Shown here piece by piece: positions 1 through 64,000 of a stretch of DNA of 64,000 nucleotides. The position numbers and the translations under genes were made by a program. Under the pieces are notes generated by a model. That model worked only from the letters and a program-made list of their open reading frames with translations, was not told the DNA's origin and made no database searches. Numbering within the stretch: the stretch's first letter is position 1; every line of letters begins with the position of its first letter. This DNA is from Longimicrobiales bacterium (GTDB lineage Bacteria; Gemmatimonadota; Gemmatimonadetes; Longimicrobiales; Gaopeijiaceae). The stretch is from positions 178,871-242,870 of the forward strand of contig CBDCKN010000012.1 in assembly GCA_965218295.1 (NCBI GenBank), in the 5' to 3' direction.

Positions 1-210
1 CGCCGCTACAACACCACCCCCGTCCTCATCGAGACCTTCGTCGAGGTCCCCCGCTTCACCGGCGGCGTCTACAGGGCCTCCGGTTGGATCCGCGTCGGTA
101 CCACACGGGGACGAGGGCGCTACGACACCGCCAAGCAGTACGGCAAGCCCACCAAGGATGTCTGGCTCCGCCCGCTCGCCAAGCACTGGAAGCGCATCCT
201 CAACCGCTGA
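1..210 (+). CDS. DUF4338 (DruA-like) protein, 3' part
   Basis: Identical to the 3' end of 2640-3521 (PVLIETFVEVPRFTGGVYRASGW...KRILNR). Confidence 0.8.
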   Translation, partial: RRYNTTPVLIETFVEVPRFTGGVYRASGWIRVGTTRGRGRYDTAKQYGKPTKDVWLRPLAKHWKRILNR

Positions 211-270
211 GCACCCCCACACACACGATCCGACAACACGACGCTCCCCACGGCTTGGCCGAACAGTTAC
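1..270 (+). mobile_element. Right end of IS66-family element (copy 1, cut by window edge)
   Basis: Identical to the last 270 bp of the 280-3581 element; ends ...GAACAGTTAC. Confidence 0.9.
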
Positions 271-372
271 CTGGCGGAGGTAACTGTTCGGCCAAGCCGT
301 GGGGAGCGTCGTGTTGTCGGATCGTGTGGTGGGGTCTGGTAACGTGATCCGGAATGTAGTATCGTCGAGGGC

Positions 373-2643
373 ATGGCGATGCGGGACGGCAACGGACATG
401 CGAACGTGGCGCTGGCCGAGGGGCTGGAGGAGCTTTGGCCGGTGCCCGGTTCCGTGGAGTCGGAGCTTGGGGACTGGCGGTCGCTGTACGAGCGGGAGCG
501 CGAGCGAGCGGAGGCGGCGGTGGCCCGCGCGGAGGAGTTGCGGTGGGCGGAGGTGCGGGCGCGCTGCGAAGCGGGATCGTGGAAGTGGCGGTGGGAGGCG
601 TCGCGCCGGAAGCTGAGGGCGGTGATCGCGGAGACGCGGGAGGCCCGCCGCGCGGCGTGGGACGCCCTGGCGTTGCAGCGCGAGGTGGGGCGTCTGCACG
701 GGCTGCTGCGGGAGGCCGGGGTGGACGCGGGGAAGCGCGGCACGGAGATGGCGCTTCGGATGGAGGTGGCACGGCTTCGCGAGGAGGGTTGGGCGCTGGA
801 GAAGGCGCTCGATGCCCGCGCGGCCGAGGTGCAGAACCTTCACAAGGCCCGCATCGAAGCGGACGCGGACATCCTGGCGCTGCGGCGGCAGTTGCGCGAG
901 ATGCTCGAGATCCACGGCGAACTGTCGAAGCTGGGGGACCAGCGGGACCGGGTCGAGTCGCTGTCGGAGGAGGTCGGGGCGCTTCGCTGGGCGCTGAAGG
1001 TCTCGGAGGCGTCGAAGGGCCGCCTGACGGCGCGGCTGCGGCGTGCGGTCGAGGCGGGGCGGGCGCGGTCGCCGTCGGCCGCCGACGCGGAGTTGCGCAA
1101 GGCCTTGCGCAGATCGCGGCGCCAGAGGGCGACGATCGGCTCGCTGACGCGGGAGAAGACCCGGCTCGGCAGGAGGATGCGGGCGTCGCGGCGGCGGATC
1201 GAGCGCCTCGAGGGCCAACTGGCGAAGCTTCGCGCGTCGCGCACGGTGCTGCCGAAGGGGCAGTCCGGCGGCGCGTGCGAGAGGCAGGAGCGACCGCGTT
1301 CGGGGCGGCGGCGGGGCCAGCAGCCCGGCACGCCGGTCCACGGCCGCACCCCGCGCCCGGGGCTTGAGGAACGCACCGAGGAGCACAACCCGCCCGCCGA
1401 TGCGCGGGTGTGCCGGGGTTGCGGGAGCCCGTACGCGGCCAACGGCGCCGAGGAGTCGGCCCTCGTCGAGATCGAGGTCCGGGCGCACCGGCGGGTGATC
1501 CGCCGCCCGCGCTGGCGGCGGACGTGCGGGTGCGCGTCGTCGCCCGCCGAAGTGACGGCGCCCCCCGTGCCTCGGCTGTTCGCCCGCACGCCGTACGGGA
1601 CGAGCGTCTGGTCGCGCTTCCTGTTCGAGCGCTACGCGTGCCTGCGCCCGCTGCACCGGGTCTGCGGGTGGCTGTCCGACCAGGGTCTGCCGGTCTCGCC
1701 GGGCACGCTGGCGGACAGCGTGCACCGCTTGGCGCCGTTGTTCGAGCCGGTGGGCGCGGCGATCCTCGCGCACCAGAACGGCTCGGCGCTGCGCCATGCC
1801 GACGAGACCAGCTGGCGGGTGCGGGCGCTGCGCGACAGCGACGGATCGGGGTACGCGTGGCTGTGGATCTCGGTCGGCCGCGGCGCGGCCTACTTCCATG
1901 TGGATCCGTCACGCAGCGCCGAGGCGGCCCGGAAGCTGTTCGACGGGGCGCTGTGCCCGACGGTCCTCGTCTGCGACCGCTACAGCGGCTACAAGAAGCT
2001 GGCGCGTCTCCTCGGGGGCAGGGTCACGCTGTCGTTCTGCTGGGCGCACATGCGCAGGGACTTCATCCGGTGCGCGGCCGGGCACGTCCATCTGACCGGC
2101 TGGTGCCGGGAGTGGCTCGGGCGGATCGCCACGGTCTACCGCCTGCACAAGGCGCGGCTGGAGCTCCACGACCCCGGCCTCGAGCGCCAGAGCCCGGCGT
2201 TCGACGCGGCGCACGACGCGCTGAGCGAGGCGCTCGGCGGCATGTTCGCGGCCTCCGAACGCCAACTCGCCCGCCTGTCGCCAAAGGCGAGGGAGGGAGG
2301 GCCGCTGCGCTCGCTCCTCAACCACCGCGAGGGGCTGAGCGTCTTCCTCGACCGGCCCCGCGTGCCGCTCGACAACAACCTCGCCGAGCGGCTGCTGCGC
2401 GGCCCGGCCATCGGGCGGCGCCTGTCGTTCGGCTCCGACAGCGAGTCCGGCGCCCGGTTCACCGCGCTCATGTACTCGGTGACCGGCACCCTGAGGCTGA
2501 ACGGCCTCGACGTGCCGCGCTGGCTCGCCGACTGGTTGGCGGCGTGCGCGCGCGGCGGCGGTCGCCCGCCGGGCGACCTGTCGCCCTGGCTGCCGTGGTC
2601 GATGGACGCCGGACGCAGGCGCGAAATGACGGCGTCCGCATGA
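373..2643 (+). CDS. IS66-family DDE transposase with long coiled-coil N-terminus
   Basis: Zn-finger CRGC...CGC; HADETSW; LVCDRYSGY; CWAHMRRDF; DNNLAERLLR. Confidence 0.92.
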   Translation: MAMRDGNGHANVALAEGLEELWPVPGSVESELGDWRSLYERERERAEAAVARAEELRWAEVRARCEAGSWKWRWEASRRKLRAVIAETREARRAAWDALALQREVGRLHGLLREAGVDAGKRGTEMALRMEVARLREEGWALEKALDARAAEVQNLHKARIEADADILALRRQLREMLEIHGELSKLGDQRDRVESLSEEVGALRWALKVSEASKGRLTARLRRAVEAGRARSPSAADAELRKALRRSRRQRATIGSLTREKTRLGRRMRASRRRIERLEGQLAKLRASRTVLPKGQSGGACERQERPRSGRRRGQQPGTPVHGRTPRPGLEERTEEHNPPADARVCRGCGSPYAANGAEESALVEIEVRAHRRVIRRPRWRRTCGCASSPAEVTAPPVPRLFARTPYGTSVWSRFLFERYACLRPLHRVCGWLSDQGLPVSPGTLADSVHRLAPLFEPVGAAILAHQNGSALRHADETSWRVRALRDSDGSGYAWLWISVGRGAAYFHVDPSRSAEAARKLFDGALCPTVLVCDRYSGYKKLARLLGGRVTLSFCWAHMRRDFIRCAAGHVHLTGWCREWLGRIATVYRLHKARLELHDPGLERQSPAFDAAHDALSEALGGMFAASERQLARLSPKAREGGPLRSLLNHREGLSVFLDRPRVPLDNNLAERLLRGPAIGRRLSFGSDSESGARFTALMYSVTGTLRLNGLDVPRWLADWLAACARGGGRPPGDLSPWLPWSMDAGRRREMTASA

Positions 2644-3521
2644 GCGAGCGCATCGAATGCCGCTACCACGGGCGCGACTTCACCGCCGCGGAAATGGCGC
2701 TGCTGCGCCGACTGATCGCCGGACCGCCCGCGCTCAACCGCCACGCCCTGTCGAAGGAGTTCTGCCGGCGCATCGGCTGGTTCAAGCCCGACGGCGGGCT
2801 CAAGGACATGATGGCGCGCGTCACCATGCTCGCCATGCACAGCGACGGCCTCATCGTCCTGCCGCCCCCGAAGTGGAGGCAGAAACGACCCGGCCCCATC
2901 GTCTTCGGACAGGACACCGAACCGCCCCTCTTCCCCCCGCCCACGATCCTCGACGAGGTCCGCCCCCTCGAACTCCGCACCGTCGTCGGCGGCACCCGAC
3001 AGGGCAGGCTGTGGAACGAGTTCGTCGCGCGCCACCACTATCTCGGCTACAAGACCCTCGTCGGCGCCCAGATGCGCTACGCCGTCCACGACCGCAACGG
3101 CTGGCCGCTCGCCATACTCGGCTTCAGCACCGCCGCCTGGTCCCTCGCTCCACGCGACCGCTTCATCGGATGGACCCCGACCCTGCGAAAGAAGAACCTG
3201 CCGCTCGTCATCGACAACCCCAGGTTCCTCATCCTGCCCTGGATCCGCATCCCCAACCTCGGATCCCACATCCTCGCCCTCGTCCGCCGCCGCCTGCCCC
3301 GCGACTGGACCCGCCGCTACAACACCACCCCCGTCCTCATCGAGACCTTCGTCGAGGTCCCCCGCTTCACCGGCGGCGTCTACAGGGCCTCCGGTTGGAT
3401 CCGCGTCGGTACCACACGGGGACGAGGGCGCTACGACACCGCCAAGCAGTACGGCAAGCCCACCAAGGATGTCTGGCTCCGCCCGCTCGCCAAGCACTGG
3501 AAGCGCATCCTCAACCGCTGA
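2640..3521 (+). CDS. DUF4338 (DruA-like) domain protein
   Basis: ATG overlaps transposase TGA (ATGA); RHHYLGY, RDRFIGW, NPRFLILPW, ETFVE...YRASGW; start refined from the 1410-3521 ORF. Confidence 0.82.
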   Translation: MSERIECRYHGRDFTAAEMALLRRLIAGPPALNRHALSKEFCRRIGWFKPDGGLKDMMARVTMLAMHSDGLIVLPPPKWRQKRPGPIVFGQDTEPPLFPPPTILDEVRPLELRTVVGGTRQGRLWNEFVARHHYLGYKTLVGAQMRYAVHDRNGWPLAILGFSTAAWSLAPRDRFIGWTPTLRKKNLPLVIDNPRFLILPWIRIPNLGSHILALVRRRLPRDWTRRYNTTPVLIETFVEVPRFTGGVYRASGWIRVGTTRGRGRYDTAKQYGKPTKDVWLRPLAKHWKRILNR

Positions 3522-3657
3522 GCACCCCCACACACACGATCCGACAACACGACGCTCCCCACGGCTTGGCCGAACAGTTACCTGGCGGACACGTCGGCCA
3601 CCCGATTGCCATCTTTGACGACTACGTACCCACCCGCTGGAGCCGAAGATCAAGCAC

Positions 3658-3840
3658 TTGCGCTCGGTGTCGTCCACCACAGTAAAGCGCGGCTTCAATG
3701 AGATCCGTAATCTGCGCGATCACCTCGCCCACGCAAACTACTATGCCGAGACCCCCGAGGCCGCTCGTCAGGTCTGCCAGGTGGGCAGGAAGATTCGCCG
3801 CATCCAAGCGGACCTGCTTACAGGGATCGAAGATCAATAG
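3658..3840 (+). pseudogene. Possible C-terminal HEPN-like fragment next to the IS
   Basis: Helical ORF with RDHLAH (RxxxxH); no intact 5' part. Confidence 0.3.
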
Positions 3841-3887
3841 CTCCCCTCAAGGAGAGCCGCCGTGGAGACCTCATCGGCGGGAGGAGG

Positions 3888-3914
3888 TTGACGAAGGCCC
3901 TAATCTGCTATAAT
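3888..3914 (+). promoter_or_regulatory. Putative sigma70 promoter
   Basis: TTGACG (3888) and extended -10 TGcTATAAT (TATAAT 3909-3914) upstream of the 3958 ORF; spacer only 15 bp. Confidence 0.5.
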
Positions 3915-3957
3915 CACACCACGGTCTCAGCACATAAGTATCACGGAAGGGAGAGCT

Positions 3958-4245
3958 ATGCCGCAGACATCCTCGAGGGACATTGATGAGAGTGCTCTAA
4001 CGAAGGGCCACCTCCGCAAGCTGAACGCACTTCGCAAGTCCGTTGGCGAAGATATCGGCGAGCGGGCGTTCGCCGAGTGGCTCTCCCGGCCAGCAACCGC
4101 AAGGGCGAGCGACCGGAACGCCGAGTTGATCGCCGAAAGTCTTTGGTCCCTTGTTGAGCAAGGCAAGCTTGCGATTCGTTCTGGCGGCTATGTGGTCAAA
4201 CGCGGGCGCGGGCGAATCATCGTCGAGCCAGCGAAAAAGACGTAG
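3958..4245 (+). CDS. Hypothetical protein (95 aa)
   Basis: GGGAGAG RBS, ATG, protein-like composition, upstream promoter. Confidence 0.65.
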   Translation: MPQTSSRDIDESALTKGHLRKLNALRKSVGEDIGERAFAEWLSRPATARASDRNAELIAESLWSLVEQGKLAIRSGGYVVKRGRGRIIVEPAKKT

Positions 4246-4267
4246 ACGCCCAGCGCCAGCCGCTTCC

Positions 4268-4352
4268 CCGATCGAGGCATCCCCAAAGGGGGGGTCGCTC
4301 CCTTATACGGCCGAAAGCTCCGGAGCGGCGTCGCCGCTCCGGCGGCCGTGCC
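4268..4352. repeat. Dispersed structured 85-bp repeat, copy 1
   Basis: Near-identical to 42706-42790; nested hairpin CCGGAGCGGCG-T-CGCCGCTCCGG inside ACGGCCG...CGGCCGT. Confidence 0.8.
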
Positions 4353-4355
4353 GCA

Positions 4356-4610
4356 GCCACCCGGGCCATCATGTCTTTCAGGCCGCTGTCGGGCTTGAAC
4401 CAGCCGATGCCCCGGCAGAACTCCCTGGACAGGGGATGGCGGTTGAGCGTCGGCGGGCCGGCGATCAGTGCACGTAGCAGCGTCATTTCCCCAGCGGTGA
4501 AGTCAATTGCGGCACTCGATCCGACCGGAAATGCCGACGCCATGAGGTCGCGTCTGCGCTCCTCGCCCATCGACCATGGCAACCCGTGCGACAGGTCGTC
4601 GGGCGATCGG
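4356..4610 (-). pseudogene. Diverged relic of the IS66 transposase end and DUF4338 start
   Basis: DLSHGLPWSMGEERRRDLMASA and DFTAGEMTLLRALIAGPP...LKDMMARV match the intact element. Confidence 0.8.
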
Positions 4611-5113
4611 ACGCCGTTGTGCGCGGACGCCGTAGGGCCAGCGCGGGACGTCAATACCGCGGCATGACTGAACGCTTACTCCCGGAAATCTCCTATAGTC
4701 TACCGGCAGCTTTCGACGTTCCTTTCGACGTTCCTTTCCCCGGGCGCCATCCCGGGATCCGCTGTTTACTGGTCAGCGGAAGGTAGTCGCCCCTCTTTTA
4801 AAACACCTTCTATGGAGCTGGCGGTCAAGACGCACGTTCCCCACGCGCCGTTGGCTCATTTCTTGACTGCCGGCGTCCGCATGGTTTGGATTACCGGATC
4901 GACGACTCAGGGTAGGGAGGGGTGCGCTCGCAGGGTCCGCATCGCAGTCCGGAAGACGTTTACAGCCGTCGCGTTCTGAGCTCCAGAGCGGGAACCATCC
5001 TTCTATCTGGGATTCTGTGGCCCATTGCTTCGTTCGGCTCTCCAGGGGTGCATAGCCTTTTGATGGGACTTATATCGCACGGTAACCATCCTCGCCCACT
5101 GCCTCAGGATCCA

Positions 5114-5563
5114 CTATTCGTCGATGTCGTCCGGGTCTACGGTCTCCGCTATCTGGCGGCGATAGCCACCGGCCTCGGAGATCGACTTCTCCCTCTCAGT
5201 CACGCCGTAGAGATCCTCGTTCACAGAGAAGTGTTTCCTCCATCGCCTGTACTGGCTGCTGACTGTCCCCGCGTTGAGCGCCTCCGCTACGCCCCTCTGG
5301 ATGACTGTATCGAGTGACGGGACCGTGCCGTGTTTCTCCCGCAGGTCGTCGCAGATCTCCCAGACCCGTCCCGTCTTGGTGCCCTCTCCCGGACGCTTGG
5401 GTGTGGCGTCGAGAAAAGCGTCCCTTAACATGGGGCCGAACCGGCCTGTGGGCCGGGTGTCCGGCTGGCCGCTCACGAGCTCCTTGAGGGACGCTATGGC
5501 GTGTTCGATCCTGTCTCTCTCCGCCTCTAGCTGCTTTATCACATCCATATATTCTATTGACAC
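5114..5563 (-). CDS. Hypothetical protein, N-terminal coiled coil and possible HTH-like domain
   Basis: AGGAG RBS upstream; KTGRVWEICDDL...TVSSQYRRWRK helical pattern. Confidence 0.6.
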   Translation of the reverse strand: MSIEYMDVIKQLEAERDRIEHAIASLKELVSGQPDTRPTGRFGPMLRDAFLDATPKRPGEGTKTGRVWEICDDLREKHGTVPSLDTVIQRGVAEALNAGTVSSQYRRWRKHFSVNEDLYGVTEREKSISEAGGYRRQIAETVDPDDIDE

Positions 5564-5918
5564 AAGGCGTCTCCTGCGATAGACAATAGGTGTCTGTGGG
5601 GGCCGCGCTGCAGCACGGCCCCTCTCCCTCGACCCGGCCCACCGCTCGCAGCGGCGATTCTAGGGGCTCCGGGCGAAGTCATCTATGGCGGCCTCATGGC
5701 TCCTCCTAGGTGGCATTGTGGTTGTTCCGCCCTCACCTCAGACGGTTGCCAAGGCCCGAGGTGAGGGCGGACTCGTATCGGCTTTCGACATTCGGTACAC
5801 TTCATGTTAGCCAACACTCCAGCGACCTGTCAACACTTCGCATGGTAGAGAAAAGTAATACCGACAGGAAGTCTCGTGTGTTAGATATAGTAGGACACAG
5901 ACACACAGGGAAGTTACG

Positions 5919-6212
5919 ATGGCTAACAACGCACCCGGCAAGCACTTCAGGTACGGCCGTTCACTCGTGGATGTAGTACGGATGTTCCCCGATGACGAGG
6001 TGGCAGAGAACTGGATCGCCTATTGCCGTTGGGGCGACGAGCCCGCATGCCCCCGCTGCGGGAGCCTCAACGTGCAGGTGGGGGCCAAACACCCCAGCCA
6101 GCGATACCGTTGCCGGGAGAAGGGCTGCAGGAAGTTCTTCTCAGCCAAGACTGGTACGGCCATGGCTGACAGCAACCTCGGCTATCAGGTCTGGGCCATC
6201 GCCACCTACCTG
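5919..6212 (+). pseudogene. IS1595-family transposase, N-terminal Zn-ribbon fragment
   Basis: FPDDEVAE..RW...CPRCGS...YRCREKGCRKFFSAKTGT; similarity ends after WAIATYL. Confidence 0.8.
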
Positions 6213-6390
6213 TGGCCGTTGGCCACGGTCCCCTCCGGATCGATGAACCGACCAGACCGCTCCTGCCGACAGGATGAAGAAGACTAGGAAGCTGCTGTCA
6301 ATGGCGAAGGAGCGAAGCTTGCGGGAGGGCAGTTTGTCGATGGCCCCTGTCCTCTCTCATGGCGAACTGTCAGATGATTTCCGTCTCAGA

Positions 6391-6618
6391 TCACTCGGCA
6401 CTGCTGCGGCTCGCGGCGATCTGTTCTCGGATCCACGCATCCACTTCGGACTCGATCCAGCCGACGGCGCGGGCGCCTAGCCGGATCGGTTGGGGAAAGC
6501 TCCCGTTGGCCACCCGCACGTAGATCGTGCTCCGCGCCAGCCCGGTGCGGGCCTGCACTCGAGGTAACCTCAGGACGCGCACGGGCGCGTCCATGCCCTG
6601 GTCTATTCGTATTGACAT
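6391..6618 (-). CDS. alpA: AlpA-family transcriptional regulator/excisionase
   Basis: LRLPRVQARTGLARSTIY...FPQPIRLGARAVGWIESEVDAWI; GGAGG RBS; start refined to ATG at 6618. Confidence 0.9.
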   Translation of the reverse strand: MSIRIDQGMDAPVRVLRLPRVQARTGLARSTIYVRVANGSFPQPIRLGARAVGWIESEVDAWIREQIAASRSSAE

Positions 6619-7184
6619 TGATTTGCCTCCGTTCTGTTCGGTGAAGAATTCCGGGGCGCGTTGCCCCGGGAGGGAACAGGGGCCACATGAGCCCGGCTGG
6701 AGGCTTCGATGAACGCCAGGACCTGGCAGGCCATCGCCAGCCTTGGAGAGCGGCCACGGCGTAGCTGACGCACCGGGATCGGATCGCCCACCGCTTGCCG
6801 ACCGAGCGTGGATGTTCTCATGCCCGTGCGGTCGAGGGACGCAGCCACTCGCGATCGGAACGGCTTCGTCAGCGTCTCCATGGCGCCTGCCGGTCGGGAC
6901 GCGGCCTGCGAAGACCCGCACCCCGACGGCGGCGTCCGGCCGAGCACGACCCGATCTCGCCTCGGAGGGTGCTGCTCAAGCCGACCCGCGAGCGCGGCCA
7001 GCAGACGGGTTGTGGTGTGGGTACGGCGAGCCTCGCGCCGCGGTTTTTGTAAGCGATTTTGGCGCGTCTCTTCGGCCTCGACACAGGCTTGAAACGCATC
7101 CGACATCATGAAGCACCGGTACCCGGCCGTGCTGGCGACTGAGGTCCGGCCGCACCGCATTTCAGATTGCCGGTCCGTCGGCGT

Positions 7185-10100
7185 CTACCAGCGCGCGGTG
7201 ACGCGGCCGTGCAGGCTGTGCTCCGGGTCTCCCTGGCCCAGCAAGCTCTGGCGGCGTTGGGCGTCGAGGCCGAACTCGAAGTTCATGGCGCCGGCCTGCA
7301 ACAGGGTCAGTTTGTAGCCCAGCCGGTAGTCGCGGCCGTACTCTGAGGTTGTGACGCCGAACCTCGGCGTCCCCACGAGCCGGCTCCCGACCGGCAGCGC
7401 GTAGCCGAGCTCGCCATCGAGGCGGTTGCCCGATCCCGGGCCTCCTGCCCCGAGCCCCGCCATCGTATCGCGGCCCCAGAGCGCGTCGGCACCGCTCATC
7501 GCCTGCCCGCCCCATGAGGGCGCCACCCGCGCCGTGAACCCCAGCGGCGTCGAGGGCGTCGGATCGTAGCTGAGCGACACCGACACGCCCCGCTCCCGGA
7601 ACCCTTCGTCCTCGTGCACCAGCAGAGTCCGCACCCGCACGTCGACCGACAGTCCGGTCAAGGGGTCCGATGCGATCAGGCTTGCGGCGACATCCGCGCC
7701 CCTGCCCGTCTCCGCATCCCCGCCGTCCGTCCTGAGCCCGACCTCGAGGCTCAGCCGGAGCGCTATGCCGTGTCCGACGACGTATCCCCTCGAGGCCTCG
7801 AGTGCCGTCCGCACACGCGTCACCACGGCCTCGGTCGCCGCCAACCGGCCTGCCGGGCCGTCCACAGCCTCACTGCCCGTGCCCACCCACAGCGCATCCG
7901 CCTTGAACGCCAGCCCGAAGCCGCCCAGACCCGCATCCACCAAGTCGCCTCTCACGCCCCCGGCGAGCATCGACATCGAGAGGCCGCCGTTGAGAGCGAT
8001 CGGAGACGCGACAGACGTGGGGACAGACAGTGCCTCGCCCGGCGTCAAGCTGAGCGAGCCCCTCCCGTATCCGGTCACGCCCCAGAGCGTGACCCGCTCC
8101 GTCAACTTGTAGCCCACCCACGGATGCAGCCCCGTGACCGACGAGGCCACCTCGCCCACGTCGGCCCCCTGGTAGCCGCCCAGGCCCCGCCGGTGCGAGA
8201 GCATCAGCCCCGCCATCAGCGGCCCCTTCGCGTAGTCCGCCCCGAACATCGTCGTGCGGACCCCGCCGTCGAGCGACAGCTCGCCGTCCCGGCCGCTGAA
8301 CCGCGACTCCATCCCGCGGCTCCAGAGCGAGACGCTCGCGCCCTGGTCCATCTCGCGGTTCAACACGAACCCCGAGCCCATCAGCAGGTCCCCGCCGCCG
8401 AGACCCATCCGCAGAAGTTCGGCGCCGCCCAGCTCGGGCTGGACACCGGTCGTGTCCCGGGCGCCCTGAACCGCCGCGGACTCGAGCCGGCTCAGGAAGT
8501 TGCGTCCCATCTCCCGCTCCATCCCGCGCCGGAGCTCACGGCCCGCGAACCGGCCCCGCAGGCCCGGAGCCCTGGACGCGTCCAGGCGCTCCTCGACCTG
8601 TTCCATCACGTGGAGCGCTGTCGCCCGCCCGAACCGAGCCAAGAGCGCGCGTGGCAGCGGATCGGTGTTCTCGATCGTCCCGGTCGCTTCCGCGTCGGCC
8701 AGCCGGCCGCCCGACGCGTTCGACAGCCGGAGCGTCAGCGTCTCCTCGCCCTCGTCGTGCGAGTCGTCGAGCACCGGGACCTCGACTGTCTTCTCCGTGT
8801 CGCCCGCATCGAACGTGAGCGTGCCGCTCGTGGCCGTGTAGTCCACGCCCGCCTGAGCCGTGCCGTCCGACGTGGCGTAGTCGACCGTCACCGCCCCGCC
8901 CGCCGCCCGCTCGAGCGTCACCGCGAACGCCAGCACCGCGCCCGCGCCTTCCTCCACGCGGGCATCGGCCACCGAGATGCCCACCAGCCCGGCGACCGTC
9001 GCCGAGAGCGAAGTGGACAACGGCCGGCCGTCGCCGGTGCAGACCGCGCCGCTTGCACCACAGTCGGTCGTCTCCGGCAGCCGGAGTGTCACCGCGCCAT
9101 CGGAGTCCGGCTCGACCGTGATCGTCCAGCCCAGGTTGCTCCCCTGCTCCCGGCGTTTGGCCCCGCGCACCGTGCCGCCCGTCACCGCGAACGCCTCGTC
9201 GCGCAACGTTCGGTAGCTGAAGTCCTTGTCGAGTTCCTCGCTGAACGTCAGCCCGAACGCGAAGTCGTCGCCGGTGTGCTCGCCCGGCATGTCGGAGAAG
9301 CTGGCTGTTAGCGACTCGGCCGGGGGACCCGCCACGGTGGACGAGGGGCTGTTGCCGAGCGGCCGCGGGCTGTCCGCGCGGGTACAGACGGCCCCGGCCG
9401 TCCCGCACGCCCGCCCGCCAGGCAGCGTGATCGTCACGGCCTCGCGGGAGTCGGGTTTGAGGGTGATCTCCCACAGGTCGTGGCGGCCATCGACTCGCCG
9501 CGCCCGCGTGATGGTGCCTCCGGTCACCGTGAACGATTCGTCGCGCAACGTCTGGTTGCTGATGCCGATGTCCTCGCTGAAGGCGACCTGGAAGCTGAAG
9601 GCGCTCTGTCCGTCATGGGCTTCCGGCACGTTCTCGAACTGCGCCGTCAGTTCCGGGCCGCCTCCTGCCGGGCCGGGCACAGTCAGCACCGCCTCATTCG
9701 ACAGCCGCCGTCCGTCCGCCGTGCAGACCGCCCCCGCCGCATCGCAGGCACGCCCCGCCGCGAGCGTGAGCGTCACCGGCTCGTCCGAGGCCGGTTTGAG
9801 GGTGATCTCCCACAGATCGCTGCGCCCCTCCACGCGCCGGGCGGCCTCTACCGAGCCTCCCGCCGCCGACAAGGACTCGTCGCGCAGCGTCTGGTAGCTG
9901 ATCGCGACCGGCTCGCTGAACACGAGCCGGACCGTGAACGTGCCCGCGCCGTCATGCGCCTCCGGTGCCGCCTCGAAGCGGGCCGTCAGAGCCGGGAGCT
10001 CTCCACCACCCGCATCACCCAGCGCTGCACTCGGGTGCCCCAGGTCCGCGTCCTCTCCCGACCAGCTCCGGATGGTCCCTCCGTTCAGCGTGAGACTGTT

Positions 10101-13100
10101 CTGTGTCACCGACCCGCCGGTCACGCTCCCGTCTTCCCCGGTCAGGGTGTAGACGAAAAGCAACGTCTCCGTCTCCGTGCCGCCCGAGTAGGGTGTCTTT
10201 CTTGTCCCCGCGCCCAGCATCAGGCCGATCGTCGGCGTTCCGCCCGAGACGTCCACCGTCACCGGCTCGCTGAACGTCACCGTCACCCGCACCGAGCTGC
10301 CCGACCCCGAGCTGCCCCTTGCCGCCACCGATCGCGTGCCGAATCCGTCCTGCCTCCCGTTCCCGGATTGCGTCGACATCAACACCCCCGTCACCACTGG
10401 CCCGGACACCGCCACCGGATTGCCCGCGGCGCCGACCTCGACCACGAGGGCGCCGAGCGCGTTCCCCTGCGAGTCGGCGAGCGCGGCGGCCTTTCCCGGA
10501 CCCACCGAGATGACCAGCTTTCCCGGCTGCGGCGCCGGCACCATCGCGCTATAGACCAGCCCCGTCTGCTCCTCCTCGAAGCCGCGCACCACTACGCCGG
10601 GACCGCCGACATAGCCCGCCGTCAGATCGCCGACCTCGAAGCCGCGCACCGCCTCCGAGAACGTCACCTTCACAGCAAACGCTCCGTCCACCGGCGGCCC
10701 CGCACCGAGCGTGATCGACACCTCCGGCGGGTGCCCCAGCGGGTCCGGCCTGCCCCTCGCCGACACCGACCAGGGACCCTCGCCCACCTCGTTGGCCGCC
10801 TTCACCCGCAGCGAGTACGTCGTTCCGTTGACCAGGCCGGTGAGGGCTGCGGCGTGGGTCGTCTCCTCCCGCTCCCGCACCGTCCCCGACTGCCGCCACT
10901 CGACCGTGTAGCTGTCCGCGCCCTCGACCGCGTCCCAGGTCACGTCCAGGCGCCCGTCGGCTGGCGTGACCACCAGATTGGCTGGCGCCGCCGCCGTCGC
11001 CGTCGGCGTGGCCGTCACGTCGGCCGACCAGGTGCTGTCCTTGCGCTTGATTCCCTCGTCCCACCAGGAGTTGCTCGCCCGCACCCGGAACCAGTGCACC
11101 GTCTCGTTGGCCAGTCGGTGGACGGTCGTGCTCAGCCGCCCCTCGCCGCAGTCCATCGTCTCGGAGGTCTCGAACACCGTCTTCTGACGGTCCTCGCTGT
11201 ACGCCTCCGTGTCCGTCCGCCACTGGACCGTGTACTCGGTCGCACCCACGACCTCGTCGAAGCACACCGCCACGCGCCCGTCCCAGGCCGTCACCTCCAT
11301 GTTCCCCGGCACCCCGAGCGGCGTCGGCGTGCCGGTGGCCGTCTCCGACCAGCCGCTCTCACCGCCCGCGTTGGCCGCCCGCACCCGCAGCGTGTAGGTC
11401 GTTCCGTTGACCAGCCCGGGCACCGTCGCGGTGTTCACCGTCACCGTCAGTTGCCGCTCGGGATCGAACTCCTCAGTCCCCGATTTCCACTGCACGGTGT
11501 ACTCCGCCGCGACCGGCACCGCGTCCCAGGTCACCGCCAGGTTGGTGTCGCCCGCCGTCACCTTCAGCTTCTCCGGGGTCTCGGGCGCCGGCACCTGCGG
11601 CGTTCCCGTTTCCGTGGCCGACCAGTCGCTCTCGCCACCGGCGTTGGCCGCCCGCACCCGCAGCGTATAAGTCGTGCCGTTCGCGAGATCGGGCACCGTC
11701 GCCGCGTTCGTCTCCGCCGTGATCTCGCGGGAGTCCGCAAACGCCCGCCCGCCCGACGTCCACTGCACCTTGTACCGCTCCGCTCCCTCGACCGCGTCCC
11801 AGGCCGCATCGAGGCGCCCGTCGCCGCGGGTCGCCACGACATTCGCCGGCGCCGCCAGGACCGGGGTCGCGGCCGTGACCGCCCCCGACCACTCGCTATC
11901 ACCCGCGGTGTTGCTGGCACTTACCCGCACCATGAAGGCCGCCCCGTTGGCGAGCGGGGACACCGTCGCACTGTTGGTCGTCACCGCAGTCTCGCGGGCG
12001 CTCGAGAACGACTCCTCTCCGGATTTCCACTGCACCGTGTAGCCGGTCGCCCCGGTGACCGCGTCCCAGGTCACACCGACGCGCGCGTACGCCCCCGTCG
12101 CCGACACGCTCTCCGGCGTCGCCGGACCCGACCCCGCGGTGGCGTTGGCGACGTTCGAGACCGCGCCCGTGCCCACCGCGTTGATCGCCGAGACCCGGTA
12201 GTGCCGCGTCGAGCCTGACGTAAGGCTGGTGTGGGAGTAGGCGGTGTCGGCCGATCCGGTGTTCGCGGTCCGGTCCGTCCACGTGTTGCCGTTGTCGGAC
12301 GACACTTCGATCTTGTAGCCGTCGATCGCGCGGCCTCCGGTGTCCCCCGGCGCGTCCCAGGACAGGTCGATCCGCGTGTCGCCCCTGGCCCGAGCCTTGA
12401 GGTTGGCCGGCGCGCCCGGCGCAGTGGGCGCCACCGTGGACTGATTCGTGACCGGCCGGTCGGTAAAGGACGCCACGTCGTTGAGGGCGTCATCCTGGAG
12501 TGCGGCCTGGTCGTCGCCCGGCGTGGGATCGCGGTAGCTCACCGTGACCGTCTGGCCTTGCCTGATCACCAAACCCAAGCCCCTCAGAAGGACGCTCGTA
12601 GACCCGCTGGTGACGGTGCCCACGGTCGTGGGCGTGCCGTCCGCCGTGACAGTGAAGGCGCTCGCGGGGGGGCCGAAACCGGATCCGGTTCTGACGGCTT
12701 CGGTGAATGTGAGGTTGACCTCCGAGCCGTCCTGGTTCGTGGCCGCGCTCTTGAGGGACGGCGGCTGGGTATCCGAGGAGATGGCGCCGGCGACGTTTGA
12801 CGGCAGGCCCGCAAAATTCCCCGCGTTGAGCGCCGAGACCCGGTAGTGCCGGACAGCGCCGTGCGCCAGGCCGGTGTGGACGTAGCTGGTGGCCCGGTTG
12901 TCGGTGAGCACCAGGGTGGTCCAGGTCGTGCCGCCATCGGTGGACGCTTCGATCTTGTAGCCGTGGATACCGGCCCCGGGGACATGGTCCGGCCAGACGA
13001 GTCCGGACAGGTCCGGCGCGTTCCAGGCGAGCCCGATCCGGGTATCGTCGATCCCCGTCGCCCTCAGGTTCGTCGGCGCCGGCAGCACCCGAGAACTGTT

Positions 13101-16100
13101 CTTGACCACCACGTCGGTGAAGGACGCCGCGTCGTTGCCGGCCACATCCTGGACGGCCGCCGGGTCGTCGCCGGGCGTGGGATCGCGGTAGCTGACCCTC
13201 ACGACCCGACCGCCCCCGATCGGCGATTCGAAGCCCGTCAGCCGGATCTGATCTTGCGCGGTTGTGACGCGGCCCTGCTGAACCGGGATGCCGTCTACCG
13301 TCACCGTAAAGGCGCTCCACGGGGGGCCGTCCACCACGCGTTCGTCGAACTGGAGCGTGATGACTGTGCCGTCGCTGAACACCGACGTATCCCGGTCCTC
13401 CGGGACAAGGACCGGGGGCACTCGGTCCGGGCCTGCGGCCGCCGTGTTCGACACGACGGACTCGACGGTGCTCGAGACCGCCCAGACCCGGTAGCGGTAC
13501 GGATGGAGCGGCTCGGGGAACGGGTCGTAATGGGAAAAGACGGTGTCGGTGGGATCATCCACCTCGTTGACCAGAGTGGTCCAGCGATCGGGGGCGCTGT
13601 TGTTGCCCTCGACCCGGTAACTCTCGGGCACGAAGTCCGCCGGCGCCTGCCACGACAGGTCGGTCTCGTTAAAGCTTCTCTTGGTCGCCCGCAGGTTCGT
13701 CGGCCCCTGCCAGAGGTCGGAGCTATTGGTTATGGCTTGATCCGTGAAGGACGCGGCGTCGTTGCCGGCATAATCCTGGATGGCCGCCTCATCGTCGCCG
13801 CCCGTGGGATCGCGGTAGCTGACCCTCACGGTTTGCCGGTACGTGATCACCCCGTCCAGGACTAGGCGGACGGACTGTGCGACTACCAGCGCCTCGGTCA
13901 CTGTGACCGTGCTGCCGTCGGCGGTCACGGTGAAGGCGCTCGCCGGGGGCGTGCGGCCGGCGCCGTCGTTGAGGACCTCGTTGAATGCCAGGATGAGCTC
14001 GACGCCGGAGCCGGTGACGGTGTTCAGCGAAGGACTGTCCAACACGGCCGGTGGGGTGGTATCCGCGGTGTCGAAGGTGGTGGCGCTGGCGACGTTGGAC
14101 GGCAACTTCGGAAAGCCCTGGTCGATCGCCGAGACCCGGTAGTGGCGCGTGTCGCCGAGCGTCAGGCCGGTGTGGGAGTAGGCGGTGTCGGTGGACTCGG
14201 TGTTGGCCACCCGGTCGGTCCAGGTCGTGCCGCCGTCGGCGGACACCTCGATCTGGTAGCCCTCGGGCGTGAATCCGCTTGGCGCCTCCCAGGCCAGATC
14301 GATCTGCGTCGCGCTGATGGCCGTCGCCGTCAGGTTCGTCGGTGGGCCAAGCAGCTGAGAGGTATTGCGGACCGGACGGTCGGTGAAGGACGCTGCATCG
14401 TTCCCGGCATAATCCTGAATGGCCGCCTGGTCGTCGCCGTCGGTCGGATCGCGGTAGCTGACCTTGACGGTCTGACCCGCCGTAATCTTGGGGTCCAGAC
14501 CCAACAGCCCCACAAGTATCCCCTCCACGAGCACCCTTTCCACCGTAATGGAGGCCCCGTCGGCCGTGACGGTGAAAGCACTCGCCGGCGGGGCACGGTC
14601 CGGGCTCTCGTCGAGCTGCTCTGAGGCACTGAGGAGAACCCGGGTGTAGTCGGTACTAGCACTCGCAATAGCCGGCGGCGTGCTGTCCGTGGGGTCTACA
14701 GCAGTTGCGCTGGCGACGTTGGACGCCAACTTCGGAAAGCCCTGGTCGATCGCCGAGACCCGGTAGTGGCGCGTGTCGCCGAGCGTCAGGCCGGTGTGGG
14801 AGTAGGCGGTGTCGGTGGACTCGGTGTTGGCCACCCGGTCGGTCCAGGTCGTGCCGCCGTCGGCGGACACCTCGATCTGGTAGCCCTCGGGCGTGAATCC
14901 GCTTGGCGCCTCCCAGGCCAGATCGATCTGCGTCGCGCTGATGGCCGTCGCCGTCAGGTTCGTCGGTGGGCCAAGCAACTGAGAGGTATTGCGGACCGGA
15001 CGGTCGGTGAAGGACGCTGCATCGTTCCCGGCATAATCCTGAATGGCCGCCTGGTCGTCGCCGTCGGTCGGATCGCGGTAGCTGACCTTGACGGTCTGAC
15101 CCGCCGTAATCTTGGGGTCCAGACCCAACAGCCCCACAAGTATCCCCTCCACGAGCACCCTTTCCACCGTAATGGAGGCCCCGTCGGCCGTGACGGTGAA
15201 AGCACTCGCCGGCGGGGCACGGTCCGGGCTCTCGTCGAGCTGCTCTGAGGCACTGAGGAGAACCCGGGTGTAGTCGGTACTAGCACTCGCAATAGCCGGC
15301 GGCGTGCTGTCCGTGGGGTCTACAGCAGTTGCGCTGGCGACGTTGGACGCCAACTTCGGAAAGCCCTGGTCGATCGCCGAGACCCGGTAGTGGCGCGTGT
15401 CGCCGAGCGTCAGGCCGGTGTGGGAGTAGGCGGTGTCGGTGGACTCGGTGTTGGCCACCCGGTCGGTCCAGGTCGTGCCGCCGTCGGCGGACACCTCGAT
15501 CTGGTAGCCCTCGGGCGTGAATCCGCTTGGCGCCTCCCAGGCCAGATCGATCTGCGTCGCGCTGATGGCCGTCGCCGTCAGGTTCGTCGGTGGGCCAAGC
15601 AGCTGAGAGGTATTGCGGACCGGACGGTCGGTGAAGGACGCTGCATCGTTCCCGGCATAATCCTGAATGGCCGCCTGGTCGTCGCCGTCGGTCGGATCGC
15701 GGTAGCTGACCTTGACGGTCTGACCCGCCGTAATCTTGGGGTCCAGACCCAACAGCCCCACAAGTATCCCCTCCACGAGCACCCTTTCCACCGTAATGGA
15801 GGCCCCGTCGGCCGTGACGGTGAAAGCACTCGCCGGCGGGGCACGGTCCGGGCTCTCGTCGAGCTGCTCTGAGGCACTGAGGAGAACCCGGGTGTAGTCG
15901 GTACTAGCACTCGCAATAGCCGGCGGCGTGCTGTCCGTGGGGTCTACCGCGGTTGCGCTGGCGACGTTCGACGGCACGGCCGGATAGCCCTGGTAGATCG
16001 CCGAGACCCGGTAGTGGCGCGTGTCGCGGAGCGTCAGGCCGGTGTGGGAGTAGGCGGTGGCGGTGGACTCGGTGTCGGCCACCCGATCGGTCCAGGTCGT

Positions 16101-17147
16101 GCCGCCGTCGGCGGACACCTCGATCCGGTAGCCCTCGGGCGTGAACCCGGCCGGCGCCTCCCACGACAGGTCGATCTGCGTCGCGCTGACCACCGTCGCC
16201 GTCAGGTTCGTCGGCGCGCCCAATACAACGGACTTGTTCCTGCCGCTCGAGATCGTGTGATCGGCAAAGGACGCCGCGTCGTTGCCGGCGTAATCCTGAA
16301 TAGCCGCCGCGTCGTCGCCCGGCGTGGGGTCGCGATAGCTCACAGTGACGGATTGATCCTTGGTGATCACCCCGTCCAGGGCCAGCCGGACGACAGTCCC
16401 TTCCACGTGCACGCCGTCCACCGCAATGGCCACACCGTCGGCAGTGACGGTGAAAGCGCTTGCAGGGGGCACGCGGCCCGCTCCCCTGTCCAGGCTCTCG
16501 TCGAATTGGAGAAGCACGTCCGTGCCGTTGACCGGTACACTGGTATCCCCAGCGTTCCCCGAGAACTGCGGCGCCATCATGTCCGTGGTGGTTGCGCTCG
16601 CGACGTTCGACGTCGCGCCAGCACCCACGGAGTTGATCGCCGAGACCCGGTAGTACCGCGTTCGGCCGTCCATCAGTCCGGTGTGCGCGTAGTCCGTGCC
16701 GGCGGATTCGGTGTCGTCTTTTAGAACCGCCCAGTGCATGCCGCCAGCGACCCACACCTCGATCCGGTAGCCGATGATCGCATCGCCGCCGTTATCCGCG
16801 GGCGCGGTCCATGCCAGATTGATCGTCGTCTCGCCTACCGCGGTTGCGGTTAAGTCAGTCGGCGCACCGGGTACGGCGGCCTGCTGCGCCTGAACCGGGA
16901 CGGTGAACAGTATCCCGAGCAGCAACGAGACCGTTGCCGCCGCGTGGCGAGCGAGCGTGGCTAAGGAACGAGCAAAGCTTCTTCGGGAGGAGTCGCGGTC
17001 CCGACCGCTGTCGGGCCGACGGTCCGTGTCGCGGGAGCGTTCTTGCGGGTGGGAAGTGCCGGCGTGCGACCGCCCGGCGGGCGAGGGCGGAAAGGATTGC
17101 GAGTCAGACCGGGAGGAGGCGCCCCTGCGAATGCCAGGCGCGGCCAC
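7185..17147 (-). CDS. Giant surface adhesin/autotransporter (FN3 and SwmB-like repeats, Calx-beta, C-terminal beta-barrel)
   Basis: Signal-like LLLGILFTVPVQA; many FN3 units (PTNLTATA..IDLAW..GY.IE..YRVSA); SwmB-like PPASAFTVTADG..VSYRDPT; Calx-beta VTVDYATSDGTAQAGVDY; terminal W; start uncertain. Confidence 0.88.
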   Translation of the reverse strand: MAAPGIRRGASSRSDSQSFPPSPAGRSHAGTSHPQERSRDTDRRPDSGRDRDSSRRSFARSLATLARHAAATVSLLLGILFTVPVQAQQAAVPGAPTDLTATAVGETTINLAWTAPADNGGDAIIGYRIEVWVAGGMHWAVLKDDTESAGTDYAHTGLMDGRTRYYRVSAINSVGAGATSNVASATTTDMMAPQFSGNAGDTSVPVNGTDVLLQFDESLDRGAGRVPPASAFTVTADGVAIAVDGVHVEGTVVRLALDGVITKDQSVTVSYRDPTPGDDAAAIQDYAGNDAASFADHTISSGRNKSVVLGAPTNLTATVVSATQIDLSWEAPAGFTPEGYRIEVSADGGTTWTDRVADTESTATAYSHTGLTLRDTRHYRVSAIYQGYPAVPSNVASATAVDPTDSTPPAIASASTDYTRVLLSASEQLDESPDRAPPASAFTVTADGASITVERVLVEGILVGLLGLDPKITAGQTVKVSYRDPTDGDDQAAIQDYAGNDAASFTDRPVRNTSQLLGPPTNLTATAISATQIDLAWEAPSGFTPEGYQIEVSADGGTTWTDRVANTESTDTAYSHTGLTLGDTRHYRVSAIDQGFPKLASNVASATAVDPTDSTPPAIASASTDYTRVLLSASEQLDESPDRAPPASAFTVTADGASITVERVLVEGILVGLLGLDPKITAGQTVKVSYRDPTDGDDQAAIQDYAGNDAASFTDRPVRNTSQLLGPPTNLTATAISATQIDLAWEAPSGFTPEGYQIEVSADGGTTWTDRVANTESTDTAYSHTGLTLGDTRHYRVSAIDQGFPKLASNVASATAVDPTDSTPPAIASASTDYTRVLLSASEQLDESPDRAPPASAFTVTADGASITVERVLVEGILVGLLGLDPKITAGQTVKVSYRDPTDGDDQAAIQDYAGNDAASFTDRPVRNTSQLLGPPTNLTATAISATQIDLAWEAPSGFTPEGYQIEVSADGGTTWTDRVANTESTDTAYSHTGLTLGDTRHYRVSAIDQGFPKLPSNVASATTFDTADTTPPAVLDSPSLNTVTGSGVELILAFNEVLNDGAGRTPPASAFTVTADGSTVTVTEALVVAQSVRLVLDGVITYRQTVRVSYRDPTGGDDEAAIQDYAGNDAASFTDQAITNSSDLWQGPTNLRATKRSFNETDLSWQAPADFVPESYRVEGNNSAPDRWTTLVNEVDDPTDTVFSHYDPFPEPLHPYRYRVWAVSSTVESVVSNTAAAGPDRVPPVLVPEDRDTSVFSDGTVITLQFDERVVDGPPWSAFTVTVDGIPVQQGRVTTAQDQIRLTGFESPIGGGRVVRVSYRDPTPGDDPAAVQDVAGNDAASFTDVVVKNSSRVLPAPTNLRATGIDDTRIGLAWNAPDLSGLVWPDHVPGAGIHGYKIEASTDGGTTWTTLVLTDNRATSYVHTGLAHGAVRHYRVSALNAGNFAGLPSNVAGAISSDTQPPSLKSAATNQDGSEVNLTFTEAVRTGSGFGPPASAFTVTADGTPTTVGTVTSGSTSVLLRGLGLVIRQGQTVTVSYRDPTPGDDQAALQDDALNDVASFTDRPVTNQSTVAPTAPGAPANLKARARGDTRIDLSWDAPGDTGGRAIDGYKIEVSSDNGNTWTDRTANTGSADTAYSHTSLTSGSTRHYRVSAINAVGTGAVSNVANATAGSGPATPESVSATGAYARVGVTWDAVTGATGYTVQWKSGEESFSSARETAVTTNSATVSPLANGAAFMVRVSASNTAGDSEWSGAVTAATPVLAAPANVVATRGDGRLDAAWDAVEGAERYKVQWTSGGRAFADSREITAETNAATVPDLANGTTYTLRVRAANAGGESDWSATETGTPQVPAPETPEKLKVTAGDTNLAVTWDAVPVAAEYTVQWKSGTEEFDPERQLTVTVNTATVPGLVNGTTYTLRVRAANAGGESGWSETATGTPTPLGVPGNMEVTAWDGRVAVCFDEVVGATEYTVQWRTDTEAYSEDRQKTVFETSETMDCGEGRLSTTVHRLANETVHWFRVRASNSWWDEGIKRKDSTWSADVTATPTATAAAPANLVVTPADGRLDVTWDAVEGADSYTVEWRQSGTVREREETTHAAALTGLVNGTTYSLRVKAANEVGEGPWSVSARGRPDPLGHPPEVSITLGAGPPVDGAFAVKVTFSEAVRGFEVGDLTAGYVGGPGVVVRGFEEEQTGLVYSAMVPAPQPGKLVISVGPGKAAALADSQGNALGALVVEVGAAGNPVAVSGPVVTGVLMSTQSGNGRQDGFGTRSVAARGSSGSGSSVRVTVTFSEPVTVDVSGGTPTIGLMLGAGTRKTPYSGGTETETLLFVYTLTGEDGSVTGGSVTQNSLTLNGGTIRSWSGEDADLGHPSAALGDAGGGELPALTARFEAAPEAHDGAGTFTVRLVFSEPVAISYQTLRDESLSAAGGSVEAARRVEGRSDLWEITLKPASDEPVTLTLAAGRACDAAGAVCTADGRRLSNEAVLTVPGPAGGGPELTAQFENVPEAHDGQSAFSFQVAFSEDIGISNQTLRDESFTVTGGTITRARRVDGRHDLWEITLKPDSREAVTITLPGGRACGTAGAVCTRADSPRPLGNSPSSTVAGPPAESLTASFSDMPGEHTGDDFAFGLTFSEELDKDFSYRTLRDEAFAVTGGTVRGAKRREQGSNLGWTITVEPDSDGAVTLRLPETTDCGASGAVCTGDGRPLSTSLSATVAGLVGISVADARVEEGAGAVLAFAVTLERAAGGAVTVDYATSDGTAQAGVDYTATSGTLTFDAGDTEKTVEVPVLDDSHDEGEETLTLRLSNASGGRLADAEATGTIENTDPLPRALLARFGRATALHVMEQVEERLDASRAPGLRGRFAGRELRRGMEREMGRNFLSRLESAAVQGARDTTGVQPELGGAELLRMGLGGGDLLMGSGFVLNREMDQGASVSLWSRGMESRFSGRDGELSLDGGVRTTMFGADYAKGPLMAGLMLSHRRGLGGYQGADVGEVASSVTGLHPWVGYKLTERVTLWGVTGYGRGSLSLTPGEALSVPTSVASPIALNGGLSMSMLAGGVRGDLVDAGLGGFGLAFKADALWVGTGSEAVDGPAGRLAATEAVVTRVRTALEASRGYVVGHGIALRLSLEVGLRTDGGDAETGRGADVAASLIASDPLTGLSVDVRVRTLLVHEDEGFRERGVSVSLSYDPTPSTPLGFTARVAPSWGGQAMSGADALWGRDTMAGLGAGGPGSGNRLDGELGYALPVGSRLVGTPRFGVTTSEYGRDYRLGYKLTLLQAGAMNFEFGLDAQRRQSLLGQGDPEHSLHGRVTARW
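14083..15954. repeat. Three near-identical 624-bp tandem units (FN3 plus SwmB-like module)
   Basis: Identical shadow ORFs at 14142, 14766 and 15390 (period 624); single-base differences only. Confidence 0.95.
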
Positions 17148-17158
17148 AGCCGCACCCT

Positions 17159-17452
17159 GGCTCCTGGCTCCCGGCTCCCGGCTCCCGGCTCCCGGCTCCC
17201 GGCTCCCGGCTCCCGGCTCCCGGCTCCCGGCTCCCGGCTCCCGGCTCCCGGCTCCCGGCTCCCGGCTCCCGGCTCCCGGCTCCCGGCTCCCGGCTCCCGG
17301 CTCCCGGCTCCCGGCTCCCGGCTCCCGGCTCCCGGCTCCCGGCTCCCGGCTCCCGGCTCCCGGCTCCCGGCTCCCGGCTCCCGGCTCCCGGCTCCCGGCT
17401 CCCGGCTCCCGGCTCCCGGCTCCCGGCTCCCGGCTCCCGGCTCCCGGCTCCT
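17159..17452. repeat. Heptamer microsatellite (GGCTCCC)40 flanked by GGCTCCT units
   Basis: Read directly: perfect units 17166-17445. Confidence 0.97.
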
Positions 17453-17457
17453 AATGT

Positions 17458-17485
17458 GGAATAGTACCGAGCCGGCCGTTGTCAA
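17458..17485 (-). promoter_or_regulatory. Possible promoter of the adhesin gene
   Basis: Minus-strand TTGACA (17485-17480), 16 bp, then weak TATTCC, immediately before the heptamer array. Confidence 0.35.
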
Positions 17486-17755
17486 GGGCCTTCTATTGAG
17501 AGAGTCGGGCATGGATGCGGTTTCCTTCACCATGACAGTCGCTCGCCGGTCCACCGAGTTCACTCGCGAACCCTTCGAGAATGATTCATTCCGTCCATCC
17601 CATGTTACGTGCTCTTCTAGTGATGGTACAGAAGAGGTGAGTTGCTTTGCTGTGAAGCTACGACAGGCGGGCAAGATCCGGGACCGCGCGGGCCGAGCGG
17701 GTGTCGAATGGGAGTGGAGTTGCCGAGAGCCGAAGAACCAGGCAGCCGCTTGCCT

Positions 17756-18070
17756 TCAGTCCCAGTGGCCCTCGGCGTCGCTCTTGAGTGCGCGGGCGAG
17801 TTCGGGATCGCCCTCGCCGCGCCGGACGGAGCGCTCGGCGAGATCGACGCGGCGTCCCAGATCGGCGAGCCCGGCGGCTCGGGCGACGGCGTAGAGGGCG
17901 GCCAAGACGGCGGCCAGCGCCAATGCCAGGTGCAAGGCAATTGGAACGCCGTGGTCCGCCAGGATCAGTGGCCAGAACGGCGCGAGATACTCGAGGCGCG
18001 ACCCGGCGAGGAGGACGCCCGAGCCGACAAGTGCGGCGCTGAGGCCGGCGCTGATACGCCAGGGTTGCAT
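17756..18070 (-). CDS. Small membrane protein
   Basis: Two hydrophobic segments; last gene of the virB11-ardC run. Confidence 0.65.
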   Translation of the reverse strand: MQPWRISAGLSAALVGSGVLLAGSRLEYLAPFWPLILADHGVPIALHLALALAAVLAALYAVARAAGLADLGRRVDLAERSVRRGEGDPELARALKSDAEGHWD

Positions 18071-18079
18071 GGGGGTGTG

Positions 18080-18967
18080 CTAGAGCTCGAGCGCGGCCGG
18101 GTCCCGCTCGGCCGGACCCCGTAGGGAGGAGCCATGATCCTCGCAGCCGAGCGCCCTAAGCACCCGCGCTCCGGCCGCCCCGTTGGCGTGCATCCGGAAC
18201 CCGGCCGCTGCCTTGGCCCGGACAGATCCCTGGCGGTAGTGGCCCGATGCGACCTCGATGTTGACGCGTCCGGTGCGCCCCTCGGCGTCGGTGTACTCGA
18301 TCTGCGCATCGGGGTAGAGCACGCGTCCCTGCTCGTCGATGGGGAGCTCCAGCTCCCGGGCAGCGCGGTGCCGCTCGGCGTCGGCGGCCCGGCGACCGTC
18401 TCTCGCCCGCGCGGACTCGCTCCGGCACGCGACAGCGCTCTTGAGCTCGCCGTCGAGCCGTACGCGCCGGATGGCGGCGCCCCGCTCGAGCAAGCGTTGG
18501 CGTTCGCGGCCGCAGGCCCGGTAGATGGCCGTGTCGTGCGCGAGCTGGGCGTGTTGGAGGAGGCGAGCGGCGGACCTTATGTGCTGTCCGGGGTCCAGGC
18601 CGTGCCCGGCGTCCAGGTCGCGGATGGCGGCCGCTCCCTTGCGCGTGAGCGTCAGGACCTTGAACGGCCTTCCCTTTGGTCCCTTGGCCGTGGACTCCTT
18701 GGCGAGCCCCTCGCGGGTCCAGGCGTTCACGGCCCGCCGCGTGGTGTAGGGATGGCCGCCGAAGTGAGCCTCGGCGAGATCGCGGTACGAGACGGCGCCG
18801 TAGATGCCGATGTCGGCGAGCGCCCCACGGCACCGTTCTCTGAAGGAGGTGGACCCGCGGTCCCGGCTCGCGTCGTATTCTCGGCGATGGCCGTCCCGCA
18901 TGCGGTAGATAGCGCGGCTTTGTGGCGCGGCGGGACGCGGGTCCGATCCGATCGTGCGGTCGAACAT
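18080..18967 (-). CDS. Replication-relaxation (Replic_Relax)-like protein, wHTH plus PD-(D/E)xK
   Basis: LTLTRKG wHTH end; LAHD; PDAQIEY...NIEV nuclease-like motif; GGAG RBS; T4SS context. Confidence 0.6.
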   Translation of the reverse strand: MFDRTIGSDPRPAAPQSRAIYRMRDGHRREYDASRDRGSTSFRERCRGALADIGIYGAVSYRDLAEAHFGGHPYTTRRAVNAWTREGLAKESTAKGPKGRPFKVLTLTRKGAAAIRDLDAGHGLDPGQHIRSAARLLQHAQLAHDTAIYRACGRERQRLLERGAAIRRVRLDGELKSAVACRSESARARDGRRAADAERHRAARELELPIDEQGRVLYPDAQIEYTDAEGRTGRVNIEVASGHYRQGSVRAKAAAGFRMHANGAAGARVLRALGCEDHGSSLRGPAERDPAALEL

Positions 18968-18990
18968 CTCCTAGGGCTCCGTCCTTGGCC

Positions 18991-20019
18991 TCAGCGGCTC
19001 GGGCCGGAGCTCCGGGTCGGGACCGGCAGTGGGAGCTCCGGCCTTGCGGTGTGCTGCGGGGCGGGAGCGCGGGTGGCTGCCACCGGTGCCGGCTCGCGCT
19101 CGGCCTGGCGCTCGCGGCTTCGGGTGAGCACGAAGTCGGAGATCTTCTGCGCGTCGGCCGCGGCGCGGCGGATCTCGCGCGGATCTTCTTCGAGCGCCTG
19201 GATCCAGCCCTCGACGTAGGCGGCCCCCCGGCTCGGGTCGTGGCCGACGCCCACGCGCTCGCCCGTCATCATTGCGCTGATCTCCGCCCGTAGCTCCTCC
19301 TTCGCATAGGCCGGTGAGCCGAACCCTTCGCCGATCCCTTCGATCAGCGTTGGGCGGTTCATCCGTTCCGGATGGCCGGTGCTGTGCCCCAGCTCGTGCA
19401 GGGCGGTCTGGTAGTAGTGGTTGGCCGAAGGGAACTGCACCCGCTCGGGGAGCACGATCTCGTCGCGGTTCAGGTTGTAGAACGCCCGGTCTCCCGCCAC
19501 GTGGCGGACGGGGACTCCGCTGTCTTCCAGCACCCTCTCGGCCTGCTGGTGCACCTTCCAGAGCGGCTCGGCAGTGGGCGTCGGCCGAGCCGGCAGCCCG
19601 TCCGCCTGTTCAGCGTTGAAGACGGTGTACTGCCGGACGACGGGCGTGGGCATCCGCTCGTGGCGGTAGACGCGATTGCCTTCGTTGTCCCTGACGGGCC
19701 GGCCGCGCTCGTCGTTGACGGCGATCTTCCGGTGGTCCTGGAACGAGAGGATGCGGGTGCCCTGCTCGCCTTTCCGCACCTGTCCGTCCCGGGCTTGGAT
19801 CTGGAGGTAGGTTCCCCAGCGGACGTCGCCGTAGCCGCGCTCCTGCTGGACGGCGGCAAGGTGCACGCTGTTTCCTCCCGCGTAGGAGCGTCCCGTATCG
19901 ACGTTCGCGGGGAGCACACGCTCGCCCGGTCCCCAGGGCTTCTGCCACGGTGCCGTGCCCTGGCGGATCTGCTCGATGATCGCATCGGCGAACTGGCGGT
20001 GATATTCGTCGTGTTTCAT
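18991..20019 (-). CDS. ardC: ArdC-family antirestriction/ssDNA-binding zincin-like protein
   Basis: PWQKPW; YAGGN; GQVRKGEQG; YTVFNAEQ; HELGH; YAKEELRAE. Confidence 0.9.
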   Translation of the reverse strand: MKHDEYHRQFADAIIEQIRQGTAPWQKPWGPGERVLPANVDTGRSYAGGNSVHLAAVQQERGYGDVRWGTYLQIQARDGQVRKGEQGTRILSFQDHRKIAVNDERGRPVRDNEGNRVYRHERMPTPVVRQYTVFNAEQADGLPARPTPTAEPLWKVHQQAERVLEDSGVPVRHVAGDRAFYNLNRDEIVLPERVQFPSANHYYQTALHELGHSTGHPERMNRPTLIEGIGEGFGSPAYAKEELRAEISAMMTGERVGVGHDPSRGAAYVEGWIQALEEDPREIRRAAADAQKISDFVLTRSRERQAEREPAPVAATRAPAPQHTARPELPLPVPTRSSGPSR

Positions 20020-20216
20020 AGCTCTTCCTCCTCGGGGCCGTGCGGATCCTCCGAGGCGTCTCGGATCTCGTCCTCGCTGCCCACGTCCTCGGAGAAGAGG
20101 CCGTACTCTTCGGCCAATGAGGCCGGCACCTCGAGGGCCTCACCCCCGTCCCGCGCGAGCTCGCGGTCGAAGTCGTCGAGCGTCTCGACGCGAACGATCT
20201 TGTCGTCGCTTTCCAT
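20016..20216 (-). CDS. Small highly acidic protein (66 aa)
   Basis: AAGGAG RBS; stop overlaps the ardC ATG; 25 D/E versus 5 K/R. Confidence 0.7.
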   Translation of the reverse strand: MESDDKIVRVETLDDFDRELARDGGEALEVPASLAEEYGLFSEDVGSEDEIRDASEDPHGPEEEEL

Positions 20217-20220
20217 GGCC

Positions 20221-21204
20221 TCACTCCTTTTCTGTTTGTTCTTCATCGTCCTTCCTCCAGACGGGTTCGGTGAGCCAGCGGTTGGCGGCCGCCTCGTAGC
20301 CCTTCACACGGAGCGCTTCCTCGACGAACCGCCGGCCCCCTCGCCGGGTCATGTGGAGGACGAGATGGATCCCGTCGACCACGCCCCGGCAGGTGACCTC
20401 CCAGGGGAGCGCCCCTCCGGCCTGCATGGCGCAGCTCGCCAGGCGCGAGAGCGCCGAGCGGGCGTTGTTCGCGTGGACGGTGGTGAGCGATCCCCCGTGG
20501 CCGGTGTTCAGCGCCTGGAGGAGATCGGCGGCTTCGCCGCCCCTGACCTCGCCGACGACGATGTGGTCGGGCCGGTGGCGGAGCGCGTGCCGCACCAGGT
20601 CACGGATCGACACGGGCGCCTCGGAGCCCACCGCCCCGGCCTCGAACCGCAGGCAGTTGGTCCGGTCGATCCTGAGCTCGAGCGTGTCCTCGATGGCGAC
20701 GATCCGCTCCTCCTCTGGGAGCAGTTCGATCAGGGCGTTCAGCAGTGTGGTCTTCCCCGAGCCGGTGCCTCCGGAGACCAGGATGTTCCGGCGGGAGGCC
20801 AGCACCTTCCGGGCGGCGCGGAACACCGTCTCTGGCATGGCGCCCTGGCCGACGAGGTCGTCGGCTGAGAACGCGCGGCCCCCGAACCGGCGGATCGTCA
20901 TAGCCACGTGGGGGCTCGCGGGCGGCGTGCAGATGGCGACGCGGGAGCCGTCCTCGAGCCGCGCGTCGAGGATGGGCCGTGTGGCCGGATCGAGCCCGAG
21001 CGGCCTGGCGATGTGGATCGCCGCCCGGTGGAGCGCGGCGGCGGTGAGCGCCGGTGCCTCGAGGGGCTCGAGCTGACCGCCGCGCTCGACCCAGACGTTG
21101 CCGGGGCCGTTGATCATCAGCTCGGAGACCTCCGGATCCTCGAGCACGGCCTCGAGGCCCGGCAGGAACGGTCGCAGGTGCGCGATCCCGCTGGCGCGCT
21201 TCAT
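20221..21204 (-). CDS. virB11: VirB11/CpaF-family secretion ATPase
   Basis: DPEVSELMING; SGGTGSGKTT; IEDTLEL; LRHRPDHIVVGEVRG; NTGHGGSLTTVHA; ATG overlaps the virD4 stop. Confidence 0.88.
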   Translation of the reverse strand: MKRASGIAHLRPFLPGLEAVLEDPEVSELMINGPGNVWVERGGQLEPLEAPALTAAALHRAAIHIARPLGLDPATRPILDARLEDGSRVAICTPPASPHVAMTIRRFGGRAFSADDLVGQGAMPETVFRAARKVLASRRNILVSGGTGSGKTTLLNALIELLPEEERIVAIEDTLELRIDRTNCLRFEAGAVGSEAPVSIRDLVRHALRHRPDHIVVGEVRGGEAADLLQALNTGHGGSLTTVHANNARSALSRLASCAMQAGGALPWEVTCRGVVDGIHLVLHMTRRGGRRFVEEALRVKGYEAAANRWLTEPVWRKDDEEQTEKE

Positions 21205-22481
21205 AGCCGGCCATCCTCGCGGAGCCGCCAGTAGCCCACGTCCCTCGGCAGGTAGTGGGGCTTCAGGTAGACGCGCCGGGCCGGAAGGGACTTCGTGCCG
21301 TCGTAGGGCAGGCAGATCGCCTGGTAGTTGGCGAGGAGTGTGAAGTCCCTCGGCGTGAACACCGGCTCCCGGGCCTGCCGGAACGACTTGCTCGCGCCGA
21401 TCGTGCCCCGTCCGCCTCCGGCGCGTCCCGAGAGCAGCGAGAACTCCGGCCGGCCCGTGGTCTCGGTGAACGTGTAGGAGGGCTGCGTCTTCATGACGCT
21501 GCCGCACATCTCCGAGGCGATCCTGGCCGAGGACTCGTCGGAGAGCGACAGGAAGATCCGGGTGCGGAGCGTCTGGACCAGCGTGCGCCAGGCCTCCGTG
21601 CCCGACAGCACGGAGCGGAGCGAGGAGATCGACTGCGTGGCCACGATCGGGATGCAGCGGCACTGCCGCGTCAACGCGAACGCCTTCTCGTCGCCAGCGG
21701 GGTCGTCCTGGCCCACGGTGGCGAACGCCTGGTACTCGTCGCAGATGAACACTGCGGGCCGGAGGTAGCGGCCGGGCCGGCGGGCGGCCTCGGCGGGCCG
21801 GCGTAGGAGCGCCTGCATCCAGGCGTTCTTGAGCAGCACGCCGATCGCGCGACCGAGCGCCGGGTTGGCGCCCGCGGGCATGTTGAGGGCGAGGACCCGG
21901 CCCGACTCGATCAGCTCGGCGAGCGGCGGCAGCCGGCGGCGGAGGCCCGGCATGGGCCGGACGGCCTCGGGGTCCTCGTCCGGCGCAGCACTATACATAT
22001 GTATGGATTCGTCCGGGTCCGGAGCCGGCGGACAGAACACGCTCGCGACCTGCGGCTGGTCGAAGAGCGAGAGGAAGACGGAGATGCCCTCGACGATCGA
22101 GGTGCGGAGCTTGGCATCGAGCGCCATCCAGTCATGGAGGTACCACCGCTCGATGGCCTCCACCTGGTCCTTGAGTTCGCTCCCCGCGCCGCTCTCGCCT
22201 TCCTCGGTCTCGAACGGGATCTTGAGCTCGGCGAGCCGATCCCGGAGGACCGGGTCGAGCCGGCACGTCACCGTGTCCTCACCGGAGGTATATATCCAGA
22301 CCCAGTCATTCAGCGCTTCCGGATGGCCGATCATGTCGTCGTGGGAGATGACGACGCGCGCCGGGCACGCCTCAGCCACCAGGTCCTGGGCCTCGCGGAT
22401 TCTCTCGGCGAATAGTTCCGCGTCGATCGTGCAGCGGTAGACGTCCTGCAGCGTGACCCAGCCCCCCGGCAAGAGCCGGTG
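21201..22481 (-). pseudogene. virD4: VirD4/TraD-like coupling protein, 3' segment (interrupted gene)
   Basis: Walker B FICDEYQAF, IVATQSISSL; continues in frame from 45830-45771 across the GCCGGTG core. Confidence 0.85.
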
Positions 22482-22892
22482 CAACCTATCTAAAAGGCTC
22501 GTAAGTCGTTGTGGCTAAAAGCTCATCTGCTCTGGGTATCTGTATTGTGCCCCCAGAGTTGCCCCATAATCGCACCCGCATCCAGCGCTCGCCATCAGCG
22601 TCCATTGCGATCCAGCATAGCGGAGCCATCGTCTCGGCCCCGCGGGTGCCAGCTGGCCGGCGCGACCGCCCCACAGGGCAGCCTAGTAAGAATCATGCTA
22701 TATCATCCTATCGGGTCCGATAATGTATAACCTAGGATGTGGTACCACTCTTGGGGGCAGGTCAGTTCACTGCCGTGGGCCATGAAGAACAACAAGGCAC
22801 TCGACGACAAGGGGCGTCCGACGCCCGCGACGAAGGGACGGAAAAGGAAGAGCTGGGACTTCCGTTCTGCCCCTAATCGCCCCGGCTGGAAG

Positions 22893-25800
22893 CTAAGGGT
22901 CGGCGGTGGGGTCAAAGCCGAGGTTTCTGGCCCAATCGAAAGCTTGCTCCAAAAGCTTCCGCTGCGAAGGCATCAGCTGGTCCCCTGCCTGAATGAGTCG
23001 GGGAAGTGCCTCAAGTTGATCGTAGACCGACCACTCCACTTGGGGTCGCAGGACGATCCAGCGACACAATCGACGAACCAAGACCTCCTCTGGCACTGGT
23101 GCCGGAGGGACGGCAGCAGTTGCGCGCTCAACCTCAACATCGACCTCCCCGGTCGAGGTCGCGAAACCTGCCCGATCCCTCACGACAACGCCTGAGGTCT
23201 CGACCGGGGAAGGAACGAGATCGGGGGACTCCGAGATATCAGGCACCTCGACTTCGACTGCGGGATCCATGAGCGTCTGCATGGCGTCCCGAGTAGGTTG
23301 CCGGGCGAGCCCCTTGAGGACCATATCGATCTCTCTTTCGGGATTGAGAAGCCACCTTCGCCCCGAGACTCGGTGCACGGGCCACCCAGCACGCTCTATT
23401 ATGTCCTGACGTTGGTAATCCTCGGGCCTGAGTTGCCCCAAATCGTCCATCTTCCAATCCCCGTCGCATTCCACCGCTAGCTGGCGCCCGCCGGAGTCCT
23501 CTACGACCAAGTCGATCAGATATCGACCACAAGGAACCTGTGTCGTGACTCGCAGTTCGTGGTCCCGCAGTCTATTGCAAACGGCTTCCTCGAATCGGCT
23601 ATCGAATTGATCGGGCCATTCTCCCTCTACATCCCAAGCTTCTGCTCGATCATGCACTCCTTTCGCGTGTTCCAGGAAGCCTCGGATGGCGCCGTTCGGG
23701 AACTGGTGCACTGGCAACGAAACGAAGCAGATCGCCCTCTCCTTCGCTCTAGTGAATGCGACGTTCAGCCTCTCTTCATACCGTTGAATGGTCGTGATCG
23801 AGCCCGCATGGCTCGAGGGACCTTGTCGAAAGGAGTAGAGGATGATGTGGCGCTCGTCACCCTGAAACCCGTCTGCCGTCGAAGCGACAATCTGGTGCCG
23901 TTTGATCAAGTCTGGGTCTTGGTGGAACTCTCGAGCCAGAAGTAGCTGGATTAACTCCGCTTGATGCCGAAACGGAGAGATAGCACCTATCGTCTTGCCC
24001 CTACCCTCTCCTGATGTGATAAGGCGGCGGATCTCGCTTACCACCGCTGCACATTCCTGAGGGTTAACTTTTCTGTCACGGTCCTCGTCGGCCTGCATGA
24101 GCTCTCGCACTTCGAGGGGGAACCTCGCCCGGTCAGGCACACGACGAGTGAGGATCTGGAGCTGATTGTCGTAGAATCGGTCATTTGACCACCGGATAAT
24201 GGCTGGGTCGCAGCGAAAATGCTCGTCTAGAAACCGGCTCGCATTACTGCAGGCTTCGGCAAGTTCCAGCAGACTCCCCTTGCCGTCCAGAAAATGAGCC
24301 TTGGGGTGTCGGTCGATCTGGTACTCCGCCTGAAGCAACCGTACAGTGTTTCCTGAGAGGAACATGGAGGTCACTGGCTGTAGCTGCTTCTTGTCACCTA
24401 CGACGATCATCTTCCTTGCCCTGAACGCCAAAGGAAGGGCCGTCGCTTGGCTGCACTGGGATGCTTCGTCAACAATCAGATAGTCGAACAGGCCCGCCTT
24501 CGGCGGGAACAGGCGCGCCGCATCATCGATAGTGCAGATCCAACAGGGGAACACTCTCAACACAGCGTCGTAGTCGATCGAGTCTCTCAAGGCTAACAAC
24601 GAGTCGTTGAGACGCTTTCGCGCTAACAGCTTCCTGAGTGTCAGTAGGGGAACGCGGATCGCTGGAAACTGCAGCGCCTTATACGCGGCTAGTTCCCGTT
24701 TCCTCTTGATGATCTCCGAAATCATCCTGCGACGCTTCTCTTGACCCTTACTGAGTGCCTCTGAGATCTCCTCCAGATTGTCCGGATGCACCGACAGACT
24801 GCCTCTAATCAGACCGGAAAGGCGATGGGCTTCCATCGCCTTTTCAGCTTCACGGAGCCAATCAGGAATCTCTCTGCGGTCCTGAATGAGCGATCGGATT
24901 TCTTCGAGTGTATTGGAAAGGTGAGACAGTTCGACCGTTTCCAAGTCAAGCATCCGTCGGTAGTACCCGTAGTTGCGGGTCAACCTCTTAAGCTGTCCGA
25001 GGGCTTCCGACGCTTCTTCCGACAGGACGCCTTCTTGGATTCCGTCCGCCACGGCTGCAACCCGCCCCCGCCAGGGTTCTTGCAGACTTAGCGCACCGAT
25101 TAGGCCACTTGTGACACTCTGGCGGGCAATCCACCGTCGTGCCTCTTTCAGAGCGTCTGCCAGTAAGTCCCGTGAATCTGCGGTAGCAAGGAGGTGAGGA
25201 TTTCCGTCGTCCCCAAACGCACTATTGAAATCCTCCAGCGGTATCGTTTCCAACTGAATGAGCATCTGAACAGCGGTATCCGCCCGCGACGCTACGCGAA
25301 GGACAAGCTCCTTGCCCCTCGGCCGAGTTGACCCAAGGGACTCCAGCGGGACACGGGGGAGAAGGTCGTTGAATTGAATCTCAGCTTCGGTGTAGGATTC
25401 CAACCACAGCAGGGCGTTGTTGATGTCACGGAGATCCGACAGTCGACTCCCCCTTCGCACACCGAAGTCCCACTCTCTCAGGCGACGTCGGGACCGGTAT
25501 ACTTCTGGGCTAAGGAACCACCATAGGAGATTGGAACCGCGTTCGCGTAGTATCTCAGCATCCTTGCGGATCCGACCTGCGCCAGCTTCCAGCGCGTTCC
25601 AGTCGTACTCTGAGCCCCTTAGGGTCGAAGCCTGGAAAAATCTGGTCAGGCTCCGCATACTGGCCAGCCATTTATCGAGTCGCTCTCTCCGTATCGAGGA
25701 GAGGGCCTCAAGCCAATTGCTTAGTGTATCGACCTCCTCGGGACGCTGACCGAGATCTCGGAGGTTTCGTTCGATAGCGGGACCCTCTGAAGCGAGCCAT

Positions 25801-27539
25801 TCCTCCAGCCGCGAGATAACAGCAAGAGGCTGATCTCGGTCTAAAGCGGTCAGGCGCTCCGCGATACTACGACCAGAATCACTGACAGGAGTGTCGAGGG
25901 ACTCCGCACTCTCAATCAGATTTAAGAGAGTCTTGGCAATCCCCGTCTCTCTTACACGGGTCGTCTGAGGGCCATCTGGTCGAAAGACGGCTTCGAACGA
26001 GGGAAGCCCCGAGAGAAGGGGTTGGAACAGGTTCGCCCACTCCCGCAGAAGTCTCGCAGTTTCCTGCGGTTGCTCTTCCACAGGGTCGTCTAGGGGAGAC
26101 ATCTGGTCGTACTCGCGGAGGTCCTCATAGCGAGAGAAGCTCGGGAATTCCTCATGCTCGAGACGTCGGAGTTCCATGAAACGCCGGCTAAGCCGCCGGA
26201 GCTCTCGGTCGTTCTGTAGCTGTGCCGCCTGCCCCCGTTCGATGGACTCCGCAGTGAGGTGGTCCGGAGGACGGTCCTGTATGCCCTCCAGCTGTGTCCG
26301 CAACTTCTGTAACGATTCTTGATCGCCAGACAGCATCGATAGAGCTAGTCCGTCGAATCCGCTGAGCATCTTGCTCAGCACCTCCATCGCCTTTCGCTGG
26401 TGACTCGTCACGAGTACGGAGTGGCCTTCGGTAACCAGGTGGCAAACCAGATTGGCGATCGTTTGGGACTTGCCGGTTCCGGGTGGTCCTTGGACGGTCA
26501 GGACATCGACACGGGTGGCCGTCTGGGCAACTTCACGTTGGGCCCGATTCGATGGAAACGGGAACCACAGCGGGTCTCCGCCGTCTGCAGTATCCTCAAA
26601 CGGGAGGTGTATCGCGTCGAACTCGGGCGCTCCCTCTCGGGGAACATCTCCGACGATTTGGGCGAGGACGCTGTCGCCCCCGGGATTGGACTGTGCCCCG
26701 ATCGCTCTGAGATCGGACAGAAGAAACGCGTAGGAGCGGGGCCCGTTCGCGAGAACCGGCCTCATCGTAATGAGAGCGGGGTTTGGGTCCTTGAGAGAAC
26801 CCAGCTGTTGCAGGAATTCCTTCAGCGAGCAGTCTAATGCGGCGATTTCTTCGCACTGGGCCAGAGGTTCGAAAATCCCTGTGAGCACCTGTATCAGTTC
26901 AGGGATCCTGGCCGGTCCGAAACCATCATCGTAGAGGAGAGGTAGGAGTTTCTCGTTTGCAAGTGAGATGTCATCGGGGTCATCCGCCAACTTGCCCAGG
27001 AGAATCGTGTTCAGGTCAGGGGTACTGTTCCTTCGGCGTAGACGGACTTCACGGCTCCTCGGGTCGTAGTCAATATCCATCTCCCAGACCAACAAAGGCC
27101 CCGTGATGAGTCTCCGGCCCATCCGAGCCCCAATGAGTGGGAACCCCAGCAGCGTTTCCCGGTTGTGAGGATCGTTTCGCTGCTTTCTTGCTATTCGGCG
27201 CAGTGTTGCCGCAGCTTGGGGGTCAGGGCCCTCTAGCTGTTCGCCCTGCCCCGTAGAGTCCTGTTCGTCGCCAGCGGCTTCCTCCTCTTCTAGCCCCGCC
27301 AACTCAAGCTCTGCGTCCTCCGCCTCCGAACTAGAGTTGACCTCGAGTTTCAGGCAGAGCTGCGCCGCTTCAAAGATCTCCTCGTCGCCCTGGGCGAAGC
27401 TCGCCAAGTCCGCTGTGAGGCCATACCGCAGGGCCTTCCGCAGGTCATGAAGGTGTGTAGCTCCGGACTGAGAGCGGAGAAGCGCGTCATAGAACTTCGC
27501 GAGGCGCGGGGTCCAGGCTCGCCAATCGAACTCAGCCAT
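22893..27539 (-). CDS. UPF1-like SF1 helicase fused to C-terminal Vsr/DUF559-like nuclease (1548 aa)
   Basis: QGPPGTGKS; IVDEASQ; VGDKKQL; EHFRC; DGFQGDE; RLNVAFTRAK; then DSRFEE...IDLVV...LAVECDG...RQDIIERAGW. Confidence 0.9.
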   Translation of the reverse strand: MAEFDWRAWTPRLAKFYDALLRSQSGATHLHDLRKALRYGLTADLASFAQGDEEIFEAAQLCLKLEVNSSSEAEDAELELAGLEEEEAAGDEQDSTGQGEQLEGPDPQAAATLRRIARKQRNDPHNRETLLGFPLIGARMGRRLITGPLLVWEMDIDYDPRSREVRLRRRNSTPDLNTILLGKLADDPDDISLANEKLLPLLYDDGFGPARIPELIQVLTGIFEPLAQCEEIAALDCSLKEFLQQLGSLKDPNPALITMRPVLANGPRSYAFLLSDLRAIGAQSNPGGDSVLAQIVGDVPREGAPEFDAIHLPFEDTADGGDPLWFPFPSNRAQREVAQTATRVDVLTVQGPPGTGKSQTIANLVCHLVTEGHSVLVTSHQRKAMEVLSKMLSGFDGLALSMLSGDQESLQKLRTQLEGIQDRPPDHLTAESIERGQAAQLQNDRELRRLSRRFMELRRLEHEEFPSFSRYEDLREYDQMSPLDDPVEEQPQETARLLREWANLFQPLLSGLPSFEAVFRPDGPQTTRVRETGIAKTLLNLIESAESLDTPVSDSGRSIAERLTALDRDQPLAVISRLEEWLASEGPAIERNLRDLGQRPEEVDTLSNWLEALSSIRRERLDKWLASMRSLTRFFQASTLRGSEYDWNALEAGAGRIRKDAEILRERGSNLLWWFLSPEVYRSRRRLREWDFGVRRGSRLSDLRDINNALLWLESYTEAEIQFNDLLPRVPLESLGSTRPRGKELVLRVASRADTAVQMLIQLETIPLEDFNSAFGDDGNPHLLATADSRDLLADALKEARRWIARQSVTSGLIGALSLQEPWRGRVAAVADGIQEGVLSEEASEALGQLKRLTRNYGYYRRMLDLETVELSHLSNTLEEIRSLIQDRREIPDWLREAEKAMEAHRLSGLIRGSLSVHPDNLEEISEALSKGQEKRRRMISEIIKRKRELAAYKALQFPAIRVPLLTLRKLLARKRLNDSLLALRDSIDYDAVLRVFPCWICTIDDAARLFPPKAGLFDYLIVDEASQCSQATALPLAFRARKMIVVGDKKQLQPVTSMFLSGNTVRLLQAEYQIDRHPKAHFLDGKGSLLELAEACSNASRFLDEHFRCDPAIIRWSNDRFYDNQLQILTRRVPDRARFPLEVRELMQADEDRDRKVNPQECAAVVSEIRRLITSGEGRGKTIGAISPFRHQAELIQLLLAREFHQDPDLIKRHQIVASTADGFQGDERHIILYSFRQGPSSHAGSITTIQRYEERLNVAFTRAKERAICFVSLPVHQFPNGAIRGFLEHAKGVHDRAEAWDVEGEWPDQFDSRFEEAVCNRLRDHELRVTTQVPCGRYLIDLVVEDSGGRQLAVECDGDWKMDDLGQLRPEDYQRQDIIERAGWPVHRVSGRRWLLNPEREIDMVLKGLARQPTRDAMQTLMDPAVEVEVPDISESPDLVPSPVETSGVVVRDRAGFATSTGEVDVEVERATAAVPPAPVPEEVLVRRLCRWIVLRPQVEWSVYDQLEALPRLIQAGDQLMPSQRKLLEQAFDWARNLGFDPTADP

Positions 27540-27978
27540 CTGGATTCTCCGGAAGAATCCCCTCCTGTGAGTACCGAAGGACGATCTCTATGCGACGGTC
27601 TCTCGCTAGTGCGAGTGCGGTCGTGTCCGAAGGGTCAGAAAGTGGATGGAACTCTCCCCTTCCGACAGAACTGAGCCTAGCGTTTTGGAGGAGCGATGAC
27701 GACGAGAAGAGACGGACCACTTCAGTCGCCCTTCGAGCGGAGAGTTGCCAGTTGTCCTCGATCCCAGCCTGTTGGCAGACTATTCCGGTGACACCCTGCC
27801 GGTCGGCGTGCCCCTCTACCTGCACTGACTCAAAATAGGATTCCTGGTCGCCAAGGACTGCCCCTAGCACTATGAGGAGTTCACGCCCCGTCGGCCTCAG
27901 GTCGTCACGGCACTCCTCAAAGACCAACTCTCCCGTAACGGAACCTGTCAACGCCAGTGAGACACTCTTGGAAATCAA

Positions 27979-28986
27979 TTAGAGAGCAATCTCCTGTGTA
28001 GTGAGGGATGGGGTGGGAGGATTGATCCAGACGGCCTCCGGGAGTGGTTTAGGCTTCGGCTCACCGGAGACGAAGCGCTCGGGATGAGCGGCCCATGCCT
28101 CACGGAGCACGGCCTTCCTGCAGGCGATGATCCGATCGGCGTGACCGAAGTGGACCTGTTCGGGGGTCAGCATCGAGATGCCGCCATGGCGGTGCTCGGC
28201 ATTATACCAACGGAAGAACGAGCGACAGAAGGTCTTGGCTTGCCCCTGATCCCCGAACCGGCCGGGAAACGAGGGATGGTACTTCAAGGTCTTGAACTGA
28301 GCCTCGGAGAACGGATTGTCATCCGAGACCTGGGGTCGGCCCAACGAGCGGGTCACGCCGAGATCGGCGAGTAGTTGAGCCGTGCATTGGCTCGTCATCG
28401 GAGCCCCTCGATCGGAATGCAGGGTCAGGAGGTGGGGCTGGACGCCATGCTTCAAGCAACTCTGCTGGATCAGCCGGCTGGCCAGGGCAGAGTTCTCCCG
28501 ATCCGCCACCATCCATCCCACGACGTAGCGGCTGAAGATGTCCAGGATCACGTAGAGGTAGAAGTAACTCCACTTCTTCGGCCCCAGCAGCCGGGTGATA
28601 TCCCAGGACCAGACCTGGTTCGGGCCCCTCGCCATCAACTCGGGCTTCTGGTATTTGGGATGACTCCGCTGCGCTCGACGCTCCTGAACCGGCACCTGGG
28701 AAGCCAGAACGCGATACATCGTACGCTCGCTGCACAGGTAGACGTCCTCGTCGAGCAGCGTCGCCACCACCTCGGCTGGGGACCGGTCCACGAACCGCTC
28801 CGAACACAGGGTGTCGAAAATCTTGTCCCGCTCCCTCTCGCTTAAGGCCCGGGCGGGGGTCGGGCGGGGCTGCTGATGCCCGGTCGATGCACTCCGACGA
28901 CGGTAGAACGTGGCTCGCGGCACCCTGAGCGCATCGCACGCGGGCTTCACCCCTACGTGCTTGGCTAGCTCCTGGGTCGCCTTCAT
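27979..28986 (-). CDS. IS3-family OrfB DDE transposase
   Basis: PNQVWSWDIT; LDIFSRYVVGW; HSDRG; DNPFSEAQFKTLK. Confidence 0.92.
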   Translation of the reverse strand: MKATQELAKHVGVKPACDALRVPRATFYRRRSASTGHQQPRPTPARALSERERDKIFDTLCSERFVDRSPAEVVATLLDEDVYLCSERTMYRVLASQVPVQERRAQRSHPKYQKPELMARGPNQVWSWDITRLLGPKKWSYFYLYVILDIFSRYVVGWMVADRENSALASRLIQQSCLKHGVQPHLLTLHSDRGAPMTSQCTAQLLADLGVTRSLGRPQVSDDNPFSEAQFKTLKYHPSFPGRFGDQGQAKTFCRSFFRWYNAEHRHGGISMLTPEQVHFGHADRIIACRKAVLREAWAAHPERFVSGEPKPKPLPEAVWINPPTPSLTTQEIAL

Positions 28987-29432
28987 GAGTTCGTCCCGTC
29001 CTCGAGGCTCAATCCCAGCAGCCCTGCAACTTTTCCCTGGACGTCGATGATCAAGTGCGCCTTCTGGAGCTCCTTTTCGAGGCGAGTGTTCTCGCGCTCC
29101 AGCTTGCGCACCTTCTCCTCCAGCGGATTGCGCTCGCGCTTACGGCCTCGTTTCTTCGACAGCGCTTTCAGGGACCCGCTATGCGCCGCCTTGCGCCATG
29201 TCGTCAGGTGCGACGAGTACAAGCCCTCCCGCCGTAGGAGTCGGCCAACCTCTCCGGGCTCCGTGCACCGGTCCGCTTCTTCGACGATCCGCAGCTTGTA
29301 CGACGGAGCGAACCGCCGGCGCAGCGGCCTATCTACCACCTCCGAGTCCGCAGGAGCTGCCGCGCTTCGCTTACCGTCCCAGGTTGGTGGGGCTATTCCA
29401 TTCTCTTTCATTCTCTCTCGGTGTCTCAGCAT
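28983..29432 (-). CDS. IS3-family OrfA (HTH)
   Basis: RRRFAPSYKLRIV...LLRREGLYSSHLTTWR plus coiled coil. Confidence 0.85.
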   Translation of the reverse strand: MLRHRERMKENGIAPPTWDGKRSAAAPADSEVVDRPLRRRFAPSYKLRIVEEADRCTEPGEVGRLLRREGLYSSHLTTWRKAAHSGSLKALSKKRGRKRERNPLEEKVRKLERENTRLEKELQKAHLIIDVQGKVAGLLGLSLEDGTNS

Positions 29433-29781
29433 CCTCGGTTTCTCTGCCTTCGCCCTACTCTAATTCCTTAGCTGCTCCGTGTCTCACGTAAGTTGGCAGA
29501 GAGGGTAACTCGGATCCGCTGACTAAGGCCGTCTTCACTCACAACCTCGACGTCGATTCCCTCCCGCCGACCAGCCTCTGCCCGGATCTGGACTGCGACT
29601 AGGTGCTTCCGGCGTTCAATTTCTTCTTGGACGAAAATCTGTTCGTAATTGAGAAATTGGGCCAGGATGAACAACACAAAAACGAGAAGCATGGACAACG
29701 CCACATCGCCGAGTGTTGCCCAGTGCTTGGCCTCCTCATTTCGATGGTCGCCAGGGCTCGGAGACAGCCGCGTGTCCATGA

Positions 29782-31497
29782 CTACTCTAACCCCTGTAGA
29801 TCTTCACGGATCTCTTCAGGAGAGATGCTGAGATTACGTGGCTCATTCTCGGGTAGGTTCCGTGAGTCGGCGCCTTCGGCTCCCGGTTGGCCGTCGTCTC
29901 CTCTCTCCCAGGACTCAGCCGGACGGGGAGTCCTAGCAGTGATTGCCGACGTAGAAAGCCCCCCCCTAGAGGTGTCCGCTCCAGCCAGATCCCTCAACTC
30001 ACGCCCCAACGCGTTCAGGCTGGTAGCTACACGATCACTGTTGCCGCGCTGAGATCCGATCAGGCGTTCGCCCATGAGATCCAGGCTCTCTCGGAGAGTC
30101 GCTCGGATTCCTTCGACCATTTCTTGGCTCTGGTTCAGGGCCCTCCGGGACTGGTCAGCAAGCAACCGCATCGTCTCCCGGTACGTCGCTTGAAACTCGT
30201 CGAGAGACATCGTGACCCGTTGCTGACTCTTCGATTGTTCCTCTGTCAGGCGGGCGACCGAAGTCAGTGTTTCGCGCAGACCATCTCGAAGTGCCTCAGC
30301 AGTCTCTCTTCCCATCTTCTCTATGGCTTGATCGGCCTGCTCCCAGGTGCCACTCGCGGCCTCAAACGAGCTATTGAGACGCTTCAGCACGTCTTGGAGC
30401 TCTGCTAACAGAGCGCGCTCACCGGAGACCGCCTCTCCGAGAGCCTTTGCTGCTGCTTCTTGCCGCTCAAGAACGGGGCGAACTGCCCGCGTGTGCTCGG
30501 TTAGCGTATGTGCGAGAGACTGCTGCTCAGAGCGAATCGTTTCCTCTAGTGCATGCTGGACACGGGGAAGGAGTTGGCCCGACGCCCGAACCCCTTCTTG
30601 GAGCTCCTCGGTTGTCGCCTTCACCGTTTCCACGTACTGGGCCAAGCTGAGGCTGTCTTCGCTCCTCTCTCCGATGATCTCCAACATGGCGTCTCGGAGA
30701 GAGCCCACTTGGTTGAGCAGCTCCGTGCTTTGGTCGCGGAACTGATTCCCAAGTGCCTCAAATCCGACGCGAACATCCGTTAGAGTCTGATCGAGGCCCT
30801 CTTTCAGGATTTCCCGGGTTGCTTCAAGCTCCTTCACTGCATCGCCCATGCGGGACTCCTCTGTTGTCTTGAATAAAGGAGCCCACTGGGTTGATGATAG
30901 TTCCTCCAATTTACGGATTGCCCGGCTCTGCTGATGTCGAAGTATGGCCAAGACGGACCCCACCAATACGGATCCTCCGACGCCGGCTAAAGTGGTCGAG
31001 AAAGCCACTTCCATCCTACCTAGAGTGGCGAGAATAGCATCCACCATTTCCTGCGTTCCCATTCCGCCCCTTAGCAGGGTCGTCGACAACTCCGACACCG
31101 CTAGACTTAGCCCGACCAGGGTGCCGGCGAGTCCAAGAAGGACAAGGATCGAAGTCCCCCAGCGCGCGATAGGTGCCGCATCTCGGAAGGTCTCTGCAGA
31201 GATAGCGGCGAGCATCTCCGTATCCACTGGCTCCCCACTAAGCTGAAGTCTCTTGAGGAGAACCAGACGGTGTTGAACGAGGCCATTGGGTTTGGCCTTT
31301 TCGGCAAGGGTCAGCAGCGCCTCGGAGTGGTCCTGCTGCCCCTTTTGTTCTAGGTCTTCGAGATCCTTCAGAGTGGTCCGAACATCGTTCACTAACGTAT
31401 GGACGACCTGCGCAATACCTACCGCGGCGATGGCTGCGATCACGAGGTTGAGGAAGACGCCGACGGGTTGATCCGGTGGAAGAAAGAACTCAATCAT
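29782..31497 (-). CDS. ZorA/MotA-like ion-channel subunit with long cytoplasmic helical tail
   Basis: Three TM segments; LGLAGTLVGL and AFSTTLAG MotA/ExbB motifs; about 380-aa helical tail; 2 nt from the zorB-like start. Confidence 0.85.
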   Translation of the reverse strand: MIEFFLPPDQPVGVFLNLVIAAIAAVGIAQVVHTLVNDVRTTLKDLEDLEQKGQQDHSEALLTLAEKAKPNGLVQHRLVLLKRLQLSGEPVDTEMLAAISAETFRDAAPIARWGTSILVLLGLAGTLVGLSLAVSELSTTLLRGGMGTQEMVDAILATLGRMEVAFSTTLAGVGGSVLVGSVLAILRHQQSRAIRKLEELSSTQWAPLFKTTEESRMGDAVKELEATREILKEGLDQTLTDVRVGFEALGNQFRDQSTELLNQVGSLRDAMLEIIGERSEDSLSLAQYVETVKATTEELQEGVRASGQLLPRVQHALEETIRSEQQSLAHTLTEHTRAVRPVLERQEAAAKALGEAVSGERALLAELQDVLKRLNSSFEAASGTWEQADQAIEKMGRETAEALRDGLRETLTSVARLTEEQSKSQQRVTMSLDEFQATYRETMRLLADQSRRALNQSQEMVEGIRATLRESLDLMGERLIGSQRGNSDRVATSLNALGRELRDLAGADTSRGGLSTSAITARTPRPAESWERGDDGQPGAEGADSRNLPENEPRNLSISPEEIREDLQGLE

Positions 31498-31721
31498 TGG
31501 AGCTGCACGTCGCGGGGGCGCGGATTGAAACGATAGTGTGTTCGGCCACCTTGCCTCCTATCAGAACCGTCGAGATTGCTGCTCGTCGTAGAGTTGGTAA
31601 CAGCTCACCCCACCCGTGGCGATGTGCCGATGGCTGTCTTGCACTCTCAGGAACAAAAACCTGAGGTTCGCCGCCCGGCGCGGAAACGGTTGGGCACGAA
31701 GCGCAGCAGACAGCGTACTGT

Positions 31722-32063
31722 CTACACAGCCCCCAACCTCTGTTTGATCTTGCCCGTGACCAGTCTGACCTGGGCCGCCGACACCCGCCCCAGCTTCGAG
31801 GCGTCAGACGCGTCGATCGTCGCTATCTTGGCGCTGCGGATGACGGAGGGGACGGGCAGGCCCGCCAGCTTCAGGTTGGTGACTGGCACGTCGTCGGGCC
31901 AGCCTCGGTTCTCGGCGCTGGTAATCATGACGACCCACAAGAGTCCGTACAGATCCTGGAGTTGAGCCGTCGATACGACCACGGCTGGTCGCGACTGCCG
32001 CGTCGCGCGGTCCGTGTACGGGAACGGCACCTTGATCACGTCACCGCGCTCAAAGGTCCGCAT
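31722..32063 (-). CDS. PemK/MazF-family toxin
   Basis: RGDVIKVPFPYTD...SRPAVVVS...VMITS; start refined to ATG at 32063. Confidence 0.88.
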   Translation of the reverse strand: MRTFERGDVIKVPFPYTDRATRQSRPAVVVSTAQLQDLYGLLWVVMITSAENRGWPDDVPVTNLKLAGLPVPSVIRSAKIATIDASDASKLGRVSAAQVRLVTGKIKQRLGAV

Positions 32064-32268
32064 AGGCCGTGGTATCCGCTTCTGATCGCCATTCCTCGAA
32101 GGTGTGGAACGGGTCGTCTGTTGTGGTGCCTCGCCGCGCCTTGGTGAGAAAGACTCGCCCATCGACGATCTCGTACAAAAGCTCGTCGCCCGGCTGCAGT
32201 CCGAGCGCCGCGCGGATCGGCCGCGGGATGGTGGTCTGGGCCTTGGAAGTCAGCTTGCTGACGATCAT
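32050..32268 (-). CDS. AbrB/PrlF-like antitoxin
   Basis: SKLTSKAQTTIPRPIRAALGLQPGDEL; GAGGTGA RBS; overlaps the toxin. Confidence 0.88.
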   Translation of the reverse strand: MIVSKLTSKAQTTIPRPIRAALGLQPGDELLYEIVDGRVFLTKARRGTTTDDPFHTFEEWRSEADTTAYADL

Positions 32269-32844
32269 GACACTCACCTCGGGTTGGTTGGCATGCGTGC
32301 TATTGTAAGGAATGTCCTTACTTCTGTCACCCTGACCTGTGTGCGCCGGGAGGCTGTTGCCCAGCGTACGCTCACCCTCATATAGTTGGCTGTCTTGCAT
32401 TTACGGCCCTGCCGCAGTAGCGGACAGGCCGCCCCGACGGTCTCGGAGCTAGACGGGAGTCGTCTTTGGAATGTCTCGACCGGCATCTCAGAGGGTAGCC
32501 ATTGTGCGCGCCCATCGCACCCTCCGCAGAGATCACTCGCGTCGAACGACCCCTTGCAGGAAGCCAAGTCATAGCGATGAGGATGCCAGCGCTGCCGATG
32601 CTGGTGGGCGTCGTCGCGGCGGCGGCTGATGGAAGACTGCACGGCATGCCTCGGTGGGGAGCCCGCCGGGGGCATCCTTGATCCACCAACCGGCGATTCG
32701 CACTGACCTCATCCGCCCGTTCTCATCGCCGTCAAGCGTGAAGATATGAAGGCCCTTCGGGTTGTTCTCGCGGATCGTGTCTGCGACGATTGAGACGGGA
32801 TCGTTGCTATGTCCACAGCCTGACATCCTCGGAGGACCCACACA

Positions 32845-35061
32845 TTGTCGAGATTCAATCCTCATCACCTAGTCGAGCCGATCTACAACGCAGCTGCCCG
32901 ATGGCGGGAGAGATGCTTGGAGACCGACGAATCTGCACTCTCGGATAGCAAGAATCTTTGGACACCGGATCTGCTAGACGAACTCGACCGCTGGTTCGGA
33001 CAGCACCGCGATGAGGGTGAAGGAAATTTTTTAGAAAAGCTCGAATCTCAGCTAACACGGGGATCGCCAGCCTGTCGGCAGCTGATGGCCGAGCACCTAT
33101 GGATCCTGATGCTGTTCCAGACGAATGTCGGTGCGGCCAAGAAGCGCGACAACGTCCGTCAGGTCTGGTCGTGGTCCGGAGAGGAACTGGCAGAAGACCA
33201 TTCACTCCTGAGCGACGGCGTTCTAGGGGGCATCGGATCCGCGGGAGCGGCCTTCAATATGCAGCGCTGGCTCGAGCTCATCATGCTAATTGCCGCTGTT
33301 CGCGATTTTAAGAGGCGTGGGGCTGATGAACGCGCCGGGATTGTTGGTGATCCGTGGTCGTTCACCAAGTGGGTCAATGCGATACCTGAAGCCCGCAACC
33401 GCCAGTTCCGCCACATTCTACCTCATCTTCTGTATCCGGACACCTTCGAAAGGATCAGTTCGGGAAGAGACAAGTGCCTGATCGTGGCGGCCTACGGTGA
33501 CAAGTCGGAGAAAGAGGTCAAGAAGTTCGACCTGATCGATATGGACCGGGCACTTCTCGATCTCCGCAGACGGTGTGAGCGGAAACAAGGCACTGACATC
33601 GACTTCTACGAAGACGAGTTCGTTCGCGTATGGCGCAATCAGACCAACAACTGGCTGCTTAGCTGGAACCCCACAAAGTGGACCTGGACATCTCTAGCCG
33701 AAGATCGCGCATCGACGCTTGTAGGAGAAAGGGTTTCAAACTGTTGGCGATGTGGTTCAACGAAACCACGCGAGGGTGATCGCGTTTACCTCATGCGAAC
33801 GGGTGTAGCGCCGAAGGGTATCGTCGCGGTTGGTACGGTGACACGTGCACCATACGAGGCGCCTCACTGGGATAACGAGCGTGCGGATGCGGGCGATACC
33901 GGACGCTTCATCGATGTTGATTTCGACGCGATTCGGGATGCCGACCAAGAGAGCATTGTTCTAGTGGACGAGCTCGAGCGCCAAGAACCCCAACAGCAAT
34001 GGAATCCGCAGTCCTCAGGCATCGAGATCAAGAGGGAGTCGGTACGGACGCTTGCGCGCTTATGGAAAGCACTTCCGTCAATCAGTACCTCGGTCAAGCC
34101 GGCGCAGGTCACCCCGCTCAACATCATCCTCTACGGACCACCAGGGACCGGAAAGACTTTCCGCCTGATTACCGAATACCTGCCCCGATACAAGGATGCC
34201 GGCGAGGACCGGTTCGTGTTTGTCACCTTCCATCAGAGCTACGCATACGAGGACTTCGTCGAGGGCATTCGCCCGAAGACCCGGAACGGCACTGTAATCT
34301 ACGAGGTGCGACCGGGTGCGCTGCGACGAATCTGTGACCGGGCAAGGAAAGCCCCTGACAAGCGGTTCGCCCTGTTTATCGATGAGATCAACCGTGGCAA
34401 CGTGCCGAAGATCTTCGGGGAGCTGATTTCACTCGTCGAGATTGACAAGCGAATCCGGACCGACGCCTTAGGGAAAAGGATGCCAGGCTGCAAGGGACTC
34501 GAAGTGACGCTTCCCTATTCCGGAGAGCGCTTCGGCGTGCCGACGAACGTTGACGTTATTGGCACAATGAACACCGCCGACCGATCGATAGCGCTGCTCG
34601 ATTCCGCCCTGCGCCGCCGCTTCCGGTTCCAGGAACTGACACCGCAGCCCCGGCTCTTGAAGACCATCACCGATGGCGCGGGGAGTCCGATAGATCTGCA
34701 GCAGCTGCTCGAGACCATCAACGATCGACTCACCCATCTGCTGCACCGCGATCAGACCATCGGCCACAGCTACTTTTACGAGGTGAAGACGTTCGACGAT
34801 CTACAGCGTGTTTTCGCTCGCGAGATCCTTCCGCTGCTCCAAGAGGCCTTCTACGACGACTGGAGGCAGATCCGCCTTGTCCTGGCGGATCAAGCAGTCA
34901 GTGAGGAATTCCAACTCGTGCGCGCACGCGTGCAATCTGCGAAGCAGCTGTTTCCAAACGCTGACATGGCCGAGACCTTGGACGGCGAGGCCTATGAGAT
35001 TGTTCGCGAGGACGAGATCACGCCTGACGCCATCCGCAAGATCTACGAGACAGCGGAGTGA
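32845..35061 (+). CDS. mcrB: McrB-family AAA+ GTPase with internal EVE/PUA-like domain
   Basis: YGPPGTGKT; TFHQSYAYEDFVEG; IDEINRGN; GTMNTADRS; WLLSWNP...GDRVYL...GIVA; TTG start uncertain. Confidence 0.9.
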   Translation: MSRFNPHHLVEPIYNAAARWRERCLETDESALSDSKNLWTPDLLDELDRWFGQHRDEGEGNFLEKLESQLTRGSPACRQLMAEHLWILMLFQTNVGAAKKRDNVRQVWSWSGEELAEDHSLLSDGVLGGIGSAGAAFNMQRWLELIMLIAAVRDFKRRGADERAGIVGDPWSFTKWVNAIPEARNRQFRHILPHLLYPDTFERISSGRDKCLIVAAYGDKSEKEVKKFDLIDMDRALLDLRRRCERKQGTDIDFYEDEFVRVWRNQTNNWLLSWNPTKWTWTSLAEDRASTLVGERVSNCWRCGSTKPREGDRVYLMRTGVAPKGIVAVGTVTRAPYEAPHWDNERADAGDTGRFIDVDFDAIRDADQESIVLVDELERQEPQQQWNPQSSGIEIKRESVRTLARLWKALPSISTSVKPAQVTPLNIILYGPPGTGKTFRLITEYLPRYKDAGEDRFVFVTFHQSYAYEDFVEGIRPKTRNGTVIYEVRPGALRRICDRARKAPDKRFALFIDEINRGNVPKIFGELISLVEIDKRIRTDALGKRMPGCKGLEVTLPYSGERFGVPTNVDVIGTMNTADRSIALLDSALRRRFRFQELTPQPRLLKTITDGAGSPIDLQQLLETINDRLTHLLHRDQTIGHSYFYEVKTFDDLQRVFAREILPLLQEAFYDDWRQIRLVLADQAVSEEFQLVRARVQSAKQLFPNADMAETLDGEAYEIVREDEITPDAIRKIYETAE

Positions 35062-36308
35062 AATACCTGAGCCTACGTGAGAGGGATGTCATCCGCGTGG
35101 GCTCTGATGGCCAACTCTCGCAGCGCGAAGCTGATAGCATTGCGAAACTTGCCACTTTCCTGCCGAAGGGATCACTGGGCTGGGAGCACCGCGCGCTCCG
35201 TTTTGGCCCGTTCTGCGGTGTGCTTAGGACGCGCGAAGTGTCGATCGAGTTGTTGCCCAAAATCGACCGTGGCCTCGAAACCACGACCGACAAGCGGGGA
35301 CTGCTCGTTGCAATGTTGGCTGCCGCAGGCAAACTCCGCCTCGCGAAGGTCGGCCAGGCCGGACTAGCGCGGCAGACCATCCACCTTCTGGATATCTTCA
35401 TTCAGGATTTCTGCGCCCGCGTGAAGGCGGCACTACGCGTAGGTGTCATCGCTCTCTACACCGAGAGGAGCGAGAACCTGAAAGCTATCCGGGGCAAGCT
35501 TCAGCTGACGAAGCATCTGCGTCGAAACGCTTTCGATCGGTCGCAGCTGCTTTGCCGGTTCGACGAGCACACCATCGACAATCCATTCAACCGGGCCCTG
35601 AAAGGCGTATTGCGTCTCTTGCTCGGTCACTCGCTGGACCCGCAGACGAAATCCAGGGTAACGTCGTTGCTCCATAGGCTGGATGAGGTCGCGGATAGAC
35701 CCGTGCAGATAGCCGACCTGAATGCACTCAGTTTCGACCGAACCAACAATCACTGGCGCGACGTCTTCAGCCAGGCAAGGTTTCTCTTGGCCGGACTATT
35801 CCCTGATGTGCGGATCGGTGACGCATGGGGTTCGGCCCTGCTCTTCAACATGGAGCGCCTCTTCGAAGAGGTCCTCGGGCGACGGATCATGCGGGAATCT
35901 CGCAAGTTAGTTGGCCGTCAGCTGCATGTAGATCTTCAGAAGCCGCAGCGGCACCTCTCGACCACAGACTTTCGGCTTCGGCCCGACATTACGATCCAGG
36001 ATGATGACCAAGTCGTGGCGATCCTTGACGCTAAGTGGAAGCAGCTGATCCCGAGCGAGCCGAACGCCGGCGTGTCGAGCGCGGATGCCTATCAGATGAA
36101 CGCTTATGCCAGCCGGTATCGCTGTAAGCGGATCACCCTAATCTATCCGGCCTCTGCACGGTGCGCTCCAGGGCGTGTCCGGGAGTTTCGCTTCCAAACC
36201 TCGGGCCAACCGATCCTCGACGTCGTAGCAGTAGACATTCACGACCTTGCGTTCGGAAGCACTATGCCGGCCGGACTGGAGGGAGTGATACAGTCGGGAC
36301 GGTCATAG
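35058..36308 (+). CDS. mcrC: McrC-family nuclease
   Basis: IELLPKI; DNPFNR; FNMERLFE; RPDI...DAKWK...DAYQMNAY; GTGA overlap with mcrB. Confidence 0.9.
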   Translation: MKYLSLRERDVIRVGSDGQLSQREADSIAKLATFLPKGSLGWEHRALRFGPFCGVLRTREVSIELLPKIDRGLETTTDKRGLLVAMLAAAGKLRLAKVGQAGLARQTIHLLDIFIQDFCARVKAALRVGVIALYTERSENLKAIRGKLQLTKHLRRNAFDRSQLLCRFDEHTIDNPFNRALKGVLRLLLGHSLDPQTKSRVTSLLHRLDEVADRPVQIADLNALSFDRTNNHWRDVFSQARFLLAGLFPDVRIGDAWGSALLFNMERLFEEVLGRRIMRESRKLVGRQLHVDLQKPQRHLSTTDFRLRPDITIQDDDQVVAILDAKWKQLIPSEPNAGVSSADAYQMNAYASRYRCKRITLIYPASARCAPGRVREFRFQTSGQPILDVVAVDIHDLAFGSTMPAGLEGVIQSGRS

Positions 36309-36582
36309 AAGCAGAATCAGCAGGTCGATAGAGCCCGCGCGGAGGCATGAGAATCTTTCTGCCTCGAAATCATCCGCTCGGCGGCGGATATGATCTCCGC
36401 CAGCGGATCCCCGATCTGCGCTAGACACGGTAAGTTTTGTCAATGGTCATCGAAATGAGACACCTCGGGGCGGCGATCCGCCCGCAATCGCCGCCCATGT
36501 GATCACACCGACTACCATACTGCCACTGCGCGGGTGCGGTACGGATCGCCCGCGCCCCAGCGCTGAACGGAAGAGCCCGACA

Positions 36583-37545
36583 ATGAAAACCCACCATGGC
36601 CGCCGGATAATCGACCGTATCGTCTCCACTCGCTCGCGCCTTCGCTTCGTAGAGAGTCAAGCGGAACTCTTCGTGCGCCTCACCGCCATCAGACGTTCCT
36701 ACGAGCGGTTCGACTCCGCAAATGACGAACTGCTGCGCTACTATCCGATCGCACTAGCCGCCTGCCTCGAATCCTGGTTCCGGATGGCAATCTGCAAACT
36801 CGTTGATTCCGGAGAGCCCTATCTTGGCAACGCCCGCCAAATCCTGCGGAGGGAGGCGTTCGACTATGACATCCTCGTGGGTCTCCATGGACAGACCATC
36901 ACCATCGGCGAGGTCATCTCGCATCACCCCTCGATTAGTAGCTTAGGTCACATCATCGCCACCATGGATAGCCTCATGGGCGAGAATTTCCACGAGAGAG
37001 TTTCTGAGGTCCATGATCGCTGGAAGGTTGAGATCGAGAAACAACCGAATGTACCCATTGTCGCCGATATCGATGAGACCTTTCGTAACGTTGATAGGAC
37101 GTTCGAGCTTCGCCACATCTTCTGCCACGAAACCGCAACGGCGATCGAGGTCGGATGCGACGAGATCGAAAGGTGCATCGACCATACCGCTACGTTTCTC
37201 AAAGCGTCGAACGAGTTGATTTCGCAGACTCTCTTTCCGGATGCGCCATTGACGCAGACGGATATGAACATCGCCTCTCACGAAGACTACGATAAGGAAC
37301 GCGAAAGTCTGGACCTTCTGGTCGAGACCATCGCCGCCGTACTGTCCTACGAGCGCAAGAAACGATTTGCCGCGGCCAACGAAGCGTGGGAGAGCTTCCT
37401 CGAAGCGAGCGTTGAAATCGACGGTCTCGAATACGAAGGCGGTTCCATACGGCCCACGGTCGAAGCTCTTGCCGCCACCCAACTCGTCAGAGAGCGCAGG
37501 ACCCAGCTTGAGCAGTTGCTCGGTCGCGTGGAGGTGTCCAGCTAA
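36583..37545 (+). CDS. HEPN-like domain fused to LprI/DUF1311-like domain
   Basis: FELRHIFCHE (RxxxxH); C-terminal TQTDMN...AW...YEGGSIRP...RTQL; start refined to ATG at 36583. Confidence 0.65.
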   Translation: MKTHHGRRIIDRIVSTRSRLRFVESQAELFVRLTAIRRSYERFDSANDELLRYYPIALAACLESWFRMAICKLVDSGEPYLGNARQILRREAFDYDILVGLHGQTITIGEVISHHPSISSLGHIIATMDSLMGENFHERVSEVHDRWKVEIEKQPNVPIVADIDETFRNVDRTFELRHIFCHETATAIEVGCDEIERCIDHTATFLKASNELISQTLFPDAPLTQTDMNIASHEDYDKERESLDLLVETIAAVLSYERKKRFAAANEAWESFLEASVEIDGLEYEGGSIRPTVEALAATQLVRERRTQLEQLLGRVEVSS

Positions 37546-37871
37546 CAGCCCGTGGAAGAAACGGGTGTCCAGACCGTCGGGTGTGCGAAGGTGACCGGGC
37601 TTACGGCGACTTTCGACGGATAAACAGCCCTGGGTGTGTCCGCTGGACGACGGACCCAATTCCCAGAGGCCGTCAGAGCCAATTGCATAGCGCCGGACCA
37701 GCGTGGAGGTCCCCTCAAGCTTCAGTTTCAGCGGTGCCGAAGGTCGGAGATCGACAGTGGCACAGCCGACCCGCCCCGGCTCCTCGAACCAGTCAAGGCG
37801 GTTAGCCTGCGTGCACAACACGACCGCCCAAGGCTTCGAGCGTCGGTCGAAAAGTTGGTCTACTGCACGGG

Positions 37872-37951
37872 AGCCAGCCTACCCTTTGGGGCCACGCTTC
37901 GCGGGTCCCCGGCAGGGGCTGGCGGGGGGCTGTGCCCCCTTCGACCCCCGG
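37872..37951. other. oriT-like sequence in island A
   Basis: AGCCAGCCTAC and GCCCCCTTCGACCCCCGG resemble 56952-57019 of the island B oriT. Confidence 0.35.
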
Positions 37952-38115
37952 GAGGCCCGCGCTCCGGCGGAGCTCGCCAGACCCATCACGGATCTGCCCC
38001 ATCTCCCCGCGCAGAGCGCCGATGCATTCTTGCATTTGCTTATGCAAGGCGCGAAGGCTCATGAAGAGCAGGCAGGCGAGGGCGGCTCCCCCGCTTTTGA
38101 AGGCATCCGCCCGGC

Positions 38116-38860
38116 TCAGCGCTTGAGCCCGCGCCGAAAAAATCCCGCTCGACCGTGAACTCCCCGATCTTGGCGTGCAGGTCCCGGATCTTCGCCTCGT
38201 GCTCCAGAGCGGCCTTGCGGCCCGCGCCCCCGGCAAACACCTCCGGCAGCCCTTCGAGCAGCTGCCGCTTCCATGTGGTCACCTGGTTCGGATGAAGCTC
38301 GTGCCGCGCCGCGATCGCCTGCACGCTGTCCCGCTCGCGCAGCGCCCCGAGGGCGCTGGCGGCGTTCGCCATTCGATAATCGTAGCTGGCGAGTTCGATG
38401 CGCTAAGCCCCGGTCCTGAGAAATCCGGGCTAGGATGGCCGGCATGTCCCAGACTGATCAGCTATCCGCGTCCAATTTCTTGTCGATTAGAGCACGGGCA
38501 TCATCGAAGGTTTTGGGGCCGCCAGGGACAATAGCACCCTTTGGGGTTCGAACCTCAAAGTAGACTTGAGGCCGGGGCATGCCACGATCGGAACGTATTT
38601 CCTGCGATCGTAAAACGACCCGGTAAATGCTCCATCCACGATGCGTTCCGGCGAACTCCACGGTTGTTCCTCTAGCCATTGGGGACAGTTCGCATATTTG
38701 ACATGACTCTTTCCGCCTCTCTAGGGGGTTGCATGCCACGCGGGGTGCCGAAGCCGAAGCGACTGCGCATCACCAGGCCGAGGTTGAAGGCGGCCGCAAC
38801 GCCTCCAGCGCCACTCGCGCCTTGAACTCCGGCGTGAACCGCCGTCTCTTCCTGGCCATC
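38116..38860 (-). pseudogene. Fragmented IS3-family orfA, with a relic of another transposase C-terminus in between
   Basis: MARKRRRFTPEFKARVALEAL (38860-38800) and AIAARHELHPNQVTTWKRQ...LHAKIGEFTVERDFF (38350-38116); AFNLGLVMR fragment between. Confidence 0.65.
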
Positions 38861-38971
38861 TCGGTGCCTCCTCTTCCGCTCTGGAATCCACCTTAACGAC
38901 CTGTCCAAAAAACCGGGACCACCTCAGTTGTCAGGATGACTCGGCGGATCCGAGAGGCCGTGCTTACACGA

Positions 38972-39718
38972 TCAGCCGACATTGTCCACATTCGAGTGCA
39001 TTTCACGGAGATTGTCGGATCGGATGAGGACGTTTCCGTATTCGTAGCCAGTCGTATATTCGGCCAGAAAGCGGGACGAGAAATCCTCCCGCAGTCCGTG
39101 CAGAAGGGTTCGACCGAGTGCACCCGTGATGGCATTGGTCCCTCGGCCAGCTGCCCGGTAGAAGCACGTCGCAGTTTTGATCATCGCACCGCTCGCACTC
39201 GCTTCCTTAACACCCTCGGTGAAGAAGTAACGGTATTTCGTATGAGAGCCGCTCCAATGACTTGGGCCTGCGAAGAAGCCAAAGACCCGCCGTGCATGCG
39301 ACATGCGGATCAGCTCCGAAATCACTCCGACGAACCCGAGGTCTCGCCAGAGCGTTGCGACCTTTCCCTTCATCTCCGCTTCGTAGGGATGAATGGGATC
39401 AAGTGCGTGGACGATCCCATAGCCTGCAGAAATGATATACAAGTCAATCCGACCGGTTTTGAGGTGGCGTGTCAAATTCTCTCGAAAATCGAAATCCGAT
39501 CTGTAAAGGCCACCATCGTACTGACGGAGAGCATTGCATGGCCGGACATCTTCCTCCACGCACTTGCTCATCTTGTTCCTGGCCGCTTGCAGGTCCTGCC
39601 AAGTTTCGGGGATGCGTCTCTCAGTCAGAGTCGGCGGCAAGGCTCGAAAGTCGGGGTACTTTGTCTTCCTTTTGCAGCAGGGGATGAAACACAACGTGTC
39701 GGCCATGGTTTCCATCAT
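38972..39718 (-). CDS. YaaA/DUF6884-like protein
   Basis: FIPCCKRK; YDGGLY; YIISAGYGIVH...IHPYE; ATGA coupling to the upstream gene. Confidence 0.6.
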   Translation of the reverse strand: MMETMADTLCFIPCCKRKTKYPDFRALPPTLTERRIPETWQDLQAARNKMSKCVEEDVRPCNALRQYDGGLYRSDFDFRENLTRHLKTGRIDLYIISAGYGIVHALDPIHPYEAEMKGKVATLWRDLGFVGVISELIRMSHARRVFGFFAGPSHWSGSHTKYRYFFTEGVKEASASGAMIKTATCFYRAAGRGTNAITGALGRTLLHGLREDFSSRFLAEYTTGYEYGNVLIRSDNLREMHSNVDNVG

Positions 39719-40359
39719 CCCAGCGGAGTTGACGCGACGTAGTCGGCGAACTGCTCCAGATCGCCCGCAGACATCGGAGCATCCGACACGTAATGGCTGT
39801 TCCACATTCCGGCCCGACGTATCACATCCGAATACGCGTAATACCCCAGCCATTCGCGGGAGGGCTGGCAGAGGGGGCAGGACGAGAGGGTCGCAATCAA
39901 TGTCTTCTCAAACCGGTTGCGCTCCTCCCGCAGGGGAATGGAGACGCATCGGAACCGGAATCGCGTGCTCAGCAGACGAGACACGCTTTGCTCGACGGGC
40001 TTACAACGATGACAAGTTTTCTCGTCCTGTTGTTCCCAGTGGCCTTTTCCGGGTGCTGGTGCAAGGCAGGGATGACTCGGGTCCTCGGACCGCATCGACG
40101 CACCGCCGAGGAACTTGCGAAACACGCTACCGTTCTTGTGGCCCTTGTAATGCTGCCGCAGCCGGCGAACTAAGGTCCCATCGGAGCGGGGATGGTTGCC
40201 GACCCGCACGATTCGACCAGCCGGAGCGTGTTGAGCCGACTCACCGTCCTCGTAGAAGAAGTACAAGCCATCCGTGATCGTAACCTCAGCGGGCTCCTCG
40301 AATGCGGGCAACGAGCCTATCAGCGCGTGTATCGTCCGACAGCCTGCTTCTGGAGACAT
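39715..40359 (-). CDS. GIY-YIG-like nuclease
   Basis: GLYFFYE...IVRVG...LVRRLRQH...SVFRK...FEKTLI; start refined to ATG at 40359. Confidence 0.55.
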   Translation of the reverse strand: MSPEAGCRTIHALIGSLPAFEEPAEVTITDGLYFFYEDGESAQHAPAGRIVRVGNHPRSDGTLVRRLRQHYKGHKNGSVFRKFLGGASMRSEDPSHPCLAPAPGKGHWEQQDEKTCHRCKPVEQSVSRLLSTRFRFRCVSIPLREERNRFEKTLIATLSSCPLCQPSREWLGYYAYSDVIRRAGMWNSHYVSDAPMSAGDLEQFADYVASTPLG

Positions 40360-40459
40360 ATTCCACCCACCACTTCGCCGCAGTCGCTTCAGGGCGTCTT
40401 TACGAATCTCCACGACCTCTAGGGATCTGGCAAGTCGCACTCTCTTGTCCGTACCCGCG

Positions 40460-40850
40460 TCCTCTCGGACGTGACCAAGCGGACCATGCAGGGCCACGTC
40501 CGGGACAACGTCGAGGAAGGGGCGAGGCTGTTCACCGACCGGCATTGGGGCTACTACGGGCTAAAATCCGAGTATATGCACGAGGTCATCGACCACGTTC
40601 ACGAGTACGTTAGGGGCCGCGTCCATACGAACGGAATCGAGAACTTCTGGTCCCTGCTCAAAGCGGACGATCGGCGGGACGTACGTGTCCATCGAGCCGT
40701 TCCACGTCACCCGCTATCTCGATGAGCAGGCATTCAGGTTCAACATGCGTGAGGATACCGATTCCGGTCGGTTCCTTACAGCCCTCAAGGGGATCATCGA
40801 CAGGCGAATCAGGTATTCCGAGTTGACCGGACAGGAGATGTGCGTTTCAT
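40460..40850 (+). pseudogene. IS1595-family transposase, frameshifted C-terminal fragment
   Basis: LFTD...Y...HEYVRGRVHTNGIENFWSLLK, then YLDEQAFRFN in another frame. Confidence 0.8.
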
Positions 40851-41028
40851 GAGCGAACCGAAGCGGCCCATCCACACCTCGAGCGTGGACCGAAGTCCCG
40901 AGCGGATCAGAGATCCAAGCGCGGGCCTGAACCGCATGAAGAGGGCATTGAAGCAGATTTTGAAAGTACCGAAGTCTGCTGCGATGAACGAACGGGAAGA
41001 CGAGGACGTGAAGGGGCGGACACGATAA
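40849..41028 (+). CDS. Small hypothetical protein following the IS1595 fragment
   Basis: ATG ORF with RMKRALKQILKVPK. Confidence 0.4.
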   Translation: MSEPKRPIHTSSVDRSPERIRDPSAGLNRMKRALKQILKVPKSAAMNEREDEDVKGRTR

Positions 41029-41142
41029 TGCCCGAAGACAACACCATCGAATTCTCCGTAGAGGGACATGCCCGCCATAACGGGCATGTCACCCTCGGGG
41101 GCTTCCTATACCAGCTTCGGAATCTTTATGAAGCCCTGAACC

Positions 41143-41841
41143 TCACTGATCGCCCCCTTTGGGTTGAGTTCTCCGGCTGGCCAGCTCCGTGTCAGGACGC
41201 TGCTCGCGAGTCCATTCCGCATGAGCCAGCTCCTCGGCCTCGAGCTCCTCGGCCGTCATCCCGCGCCACGCATCCACGATGTCGAAGAGCGCGCCCAGTT
41301 GACTCAGGCTCAGTTGCTCGAGCGCCTCGCATCCCTCCACCTCCGCCCACGGCATGCCCTCCACCCACGCCCCAGGGTCTAGGCACCCTCTCCGCACGGC
41401 CTCATTTGCCAGCCAGGCCTCGGTAACGCGGTAGCGGCCCGTCTCGCCCCCAGAGATCCCGAATCGGGAAGCGCCCCGCTCTCCACACGCCTCGCGCATT
41501 TGCTCCCGTGCGGCCTCATAGACCACGTGATCGGGCAGTGTAGTCGGGCGGGGCTCCCTTTTCGGGACGAGGGTAATGCTCACGAACTCGACTGTTCGTT
41601 CGATCACGTAAGACGAGGGGATCAGCCCGACCGGCTGCGAGGCGGGCGGGCGGTAACGATCGCGCACGAGTAATTCGGCTCGCCCGACTATCTTTTCCTC
41701 GACCGGCACTCGCCGCTCCCAGGGCCACTGCCAACCCGCCCACATTGGCAATAGCACGCCCATCGGCTCCCCAGGATTCTTGCCGACACGGAATTCAACC
41801 CGCCAGTGGGGTCGCTTCTTGGTGGCTCGTAAAAGCCTCAT
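41143..41841 (-). CDS. Hypothetical protein
   Basis: GGAGG RBS, ATG, 232-aa ORF. Confidence 0.55.
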   Translation of the reverse strand: MRLLRATKKRPHWRVEFRVGKNPGEPMGVLLPMWAGWQWPWERRVPVEEKIVGRAELLVRDRYRPPASQPVGLIPSSYVIERTVEFVSITLVPKREPRPTTLPDHVVYEAAREQMREACGERGASRFGISGGETGRYRVTEAWLANEAVRRGCLDPGAWVEGMPWAEVEGCEALEQLSLSQLGALFDIVDAWRGMTAEELEAEELAHAEWTREQRPDTELASRRTQPKGGDQ

Positions 41842-42129
41842 GGATGAACCTCCAACCGTTCAGTCGGACTCGGCGTATGTCTCAGCATGTCATCATCCTT
41901 CATGATACCAGCTGAGGGGCACCCGATCGCGCGTCCGCTCCTTGAGCGCCTCAGTGTGGGCATACTTTGCAGGCGGCCCGTGATGCCGTCCGCCACGGCT
42001 CGAACGAATTAGACCCTAGCCCAGCACGGTCTCTACATACTCCGCGCGCATCCAGGGCGCCGAGGCCACCGTCAACTCATCGATTATGGAGAGTCGAGCC
42101 CTGCGCCGCCAGAGCGCTCCTGTCGCTTT

Positions 42130-42485
42130 CAACGCCGAGTGCGCCCCGCTCGAGCAAGCGTTGGCGCTTGCGGCCGCAGGCCCGGTAGATGGCCGTGTCG
42201 TGCGCGAGCTGGGCGTGTTGGAGGAGGCGAGCGGCGGACCTGATGTGCTGTCCGGGGTCCAGGCCGTGCCCGGCGTCCAGGTCGCGGATGGCGGCCGCTC
42301 CTTGCGCGTGAGCGTCAGCACCTTGAACGGCCTTCCCTTTGGTCCCTTGGCCGTGGACTCCTTGGCGAGCCCCTCGCGGGTCCAGGCGTTCACGGCCCGC
42401 CGGGTGGTGTAGGGATGGCCGCCGAAGCGGGTCTCGGCCAAGTCCCGGAACGAGACATACCGTTAGATGCCCACGTCGGCGAGCG
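42130..42485 (-). pseudogene. Frameshifted partial copy of the Replic_Relax-like gene
   Basis: Near-identical DNA to about 18480-18820 (FGGHPYTTRRAVNAWTREGLAKEST...). Confidence 0.85.
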
Positions 42486-42705
42486 ACCGCTCTGAGCGGT
42501 CGCGGAAGGAGATCCCACCTGGGGCTGGAGCCAGACTCGCCAGACCGAGAGGCCCAGGCTGCCTGCGAGCACCACGGCGATGCCCGCCTAGATCCTAGAC
42601 GCCGTCTGCGTCAGAAGCTCGACGGCCTTCCCGCAGGGATCGATGGTCGGGAGCGACCCCCCGGAGGAGGGTGGCATGGTGTGCACATGCCAGCCCTCCC
42701 CGATG

Positions 42706-42790
42706 CCGATCGAGGCATCCCGAAAGGGGGGGTCGCTCCCTTCTACGGCCGCATGCCCCGGAGCGGCGTCGCCGCTCCGGCGGCCGTGCC
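42706..42790. repeat. Dispersed structured 85-bp repeat, copy 2
   Basis: Near-identical to 4268-4352. Confidence 0.8.
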
Positions 42791-43213
42791 CCAACGGCAA
42801 GACAGCCAGCGACATACGGAAGCGCTGGCGCGCACATGGGAATGACGTTTCGGTGCACATGCACCCCGATGTCTGATGTGCACTCGCCGATCGGCACCCA
42901 CCCTCGCCGATCGGCGTTCAAGATCCGCCTCCAGGGAGCCGTCTCGTGCGCCGTGTCGTTGAGGCCGTCGATCATCGTTCCGGCGCTCGAGAATCGGTGG
43001 AGGTCCTTCAACTCGACGATCCGCTTGAGGCAGGCCTGTCGGTCGCCATACTCCCCGAGCACCCGGGTGACCCGCCTGACGGATGGCCCGCCCGGTCCGG
43101 GCGGTCTCGCGGCGGGCCGCTTGGTTGGATGAGTTGGATGAGCCGGACGGGTCGGATGCTCGGGCTCTAGCGCCCACTAGAGGGTGCCGACCCAGGATCG
43201 GGGCGGGGTGTGG

Positions 43214-43936
43214 TCAGTCGAAGACGTGGACCCCTAGAGAGAAGAACACAACGCCGCCCGCCGCGTACCTGTAGTCGAGCCGCGCCCCCTCATCGACGAC
43301 TATCCAGTCGGTGAGAGAGCGCGAGTAGCGGACCCGGAAGTCCAGCGGCCACTTCAGGTGCAACGTCGAACCGGCGCCGATCGCCCACGGCCATCTTGCG
43401 AGGCGCTCGCGGTCTTCACCGGCCGTTCCGGTCTCGGGATTCGTCGCTCCGGAAGCGAACTCGGTCCACATTCGACGGATTCCACCGAAGACGTAGACCT
43501 GCGAGCGGCCGTCCCCTAGCCCGTGCCCGAAGAGGATGTTGCCACCCGCCCCGTACAGGTCGCTGAAGTCCCACTGGCCGGGCCAGACATCGTGAACGTT
43601 CCCGTTCGGGGTCGGAGAAATCGTGCCCTCAAGCTTGCGTCGGCTGGAGACGGCACTCTCGACCTCGCCGCCCACGAGCCAACTCCCCGGAAGCTCCAAG
43701 AGTAGCCCGACCGAGAGGTTGCCGGCAAGGGCGAGGCCCGAAGAGGACGATGTGCTTGAACTCGATCCCCCCTGGATGGTTACTTCCTTGGTGTGTTCGA
43801 CCGTAATCCGGCCTACCTCGGGAGCCAGGCGCACAAAGAAGACGGACTGCGCGTGGGCTTCGCCTGCCCCAATGCACAGGCTGGCAACCGCCAGCAAGCC
43901 AATCAACGCCCCTAGTCCACGCTCGTGAGTTTCCAA
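43214..43936 (-). CDS. Outer-membrane beta-barrel-like exported protein
   Basis: Signal peptide ending AHA-Q; alternating beta-strand pattern; C-terminal F. Confidence 0.65.
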   Translation of the reverse strand: METHERGLGALIGLLAVASLCIGAGEAHAQSVFFVRLAPEVGRITVEHTKEVTIQGGSSSSTSSSSGLALAGNLSVGLLLELPGSWLVGGEVESAVSSRRKLEGTISPTPNGNVHDVWPGQWDFSDLYGAGGNILFGHGLGDGRSQVYVFGGIRRMWTEFASGATNPETGTAGEDRERLARWPWAIGAGSTLHLKWPLDFRVRYSRSLTDWIVVDEGARLDYRYAAGGVVFFSLGVHVFD

Positions 43937-44329
43937 GATGCTTCGACTCTATTTCCAGTGAACCATGATTGATCGAGAAACCGAGTGGCCATCCTAACGT
44001 ACTGTTGGTGCCAGGAGCCATTGGGAAGACAATCCTCAGTTCGATGAACCTGTCCGTCAAGCTGGATTCCTGCCGTTTCGAGTTCACCCAGCGCTCGATG
44101 CTGACATCTAGGGTCGACTTGAGCTGCCGGGCCTCTCGCCGCATACCACAGATTTCCCATGCTCCTTCTAGCAGTTTCCTGTGTTAGCCGTGTCCCCACT
44201 GAGGACTCCGTCGCGTGGATCCTCCCCCGGGACCGTCTCTGGCGAATCACCAGTTCGCCGGCCCTCCAGCCAGTGTGGAAGCGCTACCGCCGAGGACCGG
44301 GCGCAGCGCCGACCGTGGGCGGCCCGGCT

Positions 44330-45601
44330 TCAGCTACTGGGAACGTCGATCGGGTGTTCCCGATCCCTGGGATGTTGGGAAGTCCCGGGCCGTGGGTCCC
44401 GGGCTCCATTCGCTTCCCCGGCCCTGAGCCGGTCCAGATAGTCGGCCCAGGCCTGCATCATCACGCGGCGCTCGGGCAGGAACGCCGTCCGGTTGTAGGC
44501 CCGGCCGTTGGGGTCCCTGACCCGGTGGGCCAGCTGGTGCTCGATGAAGTCGGGCCGGAAGCCCAGCACCTCGTCCAAGATGGTGCGCGCCATCGCCCGG
44601 AAGCCATGCGGCGTCATCCGGTCCGGAGGGATGTCCAAGGCCCGGAACGCCCCCCAAAAGGTGGTGTTGCTCATCGTCCGGTCGCGTTGCCGATAGCGCG
44701 CATTCGGGAACACGTAGCGGTGGTGCCCCGTCACGGGATGCAACTCGCGAAGGATCTCGACCGCCTGACGCGCCAGTGGGACCACATGCGGCGTGTCGGT
44801 CTTGGTCGCCGTGTAGCGCCACTCGGCTCCCTCGAGGTCGATGTCGGCCCATTCGGCCTTGCGCAACTCGCCGGGCCGCACGAAGAGCAGCGGCACCAGA
44901 CGCAGCGCGCACCGCACCGGCAGCGTGCCCGGGTAGCCGTCCAGGAGCCGGAGAAGCGGGCCGACCTCCTTCGGGTCGGTGATCGCCGGGAAGTGCTTCC
45001 GCTTCACCGGAGGGAAGGCTCCGCGCAGGTCCCCCGACACGTCCCGCTCCGCTCGGCCCGTTGCCACCGCATAGCGCAGCACCCGCCCACAGACCTGAAG
45101 CGTGCGATGCGCCGTGTCCAGGGTGCCGCGGGCTTCGATGCGGCGCAGCGCGGCCAGCAGCTCCGGTGCCGTGAGCTCCGCGACCGGCTTCGCTCCGATC
45201 CGCGGGAAGATGTCCCTACCCAGATCGCGCTCGAGTCGCCGAGCGTAGCTCGCGCACCAGTTCGGCGAGTGCTTGGCGAGCCATTCAGCGGCCACGGCCT
45301 CGAAGCTGTTCCTGGCCCATTGCCGCTTCGACTGCTTCTGCGCCTTCCGGTAGGCGCTCGGGTCGATGTCCTGGGCCAGAAGCTTGCGGGCCTCGTCCCT
45401 CCGCTCGCGGGCGAGCTTCAGCGAGACCTCGGGATAGATCCCCATGGAGATCCGCTTCTCTCTGTCGGCGAAGCGGTACTTGAAGCGCCAAGCCTTGGTG
45501 CCGCGCAGGGCGATCTCGAGGTACAGGCCGCGGCTGTCGTAGAGCTTGCGCGGCTTGTCGCGGGGCTTGGCCTTTCGGATGGCGGTGTCGGTCAGCGGCA
45601 T
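44330..45601 (-). CDS. int: P4-like tyrosine integrase of island A
   Basis: MPLTDTAIRKAKP arm-binding domain; RPGELR; PHGFRAMART; QLAH; AYNR. Confidence 0.95.
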   Translation of the reverse strand: MPLTDTAIRKAKPRDKPRKLYDSRGLYLEIALRGTKAWRFKYRFADREKRISMGIYPEVSLKLARERRDEARKLLAQDIDPSAYRKAQKQSKRQWARNSFEAVAAEWLAKHSPNWCASYARRLERDLGRDIFPRIGAKPVAELTAPELLAALRRIEARGTLDTAHRTLQVCGRVLRYAVATGRAERDVSGDLRGAFPPVKRKHFPAITDPKEVGPLLRLLDGYPGTLPVRCALRLVPLLFVRPGELRKAEWADIDLEGAEWRYTATKTDTPHVVPLARQAVEILRELHPVTGHHRYVFPNARYRQRDRTMSNTTFWGAFRALDIPPDRMTPHGFRAMARTILDEVLGFRPDFIEHQLAHRVRDPNGRAYNRTAFLPERRVMMQAWADYLDRLRAGEANGARDPRPGTSQHPRDREHPIDVPSS

Positions 45602-45770
45602 GTTGGGGCACCGATTGAGGTTTCAGGAATCTGCCCCAAAACATGCCCCAGAAAAGTCGTGGCTGTCAAGGGGTGGCACTGGACGTTCCGGGGTATGGGA
45701 AATCTCCCAACTCATTATATATCACGGTTTATGTGTACACTAAGGAACATTACTGCACGTCAATAGATGC

Positions 45771-45830
45771 GCCGGTGTAGTTCGATGATCCAGCGCACGA
45801 GGTTCGTATAGGCTTGCTGCCAGAACGGCT
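45771..45830 (-). pseudogene. virD4: virD4 middle segment stranded between the two islands
   Basis: Encodes PFWQQAYTNLVRWIIELHR, overlapping both flanking virD4 pieces. Confidence 0.88.
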
Positions 45831-45846
45831 AACCTATCGTGCGATG

Positions 45847-45871
45847 TAACTCATTTTTTATCAACGAGTTA
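45847..45871. promoter_or_regulatory. IHF-like site in the att arm
   Basis: TATCAACGAGTTA matches WATCAANNNNTTR, within a TAACTC...GAGTTA inverted repeat; related motifs near 22502, 45708 and 63710. Confidence 0.55.
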
Positions 45872-46015
45872 TGGATCAGTGTGAGCTTACGTGCCTACCA
45901 CTTTTTCCGCCGAGACCAAGCGGATTCTGCTGGCTCTCTGTGGCCGCGAGCGGACGTAACTGTTCGGCCAAGCCGTGGGGAGCGTCGTGTTGTCGGATCG
46001 TGTGTGTGGGGGTGC

Positions 46016-46897
46016 TCAGCGGTTGAGGATGCGCTTCCAGTGCTTGGCGAGCGGGCGGAGCCAGACATCCTTGGTGGGCTTGCCGTACTGCTTGGCGGTG
46101 TCGTAGCGCCCTCGTCCCCGTGTGGTACCGACGCGGATCCAACCGGAGGCCCTGTAGACGCCGCCGGTGAAGCGGGGGACCTCGACGAAGGTCTCGATGA
46201 GGACGGGGGTGGTGTTGTAGCGGCGGGTCCAGTCGCGGGGCAGGCGGCGGCGGACGAGGGCGAGGATGTGGGATCCGAGGTTGGGGATGCGGATCCAGGG
46301 CAGGATGAGGAACCTGGGGTTGTCGATGACGAGCGGCAGGTTCTTCTTTCGCAGGGTCGGGGTCCATCCGATGAAGCGGTCGCGTGGAGCGAGGGACCAG
46401 GCGGCGGTGCTGAAGCCGAGTATGGCGAGCGGCCAGCCGTTGCGGTCGTGGACGGCGTAGCGCATCTGGGCGCCGACGAGGGTCTTGTAGCCGAGATAGT
46501 GGTGGCGCGCGACGAACTCGTTCCACAGCCTGCCCTGTCGGGTGCCGCCGACGACGGTGCGGAGTTCGAGGGGGCGGACCTCGTCGAGGATCGTGGGCGG
46601 GGGGAAGAGGGGCGGTTCGGTGTCCTGTCCGAAGACGATGGGGCCGGGTCGTTTCTGCCTCCACTTCGGGGGCGGCAGGACGATGAGGCCGTCGCTGTGC
46701 ATGGCGAGCATGGTGACGCGCGCCATCATGTCCTTGAGCCCGCCGTCGGGCTTGAACCAGCCGATGCGCCGGCAGAACTCCTTCGACAGGGCGTGGCGGT
46801 TGAGCGCGGGCGGTCCGGCGATCAGTCGGCGCAGCAGCGCCATTTCCGCGGCGGTGAAGTCGCGCCCGTGGTAGCGGCATTCGATGCGCTCGCTCAT
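46016..46897 (-). CDS. DUF4338 (DruA-like) domain protein
   Basis: Identical to 2640-3521. Confidence 0.82.
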   Translation of the reverse strand: MSERIECRYHGRDFTAAEMALLRRLIAGPPALNRHALSKEFCRRIGWFKPDGGLKDMMARVTMLAMHSDGLIVLPPPKWRQKRPGPIVFGQDTEPPLFPPPTILDEVRPLELRTVVGGTRQGRLWNEFVARHHYLGYKTLVGAQMRYAVHDRNGWPLAILGFSTAAWSLAPRDRFIGWTPTLRKKNLPLVIDNPRFLILPWIRIPNLGSHILALVRRRLPRDWTRRYNTTPVLIETFVEVPRFTGGVYRASGWIRVGTTRGRGRYDTAKQYGKPTKDVWLRPLAKHWKRILNR

Positions 46898-49164
46898 GCG
46901 GACGCCGTCATTTCGCGCCTGCGTCCGGCGTCCATCGACCACGGCAGCCAGGGCGACAGGTCGCCCGGCGGGCGACCGCCGCCGCGCGCGCACGCCGCCA
47001 ACCAGTCGGCGAGCCAGCGCGGCACGTCGAGGCCGTTCAGCCTCAGGGTGCCGGTCACCGAGTACATGAGCGCGGTGAACCGGGCGCCGGACTCGCTGTC
47101 GGAGCCGAACGACAGGCGCCGCCCGATGGCCGGGCCGCGCAGCAGCCGCTCGGCGAGGTTGTTGTCGAGCGGCACGCGGGGCCGGTCGAGGAAGACGCTC
47201 AGCCCCTCGCGGTGGTTGAGGAGCGAGCGCAGCGGCCCTCCCTCCCTCGCCTTTGGCGACAGGCGGGCGAGTTGGCGTTCGGAGGCCGCGAACATGCCGC
47301 CGAGCGCCTCGCTCAGCGCGTCGTGCGCCGCGTCGAACGCCGGGCTCTGGCGCTCGAGGCCGGGGTCGTGGAGCTCCAGCCGCGCCTTGTGCAGGCGGTA
47401 GACCGTGGCGATCCGCCCGAGCCACTCCCGGCACCAGCCGGTCAGATGGACGTGCCCGGCCGCGCACCGGATGAAGTCCCTGCGCATGTGCGCCCAGCAG
47501 AACGACAGCGTGACCCTGCCCCCGAGGAGACGCGCCAGCTTCTTGTAGCCGCTGTAGCGGTCGCAGACGAGGACCGTCGGGCACAGCGCCCCGTCGAACA
47601 GCTTCCGGGCCGCCTCGGCGCTGCGTGACGGATCCACATGGAAGTAGGCCGCGCCGCGGCCGACCGAGATCCACAGCCACGCGTACCCCGATCCGTCGCT
47701 GTCGCGCAGCGCCCGCACCCGCCAGCTGGTCTCGTCGGCATGGCGCAGCGCCGAGCCGTTCTGGTGCGCGAGGATCGCCGCGCCCACCGGCTCGAACAAC
47801 GGCGCCAAGCGGTGCACGCTGTCCGCCAGCGTGCCCGGCGAGACCGGCAGACCCTGGTCGGACAGCCACCCGCAGACCCGGTGCAGCGGGCGCAGGCACG
47901 CGTAGCGCTCGAACAGGAAGCGCGACCAGACGCTCGTCCCGTACGGCGTGCGGGCGAACAGCCGAGGCACGGGGGGCGCCGTCACTTCGGCGGGCGACGA
48001 CGCGCACCCGCACGTCCGCCGCCAGCGCGGGCGGCGGATCACCCGCCGGTGCGCCCGGACCTCGATCTCGACGAGGGCCGACTCCTCGGCGCCGTTGGCC
48101 GCGTACGGGCTCCCGCAACCCCGGCACACCCGCGCATCGGCGGGCGGGTTGTGCTCCTCGGTGCGTTCCTCAAGCCCCGGGCGCGGGGTGCGGCCGTGGA
48201 CCGGCGTGCCGGGCTGCTGGCCCCGCCGCCGCCCCGAACGCGGTCGCTCCTGCCTCTCGCACGCGCCGCCGGACTGCCCCTTCGGCAGCACCGTGCGCGA
48301 CGCGCGAAGCTTCGCCAGTTGGCCCTCGAGGCGCTCGATCCGCCGCCGCGACGCCCGCATCCTCCTGCCGAGCCGGGTCTTCTCCCGCGTCAGCGAGCCG
48401 ATCGTCGCCCTCTGGCGCCGCGATCTGCGCAAGGCCTTGCGCAACTCCGCGTCGGCGGCCGACGGCGACCGCGCCCGCCCCGCCTCGACCGCACGCCGCA
48501 GCCGCGCCGTCAGGCGGCCCTTCGACGCCTCCGAGACCTTCAGCGCCCAGCGAAGCGCCCCGACCTCCTCCGACAGCGACTCGACCCGGTCCCGCTGGTC
48601 CCCCAGCTTCGACAGTTCGCCGTGGATCTCGAGCATCTCGCGCAACTGCCGCCGCAGCGCCAGGATGTCCGCGTCCGCTTCGATGCGGGCCTTGTGAAGG
48701 TTCTGCACCTCGGCCGCGCGGGCATCGAGCGCCTTCTCCAGCGCCCAACCCTCCTCGCGAAGCCGTGCCACCTCCATCCGAAGCGCCATCTCCGTGCCGC
48801 GCTTCCCCGCGTCCACCCCGGCCTCCCGCAGCAGCCCGTGCAGACGCCCCACCTCGCGCTGCAACGCCAGGGCGTCCCACGCCGCGCGGCGGGCCTCCCG
48901 CGTCTCCGCGATCACCGCCCTCAGCTTCCGGCGCGACGCCTCCCACCGCCACTTCCACGATCCCGCTTCGCAGCGCGCCCGCACCTCCGCCCACCGCAAC
49001 TCCTCCGCGCGGGCCACCGCCGCCTCCGCTCGCTCGCGCTCCCGCTCGTACAGCGACCGCCAGTCCCCAAGCTCCGACTCCACGGAACCGGGCACCGGCC
49101 AAAGCTCCTCCAGCCCCTCGGCCAGCGCCACGTTCGCATGTCCGTTGCCGTCCCGCATCGCCAT
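46894..49164 (-). CDS. IS66-family transposase
   Basis: Identical to 373-2643. Confidence 0.92.
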   Translation of the reverse strand: MAMRDGNGHANVALAEGLEELWPVPGSVESELGDWRSLYERERERAEAAVARAEELRWAEVRARCEAGSWKWRWEASRRKLRAVIAETREARRAAWDALALQREVGRLHGLLREAGVDAGKRGTEMALRMEVARLREEGWALEKALDARAAEVQNLHKARIEADADILALRRQLREMLEIHGELSKLGDQRDRVESLSEEVGALRWALKVSEASKGRLTARLRRAVEAGRARSPSAADAELRKALRRSRRQRATIGSLTREKTRLGRRMRASRRRIERLEGQLAKLRASRTVLPKGQSGGACERQERPRSGRRRGQQPGTPVHGRTPRPGLEERTEEHNPPADARVCRGCGSPYAANGAEESALVEIEVRAHRRVIRRPRWRRTCGCASSPAEVTAPPVPRLFARTPYGTSVWSRFLFERYACLRPLHRVCGWLSDQGLPVSPGTLADSVHRLAPLFEPVGAAILAHQNGSALRHADETSWRVRALRDSDGSGYAWLWISVGRGAAYFHVDPSRSAEAARKLFDGALCPTVLVCDRYSGYKKLARLLGGRVTLSFCWAHMRRDFIRCAAGHVHLTGWCREWLGRIATVYRLHKARLELHDPGLERQSPAFDAAHDALSEALGGMFAASERQLARLSPKAREGGPLRSLLNHREGLSVFLDRPRVPLDNNLAERLLRGPAIGRRLSFGSDSESGARFTALMYSVTGTLRLNGLDVPRWLADWLAACARGGGRPPGDLSPWLPWSMDAGRRREMTASA

Positions 49165-50237
49165 GCCCTCGACGATACTACATTCCGGATCACGTTACCA
49201 GACCCCACCACACGATCCGACAACACGACGCTCCCCACGGCTTGGCCGAACAGTTACGAGCGGACGTAAGCGATGGAGTTGACTCGTACCCGTTCGGCCC
49301 GACCGTGGCAGAGCCGTCGGTCGGATCCTCTCCACAGCGATCAATCCCCCTTGGGTTACTGTCGGGCTTGGGGCACCCGTCCCGGCGCTAGACCTCCCTC
49401 GGGCGGAGTAACGGAAGATGGTCGTCAGCTGCGAAGTCCTTTAGTGAGGTGTCGCCTGAGCGGTGCTTCACGCCGGGAGGCAATCAGGGACCGAGACATC
49501 GCCATTATCGCCGCACGAGTCGCCGGGGCTTCCCTGGGAGGCATTGCGGCGGACTTCGGCATTCATCCGGTCCACGGTGCTCCGGGTGCTGAACCGTGGT
49601 GGTGCGCGAACCAAGACAGGATAGACGCGGGGTCCGGGGGGCCTACCGGGCAGTTGGGCGGGCGATGGGCAAAGAGGTGGATGTGGAAGGGGGGCAGGTG
49701 CTGGACCGGGGTGTGCCACAAGCCAACGCCAGAAGGGTTAGGCCACCTCGTCGCCGCGTTGGACGTGGTGCTGGACTCCAGAACCTCGGTTCCGGCGGGG
49801 TTGCCGTTCCCATCTGGGGCCTGACCGAGTCGGACACCTGATCGGCGCTGTACACGTGCACGCGGGCGTTCAGCGGCGTTCGCGGTTCCCTCGGCGGGCT
49901 GGCCACCGCCGCCGACGTGCCGTTCTGATCGGTGAACCCGGCCCCGCGCCCTCCACCGCCGATGTCTGGCTCGGCCTTCCCCACGCGGTCGGTTTCATGG
50001 GTGATTGTATACCTCTCACAGAATCCGCATAGCTATGCACTAGCGTCTCAACAATATACAGGCCCATATGTAACCCGTGTCGGGCTGTATAATCATGCGT
50101 CGGGTGTGCTCCTCGGAAATGTCGGAGACCTCGATAGTAGGCCACGAGGCTCTTTTCGATCTTAGCGTTTCTCCGGCGGTCGAGGCGGCGGCGGCGGCGG
50201 CGGCCTCTCTGGTGGAGGCCACCCATCCTGGCGTGCC

Positions 50238-50294
50238 GGCGGCCTAGGTGCTGGCGGCCTAGGTGCTGGCGGGCTAGGTGCTGGCGGGCTAGGT
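50238..50294. repeat. 15-bp tandem repeat GGCGG(C/G)CTAGGTGCT, about 4 copies
   Basis: Read directly; overlaps the stop of 50289-50810. Confidence 0.85.
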
Positions 50295-50810
50295 CGACGC
50301 TGCTGTGAGTCGTCTCTTCTGAGTCTCGGCCTCCCAGTACCGGTAAGCCTGTTTCTCAACCTGGCCGGATAGTTTCTTGTCATATGTCCCCGTTTCCGCC
50401 ATCTGTGCCGTCGCCTCGTCCATCCGACTCGTCAACAACATCAGGCTTTCTCTGACACTGTGGTCGTCACTTGCTGAGTCGGCTTCGATTCCAAGCCACA
50501 GGCTATCGAATTCGACGTAAATTTGGCTGAGACGCGTGTGACACGATGCCGTGCTTCGAAGCCTACCACCTGCGCGATAGAGCAGAGGCCACAGGCTACA
50601 GACGATGGTCCCAAGAATGGGCAGCCAAGTGAACCGTGCGAAGTTCGACATCGTGAATGCCATGCCGCACATAGCCCCTACCGTTGTGCAAACCGCAGCG
50701 ATGCGATCCCGCTTTGCCATTTTATCGGCTAGTTCGCCGTAGTACCTCTGCAACCTGTCCGCCTGGAACCTCCCATCCCAGACGGCTGTGCGTATCGTGG
50801 CGTCTATCAT
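50289..50810 (-). CDS. Two-TM SLATT-like membrane protein
   Basis: Helix with RYY, two adjacent TM segments, helical C-terminus; AGGAG RBS. Confidence 0.5.
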   Translation of the reverse strand: MIDATIRTAVWDGRFQADRLQRYYGELADKMAKRDRIAAVCTTVGAMCGMAFTMSNFARFTWLPILGTIVCSLWPLLYRAGGRLRSTASCHTRLSQIYVEFDSLWLGIEADSASDDHSVRESLMLLTSRMDEATAQMAETGTYDKKLSGQVEKQAYRYWEAETQKRRLTAAST

Positions 50811-51078
50811 GGCGCGGCTCCTGTCTTTCCGGTTTCCTGAAGTCTTAAATCCTGTGACCCGAGACCCCGCACCGCAAGGGACTCAACCCAGTTCGCCACA
50901 CACGCCGCCGCCGCTAAGATGGTCGGGGCGGCGTGCTGTGCCTGGTGCATCGTAGAATCGGCCCGAGTATCGAGCCCCACAAGGCTATGCATAAACCTTC
51001 CCTCTAGATGCAAGGTCTTGCACGCCAGAAAGGCAGGAATATCTATGCATTTGCTGCGTCAAGTATATAATCACCGTT

Positions 51079-52014
51079 TCATGACTCGCTTCCCGGCGGG
51101 CCGGAAACCGGGAGTACGGCAACCATGTCCGCTTCTTCATACACGACCACGTAGTCTTGGCGAGGGTTGGGGAAGGACGCGCCGAACAAGTGCTTTGTCT
51201 TCAGCGCGTCCGACTTCTTGCCATAAACTGGCCTGTTGCCGCCAAACTTGGGGGCTGTCCATCGGACCGTTGAGCCTAGCGTCAGCGGTGGCTCAAGTGC
51301 CCCTGCGATTCTCTGGTACCGGTCAATGGACCCGCCCGGCGGCAGGATTACCAAGTCGGTGTGAATCTTCACCGCCCAGCACTGGTACTCCGTCAGCAGC
51401 AGGACCGCATGTTCTGGAAAGTGCGGGTTCGCGGGGTCGTCAGTGAACGCCACCAAGGGTCGGATCAGCTTCTTCTCCGGGGACAGCAACTGTTCACGGA
51501 TGGATGACACCGCCTCACCTTGAGCGTACCGATATCCCGCCGCCCCCAGCAGGCTGAACACCATCAAGTACGCGCTCTTCAGTAACCCCAACAGGATGGC
51601 GTCGGGCTTGGGTTCGGTCTGGCGTAGCGTGAACGGTCCGTGGCTCTTCCCTACTACATCGCGCCGGGTTCTGATCCTGATTTCATCCTTCCCGATGTCA
51701 TAATGCTTCGGGTGGATGGTGTAGGGTCGCTTGCCGTCACCTTCAACGGTGATGGGGTAGCCACCCTGTTCTTGAGCCCGGTAGAAGCGGGCCACGGCTT
51801 GGTCTATCATTCCCGTCGCCGGGCCGGTGTTGCACTGCATACACGTGAGGCAGGCGGGCTTGCCGCCCACCGATTCTTGGGGGGCGTGTTCGAGCGTCAC
51901 GACTTCGCCAGCCCGTACGTCGGGTTCAGTGAACTCGGTCAAGCAGATTGGACAGTGCGTGTTCCCTTGCTCGAAGAGCCGGAGCCGTTTTTCTTGCGGA
52001 CTGGTTCTGGTCAT
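51079..52014 (-). CDS. HNH-type endonuclease domain protein
   Basis: CPIC...TLEHAPQESVGG...TCMQCN; LLKSAYL. Confidence 0.75.
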   Translation of the reverse strand: MTRTSPQEKRLRLFEQGNTHCPICLTEFTEPDVRAGEVVTLEHAPQESVGGKPACLTCMQCNTGPATGMIDQAVARFYRAQEQGGYPITVEGDGKRPYTIHPKHYDIGKDEIRIRTRRDVVGKSHGPFTLRQTEPKPDAILLGLLKSAYLMVFSLLGAAGYRYAQGEAVSSIREQLLSPEKKLIRPLVAFTDDPANPHFPEHAVLLLTEYQCWAVKIHTDLVILPPGGSIDRYQRIAGALEPPLTLGSTVRWTAPKFGGNRPVYGKKSDALKTKHLFGASFPNPRQDYVVVYEEADMVAVLPVSGPPGSES

Positions 52015-52119
52015 CGTTGCCCCTTTTGTCTCGCTTTTCTCGCTGAAGGGGGGTCGAGGTGGAGGGGGTTGGGTGATCGTCCTTGAATGTAGCCCTGGGG
52101 GTGTAGAATCGGGACCGGG

Positions 52120-52385
52120 CTAGTTTAGGCGGTACGCGATCCGACCCGACAACATCGGCCGCATGTCCGCTCTGTGCCTCCATCCCATGGAAGTGGAAGG
52201 GGTGGCACTTCGCCGAGGCCGGGTCGCCATTTGAGCGCGAAGGCCGCAGGCGGGGCGCGGGAAGTCGTGCGGAACGTGTGGGGGTGCATGGAACCCTGGA
52301 CCGGTGCCACGGACGGAGGTGCTCTTCCCGCCGGCCAAGCGCGCAGCACCGGAAGCATCAGGCTCTGAAAGTCAGGAACAGGCAT
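52120..52385 (-). pseudogene. mrr: Mrr restriction endonuclease relic
   Basis: MPVPDFQSLMLPVLR (Mrr N-terminus) with GAGGAG RBS, then frameshift/deletion. Confidence 0.65.
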
Positions 52386-52450
52386 GACCGACTCCTCGGG
52401 TGAGGAACGGCGTCTGTCGAACGGCGCGTTCTACGGAAAGCAGCGGTGGT

Positions 52451-55400
52451 TCAGATATCGACCTCCGCGTCGGGATGGCCGACGGCGAGCGCGCTCGTCC
52501 ACGCAAGGCACAGGTCGCGGGAGCGGTACGCCCCGTACACGGCCTTCTCGTCGCGTTCGACGATGGGGAAGGTGGAGTAGACGTAGCGGATGTCGTCCCG
52601 ATCCGTCACGCCGTAGAGGTGGAAGTAGAGCGCGTCCAGCTTGGCCCGCAGGTTAAGGCGGCGCTCGGCATCCCAGCGGAATGGCGGCTGGACCTCCCCG
52701 CCCTCATCCACATGGCCCATCTCGCGGGCGAACCGGGCCATGTCGTGCGCCGTGTAGGTGAGTTCGAGCACGGCCTCGCGGACGATCTCCTCCGCCGTCT
52801 TGGGTCCGAAACTCACGGTGCGGTACCGCTCGAAAGGGACGACGGGAAGCTGTTCTAGAATGAACAGATTCAGGGTCTGACCCTGGACCTTCTGGCGCGT
52901 TACGAAGTCGAACACCGTCGCGTTGAGATTGGCCGCGAGCAGCCATTCGCTGCGCTCCGAAGTCTCCGGCTTCAAGACCGGCACCTTGTTGCCGAATCCG
53001 ACAGCCGGGAAAAGCGCGGCGATGAACGTCCGGACGTTGGTCGGCGCGGTGATCTCCTTGAAGCCCACAACCCAACTGGACTTCGAAGGCCAAGCACATT
53101 CGGACGCTCGCACCCAGTACTGAGGGTCCGGCAGCCAGTTCGGGTCGCCATGCTGCTCAAGCGTGGCCGGTTTCGGCTGGGCCGGGCGGTGAAGGTTCTT
53201 CGGGTTGATGACGATGCTGGCGGCCCGGTGGTCGAACGCCTGCACCATCTTGCCCTCGTAGAGCGGCACCCATTCGCCGGACGGGCTCTGGTATCGGTTG
53301 CCGCCGACCGGCCACGCGCCTTCCTGCTCCTCCAGTTCCGAACGCGTGCGGAACAGGCCGGAGTCGTTGGTCATGTGGAACATCGTCGAGTACTTCACCG
53401 GCCACGCCTTCACCTCCTCACCTGACGAGCGGTCGACCAACACCGGCAGGCGGTCGTAGATCGCGGTCGTGAGTTCCGCGTCACGCCGAGAGCGGAAGAT
53501 CGGCGCCGTGCCGGTGTTTGGATTGACTCGGGCGAAGTCCGCGGCAGACAGTGGAAAGCACCGCTCCGGGTCTTCGACTCCCGACACGGCATGCAGATAG
53601 AAGGCGCACTGGGCGGCCTCGGGGAGGCGCCGGGGGCTCGCAACGAAGACGCAGAACTTGAAGGACGCGTGGACATCGGGGAAGAACACCTTCTTGTTCT
53701 CGAAATCGTAGAGCGCCTTGAGCCTGTCCTCCGTAGCCACGCTCTTGAAGAACGGGGCCGCCGTCCAGTCTGATGCAATGCCGGATGGCACCAGCAGCCC
53801 AACCATGCCATCGGGCTTCACCAGCGTCATGGCGTGTTCGACGAACAGCGAGTAGAGGTTGAGGTCGCCCCGAGCCAGCAGCGGATAGTCTCCCGATGTC
53901 CGGGCAACCCGCGCGGCGGCCGCCGCCCGCTCGCTTGCCAGCCGGAAGTCCCGGGCCAGCGGGTCTCCCGCCTTCTCGAGCGCGGCAATCATGCCCTTGC
54001 GGTCGGCGGCTCGCGGAGCCATGGCGATCTCGCGGCGGCGTGCCGCGAACCATTCGACCTGTTGCAGCTTCATCCGGTCCCAGGGCGGATTGCCGATCAC
54101 GGCGTCGAAGCCGCCCGTCAACTCCGTGGCCTCCCATTCCGACCACACACCCGGGAAGGCGACCTGCCAGTTCAGGAACCGCTCGCTCGCGACGAGTTCC
54201 AGCGCAACCGTCAGAACGCCATCGGCCTCCTCCGAGCCGGACAGCCCCGTCTGGGCGATGTCGATCGGATTGCCGGACGTACCCTGTAGCCAATTCAGAT
54301 ACGCGGCTTTGACCTCGCGTCTTCGAAGACCCAACCAGTCGAACGCGTGAAGCAGCGACATGAAGGCGTCCAAAGGAGCGGTCATCTCCGAGATTTCGGC
54401 GAATATGTCGGCGGAGCGATGCGCTTCGGCGATCTCGGCATCCGTCAGCCCCTCGATGATCTGCATGGGCGCCGCCGCGCGCGTGGCTCGCTCGAGCGGC
54501 TCCCTCAGGAACAGACTGCTCGTCTCCTCCGTCCTGTGGACGGCGGGCGCCACCCAGGTGCCGAACAGGCTGTCGCCGCAGCGCAGGTGATGATCTAGAA
54601 AGCTGAGCGGCGCCCCGACAGTGAAGGTGTGGAGCCACAGCGACACCTTGGTCAACTCCACCGCCATCGGGTTCTTGTCCACGCCGTAGACACAGCGTTT
54701 GAGCACCATGCGGCGGACGATGTGCCGGTCGTCGAGCTGAGCCGGATCGAACGTCCAGCCACGGTCCTCGGCGTTGTCGATGATCGTGTTGCGGATCCCG
54801 TCGATCCGCTCCACCAACGGCGAGAGGTATCCGTCCACGAGGGCCTCAGCCTCGGCCATGGCCTCGATGACGCGGTCGGCTAGGTAGTCCACAAGGTTGA
54901 CCAGGAAGTGTCCAGAGCCCATGGCCGGGTCGCAGACCTTCAACTCCAGCAGCATTTCCGCCGGGTCGAGCCGCTTCAAGCGGCCCATGCGGCGGTCCTC
55001 CGATACCTGGCTTGACGGGATATCCTCCGCCTTGGCGGCGAACGCCTCCATGCGCGAGTCCGCGAGCGGTCCGACCGTCTCCCGCACGATCAGGTCAACC
55101 AGATCGTCGGGCGTGTAGTAGCTGCCCGAGTCCTTGCGCGCGAACACGTTCGGACGGACCACGATGTTCCCATCCTCGCGAACGACCTCCCGTTCGAGCA
55201 GCCGCTCGTAGATCGAGCCGAGTTGCTGGACCCCGAGATCCCGGTAGTTGATGTACCGCCGCCTCGGGCCATTTCGCTCGAACGAAAGCGCATCGATCAC
55301 GTCGGCCATCACCGTGTCGCCCAGCCGAACACGGGAGAGCAGGGGAGTGCGGTCGCGGTCGAACAACCCGCCGTTGTAGGGCGGCAGGCCGATAGAGGCA

Positions 55401-56482
55401 TCACCCGCATCGATGGCGCGGCATAGGTCGTCGAACGCCGACCAGTAGCGCGCCGCCGATGCTGAGAACACGTCGCCCTGGTCCTTGCGGCGGCCGATGT
55501 CGCCGCGCACCCGGTCCCGGAGCGCGTAGTCGTCGTAGCGGCTGTCGCGTACCGGCAGGAGATCGCGGTCTTCGGCGTAAAGCACGAAGAGAAGCCTGTA
55601 GAGCAAGACCAACGCTGCGTCGCGCACTTCGGGCAACGGGGCTTCGGGATCTGCCTTGGCCAGTGCCCGAACAAAGTCCGGGAAGACTTGCTCGAAGACC
55701 AAGACGGACAGGCTGCCGGCGACCCTTTCTTGATGGAAGCGTCCTTCCTCGATCGCCCGCTCGTGAAACGTTCGCTCGTCCGCCGCGTCGGGAAGGAAGG
55801 CATCCCGCCGGAACACCAGCCAGAACACCCTGAGCCAGTGTCTCCGGACATCGGCCGGGATGGCGTCGTGGCCATCGCCCGGCATCCCGAGAACCGCCGC
55901 CAGATTAAGCTCGAAGAACTGTTCGGCGACCGAGCGCGCGCCCGCGTAGTACAGACGCCAGCGGGCGCCGTTCGTCAGAATGCCCCACCGGAGCTTGCCG
56001 GTGGTCTGGTCGTCGATGCGGCGGAGGTAGCGCAGCATCTGCGTCGAGGGCGCGGACTCCTCGCCCCGCCGCCCGGAGCGACGGTCCAGCGGTCGAAGCC
56101 ACCGTTTCGATTCCACGACCGCGAGGCCGTGCTCGTAGCGCTTCCACTCCTCGGCGAAGCGGTTCGCCCGGTCCTTCGAGGCGCCGTCGGCGAACAGCAA
56201 GCCGTCCGGCACGTCTTCGCGTCCGCGCGCCGAGAGGTTCTGCTGCCTGAGGCTGGCAGTCCAGCCGAGCCGCGCCAACACCGGCCAGATCAGGTCATCC
56301 TCGGTCTGGCTCTCGTTGGGCGACAGAGCCGTCGGGAAGCGGTTGAACAGGCCACGCAACGCGGCCTCGAGGTCTGCGAGTCCCTCGTCGGCCAAGTCCC
56401 GCCAGTCCCGAAGCTCGGCGATCGTTTCTCGAAGGAAGTCCTCGGCGAACAGGCTCCCCTCGAAGGGCCGGACCATCGTCAT
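52451..56482 (-). CDS. Type IIG/IIL fused restriction-modification enzyme (Eco57I-like)
   Basis: PDGLLF...VESK; ILTNGARWRLY; GSYYTP; DPAMGSGHFL; IGNPPW; C-terminal target-recognition region. Confidence 0.9.
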   Translation of the reverse strand: MTMVRPFEGSLFAEDFLRETIAELRDWRDLADEGLADLEAALRGLFNRFPTALSPNESQTEDDLIWPVLARLGWTASLRQQNLSARGREDVPDGLLFADGASKDRANRFAEEWKRYEHGLAVVESKRWLRPLDRRSGRRGEESAPSTQMLRYLRRIDDQTTGKLRWGILTNGARWRLYYAGARSVAEQFFELNLAAVLGMPGDGHDAIPADVRRHWLRVFWLVFRRDAFLPDAADERTFHERAIEEGRFHQERVAGSLSVLVFEQVFPDFVRALAKADPEAPLPEVRDAALVLLYRLLFVLYAEDRDLLPVRDSRYDDYALRDRVRGDIGRRKDQGDVFSASAARYWSAFDDLCRAIDAGDASIGLPPYNGGLFDRDRTPLLSRVRLGDTVMADVIDALSFERNGPRRRYINYRDLGVQQLGSIYERLLEREVVREDGNIVVRPNVFARKDSGSYYTPDDLVDLIVRETVGPLADSRMEAFAAKAEDIPSSQVSEDRRMGRLKRLDPAEMLLELKVCDPAMGSGHFLVNLVDYLADRVIEAMAEAEALVDGYLSPLVERIDGIRNTIIDNAEDRGWTFDPAQLDDRHIVRRMVLKRCVYGVDKNPMAVELTKVSLWLHTFTVGAPLSFLDHHLRCGDSLFGTWVAPAVHRTEETSSLFLREPLERATRAAAPMQIIEGLTDAEIAEAHRSADIFAEISEMTAPLDAFMSLLHAFDWLGLRRREVKAAYLNWLQGTSGNPIDIAQTGLSGSEEADGVLTVALELVASERFLNWQVAFPGVWSEWEATELTGGFDAVIGNPPWDRMKLQQVEWFAARRREIAMAPRAADRKGMIAALEKAGDPLARDFRLASERAAAAARVARTSGDYPLLARGDLNLYSLFVEHAMTLVKPDGMVGLLVPSGIASDWTAAPFFKSVATEDRLKALYDFENKKVFFPDVHASFKFCVFVASPRRLPEAAQCAFYLHAVSGVEDPERCFPLSAADFARVNPNTGTAPIFRSRRDAELTTAIYDRLPVLVDRSSGEEVKAWPVKYSTMFHMTNDSGLFRTRSELEEQEGAWPVGGNRYQSPSGEWVPLYEGKMVQAFDHRAASIVINPKNLHRPAQPKPATLEQHGDPNWLPDPQYWVRASECAWPSKSSWVVGFKEITAPTNVRTFIAALFPAVGFGNKVPVLKPETSERSEWLLAANLNATVFDFVTRQKVQGQTLNLFILEQLPVVPFERYRTVSFGPKTAEEIVREAVLELTYTAHDMARFAREMGHVDEGGEVQPPFRWDAERRLNLRAKLDALYFHLYGVTDRDDIRYVYSTFPIVERDEKAVYGAYRSRDLCLAWTSALAVGHPDAEVDI

Positions 56483-56809
56483 CCGAGACCTCCAAAGCCC
56501 AACAGCCCCGAGTCAGCTTGGTCGAGCAGCGCAATCCTTAGTATTGTCCAATCCTCCTCTGACAGTGATCCGGCCCGTGCATCCAAACTAGCTCCCACCG
56601 CGCTCCAGCGCGCCTCGTCGAAAGCCCACCCGAGCCTGCGAGCGAAGCGTCGCTTTACGCTCGTCGGGAAGCCGACGGAGGTGCCGTCGCCGGAGGCCGA
56701 TTCCGTTCCGGAACCCCGCTGGAAGCCTTGGGAAGTCGCCCCGATTCAGCGAGTTGACACAGCCCGGGCGGGGCTTCTCCGTGTACGGTGTATGGAGACT
56801 CCGCCGACC

Positions 56810-56957
56810 CGAGATTACCGCCGCCGTAGGCCGTCCGGCGCGCTTGCCGGGGAGCTGTCTGGCACCCTTAAGGTGGCTAAGCGAGATTACCGCCGCCGTA
56901 GGCCGTCCGGCGCGCTTGCCGGGGAGCTGTCTGGCACCCTTAAGGTGGCTAAGCCAG
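56810..56957. other. Putative oriT with a 72-bp tandem duplication
   Basis: Units 56810-56881 and 56882-56953; ColE1-type nic CTGG^CTTA on the minus strand (56957-56950), upstream of mobC. Confidence 0.75.
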
Positions 56958-57092
56958 CCTACGCAGTGTTGAACACTGCGGCCTGGCAAGGGGACGCTGC
57001 GCCCCCCTTAGACCCCCGGCTTCGCGCGCCGCTGGCCGAGCAGCGGACGGGCGCGGGAGACCGCCCCCCGGAACCCCGCTCGCGGTGCGCCC

Positions 57093-57431
57093 GTGCCTGA
57101 GCGCCGCACCGTGATGCTCGCCGCGCGCGTTACGCCGGCGGAGCATGCCGCCTGGCGGGAGAAGGCGGCGGCGGCGGGCGTGTCGCCGTCCGAGTTGTTG
57201 CGGCGGGCGATGGCGCAAACGCGAACGTGGACCGCGCCGGCAAGGGCCATCGAGCGCGAACGCACCCGTCAGATCGCCCGCATCGGCAACAACCTGAACC
57301 AGCTTGCGCGCTGGGCGAACTCCCACAAGACGGCAGCCGAAGCCGTCACCGTGATCGCCAACCTCGTGTCGTTCGAGCGGTCGCTGCTCGCCGTGGCCCG
57401 CCCGGATGGAGACGGCGGGGATGCACGTTAA
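57093..57431 (+). CDS. mobC: MobC/MbeC relaxosome accessory protein
   Basis: RHH-like N-terminus; QIARIGNNLNQLARWAN. Confidence 0.9.
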   Translation: MPERRTVMLAARVTPAEHAAWREKAAAAGVSPSELLRRAMAQTRTWTAPARAIERERTRQIARIGNNLNQLARWANSHKTAAEAVTVIANLVSFERSLLAVARPDGDGGDAR

Positions 57432-58863
57432 GGTCCTCCCGCGCGGCAAGGGCTCGGCCCGGGCGGCGGTCGACTATCTCGTCGGCGAGCGCGACGCCGA
57501 GGGGCACAGGCGCGAGGGCGTCGAAGTGCTCCGCGGAAACCCCGACATGGTGGCCGCCGTCGCCGACTCGCTCGAGTTCGAGCGCAGGTACACGTCCGTC
57601 GTGATCGCGTGGGCGCCCGACGACCGGCCGACCGACGAGCAGATCGAAGCCGTCCTTGACGAGTTCGAGAAGACTGCCTGGGCCGGACTGGAGCCGGACC
57701 GCTACGCGTGGACGGCGGTTCTGCACCGCGAGCGCGGCGGCGGCGTCCACGCGCACGTGCTGGCCGCGCAGTGCGATCTCGAGACGGGCCGGAGCCTGAA
57801 CATCGCGCCGCCCGGCTGGCAGAGGACCTTCGACCCTCTACGCGACGCGTTCAACCACGAGCACGGCTGGAGCCGCCCGGACGACCCGGCGCGGGCCAGG
57901 GCGCAGCAGCCGGGCCACCGCGCCTACATCGAGGCGGCGAAGCTGCGGGCCGGGCTCGAACACGAGGCCGACCCCCGCAACCTGATCCGCGACTACCTGG
58001 TGCACCGCGTCGAGCACGGCGCGGTGCGAAGCCGCGCCGACGTGATCTCCGCCCTGGAGGATGTGGGCCTCGACGTGCCGCGCCAGGGCAAGGACTACAT
58101 CACCGCCCGCGATCCGGACAGCGGAAAGCGGTGGCGGCTGAGAGGAGCGCTGTATGAGCACGACTTCCACCCAGAACGACTTGACCTCCCGGCTGCGGAG
58201 CCGGCTGGAGACCGACCGGAAGCGGATCGAGGAGACGGCCGCGCGCGAGCTCAAGCGGCTTGGAGAGAGCTTGAGCGCCGTCAGAAGCGACGCGCTGCGT
58301 TCCATCGAAGCCGATACGGTGGAGGCGACCGGGCGGATGCGCGCGATGCTGCTGAGGGCTTGGCTCCGGCCCTTGGTGGTCGGCCTGAGCCTTTTTCTCG
58401 GGTTCAGCGGCGGGAGTTGGGTGACGATGCACTGGTTGTCGAGGAGCATCGAAGTCCGGATCGAGGCACTGGCGACGCTGAACCGGCAGGTCGAGCAGGC
58501 ACGCGGGACGCTGGCCGAGATCGAGGGGGATCGGTTCGTGGTGCTGCCGTTCGGCACACTGGACAATCCGCCCTGGACCGTGCGCGGTCGGCCTGCCGTG
58601 AAGCTATCGAGACAGTGAGGGAACTGTATGACCGACTTGGAACGGCGGCTGACGGCGGCCTTGGAGAGGTTGTCCGCGCAGTACGAGATGGAACAGCAGC
58701 GGCAATCAGAGCAGGTCGAAGCCTTGCAGCGGCAGGTCGAGCGGCTGACCGGGCAGGTGACACGCTTGACCGAATACTACGGGACGTTCGGCGCAGCGTC
58801 GCGCGGCCGCTGGAGGTGACGCGGCGGCGCGGGCCAGAGCGGGACCATGGTCCCAGCCGGTGA
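57421..58863 (+). CDS. mobA: MbeA-like (MOBP) relaxase
   Basis: GKGSARAAVDYL; RYTSVVIAW; HRE...HAH triad; GWSRPDDP; start refined to ATG at 57421. Confidence 0.88.
   Translation: MHVKVLPRGKGSARAAVDYLVGERDAEGHRREGVEVLRGNPDMVAAVADSLEFERRYTSVVIAWAPDDRPTDEQIEAVLDEFEKTAWAGLEPDRYAWTAVLHRERGGGVHAHVLAAQCDLETGRSLNIAPPGWQRTFDPLRDAFNHEHGWSRPDDPARARAQQPGHRAYIEAAKLRAGLEHEADPRNLIRDYLVHRVEHGAVRSRADVISALEDVGLDVPRQGKDYITARDPDSGKRWRLRGALYEHDFHPERLDLPAAEPAGDRPEADRGDGRARAQAAWRELERRQKRRAAFHRSRYGGGDRADARDAAEGLAPALGGRPEPFSRVQRRELGDDALVVEEHRSPDRGTGDAEPAGRAGTRDAGRDRGGSVRGAAVRHTGQSALDRARSACREAIETVRELYDRLGTAADGGLGEVVRAVRDGTAAAIRAGRSLAAAGRAADRAGDTLDRILRDVRRSVARPLEVTRRRGPERDHGPSR
58154..58618 (+). CDS. MbeB-like protein nested in the relaxase gene
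   Basis: AGGAG RBS; ELKRLGESL; TM segment; ColE1-like nesting. Confidence 0.7.
   Translation: MSTTSTQNDLTSRLRSRLETDRKRIEETAARELKRLGESLSAVRSDALRSIEADTVEATGRMRAMLLRAWLRPLVVGLSLFLGFSGGSWVTMHWLSRSIEVRIEALATLNRQVEQARGTLAEIEGDRFVVLPFGTLDNPPWTVRGRPAVKLSRQ
58628..58819 (+). CDS. MbeD/MobD-like protein nested in the relaxase gene
   Basis: MTDLERRLTAALERL...QVTRL coiled coil; GAGGGA RBS. Confidence 0.75.
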   Translation: MTDLERRLTAALERLSAQYEMEQQRQSEQVEALQRQVERLTGQVTRLTEYYGTFGAASRGRWR

Positions 58864-58963
58864 TCGGCTCCGTCAGTGGAAGCGACGAGCGGACAGACAG
58901 TGACATTACGGCGGGTGGTTCTGCTGAACTCCCGAATGAACACACCGGTCCCGCTCGACGGTT

Positions 58964-59452
58964 TCATGCGCTCGCCATCGGTTGGAGGCTGTCGAGGAAA
59001 GCCCACGCGATGCACTGCTCAACGTCCCCCAGCCATTCCATAGCCTCCGGATGGACGGCCAGCGCCGGTAGCAAGGCCGCAATCACCCACGGGCCGTCCG
59101 GAGGGTTGCGGAGGTCGCCGGGGTCGCATCCGTCGATGAACCAAGGGGCCGTCGCCACGGTCTCGCGCCATGCACGCTGCGGGCCAGCGCCACCGCCTTC
59201 CGCCACCGCCAGCACCGCCACGGGCAGCCCGTCCGGGGCAACGATGCGCGCCTGCAGGACGCGCGGGCCGTGTGGATGCGCGAGCACCTCCAGCCGCCAC
59301 GGATCGTCCGGACCCCGCAATGGCGCGGGGGTTGCGAACGCACCCGCCGCCGCGATTAGCCGTCCGTACGCGCGCGTCACGTGGTCGACCACCTCGGAGC
59401 GATCCGAATGGCGGTAGTGCCCCGTGTTCGCGGTCCAGTGTTCGAGCCTCAC
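58964..59452 (-). CDS. Hypothetical protein
   Basis: 162-aa ORF with protein-like composition. Confidence 0.5.
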   Translation of the reverse strand: MRLEHWTANTGHYRHSDRSEVVDHVTRAYGRLIAAAGAFATPAPLRGPDDPWRLEVLAHPHGPRVLQARIVAPDGLPVAVLAVAEGGGAGPQRAWRETVATAPWFIDGCDPGDLRNPPDGPWVIAALLPALAVHPEAMEWLGDVEQCIAWAFLDSLQPMASA

Positions 59453-60069
59453 GGGTCGATTCCCACAGAATAGTTTGAAGGGCCGTCTCCCTGCCTGCCA
59501 TCGTCACGGCCAGTCTGGGTTCGCCCTCCGACCGGAGCACCATCAACAGTACAAGGCATTTCACACACCGCCCGCGAGTGCAAGAGAGTTTTCCACAGCG
59601 GTGTGGGAAATTGATTCAGGGTACCGAGAATCGGCGAAGGTCCTGGCGGATTGGCGTGAGGGCGAACGGTCGTCGGAGGAACTATTTCCCGAGCACGATG
59701 TGGTCCCACTCCGGCATCCCGTTGCGGAGATGCAATTCGGGGGGCCAAAGGGCGCTGATAACGAGCAGCAGTGACCCGGCCCAGGCCCTCGGGGATAGAG
59801 AACGGTCCGGGGCCGCTTCCGGCTTTGCACTAGCGCCGGTCAGATATGCCGCCCCGGCCTTGTTCTGCACAACATGCACTGGGACTGCCTCGACAGCCTA
59901 GGCACCGAGCGGACCGTTCGCCACACCGAGTCTGGGTTGCGCGGTCTCCGCTTTGACCGCAAGCCTTCGAGAGGTGGTCGAGCCAGGGGAGGATCCTGTA
60001 AGGAATCCCGGTTAGATTCGTGCAGGGCCGATGGAGGAACGGCCGGATCATTGACACCTTGGAGAACTG

Positions 60070-61113
60070 ATGGCAGTGCCAGCGGGCGAAGTGCTGATCC
60101 TGGACACCAACACCTTTGTGGCCGAGATCGGCCTGACGTCGAGGCGCGGGTCAGCGCTCAAGCACTACCTTTCGCGTCGGGGGATGCAGTTGGTCGTGCC
60201 GGAAGTCGTCGCTGAAGAGTGCGAACGGCACTTGACCAGGCGTGCAAGGGAGAAGCGAGCGACAGTCGAGGCGAATCTGCAATGGCTCGGACGGTTCTGC
60301 GGTGAAGTGAATGGTTGGCAGGGCCCAAACGATGAGACCATAGAACAACGTGCCAAGGCGCTTGCCCGCGCGGAGCATCTAGGCGCTGTCGTCGTTCGCG
60401 AAACCCTCGGGGTGCGCGGCCGCGCAGATTCGAGGCATCAGGCCGAGCAGCCGCCCAGCCATCGGAAGTCCCAGTTGTCGGATTGCAGAATCTGGGAACA
60501 GTGCATGGAACTGCTGGTCAGGTGCCATGTCGTCTTCGTGTCGGGTGATCACGATTTTCTTGGACTCCGCGAGCCCGACAGGCTGCATCCGGCGTTGCGG
60601 GCCGAGGCTGAAGCAATCGCCGGAGATCGGAGCTGGGCGTTTCACCGGACCATGGGGTCCCTGCTTGGGGAACTCAGGAGTGAGATACAACCGATCCCGG
60701 ATGATGTGGTGTTCGCCTTCATCTACCAGTCGATCGCCTCGGATGTCGAGAAGCTGGCATCGAGGAGTGGCTGCCACCCCAAGCGGGTCGGCCAGGTCAA
60801 GCAGACACTACTGACGACGGATGAGGCCGAGGTCCTTGAGGTCCGTCTGGAGATAGCAGACATCTGGCAGAGCGCTGATGCGGCGAAGACGATGGACTTC
60901 CGCTTTTCAGGCTCGTTTCACTACCGTCTGACGGAGGAAGTGCCCTGCGACCTAATGGCTTCGAGGGTGTCGCTATTAGCACGGCAGTCCGATGGATCGG
61001 TTCGCGCCGTGAAAGGTTCTTATGTGACAGCAAGTGCAGGAGGCATACACCTCGGCGCGCCGCCTATCCGACCGGAGCCCGAAGAATTAGGGACATGGGT
61101 CAGCACAGATTGA
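60070..61113 (+). CDS. PIN-domain protein (DUF4935-like)
   Basis: ILDTN; VPEVVAEE; DCRIWE; FVSGDHDF. Confidence 0.8.
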   Translation: MAVPAGEVLILDTNTFVAEIGLTSRRGSALKHYLSRRGMQLVVPEVVAEECERHLTRRAREKRATVEANLQWLGRFCGEVNGWQGPNDETIEQRAKALARAEHLGAVVVRETLGVRGRADSRHQAEQPPSHRKSQLSDCRIWEQCMELLVRCHVVFVSGDHDFLGLREPDRLHPALRAEAEAIAGDRSWAFHRTMGSLLGELRSEIQPIPDDVVFAFIYQSIASDVEKLASRSGCHPKRVGQVKQTLLTTDEAEVLEVRLEIADIWQSADAAKTMDFRFSGSFHYRLTEEVPCDLMASRVSLLARQSDGSVRAVKGSYVTASAGGIHLGAPPIRPEPEELGTWVSTD

Positions 61114-61428
61114 GTTGCTGTGAATCGTAGTAGCCGCGAGCGGAACAGCTAGTATGCGCCCGACGGCTCGGCGCGCGTCCCCCTCCCAGCTTCCTTCCCA
61201 GTGATTGCCGCCAGGGAGGCCTCGGCTCGGGAGCCTGCTTGGTCGCGAACGCAAAGCAGACCGCGGGGGAAGGAGAAGTCCCGCTTCTGCCTGGTACCGC
61301 TGGGGCAGTCGTACCGTGGTGGCGTTCCGGGAGGAACCATCGATACGGTGAAGGGGGGAGGTACCTCCCCCCTTCGGCCCTCCCCATACATCGTGAACCG
61401 TGAACGAAGAAACAAGGACAGCATACCC

Positions 61429-62280
61429 ATGACCGAACGCGACGACTCCACAACTTCCGTCGAGGAATACCTCCAGTATATGTGTGACCATGCAGGAGTC
61501 GGCCTCGAGGAGATCACCGACCGAGACATCGGCGAAGGAGTCCTTGAACCGGACTTCCGGTCTCAGTTGTTCGCGATCCGCATCGTCCTGGAACGCAATG
61601 ACGAGGCCGAAGAGAAGGTCTCGGCGGAGATCAAGAAACTCGAGGCCGATATCCGGGAACGCGGTGGCAACTCATGGATGATAGATCATTGGGTCGACAA
61701 GCTGCACAGCTCCACGTTTCTTGATGCTACGCACAGCATGGCGGCTGTTGGCTTGATAGCCCCGCTCATGGAGTCCCTGTTTGATCGGGCTTTCCTCTAC
61801 CTGAAGCATGCCATAGGGGAGTCGTATTCACTGGATAGCGGCCATGAACGTTGGCAACTCGACGATCGATGGAACCCTCGCTACGTGTGGAAGAACGGGC
61901 GTCAATCTCGAGACATCGCCAAAGGAATCGTGCAGCTTGCCCAAGCTATCGATTTGAAGAAGCACCTTCCTGACGATCTCCAGAGAACCTTGTCGGTTCT
62001 CTTTGAGTATCGCAACAAGATGTTCCATTTCGGTCTCGAATGGCCCAACAAGGATCTGAAGGACTTTGCTAACTTGATTAAGTCGAACGGATGGACGGAT
62101 TGCTTCACAAGAGCCGAATCAGATGGGGATCCTTGGATCTTCTATATGTCAAGGGATTTCATCGGGCACTGCCTAGATACCGTGGATGAGGTCATCGAGG
62201 GCGTCGGCGCGCGCGTACGCCTGTCTTGGGCGGACGACACACCCGGCCTCGCCGAAGTCAGTTCTACGCTGCTGTCTTGA
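61429..62280 (+). CDS. HEPN-like protein
   Basis: LMESLF and EYRNKMFH (RxxxxH); start refined to ATG at 61429. Confidence 0.6.
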   Translation: MTERDDSTTSVEEYLQYMCDHAGVGLEEITDRDIGEGVLEPDFRSQLFAIRIVLERNDEAEEKVSAEIKKLEADIRERGGNSWMIDHWVDKLHSSTFLDATHSMAAVGLIAPLMESLFDRAFLYLKHAIGESYSLDSGHERWQLDDRWNPRYVWKNGRQSRDIAKGIVQLAQAIDLKKHLPDDLQRTLSVLFEYRNKMFHFGLEWPNKDLKDFANLIKSNGWTDCFTRAESDGDPWIFYMSRDFIGHCLDTVDEVIEGVGARVRLSWADDTPGLAEVSSTLLS

Positions 62281-62400
62281 CCTCCTTCCTGGCTGAGGGC
62301 TTGCGGGTGCGCCCGGCCACGGAGCAGGGCAGCAGACTGCGTGCGGGCTCACCGCACCGGGGCGAGACTGGGGGGCGGCGACATTGCGCGCCTCGAGGGT

Positions 62401-63630
62401 TCAACGGGTCGATCTGGCCTCCCGGCCTCCGTTCCCACCTGCCACATAGTTCGCCCATTCCTCCATGAGCCGCCGCCGCCGCTCGAACAGGTCCGTGCGC
62501 CTGTAGGCGGCCTCGACCTGGTTGCGAACCATGTGTGCCAGCGCCGCCTCCGCCACCTCGCGCGGGTGGTCGGTCTCCTCGGCGGCCCAGTCCCGGAACG
62601 AAGACCGGAAGCCGTGCGGCACCGCCTTGATCCCGAGCCTCTTGAGCAGTCGGGACATCGCGGTATTGGAGAGCGGGTTTCCGCGCATCGGGAACACGAG
62701 CGGACTACCTCGACCCACCGCCCTCGCCTCCCCGAGGATCTCCAACGCGCGACGAGAGAGGGGGACCCGGTGCTCGCGGTTCGTCTTCGTGCGCGGGGCC
62801 GGAATGGTCCACACCCCATGGTCCACGTCGATCTCCGTCCACGCAGCCCCGCGGACCTCGCCGCCGCGGGTCGCTGTCAGCACCAGGAATTCGAACGCCA
62901 GCTTCACGAGCGGCTTCGAGGTCGAGGCCCGCACCTTTCCGATCGCGGACGCAACCTCGGCGTGCGGCAACGCCCGCATGTGTTGCACGACGTACTTCTG
63001 CGCGCCGAGCGCCGGGCCGATCCGGTCGCAGGGGTTGTCCGGCCGGATCTCCATCGCGACGGCCCATTCCATGACCGCCCGGATGCGCTGGCGGAGCTTC
63101 CGGGCGGTGGTCGCCTTCTGGTGCCAGATCGGAGCCAGAATCCCGATCACGTCGGCGCTCGTCACCTCCGAGACCGGCGTCTCGCCGATTCGGGGGAAGA
63201 CATGGCGCTCCAAACTGCTCAGCCATAGCCGGGCATGGTGGGGGGAGCGCCACCCCGGACTCAGTTGATCCCGGAGCCGCCGCGCAGCCTCGGCGAAGGT
63301 GGGCATCGACTTGGCCCGCCGCTTCTCGGACAGGGGGTCGCCACCCTCGCGGGCCAGCTTCCGGTTCGCGAACGCCTTCTCGCGGGCCTCCTTCAGAGAG
63401 ACCAGAGGGTATCCGCCGAGCCCGAACTCGGTTCGGCGGCCCCGGATCGTCAGGCGCTGAATCCAGCCCCGGCTCCCCGTGGGCCGGACATCGAGATAGA
63501 GGCCGTTCCCGTCGCAGTACCGTCCCGCCCGGCTCACGTTGCGCACGAAGGCCGGCGTGAGCGCGTTGTGCGGATGCTGGCCGCGCGGCTTGCGTTTCGG
63601 AGGTCGTCTCGAGAGCGGCATACCCACCAT
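62401..63630 (-). CDS. int: P4-like tyrosine integrase of island B
   Basis: DGNGLYL arm-binding domain; TATRGGEVR; PHGFRSSFRDW; ALAH; AYRR; start at 63630 or 63621. Confidence 0.95.
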   Translation of the reverse strand: MVGMPLSRRPPKRKPRGQHPHNALTPAFVRNVSRAGRYCDGNGLYLDVRPTGSRGWIQRLTIRGRRTEFGLGGYPLVSLKEAREKAFANRKLAREGGDPLSEKRRAKSMPTFAEAARRLRDQLSPGWRSPHHARLWLSSLERHVFPRIGETPVSEVTSADVIGILAPIWHQKATTARKLRQRIRAVMEWAVAMEIRPDNPCDRIGPALGAQKYVVQHMRALPHAEVASAIGKVRASTSKPLVKLAFEFLVLTATRGGEVRGAAWTEIDVDHGVWTIPAPRTKTNREHRVPLSRRALEILGEARAVGRGSPLVFPMRGNPLSNTAMSRLLKRLGIKAVPHGFRSSFRDWAAEETDHPREVAEAALAHMVRNQVEAAYRRTDLFERRRRLMEEWANYVAGGNGGREARSTR

Positions 63631-63772
63631 TATATCAGCCACAATGTGGCGGATGCAAGGGGACGGCAGAGAACACCCACGGATCGCATCCAACCCTACA
63701 TGTTCATTATAACTCAATGTATTCAAGCCACTTGTGTACGATATGGGACCTGTCTGGATGATCAGGTTATCC

Positions 63773-63970
63773 ATAGGCTTGCTGCCAGAACGGCTCGCGG
63801 CTCTTGCCGAAGAGCTGGTTGATCAGGGATGAGACGCTGTATGCGAGCGAGTAAGTGTCGAGCAGCGGATCGTCGAGCGGGTTCCACTGCCAGGCGCCGT
63901 CGAGGCCGATCTCCAGGTAGTCGTCGGCGCGTCCGGCGTTCTCGAGGATCCTCCGCACGTCGTGGCAGAA
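63773..63970 (-). pseudogene. virD4: virD4 5' segment (partial)
   Basis: FCHDVRRIL...WNPLDDP...GKSREPFWQQAY joins 45830-45771 through the 23-bp repeat. Confidence 0.85.
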
Positions 63971-64000
63971 GCAGGGATCAATCTTCGCAAGTCCCGATGG

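Follow-up and report, generated by a model that had tools for sequence, protein, structure and literature searches.

Islands with P4-like integrases at reused virD4 sites of an integrated conjugative element in a Longimicrobiales bacterium

Our preferred reading, to which we assign a probability of about 0.68, is that an integrated conjugative element carries, at fixed and reused sites in its virD4 gene, two complete islands and one border of a further one, that these islands are likely helper-embedded satellites, and that their P4-like integrases shifted from tRNA targets to the transfer genes of the helper. Judging from the sequence, excision at the cores would restore the reading frame at all three sites (A, B and C). 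The window is the whole 64,000-nucleotide stretch analysed, which lies on contig C12.

Results

The interrupted gene and its junctions

The target gene carried PF10412 (TrwB_AAD_bind) and PF12696 (TraG-D_C) domains, both above cut-off, with virB8/repA-like genes on one side and virB11 on the other. The reference homologue P0002, an intact VirD4 of 679 aa, contains GAVGSGKT (Walker A) at 137 and FICDE (Walker B) at 498. No PDB sequence matched the coupling protein. The low-confidence structural model of P0002 (mean pLDDT 60, with the C-terminal 150 aa below 50) returned Cag-beta, TrwB and the Legionella coupling complex as its top Foldseek matches (E 3e-5 to 2e-4, TM 0.26-0.30). The pieces and junctions found in the window were as follows.

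63962..64000, minus strand: site C core (63962-63971) and 29 bp of the far arm of a third island, running to the contig end
63773..63970, minus strand: virD4 piece, aa 178-243, 94% identical to P0002, ending in the 23-bp B repeat
45771..45830, minus strand: virD4 middle piece, aa 237-255, 95% identical to P0002, containing the A core, site F and the B repeat
21201..22484, minus strand: virD4 3' piece, aa 253-679, 95% identical to P0002, with Walker B and TraG-D_C
22475..22481: site A core, integrase-distal copy, GCCGGTG
45771-45777: site A core, second copy, within the virD4 middle piece
45786-45794: site F, an empty third site, within the virD4 middle piece
45808-45830 and 63773-63795: the two exact copies of the 23-bp B repeat

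Aligned separately, the window pieces were colinear with P0002 at 94-95% identity, with matching codons and phase on either side of each core; the 3' piece has neither the membrane anchor nor Walker A. An earlier note on this DNA had described a virD4 gene in three pieces that rejoin without frameshift. The in-frame, colinear rejoining stood, but the number of pieces did not: the frame is also broken at 63962-63971, 29 bp short of the contig end, which gives four pieces in all. Another contig (G000:C15:528014-529920) holds the 5' piece (aa 1-181) together with integrase C; the join between C15 and C12 spans an assembly gap. This 5' piece is 94% identical to P0003, comparable to the window pieces (95%); another 5' piece, on C13, was ruled out as partner by its 75-77% identity. 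A second far end of site C is present on C3. A fourth island (D) lies directly upstream of virD4, between the candidate origin of transfer and the start of the gene.

The junctions proposed earlier, a 23-bp repeat for island B and a 7-bp core for island A, 30 bp apart, proved exact and consistent in phase. Nowhere else in the 3.57-Mb genome does the B repeat recur exactly. The 7-mer GCCGGTG occurs 44 times in the window and 1,754 times in the genome, which is within chance; site A was established from the protein breakpoint and from the recurrence of the same junction arms in other genomes. Arms in the window were 91-99% identical to those of the closest relatives, and the 29-bp site-C arm matched those of two other genomes (G232 and G194) at 27-28 of 29 positions. 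Tandem arm-like repeats of TGGGGCA were observed inside island A, near the core at 22475..22481. Shared arm sites were not recovered by an exact 8-mer search; 7-mer and fuzzy searches were positive. The reading frames at A and B end a few codons past the junction, and the islands bring no replacement gene end. No tRNA, tmRNA or Rfam family was found in the window.

We rejected the idea that the sites mark the best-conserved stretches of virD4, as the 9-mer conservation of the scored motifs (C, B, F and a motif adjacent to E; A was outside the scored set) ranged from the 48th to the 76th percentile.

The host conjugative element

The right part of the host element (17756..21204) comprised the following genes.

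20221-21204, minus strand: virB11
18991-20019, minus strand: ardC
18080-18967, minus strand: Replic_Relax-like putative relaxase
17756-18070, minus strand: 104-aa gene
within 17756..21204, minus strand: 76-aa ORF

The element is VirB-type, and records of its relatives come from Gemmatimonadota, Acidobacteriota and Gammaproteobacteria. Genes for VirB2, 3, 4, 9, 10, 6 and 8 were found on C15 and that for VirB11 on C12, with no stops; the backbone frames of the two contigs are complete and complement each other. The 295-aa putative relaxase gave PF13814 Replic_Relax as its Atlas lead (0.90, 192 of 256 features) and had no Pfam or NCBIfam match. An AlpA domain was located in the first gene of the element (C15:497990). 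We found no match to an ICE-type integrase on C12, nor any after the 104-aa gene, the usual place of the xis-integrase of the host; 33 of 42 backbone copies have one within 1.5 kb of that point.

Content of the islands

22482..45777: island A, 23,296 bp from core to core, G+C 0.605
42631..42941, minus strand: copy (89%) of the 312-bp non-coding region that precedes virD4 in the host element, with strong hairpins (z -6.3)
44330..45601, minus strand: integrase A, P4-like tyrosine recombinase, 423 aa, with R/K/HxxR/H/Y motifs
45831..63795: island B, 17,965 bp from repeat to repeat
45956-49257: IS66 within island B, with an 8-bp target duplication
52451-56482: type IIG-like restriction-modification gene of island B
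57093-58863: mobC, relaxase and mbeD genes of island B
62401..63621, minus strand: integrase B, P4-like tyrosine recombinase, 406 aa, with catalytic motifs

Island A encodes a helicase, a ZorA/ZorB-like pair whose zorB is interrupted by IS3, a PemK/PrlF toxin-antitoxin and McrBC. It had no MOB_P match, and no relaxase of its own, as expected of an IME, was found in it, only fragments of the Replic_Relax-like gene of the host; its 89% copy of the pre-virD4 region is a candidate captured oriT. Island B, which also carries a PIN-domain gene, has an MbeA-like (MOB_P) relaxase, above the Pfam cut-off and under that of NCBIfam, together with MobC and MbeD. With its direct repeats, integrase and relaxase, and with no VirB4 or other backbone gene found inside it, island B is classified from its gene content as a relaxase-bearing IME. 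Among the 13 islands examined, five (among them complete C or E islands, plus the virB11 island) had neither a MOB_P relaxase nor a copy of the intergenic region.

Integrases A, B, C and D all contained Arm-DNA-bind_3, Phage_int_M and Phage_integrase domains, with open frames and catalytic motifs. A scan of 70 small island ORFs gave no excisionase or AlpA, and there was no primase match among the island ORFs scanned.

Recurrence in relatives and the integrase tree

The same sites were found singly occupied in other genomes: site A in G195 (L174); site B in G237 (L266), with a 96% identical integrase and the same relaxase and restriction-modification gene; and site C in G037 (L122) and L031. 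An additional virD4 site, E (aa 502-504), was occupied in G195 and G194, and an ICE-type integrase of a sibling lineage was also inserted in virD4, at site F. Identical junctions with near-identical arms recurred in independently assembled genomes, some of them single-contig.

We collected 86 related integrases; backbone DNA was present at the junction of 42, which defined 14 sites across the conjugative backbone. On the tree of these 42, the site labels required 13 changes, the minimum for 14 sites, versus a mean of 30.5 when shuffled; collection of the set mostly around virD4 favours such a pattern, and 44 of the 86 had no mapped backbone site. The clades comprised 6 rows for site A (support 99), 3 for B (97), 6 for C (89) and 6 for E (100), the support values being SH-aLRT only, from quick IQ-TREE runs, as for both integrase trees. 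Sites were reused in relatives and clades followed sites.

Integrases B, C, D and E shared 52-77% identity, with B and D at 77%, and integrase A was about 80% identical to a trbJ-targeting group. The proposal that two unrelated satellites converge on one short stretch held in part: integrases A and B are 32% identical and sit on separate deep branches, but all belong to one P4-like family. This genome has 20 full-length P4-like integrases, of which 11 adjoin backbone DNA, with one further weak match. B-clade integrases were also found at off-target copies of the core (G194 and G088), two C-clade integrases lay in a repA-like gene, and some mapped targets, ardC for example, are non-channel genes. 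More distant relatives were located next to tRNA genes at two of the 25 loci scanned (L279, 46% identical to A, and L211, 57% identical to B). Phage and plasmid collections yielded distant integrases only, the best at 54% and 58%, respectively, among the matches listed.

Read data

Out of 24 runs on record, none of them recorded as RNA, four were aligned to positions 44200-64000, at 88% likeness. These four consist of mixed-community contigs, in which excision products and intact paralogues are indistinguishable, and none of the listed pieces crosses the junctions. One joint omits island B, running from 45830 to 63874 with 20 letters on its short side; an intact paralogue would give the same joint, which is thus no evidence of excision.

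Discussion

We considered three other explanations. According to the first, which we judge unlikely, the islands hit conjugation genes chiefly to put a resident element out of action, or the cell retains them for this effect and for their defence cargo; they would move with other helpers, and restoration of the gene would be incidental. The cargo is indeed mostly defence-like (McrBC, ZorAB-like, restriction-modification, toxin-antitoxin), the sibling ICE-type integrase uses site F with no need to ride a helper, and signs of decay and rearrangement are seen at many of the unpaired junctions. However, the relaxase set of island B and the copy of the host candidate origin in island A fit the use of this very helper, and the targeting of non-channel genes such as ardC also argues against disabling transfer.

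The second is a working multi-input switch, in which a live host element transfers only if A, B, C and perhaps D excise together, for instance on a shared AlpA signal. The three excisions all in frame, the intact frames of four integrases out of four, and the absence of breaks in backbone genes other than virD4, although the genome holds 49 IS3 copies, are consistent with it; the contig end 29 bp into arm C could also reflect mixed excision states. We nevertheless find such a switch quite improbable: the xis-integrase is missing at its usual position, the varied combinations of sites and the intact paralogues in relatives resemble random filling, and three independent excisions are expected to be rare. 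The assembly yielded no second coupling-protein C-half, which speaks for a switch; it is 90.7% complete, and a bypassing copy may be missing from it. Two genomes of the same genus do hold intact virD4 copies alongside split ones, by which any gate would be bypassed. The AND gate on host transfer suggested in the earlier note is therefore weak, and its two inputs were too few: with the third cut and the upstream island, any gate would have at least three.

The third, that collapsed strains or repeats joined different virD4 copies around unrelated islands, is very improbable: the genome is metagenome-derived and repeat-rich, the contig breaks at site C, additional virD4 fragments lie on C13 and C3, and none of the aligned contigs crosses the junctions, but the same junctions recur in independent assemblies and the window pieces share their best homologues with the C15 piece.

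Under the preferred reading of helper-embedded satellites, an island would arrive through conjugation and integrate in a gene of the helper, an insertion that would assure co-residence and silence the helper's own transfer. Upon induction of the helper, an AlpA-type directionality factor, possibly the product of the first gene of the host element, would excise the island and restore the gene. The circle would then be ready once the channel works, B through its own relaxase and A through the host relaxase acting on the captured origin. Triple occupancy most likely reflects the build-up of islands on a grounded host whose own xis-integrase has been lost; a multi-input gate would then be a consequence and not an evolved switch. 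In a broader version, which we hold to be doubtful, these islands would be the conjugative counterpart of helper-embedded phage satellites in sponge-symbiont Gemmatimonadota (the host bacterium is likely sponge-dwelling): at least two separate clades of P4-like integrases, as well as the integrase lineage of the ICEs themselves, would have radiated onto at least 14 backbone sites, four of them within 80 codons of virD4, all released by the AlpA-type factor of the helper, and a helper with three or four stacked satellites would transfer only once all had excised and boarded.

Islands with P4/CP4-57-type integrases target tRNA or housekeeping genes. The present islands resemble them in their three-domain integrase, arm repeats at both ends and defence cargo, and differ in that the interior of a helper gene is targeted and the missing gene end is not supplied by the island.

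Several known systems are related. In streptococci, serine-integrase IMEs insert in traG/virD4, maff2 and snf2 of ICEs of the Tn5252 superfamily (e.g. IME_Sco1050_traG_site1 and site2, Tn6104; PMC5357655, PMC5704250), and one virD4 holding an IME in each of two sites has already been described there, its restoration on excision being proposed (PMC5704250). The internal insertion in virD4, the disrupted gene and the presence of up to two islands are common to both cases; those IMEs use serine integrases and occur in Firmicutes, whereas here P4-like tyrosine integrases occupy three virD4 sites at once, with 14 sites mapped on a VirB-type backbone of Gemmatimonadota. Tyrosine-integrase IMEs are described as targeting gene ends without disruption, except for an oriT-targeting group (PMC5357655, PMC5704250). 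In the latter, the streptococcal IME-oriT elements (PMC7563843), the oriT of Tn916/ICESt3 is targeted and Rep-trans relaxases are encoded (PMC5704250). As in that group, a transfer function of the host ICE is hit here, island D lying beside the candidate origin; unlike it, the present islands cut coding genes and carry a MOB_P relaxase or none.

In HE-PICIs, the helper is a lambdoid prophage and late genes are the targets; AlpA and a primase are encoded, there is one integrase clade, and excision was demonstrated (PMC10111431). Their integrase subclades respect groups of sites within helper genes (14 sites), and the islands are co-oriented with the target gene, show off-target insertions and can reside as two satellites in one helper (PMC10111431). 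Our integrase clades likewise match helper-gene sites (14 labels, 13 changes), and co-orientation with the target gene, off-target insertions and the stacking of satellites in one helper are also common to both systems. In contrast, the helper here is conjugative, the target is virD4, the two clades are 28-32% identical, AlpA and primase were not found in the scanned island ORFs, and excision is a prediction. The string "conjugat" does not occur in the text of the HE-PICI paper (PMC10111431).

Our search of the literature, mostly outside subscription journals, found no paper on islands with integrases inside the conjugation genes of Gemmatimonadota or of bacteria living in sponges. What is new here is that P4-like tyrosine integrases do this to a Gemmatimonadota ICE backbone; two islands in one virD4 with gating by excision had already been proposed for streptococcal serine-integrase IMEs, and an integrase clade that hops between sites was known from HE-PICIs. 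Residence in an essential gene of the helper is a recurring satellite strategy, previously known from streptococcal serine-integrase IMEs and from phage satellites of enterobacteria and now seen with P4-like tyrosine integrases, a conjugative element and another phylum. Close integrases whose precisely mapped cores differ (B and D; A and its trbJ-targeting relatives) offer a natural series for studying how tyrosine integrases change target, and the defined att pairs make the restoration of the helper coupling protein by excision testable. Moreover, truncated virD4 "pseudogenes" in the annotation of these genomes may be occupied attachment sites.

Structure of the split virD4 gene

The virD4 gene of the conjugative element (ICE) was found to be cut by two integrase-bearing islands, A and B, with an exact 23-bp repeat, a 7-bp core and a 30-bp gap, as claimed in the earlier note. 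The three pieces in the window, each aligned separately to P0002 (an intact 679-aa VirD4 homologue), corresponded to aa 178-243, 237-255 and 253-679, with 94-95% identity. They cover aa 178-679 of this homologue, and codon and phase match across each core, in agreement with the proposed rejoining of the gene. At sites A and B, the frame meets a stop a few codons into the island, and the end of the gene is therefore not replaced by the island. No further exact copy of the 23-bp repeat was found elsewhere in the source genome (G000). The description of the gene as three pieces held for the two cuts at A and B, but a third frame break, at site C, had been missed, and the remaining 5' part lies on another contig, C15. 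The feature is thus real, and larger than first described.

Features of the split gene (window coordinates unless a contig is named)
22475 and 45771: 7-bp core of site A, 30 bp from the B repeat
45786-45794: core of site F, GCTGGATCA, aa 248-250, empty here, between sites A and B
45808-45830 and 63773-63795: exact 23-bp repeat of site B
63962-63971: core of site C, CTTCTGCCAC, third break
Island A: 23,296 bp
Island B: 17,965 bp
C15:528014-528556: virD4 aa 1-181, next to a third P4-like integrase (C)
Island D, upstream on C15: 20.4 kb, with an integrase 77% identical to that of B, a MOB_P relaxase and type I R-M genes

The window forms the right end of contig C12. Its final 29 bp matched, at 27-28 of 29 positions, the arms of islands inserted at this codon (site C) in two relatives (G232 and G194). 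Against a second homologue, P0003, the 5' piece on C15 showed 94% identity and the window pieces 95%. A second 5' half, on contig C13, matched at 75-77%; it breaks off at site A, next to an integrase 97% identical to integrase A. We infer a C15-C12 join across an assembly gap; a remnant on contig C3 carries a second site-C far end. No other C-terminal half of a coupling protein was found in the assembly (3.57 Mb, 17 contigs, 90.7% complete).

The host backbone is complete and complementary across the two contigs, with an AlpA-domain gene, virB2, virB3, virB4, virB9, virB10, a trbJ-like gene, virB6, virB8 and a repA-like gene on C15, and virB11, ardC and a Replic_Relax-like gene on C12. Island D sits between the start of virD4 and the remaining operon. 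A second AlpA-domain gene (6391-6921), which resembles the first gene of the host, appears to begin another element that has decayed. Adjoining the backbone, a gene for a 3,320-aa protein (7185-17147) with fn3, SWM and Calx-beta repeats (624-bp repeat units) is preceded by a 14-bp tandem array (about 17086-17526).

Gene content of the islands

Integrases A and B each exhibited three P4-like domains with intact catalytic motifs, were oriented as virD4, and started 150-170 bp from the junction. Island B carries MobC, an MbeA-like relaxase and MbeD, and by this gene content is an integrative mobilizable element (IME). No relaxase was found in island A, but it contains a copy, at 89% identity, of the 312-bp non-coding stretch that precedes the host virD4. 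This region folds into strong hairpins, and the copy is a candidate captured oriT. Throughout the genome, 13 full or partial matches to the hairpin region were observed, many of them not next to a virD4 start, a pattern that a captured transfer origin should produce. The search of islands A and B revealed no excisionase.

Other genes were also observed here. At 22893-31497, a ZorA/ZorB-like pair is coupled to a helicase of 1,548 aa that bears an MTES_1575 nuclease domain; the best PADLOC match was PDC-S37, zorB is split by IS3, and the layout is possibly an unusual Zorya-like one. Moreover, two identical copies of a 3.3-kb IS66-family element, bounded by 50-bp terminal inverted repeats, are present at 280-3581 and 45956-49257, with a tandem copy just left of the window and seven copies in the genome.

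Distribution of virD4 and reuse of its insertion sites

The nearest virD4 relatives came from records with Longimicrobiales, Gemmatimonadota or Ca. Palauibacter in the title, and some from Acidobacteriota and Gammaproteobacteria. We take these organisms to be sponge symbionts, consistent with PMC10469786. With P0002 as query, matches were obtained in 26 of 50 genomes of the same family and in none of 100 genomes that belong to two other families of this order. Three database proteins (P0039, P0067 and P0117) contained VirD4 and VirB11 domains together, as fusions or frameshifts.

Among the best 80 loci, 68 full-length virD4 genes were counted versus 5 loci with an island-type junction; splitting is therefore the minority state overall. 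In two genomes of the same genus, splitting was common and intact copies were kept as well. The insertion sites are real and reused. Counting distinct places, G000 included, the integrase-side junctions numbered 7 at site A and 6 at site C, and the far-side junctions 6 and 10, respectively; the A junction was present in 3 of 120 relatives. At site B, G237 holds a complete single island with a 96% identical integrase and the same relaxase and R-M gene as island B, and a metagenome locus (L195) is interrupted one codon further along. A search of 251 genomes for the exact B pattern, which missed G237 by one base, gave hits in three, namely G000 and, as off-target insertions, G088 and G194. In four genomes (G195, G232, G139 and G194) the gene is cut within its Walker B codons (aa 502-504), at site E.

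In L178 and L270 an ICE-type integrase lies next to site F, and the reciprocal ends were found in L188, L261 and L268; these ends come from different loci and were never paired inside one element. Since the integrase lineage of the ICE family itself uses this site, sibling ICEs seem to integrate into one another's virD4 genes. The ends of about 70 ICE-type integrases showed very varied targets, including several tRNA genes, the integrase gene itself and virD4. A junction at codon 241, inside the B repeat, was common to G000:C3:297374 and L177, and in L267 virD4 joins IS3 sequence at this codon, which suggests another site or off-target recombination.

Integrase clades and target sites

We gathered 86 distinct related integrases from G000, loci of relatives and metagenomes. 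Insertion sites could be assigned in part: 42 integrases had backbone DNA at the expected distance, while the other 44, lacking backbone, at a contig edge or ambiguous, were excluded from the second tree. The 42 fell under 14 site labels, located in virB4, the trbJ-like gene, virB8, the repA-like gene, the pre-virD4 region, virD4 (four sites), virB11, ardC and a small gene. These labels required 13 changes on the tree, the minimum, versus a shuffled mean of 30.5, in a test inflated by near-copies and on a sample centred on virD4. Judged from these sequences, integrase clades track sites.

Integrase A shared 28-32% identity with B, C, D and E, and the latter four 52-77% with one another. Two lineages therefore converge on one short stretch, as had been proposed. 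In G000, 11 of 20 full-length P4-like integrases adjoin backbone DNA, plus one weak match. Two more distant relatives (of 25 loci scanned) adjoin tRNA genes, which would fit a tRNA-targeting ancestry, with the direction of change left unproven by such neighbours. Two integrases on C13 (positions 212215 and 235605), 91-92% identical to integrase C, lie inside the repA-like gene at a junction with just a few bases in common with site C, and represent a candidate recent target switch.

Proposed cycle and relation to known systems

The islands likely follow a cycle in which an island would integrate into a helper gene and be released upon helper induction, whereupon the gene would be restored and the island circle transferred. 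In PMC10111431, the AlpA family is described as the directionality factor for P4-type integrases; the AlpA domain of the host is in its first backbone gene.

The earlier note had further proposed an AND gate, whereby conjugation would need the islands to excise. The idea is not new: PMC5704250 reports that the VirD4 gene of Tn5252-superfamily ICEs can house two IMEs, each at its own site, and suggests that they excise when the ICE is induced. In favour of a working gate, the backbone and integrase genes all retain intact frames in G000, a genome with 49 IS3 copies. However, the host lacks the xis-integrase carried by 33 of 42 backbone copies, relatives hold intact virD4 paralogues and show many site combinations, and 6 of the 13 islands examined have neither a relaxase nor a pre-virD4 copy as mobilisation feature. 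A gate working in this genome is therefore unlikely, and we interpret the three occupied sites as islands having accumulated on a grounded element.

In a literature search exclusive of supplements, we found no report of P4-like integrases inserting in conjugation genes in this phylum. PMC5357655 associates disruption of the target gene with serine integrases, and insertion at gene ends with tyrosine integrases. For satellites of helper prophages, PMC10111431 describes an integrase clade that hops among 14 sites in late genes, demonstrated excision, and two satellites in one helper. The G000 islands work like both these satellites and the Tn5252-superfamily IMEs but are members of neither group; they are probably another form of helper-embedded satellite, one whose insertion sites are well mapped.

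Follow-up and report, generated by a model that had tools for sequence, protein, structure and literature searches.

Among the described systems closest to the locus reported here, Hhe (DUF4011-helicase-Vsr), ProA and PDC-S37 (a PADLOC candidate) are single-gene systems. The Zorya systems consist of several genes, ordered zorA-zorB-effector in type I, ZorA-ZorB-ZorE in type II and ZorF-ZorA-ZorB-ZorG in type III. In type I, both the tail and the motor are required for recruitment of the soluble nuclease (PMC11946911), and in type II ZorAB recruits ZorE (PMC11890865). We describe here an operon that joins a ZorAB-like membrane motor to a UPF1-like helicase-nuclease, and which is probably an undescribed Zorya-like anti-phage type made by recruiting a stand-alone enzyme of the Hhe kind.

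The three genes lie in the window (the whole 64,000-nt stretch of DNA analysed) as one tight minus-strand operon, and the spacing claimed by the first-pass annotation agrees with the coordinates: the zorA-like gene (31497-29782) is followed after a 2-nt gap by the zorB-like gene (29779-27532), which overlaps by 8 nt the helicase-nuclease gene starting at 27539. The features, with the evidence for each, are as follows.

29782..31497, minus strand: zorA-like gene, motor A subunit, 571 aa (ZorA3/ZorA1/ZorA2 models, transmembrane peaks, fold)
29506..29779, minus strand: zorB-like gene, 5' part, 91 codons, with the transmembrane helix and Asp25 (intact orthologues in L003 and L080)
27939..29505, minus strand: insertion sequence of 1567 bp inside zorB, with a TTA target duplication (IS-free alleles elsewhere)
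28983-29432: HTH_Tnp_1 open reading frame of the insertion sequence (domain match)
27979-28986: rve integrase open reading frame of the insertion sequence (domain match)
27532..27938, minus strand: zorB-like gene, 3' part, OmpA-like peptidoglycan-binding domain (PF00691, 6.7e-11; ZorB1/ZorB3, about 7e-11)
22893..27539, minus strand: helicase-nuclease gene, 1548 aa (AAA_11/AAA_12, REase_MTES_1575, DUF559)
22846..22863, minus strand: weak terminator-like hairpin, 30 nt past the helicase stop

The hairpin is no better than chance (3 terminator-like sites observed against 6.8 expected in shuffles), no sigma-70 promoter match was found, and the 23 runs listed included no RNA dataset carrying the operon. 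The insertion sequence, presumably of the IS3 family, has 36 full copies across the genome; without it and the TTA duplication, zorB is restored to 225 in-frame codons. We rejected an assembly artefact: contigs of run X1 stop inside both ends of the element, and in three other studies (runs X2, X3 and X5) contigs join across the site, giving the IS-free zorB allele; that of X2 covers the whole operon with no gap. Near-identical unbroken copies of the trio exist beside the split allele. The allele in the window is probably inactive, since the insertion severs ZorB's peptidoglycan-binding domain.

The A subunit was first read as a MotA-like protein with three transmembrane segments and a long helical tail, and this description holds: hydropathy peaks fall at about residues 11-36, 114-136 and 168-187, and the tail is predicted to be all-helical over 213-275 and 285-503 (about 280 residues, cytoplasmic), ending in a conserved LGRELRDL (497-504) followed by an acidic last helix (560-570). 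The core ZorA-like family members that we checked have about 340-430 residues after the third transmembrane segment. The motor motifs LGLAGTLVGL and AFSTTLAG contain the ion-site residues G122/T126 and A165/T168/T169; G122, G125, T126, A165, F166, T169 and G172 are invariant in 52 of 52 ZorA-like sequences. The B subunit likewise has the transmembrane Asp (Asp25) and the OmpA-like domain (PF00691, E 6.7e-11) attributed to it. It is intact in loci L003 (227 aa) and L080, and aligns there with the ZorB1 and ZorB3 models from the transmembrane helix onward (L003 ZorB against ZorB3, 3e-17).

Against PADLOC models the window's A subunit scores best with ZorA3 (1.1e-9), then ZorA1 (1.7e-7) and ZorA2 (1.1e-4). 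In NCBIfam (June 2026) every curated ZorA and ZorB cut-off was missed: the window's A subunit had no ZorA hit, and at L080 the A subunit reached 20.5 against a cut-off of 100 and 20.4 against 500, and the B subunit 20.8 against 400 for ZorB1. The head of the A subunit matches ExbB, ZorA and TolQ chains in fold comparison, with ExbB chains ranked above ZorA chains; the best solved-structure match of the family by sequence is the type I ZorA 8VVN. A beta-sheet in the cytoplasmic domain between the first two transmembrane helices has been called Zorya-specific (PMC12505986); the predicted model has no beta-strand there, and instead three helices (pLDDT about 90).

On sequence comparison, the motor appears as a lineage of its own. 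Its nearest relatives with known context are pairs of MotA-like and OmpA-type proteins from operons of the CHAT-caspase or tubulin-like kind (L088, L100, L109, L112 and L129), which share the tailed A subunit and OmpA-type B subunit but have other partners, no helicase, and no name that we could find. The A subunit matches five of six MotA-like proteins of such operons at 30-68 bits and the sixth at 20 bits, against 26 bits for a Zorya III ZorA; deep supports in a tree of the transmembrane core, a small one with a single Zorya III reference, stay under 0.5, and this tree did not place the motor within Zorya. Plasmid matches of the L080 ZorB include one flanked by DUF3348 and DUF2894 (L130), that is, a Zorya III. 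A flagellar stator MotAB was rejected, no FliG_C being found in the host genome (G000, 91% complete; positive control matched in 4 of 14). The host's three ordinary ExbB/TolQ genes lie on other contigs, and the claim that no flagellar or Tol/TonB genes are nearby stood.

The third gene encodes, as had been proposed, an SF1 helicase with a C-terminal Vsr/DUF559-like nuclease, matching AAA_11/AAA_12, REase_MTES_1575 (E 2.7e-22, above the cut-off) and DUF559. A DUF4011-like alpha/beta domain (1-282; atlas score 0.88, lead level, and no Pfam DUF4011 hit) precedes a UPF1/DNA2-type helicase (Walker A 351-358, DEASQ 1024-1028), which is interrupted by an all-helical insertion of about 530 aa (430-957). 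The REase_MTES_1575/Vsr-type nuclease (1316-1409) carries ECDGDWK. For a model of residues 1-1190 (pLDDT 81), structure comparison returned only AddAB, UPF1, SETX and Aquarius, all as weak matches, with nothing for its N-terminal domain and helical insertion; the nuclease domain had no solved-structure match by sequence. The best named matches of the whole protein are the anti-phage proteins ProA, Hhe and PDC-S37, with scores that miss the curated cut-offs (Hhe 162 against 2000, ProA 255 against 1500). The likeness extends to the DUF4011-like N-terminal domain, the UPF1-like helicase and the C-terminal Vsr-type nuclease. In the trio, by contrast, the enzyme is coupled to a membrane motor, and Lys occupies the position of the Vsr His.

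This replacement is found in all 25 nuclease domains of the motor-linked clade, whereas the Vsr-type His is kept in 38 of 39 outgroup proteins; it is not exclusive to the clade, as the stand-alone outgroup helicases L016-L018 also have it. D1343, E1357, D1359, D1374 and R1377 are invariant. Three helicase motifs (312-320, 520-531 and 932-946) are conserved specifically in the clade.

How does this composition compare with the described Zorya types? Type I (8QYD, 8VVN; PMC11946911, PMC11890865) has the same gene order, a soluble helicase-nuclease partner, an A subunit with three transmembrane segments and a long helical tail, and a B subunit with a transmembrane Asp and OmpA-like domain. The trio differs in having no ZorC, in its effector (SF1 UPF1-like with a Vsr/MTES nuclease, against the DEAD/DEAQ-box ZorD), in a ZorA-like protein of 571 aa against 696-729, hence with a shorter tail, and without a predicted beta-hairpin, and in scores far below curated cut-offs. 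Type II also comprises three genes with one soluble nuclease effector, but that effector is the HNH nickase ZorE and not a 1548-aa ATP-driven helicase-nuclease, and ZorA2 models match the window's A subunit weakly (E 1e-4). Type III gives the best PADLOC scores (ZorA3 for the A subunit, ZorB3 for the L003 B subunit), but it has no helicase, and the trio has no adjoining DUF3348 or DUF2894 gene. The absence of ZorC, ZorD, ZorE, ZorF and ZorG, noted at the outset, was borne out by their models, which matched no protein of those compared in the window and at related loci (21 + 29); neighbouring genes gave no match to ZorE or HNH, nor to DUF3348 (ZorF) or DUF2894 (ZorG). Genome-wide searches for ZorC and for DUF3348 were empty, in neither case with a positive control that matched. 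None of the defined types fits, in line with the original statement that no described type of this composition was known.

Unbroken versions of the trio occur in Ca. Palauibacter rhopaloidicola (L003) and at a metagenome locus (L080; ZorA 28% identical, N-terminal 480 residues of the helicase 42%). Motor-linked helicases form one clade (FastTree support 1.0; the window plus 26 proteins), in which 15 of the 26 helicases have a ZorA-like protein on a contig of exactly equal size, against 1 of 39 outside. In the reverse direction, 15 of 23 core ZorA-like clusters match a helicase (contigs of at least 7 kb). Besides the window, the trio was read directly as DNA at L003 and L080, while for 13 of the 15 pairs the linkage was taken from equal-sized contigs, and one pair is a strain 97-99% identical. 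No matching partner was found for 11 of the 26 clade helicases and 8 of the 23 ZorA clusters. Two candidates were rejected: P0031, as the L004 helicase, has an equal length but a different sequence, so length matches can be chance; P0073 was not accepted as motor-linked, its 9731-nt JGI contig being a match for an ENA contig to which P0025 had been assigned before.

Outside this clade, ZorA/ZorB-like genes accompany none of 33 outgroup helicase loci in genomes, 22 of which include 2.7 kb or more of upstream sequence. Stand-alone proteins make up most of the helicase family, as first stated for UPF1-like helicase-Vsr proteins, and only one clade is linked to the motor; a lack of synteny with the motor, named beforehand as a refutation, is not what we found within it. 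For the 15 pairs, the tree of the ZorA-like proteins and that of the helicases have 12 of 12 splits in common, and 20,000 shuffled pairings never exceeded 7, although adjacent genes on one island co-diverge even without contact. Even where ZorA identity is down to 22-30%, the gene order and the overlapping junctions are kept although the other neighbours all differ, and dN/dS values against L003 are 0.15 for the ZorA-like gene, 0.06-0.13 for the zorB pieces and 0.12 for the helicase. The three genes are inherited together over long evolutionary distances.

The distribution is patchy. The trio occurs in none of 200 host-family genomes, including both other genomes of the host genus. Core-family ZorA was found in none of 401 host-phylum genomes besides the host (3 weak hits) and, in a stricter first look, in none of 401 genomes from a single order, 401 from the phylum to which the L019 host belongs (5 distant hits) and 301 from that of the L004 host (16 distant hits). 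Viral contigs gave 71 pattern matches and no confirmed relatives; plasmids gave no relatives, the matches of the helicase search being confined to the Walker A region, with 0 of 31 records reaching 80% coverage. Searching by profile with the wider alignment brought in no distant member. The trio lies in a defence-rich island, as it had been described, with a PemK/MazE-type pair, McrBC, PDC-M57A/B and a type IIG RM. Defence genes also neighbour the trio at L003 and L080, and make up most of the flanks, which differ among the three loci.

By analogy with Zorya I and II, the two membrane proteins would form an ion motor of Zorya-like type, a ZorA5B2 (5:2) assembly anchored to peptidoglycan by ZorB, with ion-driven rotation and a protective role against phage. 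Its role would be to detect that the envelope is disturbed as a phage enters. Ion flow would pass via Asp25 and probably involve Na+, since G122, T126, A165, T168 and T169 correspond to the sodium site of PomA; the Thr ring also recalls the Na+-bound Shewanella ZorA. This assignment is soft because the TT pair is present in the host's ExbB/TolQ proteins as well. The signal would travel along the tail, some 42 nm long in extended form, which may recruit or activate the helicase-nuclease, with the three clade-specific helicase motifs and the LGRELRDL or acidic end of ZorA as candidate contact surfaces. The enzyme would then destroy incoming nucleic acid, a single polypeptide replacing ZorC and ZorD. 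The clade ancestor may have been a stand-alone Hhe/ProA-like sensor-effector, later placed under motor control. Recruitment by the rotor and phage defence are what we infer; observed are the three-gene unit, its conservation and co-phylogeny, the intact motifs of motor and ATPase, and the change from His to Lys throughout the clade. Evenly balanced, in our judgement, is the wider proposal of a fourth, possibly Na+-driven Zorya type, in which a ZorAB-like rotor of separate lineage captured an autonomous Hhe-like enzyme whose active site was retuned from His to Lys, as one representative of a larger class, so far without a name, in which tailed 5:2 envelope sensors serve unrelated effectors (helicase-nucleases, CHAT caspases, tubulin-like modules).

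Could the signal run in the opposite direction? The helicase would sense phage nucleic acid, bind the tail and open the motor, ion leak or depolarisation arresting the cell, and the His-to-Lys nuclease would serve for binding and not for cutting. The His is essential in Vsr (PMC4081097) and is lost throughout the clade, and the outgroup enzymes work without a membrane sensor and so carry their own trigger. We nevertheless think this unlikely: what stands in its place is an invariant Lys, which in PD-(D/E)xK nucleases is usually the general base, the other nuclease residues stay invariant, and the data of Hu et al. oppose a depolarisation role of ZorAB in type I (PMC11946911). It is quite unlikely that the trio is a real unit with a task other than phage defence, either as part of the wider class of MotA/OmpA pairs with long tails that serve in conflict or envelope signalling, or in acting on DNA that arrives through conjugation or transformation. 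The CHAT-domain and tubulin-like neighbours of the nearest motor relatives point that way, as do conjugation genes directly downstream in the window (TraG/VirD4, VirB11-like, ArdC), but the variable, mostly defensive flanks, the anti-phage identity of the effector's best named matches and the lack of Zorya I action on plasmids (PMC11946911) argue against it.

Two independent modules, a ZorAB-like orphan pair and a Hhe-like helicase that stood alone, might also have become neighbours once and hitch-hiked together. All 33 outgroup loci are stand-alone and congruent trees arise from physical linkage alone; still, we regard this as very improbable, given the persistence of order and overlapping junctions among changing neighbours, the clade helicases' own conserved motifs and the reported insufficiency of ZorAB alone for defence (PMC8565338). 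It is scarcely credible that a Zorya type or defence system with an existing name escaped the libraries and the literature search. The PADLOC models date from 2023, and in the literature covered no fourth Zorya type or type of such composition was found; papers of 2025 and 2026 name three types (PMC11890865, PMC11946911) or describe type I only, and NCBIfam of June 2026 gave no hit above cut-off.

How the ZorA tail recruits and activates its effector is an open step in Zorya biology. On our preferred reading, a recruited Hhe-like enzyme under a Zorya-like motor, the trio is a natural experiment, a single-chain effector with sister clades that lack the motor, and exchanging domains of the motor-linked enzymes with those of their stand-alone relatives could reveal what places a nuclease under rotor control. 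If this reading is true, ZorAB-type sensors would be modular across unrelated effectors, and the range of Zorya would widen to Gemmatimonadota and uncultured hosts, lineages in which its scores with current models stay under the cut-offs.

The operon occupies the minus strand of contig C12 in the Longimicrobiales genome (assembly of 3.57 Mb, 91% complete), and its coordinates agree with the first-pass annotation of three closely packed genes, with a 2-nucleotide gap followed by an 8-nucleotide overlap:

31497-29782, minus strand: zorA-like open reading frame, 571 aa
29779 (start) to 27532 (end), minus strand: zorB-like gene, 2 nucleotides after the zorA-like gene, interrupted by an insertion sequence (IS)
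27939-29505: IS of 1567 bp inside zorB, with a TTA duplication
27539-22893, minus strand: helicase-nuclease open reading frame, 1548 aa, its start overlapped over 8 nucleotides by the zorB-like end

Three hydrophobic stretches are present in the ZorA-like protein, together with the motor motifs LGLAGTLVGL and AFSTTLAG. Modelled with AlphaFold from a 52-row alignment (pLDDT 77.6), it is predicted to be all helical, with TM1, three short cytoplasmic helices, TM2 and TM3 in order, then a tail whose helices span 213-275 and 285-503 and which continues through a disordered linker into an acidic terminal helix; the earlier description of a MotA-like protein with three TM segments and a long helical tail thus holds. 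In a Foldseek search with the head of this protein, ExbB takes ranks 1 to 5 and E. coli ZorA (8QYD) rank 6, followed by Shewanella ZorA (8VVN), TolQ and MotA; 8VVN is the best solved-structure match by sequence. The other two products were also correctly described. The zorB-like gene encodes a MotB-like protein with a TM helix bearing Asp25 and an OmpA domain, and the third gene an SF1 helicase of the UPF1/DNA2/SEN1 type, with a C-terminal Vsr-like nuclease (REase_MTES_1575/DUF559), a stretch of about 530 residues, predicted to be helical, inserted in the first RecA domain and, at the level of a lead, a DUF4011-like N-domain.

The IS is present in 36 full copies (identity at least 98%) in the 3.57-Mb genome. 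Once it and its duplication are removed, zorB reads as 225 codons in frame, with a junction like that of the intact gene of Ca. Palauibacter rhopaloidicola (locus L003). We compared four of the 23 listed sequencing runs with this locus. Since zorB is joined across the IS site in X2, X3 and X5, from three studies, and X1 contigs stop within both IS ends, the insertion is real and recent; one X2 contig spans 22765-31752 without gaps and with 25 differences. The window allele is probably dead, because ZorB's peptidoglycan-binding domain is needed in Zorya types I and II (PMC11890865). Strain alleles in two of these runs differ further: a -1/+1 pair in the X3 and X5 helicase (window 25576-25586, frame regained within 10 nucleotides), a 3-nucleotide in-frame deletion in X5 zorB (window 27641) and, on a short X5 contig, a +1 in zorA (window 31356).

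The three genes constitute a real, selected and co-evolving unit. A motif scan with each species represented by one genome yielded 178 candidates, of which 93 were confirmed and 76 loci kept; one of these, L003, has zorA-zorB-helicase intact. The ZorA alignment, used to scan metagenomes, added three loci: L080 carries all three genes (ZorA identity 28%), while the sequence of L079 and L081 stops shortly past zorA. When 96 helicases were placed in a tree (65 from databases, 30 from loci and one from the window; L023, L024, L028 and L035, being split, short or distant, were left out), the window helicase and P0022-P0047 form one clade with support 1.0, and all motor-less loci fall outside. For proteins without DNA, we paired helicase and ZorA-like protein when their longest contigs agreed exactly in length. 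This pairs 15 of 26 clade helicases against 1/39 outside, the latter a JGI-versus-ENA coincidence; conversely, 15/23 core ZorA-like clusters on contigs of at least 7 kb match a helicase contig (chance match about 0.003 per contig size). As pairing drew on the best 120 of 853 helicase matches and 29 of 150 listed ZorA representatives, an unpaired protein does not imply an absent partner. For these 15 pairs, the tree of ZorA and that of the helicase have 12/12 splits in common (at most 7 in 20,000 shuffled pairings) and the Mantel rho is 0.66 (0/5000 shuffles), or 0.43 for the ten most distant pairs (105/5000). Between the window and L003, dN/dS is 0.06-0.15 for all three genes, with synonymous sites nearly saturated. 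Synteny beyond this genome is found directly in L003 and L080 and, for the 15 pairs, by contig pairing and matching trees.

The distribution of the trio is rare and patchy. Neither a ZorB-like open reading frame nor the motor motif occurs at 33 other same-family helicase loci (L004-L037 minus L035; upstream reach at least 2.7 kb in 22). The first-pass view of UPF1-like helicase-Vsr proteins as stand-alone holds for these 33 loci, but not for the window's own clade. A weak profile match at L033 was discounted (E 7e-6, opposite strand, no motif). Across 34 genomes hosting helicase loci, the core ZorA family was found in the L003 host alone; the L022 host has a distant motor pair adjoining CHAT genes, and seven others gave weak matches only. 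The unit was found in 0 of 200 genomes of the host's family, and no other member of the core ZorA family appeared in samples of 401 host-phylum genomes, 401 genomes of one order, 401 from the phylum of the L019 host and 301 from that of the L004 host.

Walker A and DEASQ are intact across the motor-linked clade, and the nuclease motif ECDGx[W/F]K is found in 25/25 members reaching the nuclease. At the same position, outgroup proteins have His (38/39) or Gln (1/39). Lys at the Vsr His position also occurs in outgroup loci L016, L017 and L018, stand-alone helicases of small-genome bacteria with the motif ECDGDFK. Reading from the motif rather than from an alignment, we take helicase position 1363 as the probable equivalent of Vsr His69. 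The Vsr His is essential and placed as general base (PMC4081097), a role usually assigned to Lys in PD-(D/E)xK enzymes (PMC4081097, PMC3239194). Helicase stretches 312-320, 444-452, 520-531 and 932-946 are conserved in the clade only, and core ZorA family members retain LGRELRDL where the tail ends, plus an acidic final helix; all these are candidate contact sites. ZorA-like G122, T126, A165, T168 and T169 are spaced like the Na+ site of PomA (G154, T158, A182, T185, T186; PMC10374538). Drive by Na+ is a soft prediction, because the TT pair is also present in the genome's three ExbB/TolQ proteins.

The surroundings are, as first annotated, a defence-rich island: window 31722-40545 and 52451-56482 hold a MazE/PemK-type pair, an EVE-domain McrB with McrC, an LprI-domain protein, a PDC-M57A/B pair and a type IIG restriction-modification enzyme. 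On both sides of the island, at 18080-22484, 57406-58863 and 62401-63774, stand conjugative-element genes: ArdC, a VirB11-like ATPase, part of TraG/VirD4, a relaxase and a tyrosine integrase. The window also contains two IS66 transposase copies (373-2643, 46894-49164), a predicted 3320-aa surface protein (7185-17147) whose 208-aa repeats, nearly identical to one another, lie close to the N-terminus, and a short tandem repeat (about 17150-17440) appearing as RLPAPGS repeats in several frames. Elsewhere, L080 has a WYL regulator gene upstream (17-634) and an unknown 444-aa protein and a PLD protein downstream (8028-10180); L003 has, downstream (13510-22255), a three-gene cluster with a small SF1 helicase as well as HEC-05/GmrSD and ThsA-like proteins.

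Judged by its anatomy in sequence, the trio would work like Zorya but falls outside types I-III, as had been proposed, because no ZorC, ZorD, ZorE, ZorF or ZorG model matches the neighbour genes and the trio proteins miss every curated ZorA/ZorB, Hhe and ProA cut-off. Genome-wide ZorC and ZorF searches, in which no control match registered, were empty. Similarity links the effector to ProA, Hhe and PDC-S37, which are single-gene systems; it scores far under the ProA and Hhe cut-offs. Beta structure is described in the cytoplasmic domain of Zorya proteins (PMC12505986), whereas the domain predicted here lacks it. With the ZorA profile, MotA-like proteins of CHAT/tubulin-like operons mostly score above a Zorya III ZorA, and in a small tree of TM cores with one Zorya III reference the deep supports lie under 0.5.

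In Zorya I, ZorC and ZorD degrade phage DNA, and their recruitment depends on the tail and on motor function (PMC11946911); in Zorya II, ZorAB recruits ZorE (PMC11890865). The most likely reading, which we regard as probable by analogy, is that this logic is kept and the effector is a new one: phage entry would disturb the envelope, ZorB would engage peptidoglycan, ions would flow through its Asp25, and the ZorA tail would bring or activate the one-chain helicase-nuclease close to where the phage enters. A reversed signal, in which the motor is the effector, seems unlikely, and a non-phage role for the trio somewhat more so. Hitch-hiking of the modules appears quite improbable, and identity with an already named system, given the missed cut-offs, highly improbable. 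No ZorAB with an SF1 helicase was found in literature full text (main texts, mostly outside subscription journals), and a listing in some candidate table is possible.

The trio, read as Zorya logic with a new effector, is a candidate fourth Zorya type. Its ZorA-like sister group (P0157-P0188, about 120-230 bits; P0172 from a Gemmatimonadales MAG) has the same motor motifs and may use another effector, because 0/10 on contigs of at least 7 kb match a listed helicase contig. More distant pairs of tailed MotA-like and OmpA proteins lie in operons with CHAT-domain (L100:4052-5919, L088:8505-10357, L112:9661-12048) or tubulin-like genes (L109:5836-9034, L129:5754-7582), and may form a class of conflict systems, so far unnamed, that are coupled to motors.

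Follow-up and report, generated by a model that had tools for sequence, protein, structure and literature searches.

Island B, an integrase- and relaxase-bearing element of ~18 kb within the 64-kb stretch of DNA analysed here (the window), sits at a set codon within virD4, the coupling-protein gene of a 17-kb conjugative helper element. It probably leaves this gene as a circle, and this circle is probably carried by an intact copy of the helper rather than served by the thrice-broken gene in which it resides. The island has definable boundaries and a definable gene content, its target rejoins in frame when the island is removed in silico, its site is reused in other genomes, and it is stacked with two further islands, A and C.

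Boundaries and gene content of island B

The island occupies positions 45808-63795 and is bounded by exact 23-bp direct repeats, on the integrase side at 63773..63795 (virD4 codons ~236-243) and on the far side at 45808..45830, a sequence that occurs twice in the 64-kb window, where 100 shuffles give an expectation of 0.00 matches. The gene intB (62401..63630, minus strand; start codon uncertain) encodes a P4-like tyrosine integrase with an open frame, catalytic-type motifs and, in profile searches, the domains Arm-DNA-bind_3 (PF13356), Phage_int_M and Phage_integrase (PF00589); integrases 96-97% identical to it occur in two other genera. The possession of its own integrase between att repeats, and of a relaxase and a candidate oriT without a type IV secretion system, fits an integrative and mobilizable element (IME).

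The mobilization module consists of mobC (57093..57431, plus; PF05713/PF21983), an MbeA-like MOBP relaxase (57406..58863, plus), which matched PF03432 and, at E 4e-28 and thus under the family cut-off, NF047848 MbeA, an mbeD-like gene overlapping the relaxase (58628..58819, plus; MbeD PF04899, E 1.6e-07; NF033829), and an mbeB-like gene (58154..58618, plus) named by position alone, which is kept in sister islands (61-67%) and gave no significant Pfam or NCBIfam match and no plasmid match. The active-site motif of MbeA is HEN; this motif is absent from the relaxase of island B, in which a three-histidine stretch H-x7-HxH is found. The candidate oriT (56950..56987, minus) is a hairpin (z -3.99) followed by a nic-like motif, with the nick predicted near 56953/56954, and was named by comparison with the ColE1 nic motif. 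Of the eight mobC paralogs in the genome, seven have this nic-like 8-mer at the corresponding place upstream. A perfect 72-bp tandem duplication (56810..56953) ends, within one base, at the predicted nick. The module resembles the ColE1 mob region (mbeC-mbeA/B/D, MOBP5) in gene order, in the overlapping small genes (the mbeB-like one placed by position alone), in the MbeA and MbeD matches and in the position of the (here candidate) oriT upstream of mobC, and differs in being part of an integrated island rather than a plasmid and in the mbeB-like frame without a family match.

Profile searches of the island found no coupling-protein or pore gene. ColE1-type mob modules need a helper coupling protein and T4SS, and the view of island B as a mobilizable, helper-dependent element, already proposed in the sequence-only reading, is supported. 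The inventory given there (oriT, mobC, relaxase and mbeB/D, with neither coupling protein nor pore) holds for mobC, the relaxase, mbeD and the missing transfer genes, while the oriT stands as a candidate and mbeB by position.

The cargo comprises a type IIG restriction-modification-like gene (52451..56482, minus), common to the islands of genomes G239 and G104, a frame with a PIN_12 domain (60070..61113, plus), a frame with a weak HNH_5 match (51079..52014, minus; E 0.017, under the cut-off) and three frames with no family assigned in profile searches (50289..50810, minus; 58964..59452, minus; 61201..62280, plus). An IS66-family element (45956..49257, minus) with an 8-bp target duplication is set 125 bp in from one end of the island; run X1 has a nearly identical contig that lacks it. 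No AlpA-type excisionase was recognised among the 86 small frames of island B and no PF05930 match falls within it, all nine such matches of the window's assembly lying elsewhere. With no excisionase of its own and with IS66 125 bp from one end, the island may be immobile here. Neither a circle nor a clean empty-site joint for island B appeared among the joints listed for the public runs X1-X4 at 92% (best 15 of 91) or for X1, X2, X4 and X5 at 99% (three joints listed); the runs X1-X5 are contigs, which show presence but not absence, rare forms dropping out, and no RNA run was listed among those carrying the sequence. Joints that skip the island at 92%, with other letters between and short sides, probably represent diverged intact virD4 alleles.

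The helper element and its broken virD4

The interrupted virD4 does not belong to the host core but to a resident, multicopy, ICE-like element of 17 kb; a host chromosomal virD4 was accordingly rejected, while the precise position of the island within virD4 was confirmed. In this element virD4 is followed by the virB11/trbB ATPase gene (20221..21030, minus) and the anti-restriction gene ardC (18991..20016, minus), and a gene conserved among helper copies, orfY (18080..18970, minus), has no family assigned. The pore is of the P-type (Trb/VirB), with matches to VirB2/4/6/8/9/10/11 and TrbJ, and alpA precedes virB2. The search for a helper relaxase was negative: for geneX, neither Pfam nor NCBIfam gave an informative match, Atlas gave only unnamed clusters, and a structure model was of low confidence (pLDDT 42.7). 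The window's copy is decayed and without an integrase module of its own, its virB4 carries a one-base shift, perhaps through a sequencing error, and both helper copies carrying island B (in the window and in G239) end at the same point without the helper integrase. Helpers loaded with islands are decayed, and many insertions lie in helpers that another island had already broken.

The virD4 gene is interrupted at residues ~180 (the end of island C), ~243 (island B) and ~255 (island A), the last break being 42 bp beyond that of island B. Residues ~178-243 of virD4 lie at 63773..63971 (minus) and the short piece between islands B and A, residues ~237-255, at 45771..45830 (minus); the 3' part (residues ~254-679; TraG-D_C and TrwB_AAD_bind in a profile search) lies at 21201..22481 (minus). 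Island A (22475..45777; 23.3 kb), with a 7-bp core and an integrase at 44330-45601 (minus), resembles island B in lacking alpA, and both carry type IIG-like and other defence cargo. The far end of island C lies at 63972..64000, where the contig ends. Between the likely 5' part of virD4 and the operon lies a fourth island, the link of the contig carrying this part (C15) to that of the window being inferred, not assembled.

All virD4 junctions rejoin in frame on removal of the islands in silico. When island B alone is removed, the frame meets a stop after 81 codons; when both B and A are removed, 502 codons are open to the natural stop. Thus, excision of island B alone would not restore virD4, since islands A and C still split the gene: three excisions within virD4 are needed, in addition to the fourth island upstream. 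The earlier expectation that excision would yield a transferable circle and help to restore virD4 is supported as regards the in-frame junction of island B, but not as regards repair by this excision alone, and no circle was seen in the contigs. A search of the assembly (90.7% complete) for an intact coupling protein was negative, and the window's virD4 piece gave its only TraG-D_C match.

Reuse of the site in other genomes

The insertion site of island B is supported as a family target. The same virD4 codon adjoins four of the seven members of the integrase clade, and the site is used, with differing flanking codons, in the window, G239, G091 and L160; a fifth, more distant integrase occupies it in reversed orientation in G325. 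The G239 island (14,376 bp; integrase 96% identical) retains both repeats, and its removal gives a rejoined frame of 680 aa, the virD4 of this copy having a single clean break. The same genome contains two full-length virD4 copies, one of them in a helper whose genes, from repressor through integrase, all have matches, and the site is empty in two other helper copies of this genome. In the remaining three of the seven members the core is present, borne by the element itself, and virD4 is not alongside, so either specificity is incomplete or the flanks were rearranged; searches of 78, 25 and 19 kb in G141, G118 and G104, respectively, gave no far-end repeat, and G118 has a clade member and no PF10412 match. 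Sister islands of G118, G104 and G091 carry alpA after the integrase gene, which neither island B nor the G239 island does.

Four separate integrase clades each have their own virD4 site, and subclades follow insertion sites in a midpoint-rooted FastTree tree, read without support values, over which the virD4-targeting clades are spread among non-helper sites; one clade uses both virD4 and geneX. Relatives are also found in virB4, trbJ, virB11 and the helper integrase, besides geneX, so that the whole helper is a target, while 34 of the 69 P4-like integrases classified in four genomes have no helper sequence upstream. The sites fall in the 51st-85th percentile of conservation among virD4 windows (62 distinct alleles), which does not support the suggestion that they mark the best-conserved parts of the gene.

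Possible route of transfer and competing explanations

In the reading that we favour, the integrase would recombine the 23-bp repeats to release a circle, with an AlpA-type excisionase presumably supplied in trans because island B encodes none; the relaxase would then nick the candidate oriT, and the coupling protein and pore would come from an intact helper that either resides in the cell or enters it. In the recipient, the circle would re-insert into a helper virD4. Such an insertion would be cheap for the host and would keep the island in lineages visited by the helper, while the repair of virD4 would be a by-product, of consequence only in genes broken by the island alone. No resident alternative helper was found for island B in this assembly (90.7% complete), which speaks against the intact-helper reading, and traG-type elements have been noted in many decayed ICEs (Coluzzi 2017, PMC5357655), which speaks for it.

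The tie between helper activity and satellite excision advanced in the sequence-only reading, here extended so that induction would excise all embedded islands, rebuild virD4 and load the circles on the restored machine, is not supported as stated and appears unlikely. Every junction does rejoin in frame in silico, islands A and B lack the alpA that the helper has before virB2, the virD4 break in G239 is single and clean, the only TraG-D_C domain of the assembly is that of the window's virD4, and the logic has been demonstrated for a phage satellite (Tommasini 2023, PMC10111431). However, three excisions within virD4 and one upstream would be required in a decayed helper that lacks an integrase here and has the virB4 shift (possibly a sequencing error), the C15 5' part is joined by inference rather than assembly, helper-specific control is not implied, as the assembly has nine AlpA matches, and in S. 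suis two elements embedded in helpers, of which one is defective, gave no detected excision. In G239 the same island at the same site coexists with a helper that is intact, which makes a gate unnecessary in that genome.

It is still less probable that loosely specific integrases simply persist in helper genes, where they are harmless to the host, with island B not tied to the coupling protein. The 34 of 69 integrases without helper sequence, the insertions elsewhere in the helper, the clade using both virD4 and geneX, the moderate conservation of the sites and the G118 member without any PF10412 match agree with such a refuge, but the reuse of one codon across genera and the element-borne virD4 core in members without a virD4 flank are unexpected from loose insertion. 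Selection of the island for silencing a resident helper, either to relieve the host of the burden of conjugation or to block rival satellites, with restriction-modification cargo given in return, seems very improbable: the defence cargo of B and A, the decay of island-loaded helpers and the suppression of its helper by SGI1 would fit, while empty sites persist in two other G239 helper copies and many insertions struck helpers already broken.

Relation to known systems and significance

The closest likeness is to the Firmicute IMEs in traG (VirD4) of Tn5252-superfamily ICEs, such as IME_Sco1050_traG_site1, site2 and Tn6104 (PMC5357655; Guedon 2017, PMC5704250), which share with the island B family an integrase and relaxase without a pore, site-specific insertion within the coupling-protein gene of the helper and occurrence in decayed ICEs, with two traG sites and as many as two elements in them. 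Those elements use a serine integrase and a Tn5252-superfamily helper with a FATA pore, whereas island B has a tyrosine integrase (PF00589, PF13356), a ColE1-type MOBP module and a helper with a P-type (Trb/VirB) pore, three islands lie in one gene, and the family has at least four virD4 sites. Helper-embedded PICIs (PMC10111431) likewise have tyrosine integrases near P4/PICI, repeatedly evolving new sites in helper genes, with one subclade per site, some off-target events and AlpA beside the integrase; their helper is a prophage hit in late genes instead of a conjugation gene, their excision after induction was measured, whereas that of island B is predicted, and here the targeting clades are scattered across the phylogeny, intermixed with non-helper sites. 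P4-like integrase islands at tRNA or guaA 3' ends, for example GIsul2, in which AlpA increases circle formation (PMC9376610), share the integrase domain set and, with the sister islands, alpA after int, but leave the target gene intact, while island B breaks its target and lacks alpA.

Searches of open-access papers listed none that treats virD4-embedded elements with a tyrosine integrase, or this helper. With the present family the pattern comes to include tyrosine integrases and a P-type machine, the basic idea being already in print for streptococcal elements (Coluzzi 2017) and for phage satellites (Tommasini 2023): excision of streptococcal serine-integrase elements in traG was proposed to restore the helper (Coluzzi 2017, PMC5357655), and gating by elements in essential conjugation genes has been a hypothesis since 2017. 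A bolder, doubtful proposition is that P4-like integrases, one site after another, took over a single compact conjugative element found in Gemmatimonadota and other phyla (at least four virD4 sites, besides virB4, trbJ, geneX, virB11 and the helper integrase) as the conjugative counterpart of helper-embedded phage satellites, the stacked islands forming a three-lock virD4 gate in which the alpA-less islands A and B would be freed only by the helper AlpA, so that induction would release all passengers before the pump is made.

The family offers natural contrasts: one gene is found empty, singly occupied (G239) or triply occupied (window), and islands occur with and without alpA. Its parts (integrase, 23-bp site, alpA) are compact. 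If such a gate were true, split conjugation genes in genome surveys should not be counted as dead; if false, the islands would be passengers that mark and speed the decay of the helper.

Boundaries and gene content of island B

Island B (45808-63795) is a real, well-bounded mobilizable element embedded in a helper, and it is delimited by an exact 23-bp direct repeat at 45808-45830 and 63773-63795, with two matches in the window against 0.00 expected. The source genome (3.57 Mb, 17 contigs, 90.7% complete) places the window at the end of contig C12. The gene set comprises a P4-like tyrosine integrase (intB, 62401-63630, minus strand), mobC, an MbeA-like relaxase, an mbeD-like gene, a type IIG restriction-modification-like gene, a PIN gene and IS66, while searches of the island for coupling protein or pore genes returned none, in agreement with the sequence-only reading. 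The same reading had listed mbeB and oriT as well. The sole basis for the mbeB-like ORF is its position. The oriT is a good candidate, with a hairpin (z -3.99) followed by a nic-like motif, the ColE1 motif serving as reference. The nic-like motif occupies the equivalent position upstream of 7 of the 8 mobC paralogs of the genome, and a perfect 72-bp duplication, possibly a trace of relaxase activity, terminates at the predicted nick. Identical IS66 copies (3302 nt, 100%), whose second ORF matches DruA/DUF4338, are found in tandem at 1-3589 and inverted in island B at 45956-49257; the latter insertion is recent, since contigs of one public sequencing run (X1) contain the far end of the island without IS66.

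The virD4 target and its helper

The repeat is coding sequence of a virD4, and intact alleles of that gene (about 680 aa) continue across both island junctions. This virD4 had been ascribed to the host, but belongs to a 17-kb element (the helper) that encodes a repressor, alpA, virB2, virB4, virB9, virB10, trbJ and virB6, then virB8, geneX, virD4, virB11, ardC, orfY and its own tyrosine integrase. The helper is called ICE-like because the three copies compared in genome G007, which has five intact virD4 genes, are 95% alike across 17 kb in different flanks. No relaxase was identified among the helper genes; geneX (L113:8776-9699) and orfY (18080-18970), both conserved and with no informative family match, may include an unrecognised one. 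The 78 best virD4 loci of the genome collection are mostly of Gemmatimonadota (Longimicrobiales, Ca. Palauibacter), with Acidobacteriota, Gammaproteobacteria and Dehalococcoidia also present, and 57 of them, in a list that favours intact copies, have the gene full length in one segment.

In the window, virD4 is cut at residues ~180 (island end at 63972-64000), ~243 (island B) and ~255 (island A, 22475-45777; length 23,296 bp). The proposal that excision helps to restore the gene was borne out in that the junction rejoins in frame, but in-silico removal of island B alone leaves 81 open codons, and removal of both B and A gives 502, ending at the natural stop. The likely 5' part, at C15:528014 and followed by a third integrase, would join the window's virD4 across a contig gap, with a rival junction on C3; a fourth island of ~20 kb lies directly upstream of the C15 start codon. 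Neither tblastn nor three Pfam families revealed an intact virD4 in this assembly (90.7% complete), and the window's helper copy stops after orfY and a small neighbour, without the integrase module. At other virD4 pieces of the genome (C13:184628-195697 and C3:297375-297593) the att ends are joined to unrelated sequence, pointing to rearrangement via island ends, and the C13 5' half stops at the site where the window's 3' part starts. Against a single virD4 3' part, the genome has nine hits for the island relaxase and ~19 P4-like integrases.

Island A carries a McrBC-like pair, a helicase-nuclease, a MazF-like gene and a PDC-M57B match, as well as remnant copies of orfY and the geneX-virD4 spacer at 42141-43150; neither a full relaxase nor alpA was found in it. 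Its integrase is 96-98% identical to five others, every one at virD4 residue ~255. Elsewhere in the window, a giant fibronectin-III/SWM-repeat protein (7185-17450; frame of 3421 codons, 624-bp repeats) is encoded, with a tandem array at 17086-17526 adjoining its gene.

Reuse of the insertion site

Among 314 genomes of the family, 3 show the island B junction pattern, the source genome counted, and at least 17 of 260 genomes have integrases at E below 1e-200 (seven candidates scored per genome). In a tree of 94 integrases of at least 300 aa (FastTree, midpoint root), intB forms a clade with six others; of these seven, four (the window, G239, G091, L160) adjoin virD4 at residue 243-244 and three (G141, G118, G104) have the core, exact or degenerate, beside other DNA; a more distant integrase in G325 uses the same virD4 site in reverse orientation. 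The clean case is genome G239, with both repeats, 14,376 bp, a sole virD4 break and a rejoined ORF of 680 aa. The two att repeats of that island (C4:2844900-2859280) differ by one base in the core's right half, which would fit strand exchange in the left half. Three other clades, 31-56% identical to intB, occupy residues ~180, ~255 and ~502, and the sister group inserts just upstream of the virD4 start codon. One clade inserts at the Walker B codons (~502-505; L074, L075, L076, L078, L080, L243), mostly in reverse; breakpoints also recur at ~250 and ~240 (L063, L061, L074; source-genome contig C3, L062), with a shared junction sequence particular to each.

Mobilization and competing readings

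The integrase intB would excise island B, the relaxase would nick the candidate oriT, and a helper would transfer the island. For traG-resident elements with serine integrases, Coluzzi 2017 (PMC5357655) proposes that excision restores the helper, and records such elements in decayed ICEs; island B would work likewise, but is not a member of that group, as the integrase class and the helper differ. Guedon 2017 (PMC5704250) describes two elements in two traG sites and states that none of those ICEs had been tested, and PMC7168690 detected no excision of two embedded elements. In helper-embedded phage satellites, the phage counterpart, excision was measured, according to Tommasini 2023 (PMC10111431), whereas for island B it is inferred. 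Searches of the literature outside subscription journals brought up none that deals with virD4-resident elements using a tyrosine integrase.

AlpA generally aids P4-type excision (PMC9376610). An alpA was looked for and not found in island B, island A and the G239 island, while it is present in the sister islands of G118, G104 and G091 and in the helper; island B would thus need AlpA in trans, or leave slowly. As the genome has nine AlpA matches, that protein could come from elsewhere than the helper.

The sequence-only reading tied helper activity to satellite excision, and such a co-ordinated gate is a plausible arrangement, but a weaker proposition in this genome than was supposed: repair of virD4 would take three or four excisions on a decayed helper lacking its integrase, and contigs of five runs showed no excision junction of island B. 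Moreover, G239 has an intact helper at another locus, with the site empty, so its island needs no virD4 repair. This repair burden and the intact helper of G239 favour mobilization of island B by another intact helper copy, which is probably how it moves, even though the search of this assembly (90.7% complete) turned up no alternative helper; by comparison the gate is unlikely, a neutral refuge more doubtful still, and interference very improbable.

Helper genes as integration targets

A survey classified 77 integrases; setting aside 7 that stemmed from different searches, and 1 that was a partial duplicate, left 69 from four genomes (G000, the source, with G001, G002 and G005). These lie in the virD4 frame (13), just upstream of it (5), in geneX (4), trbJ (3), virB4 (3), the helper integrase (2), virB11 (1) and other helper spacers (3); one more is doubtful, and 34 have no helper sequence upstream. 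Integrase kin in these counts are not independent, and by distinct sites virD4 accounts for four of roughly fifteen, its insertion sites falling at the 51st-85th percentile of conservation. The coupling protein is only partly the target: virD4 is the most used helper gene in this sample, and the target is the whole helper. What is unusual is the triple stacking and the site-by-site spread of P4-like integrases over one helper.
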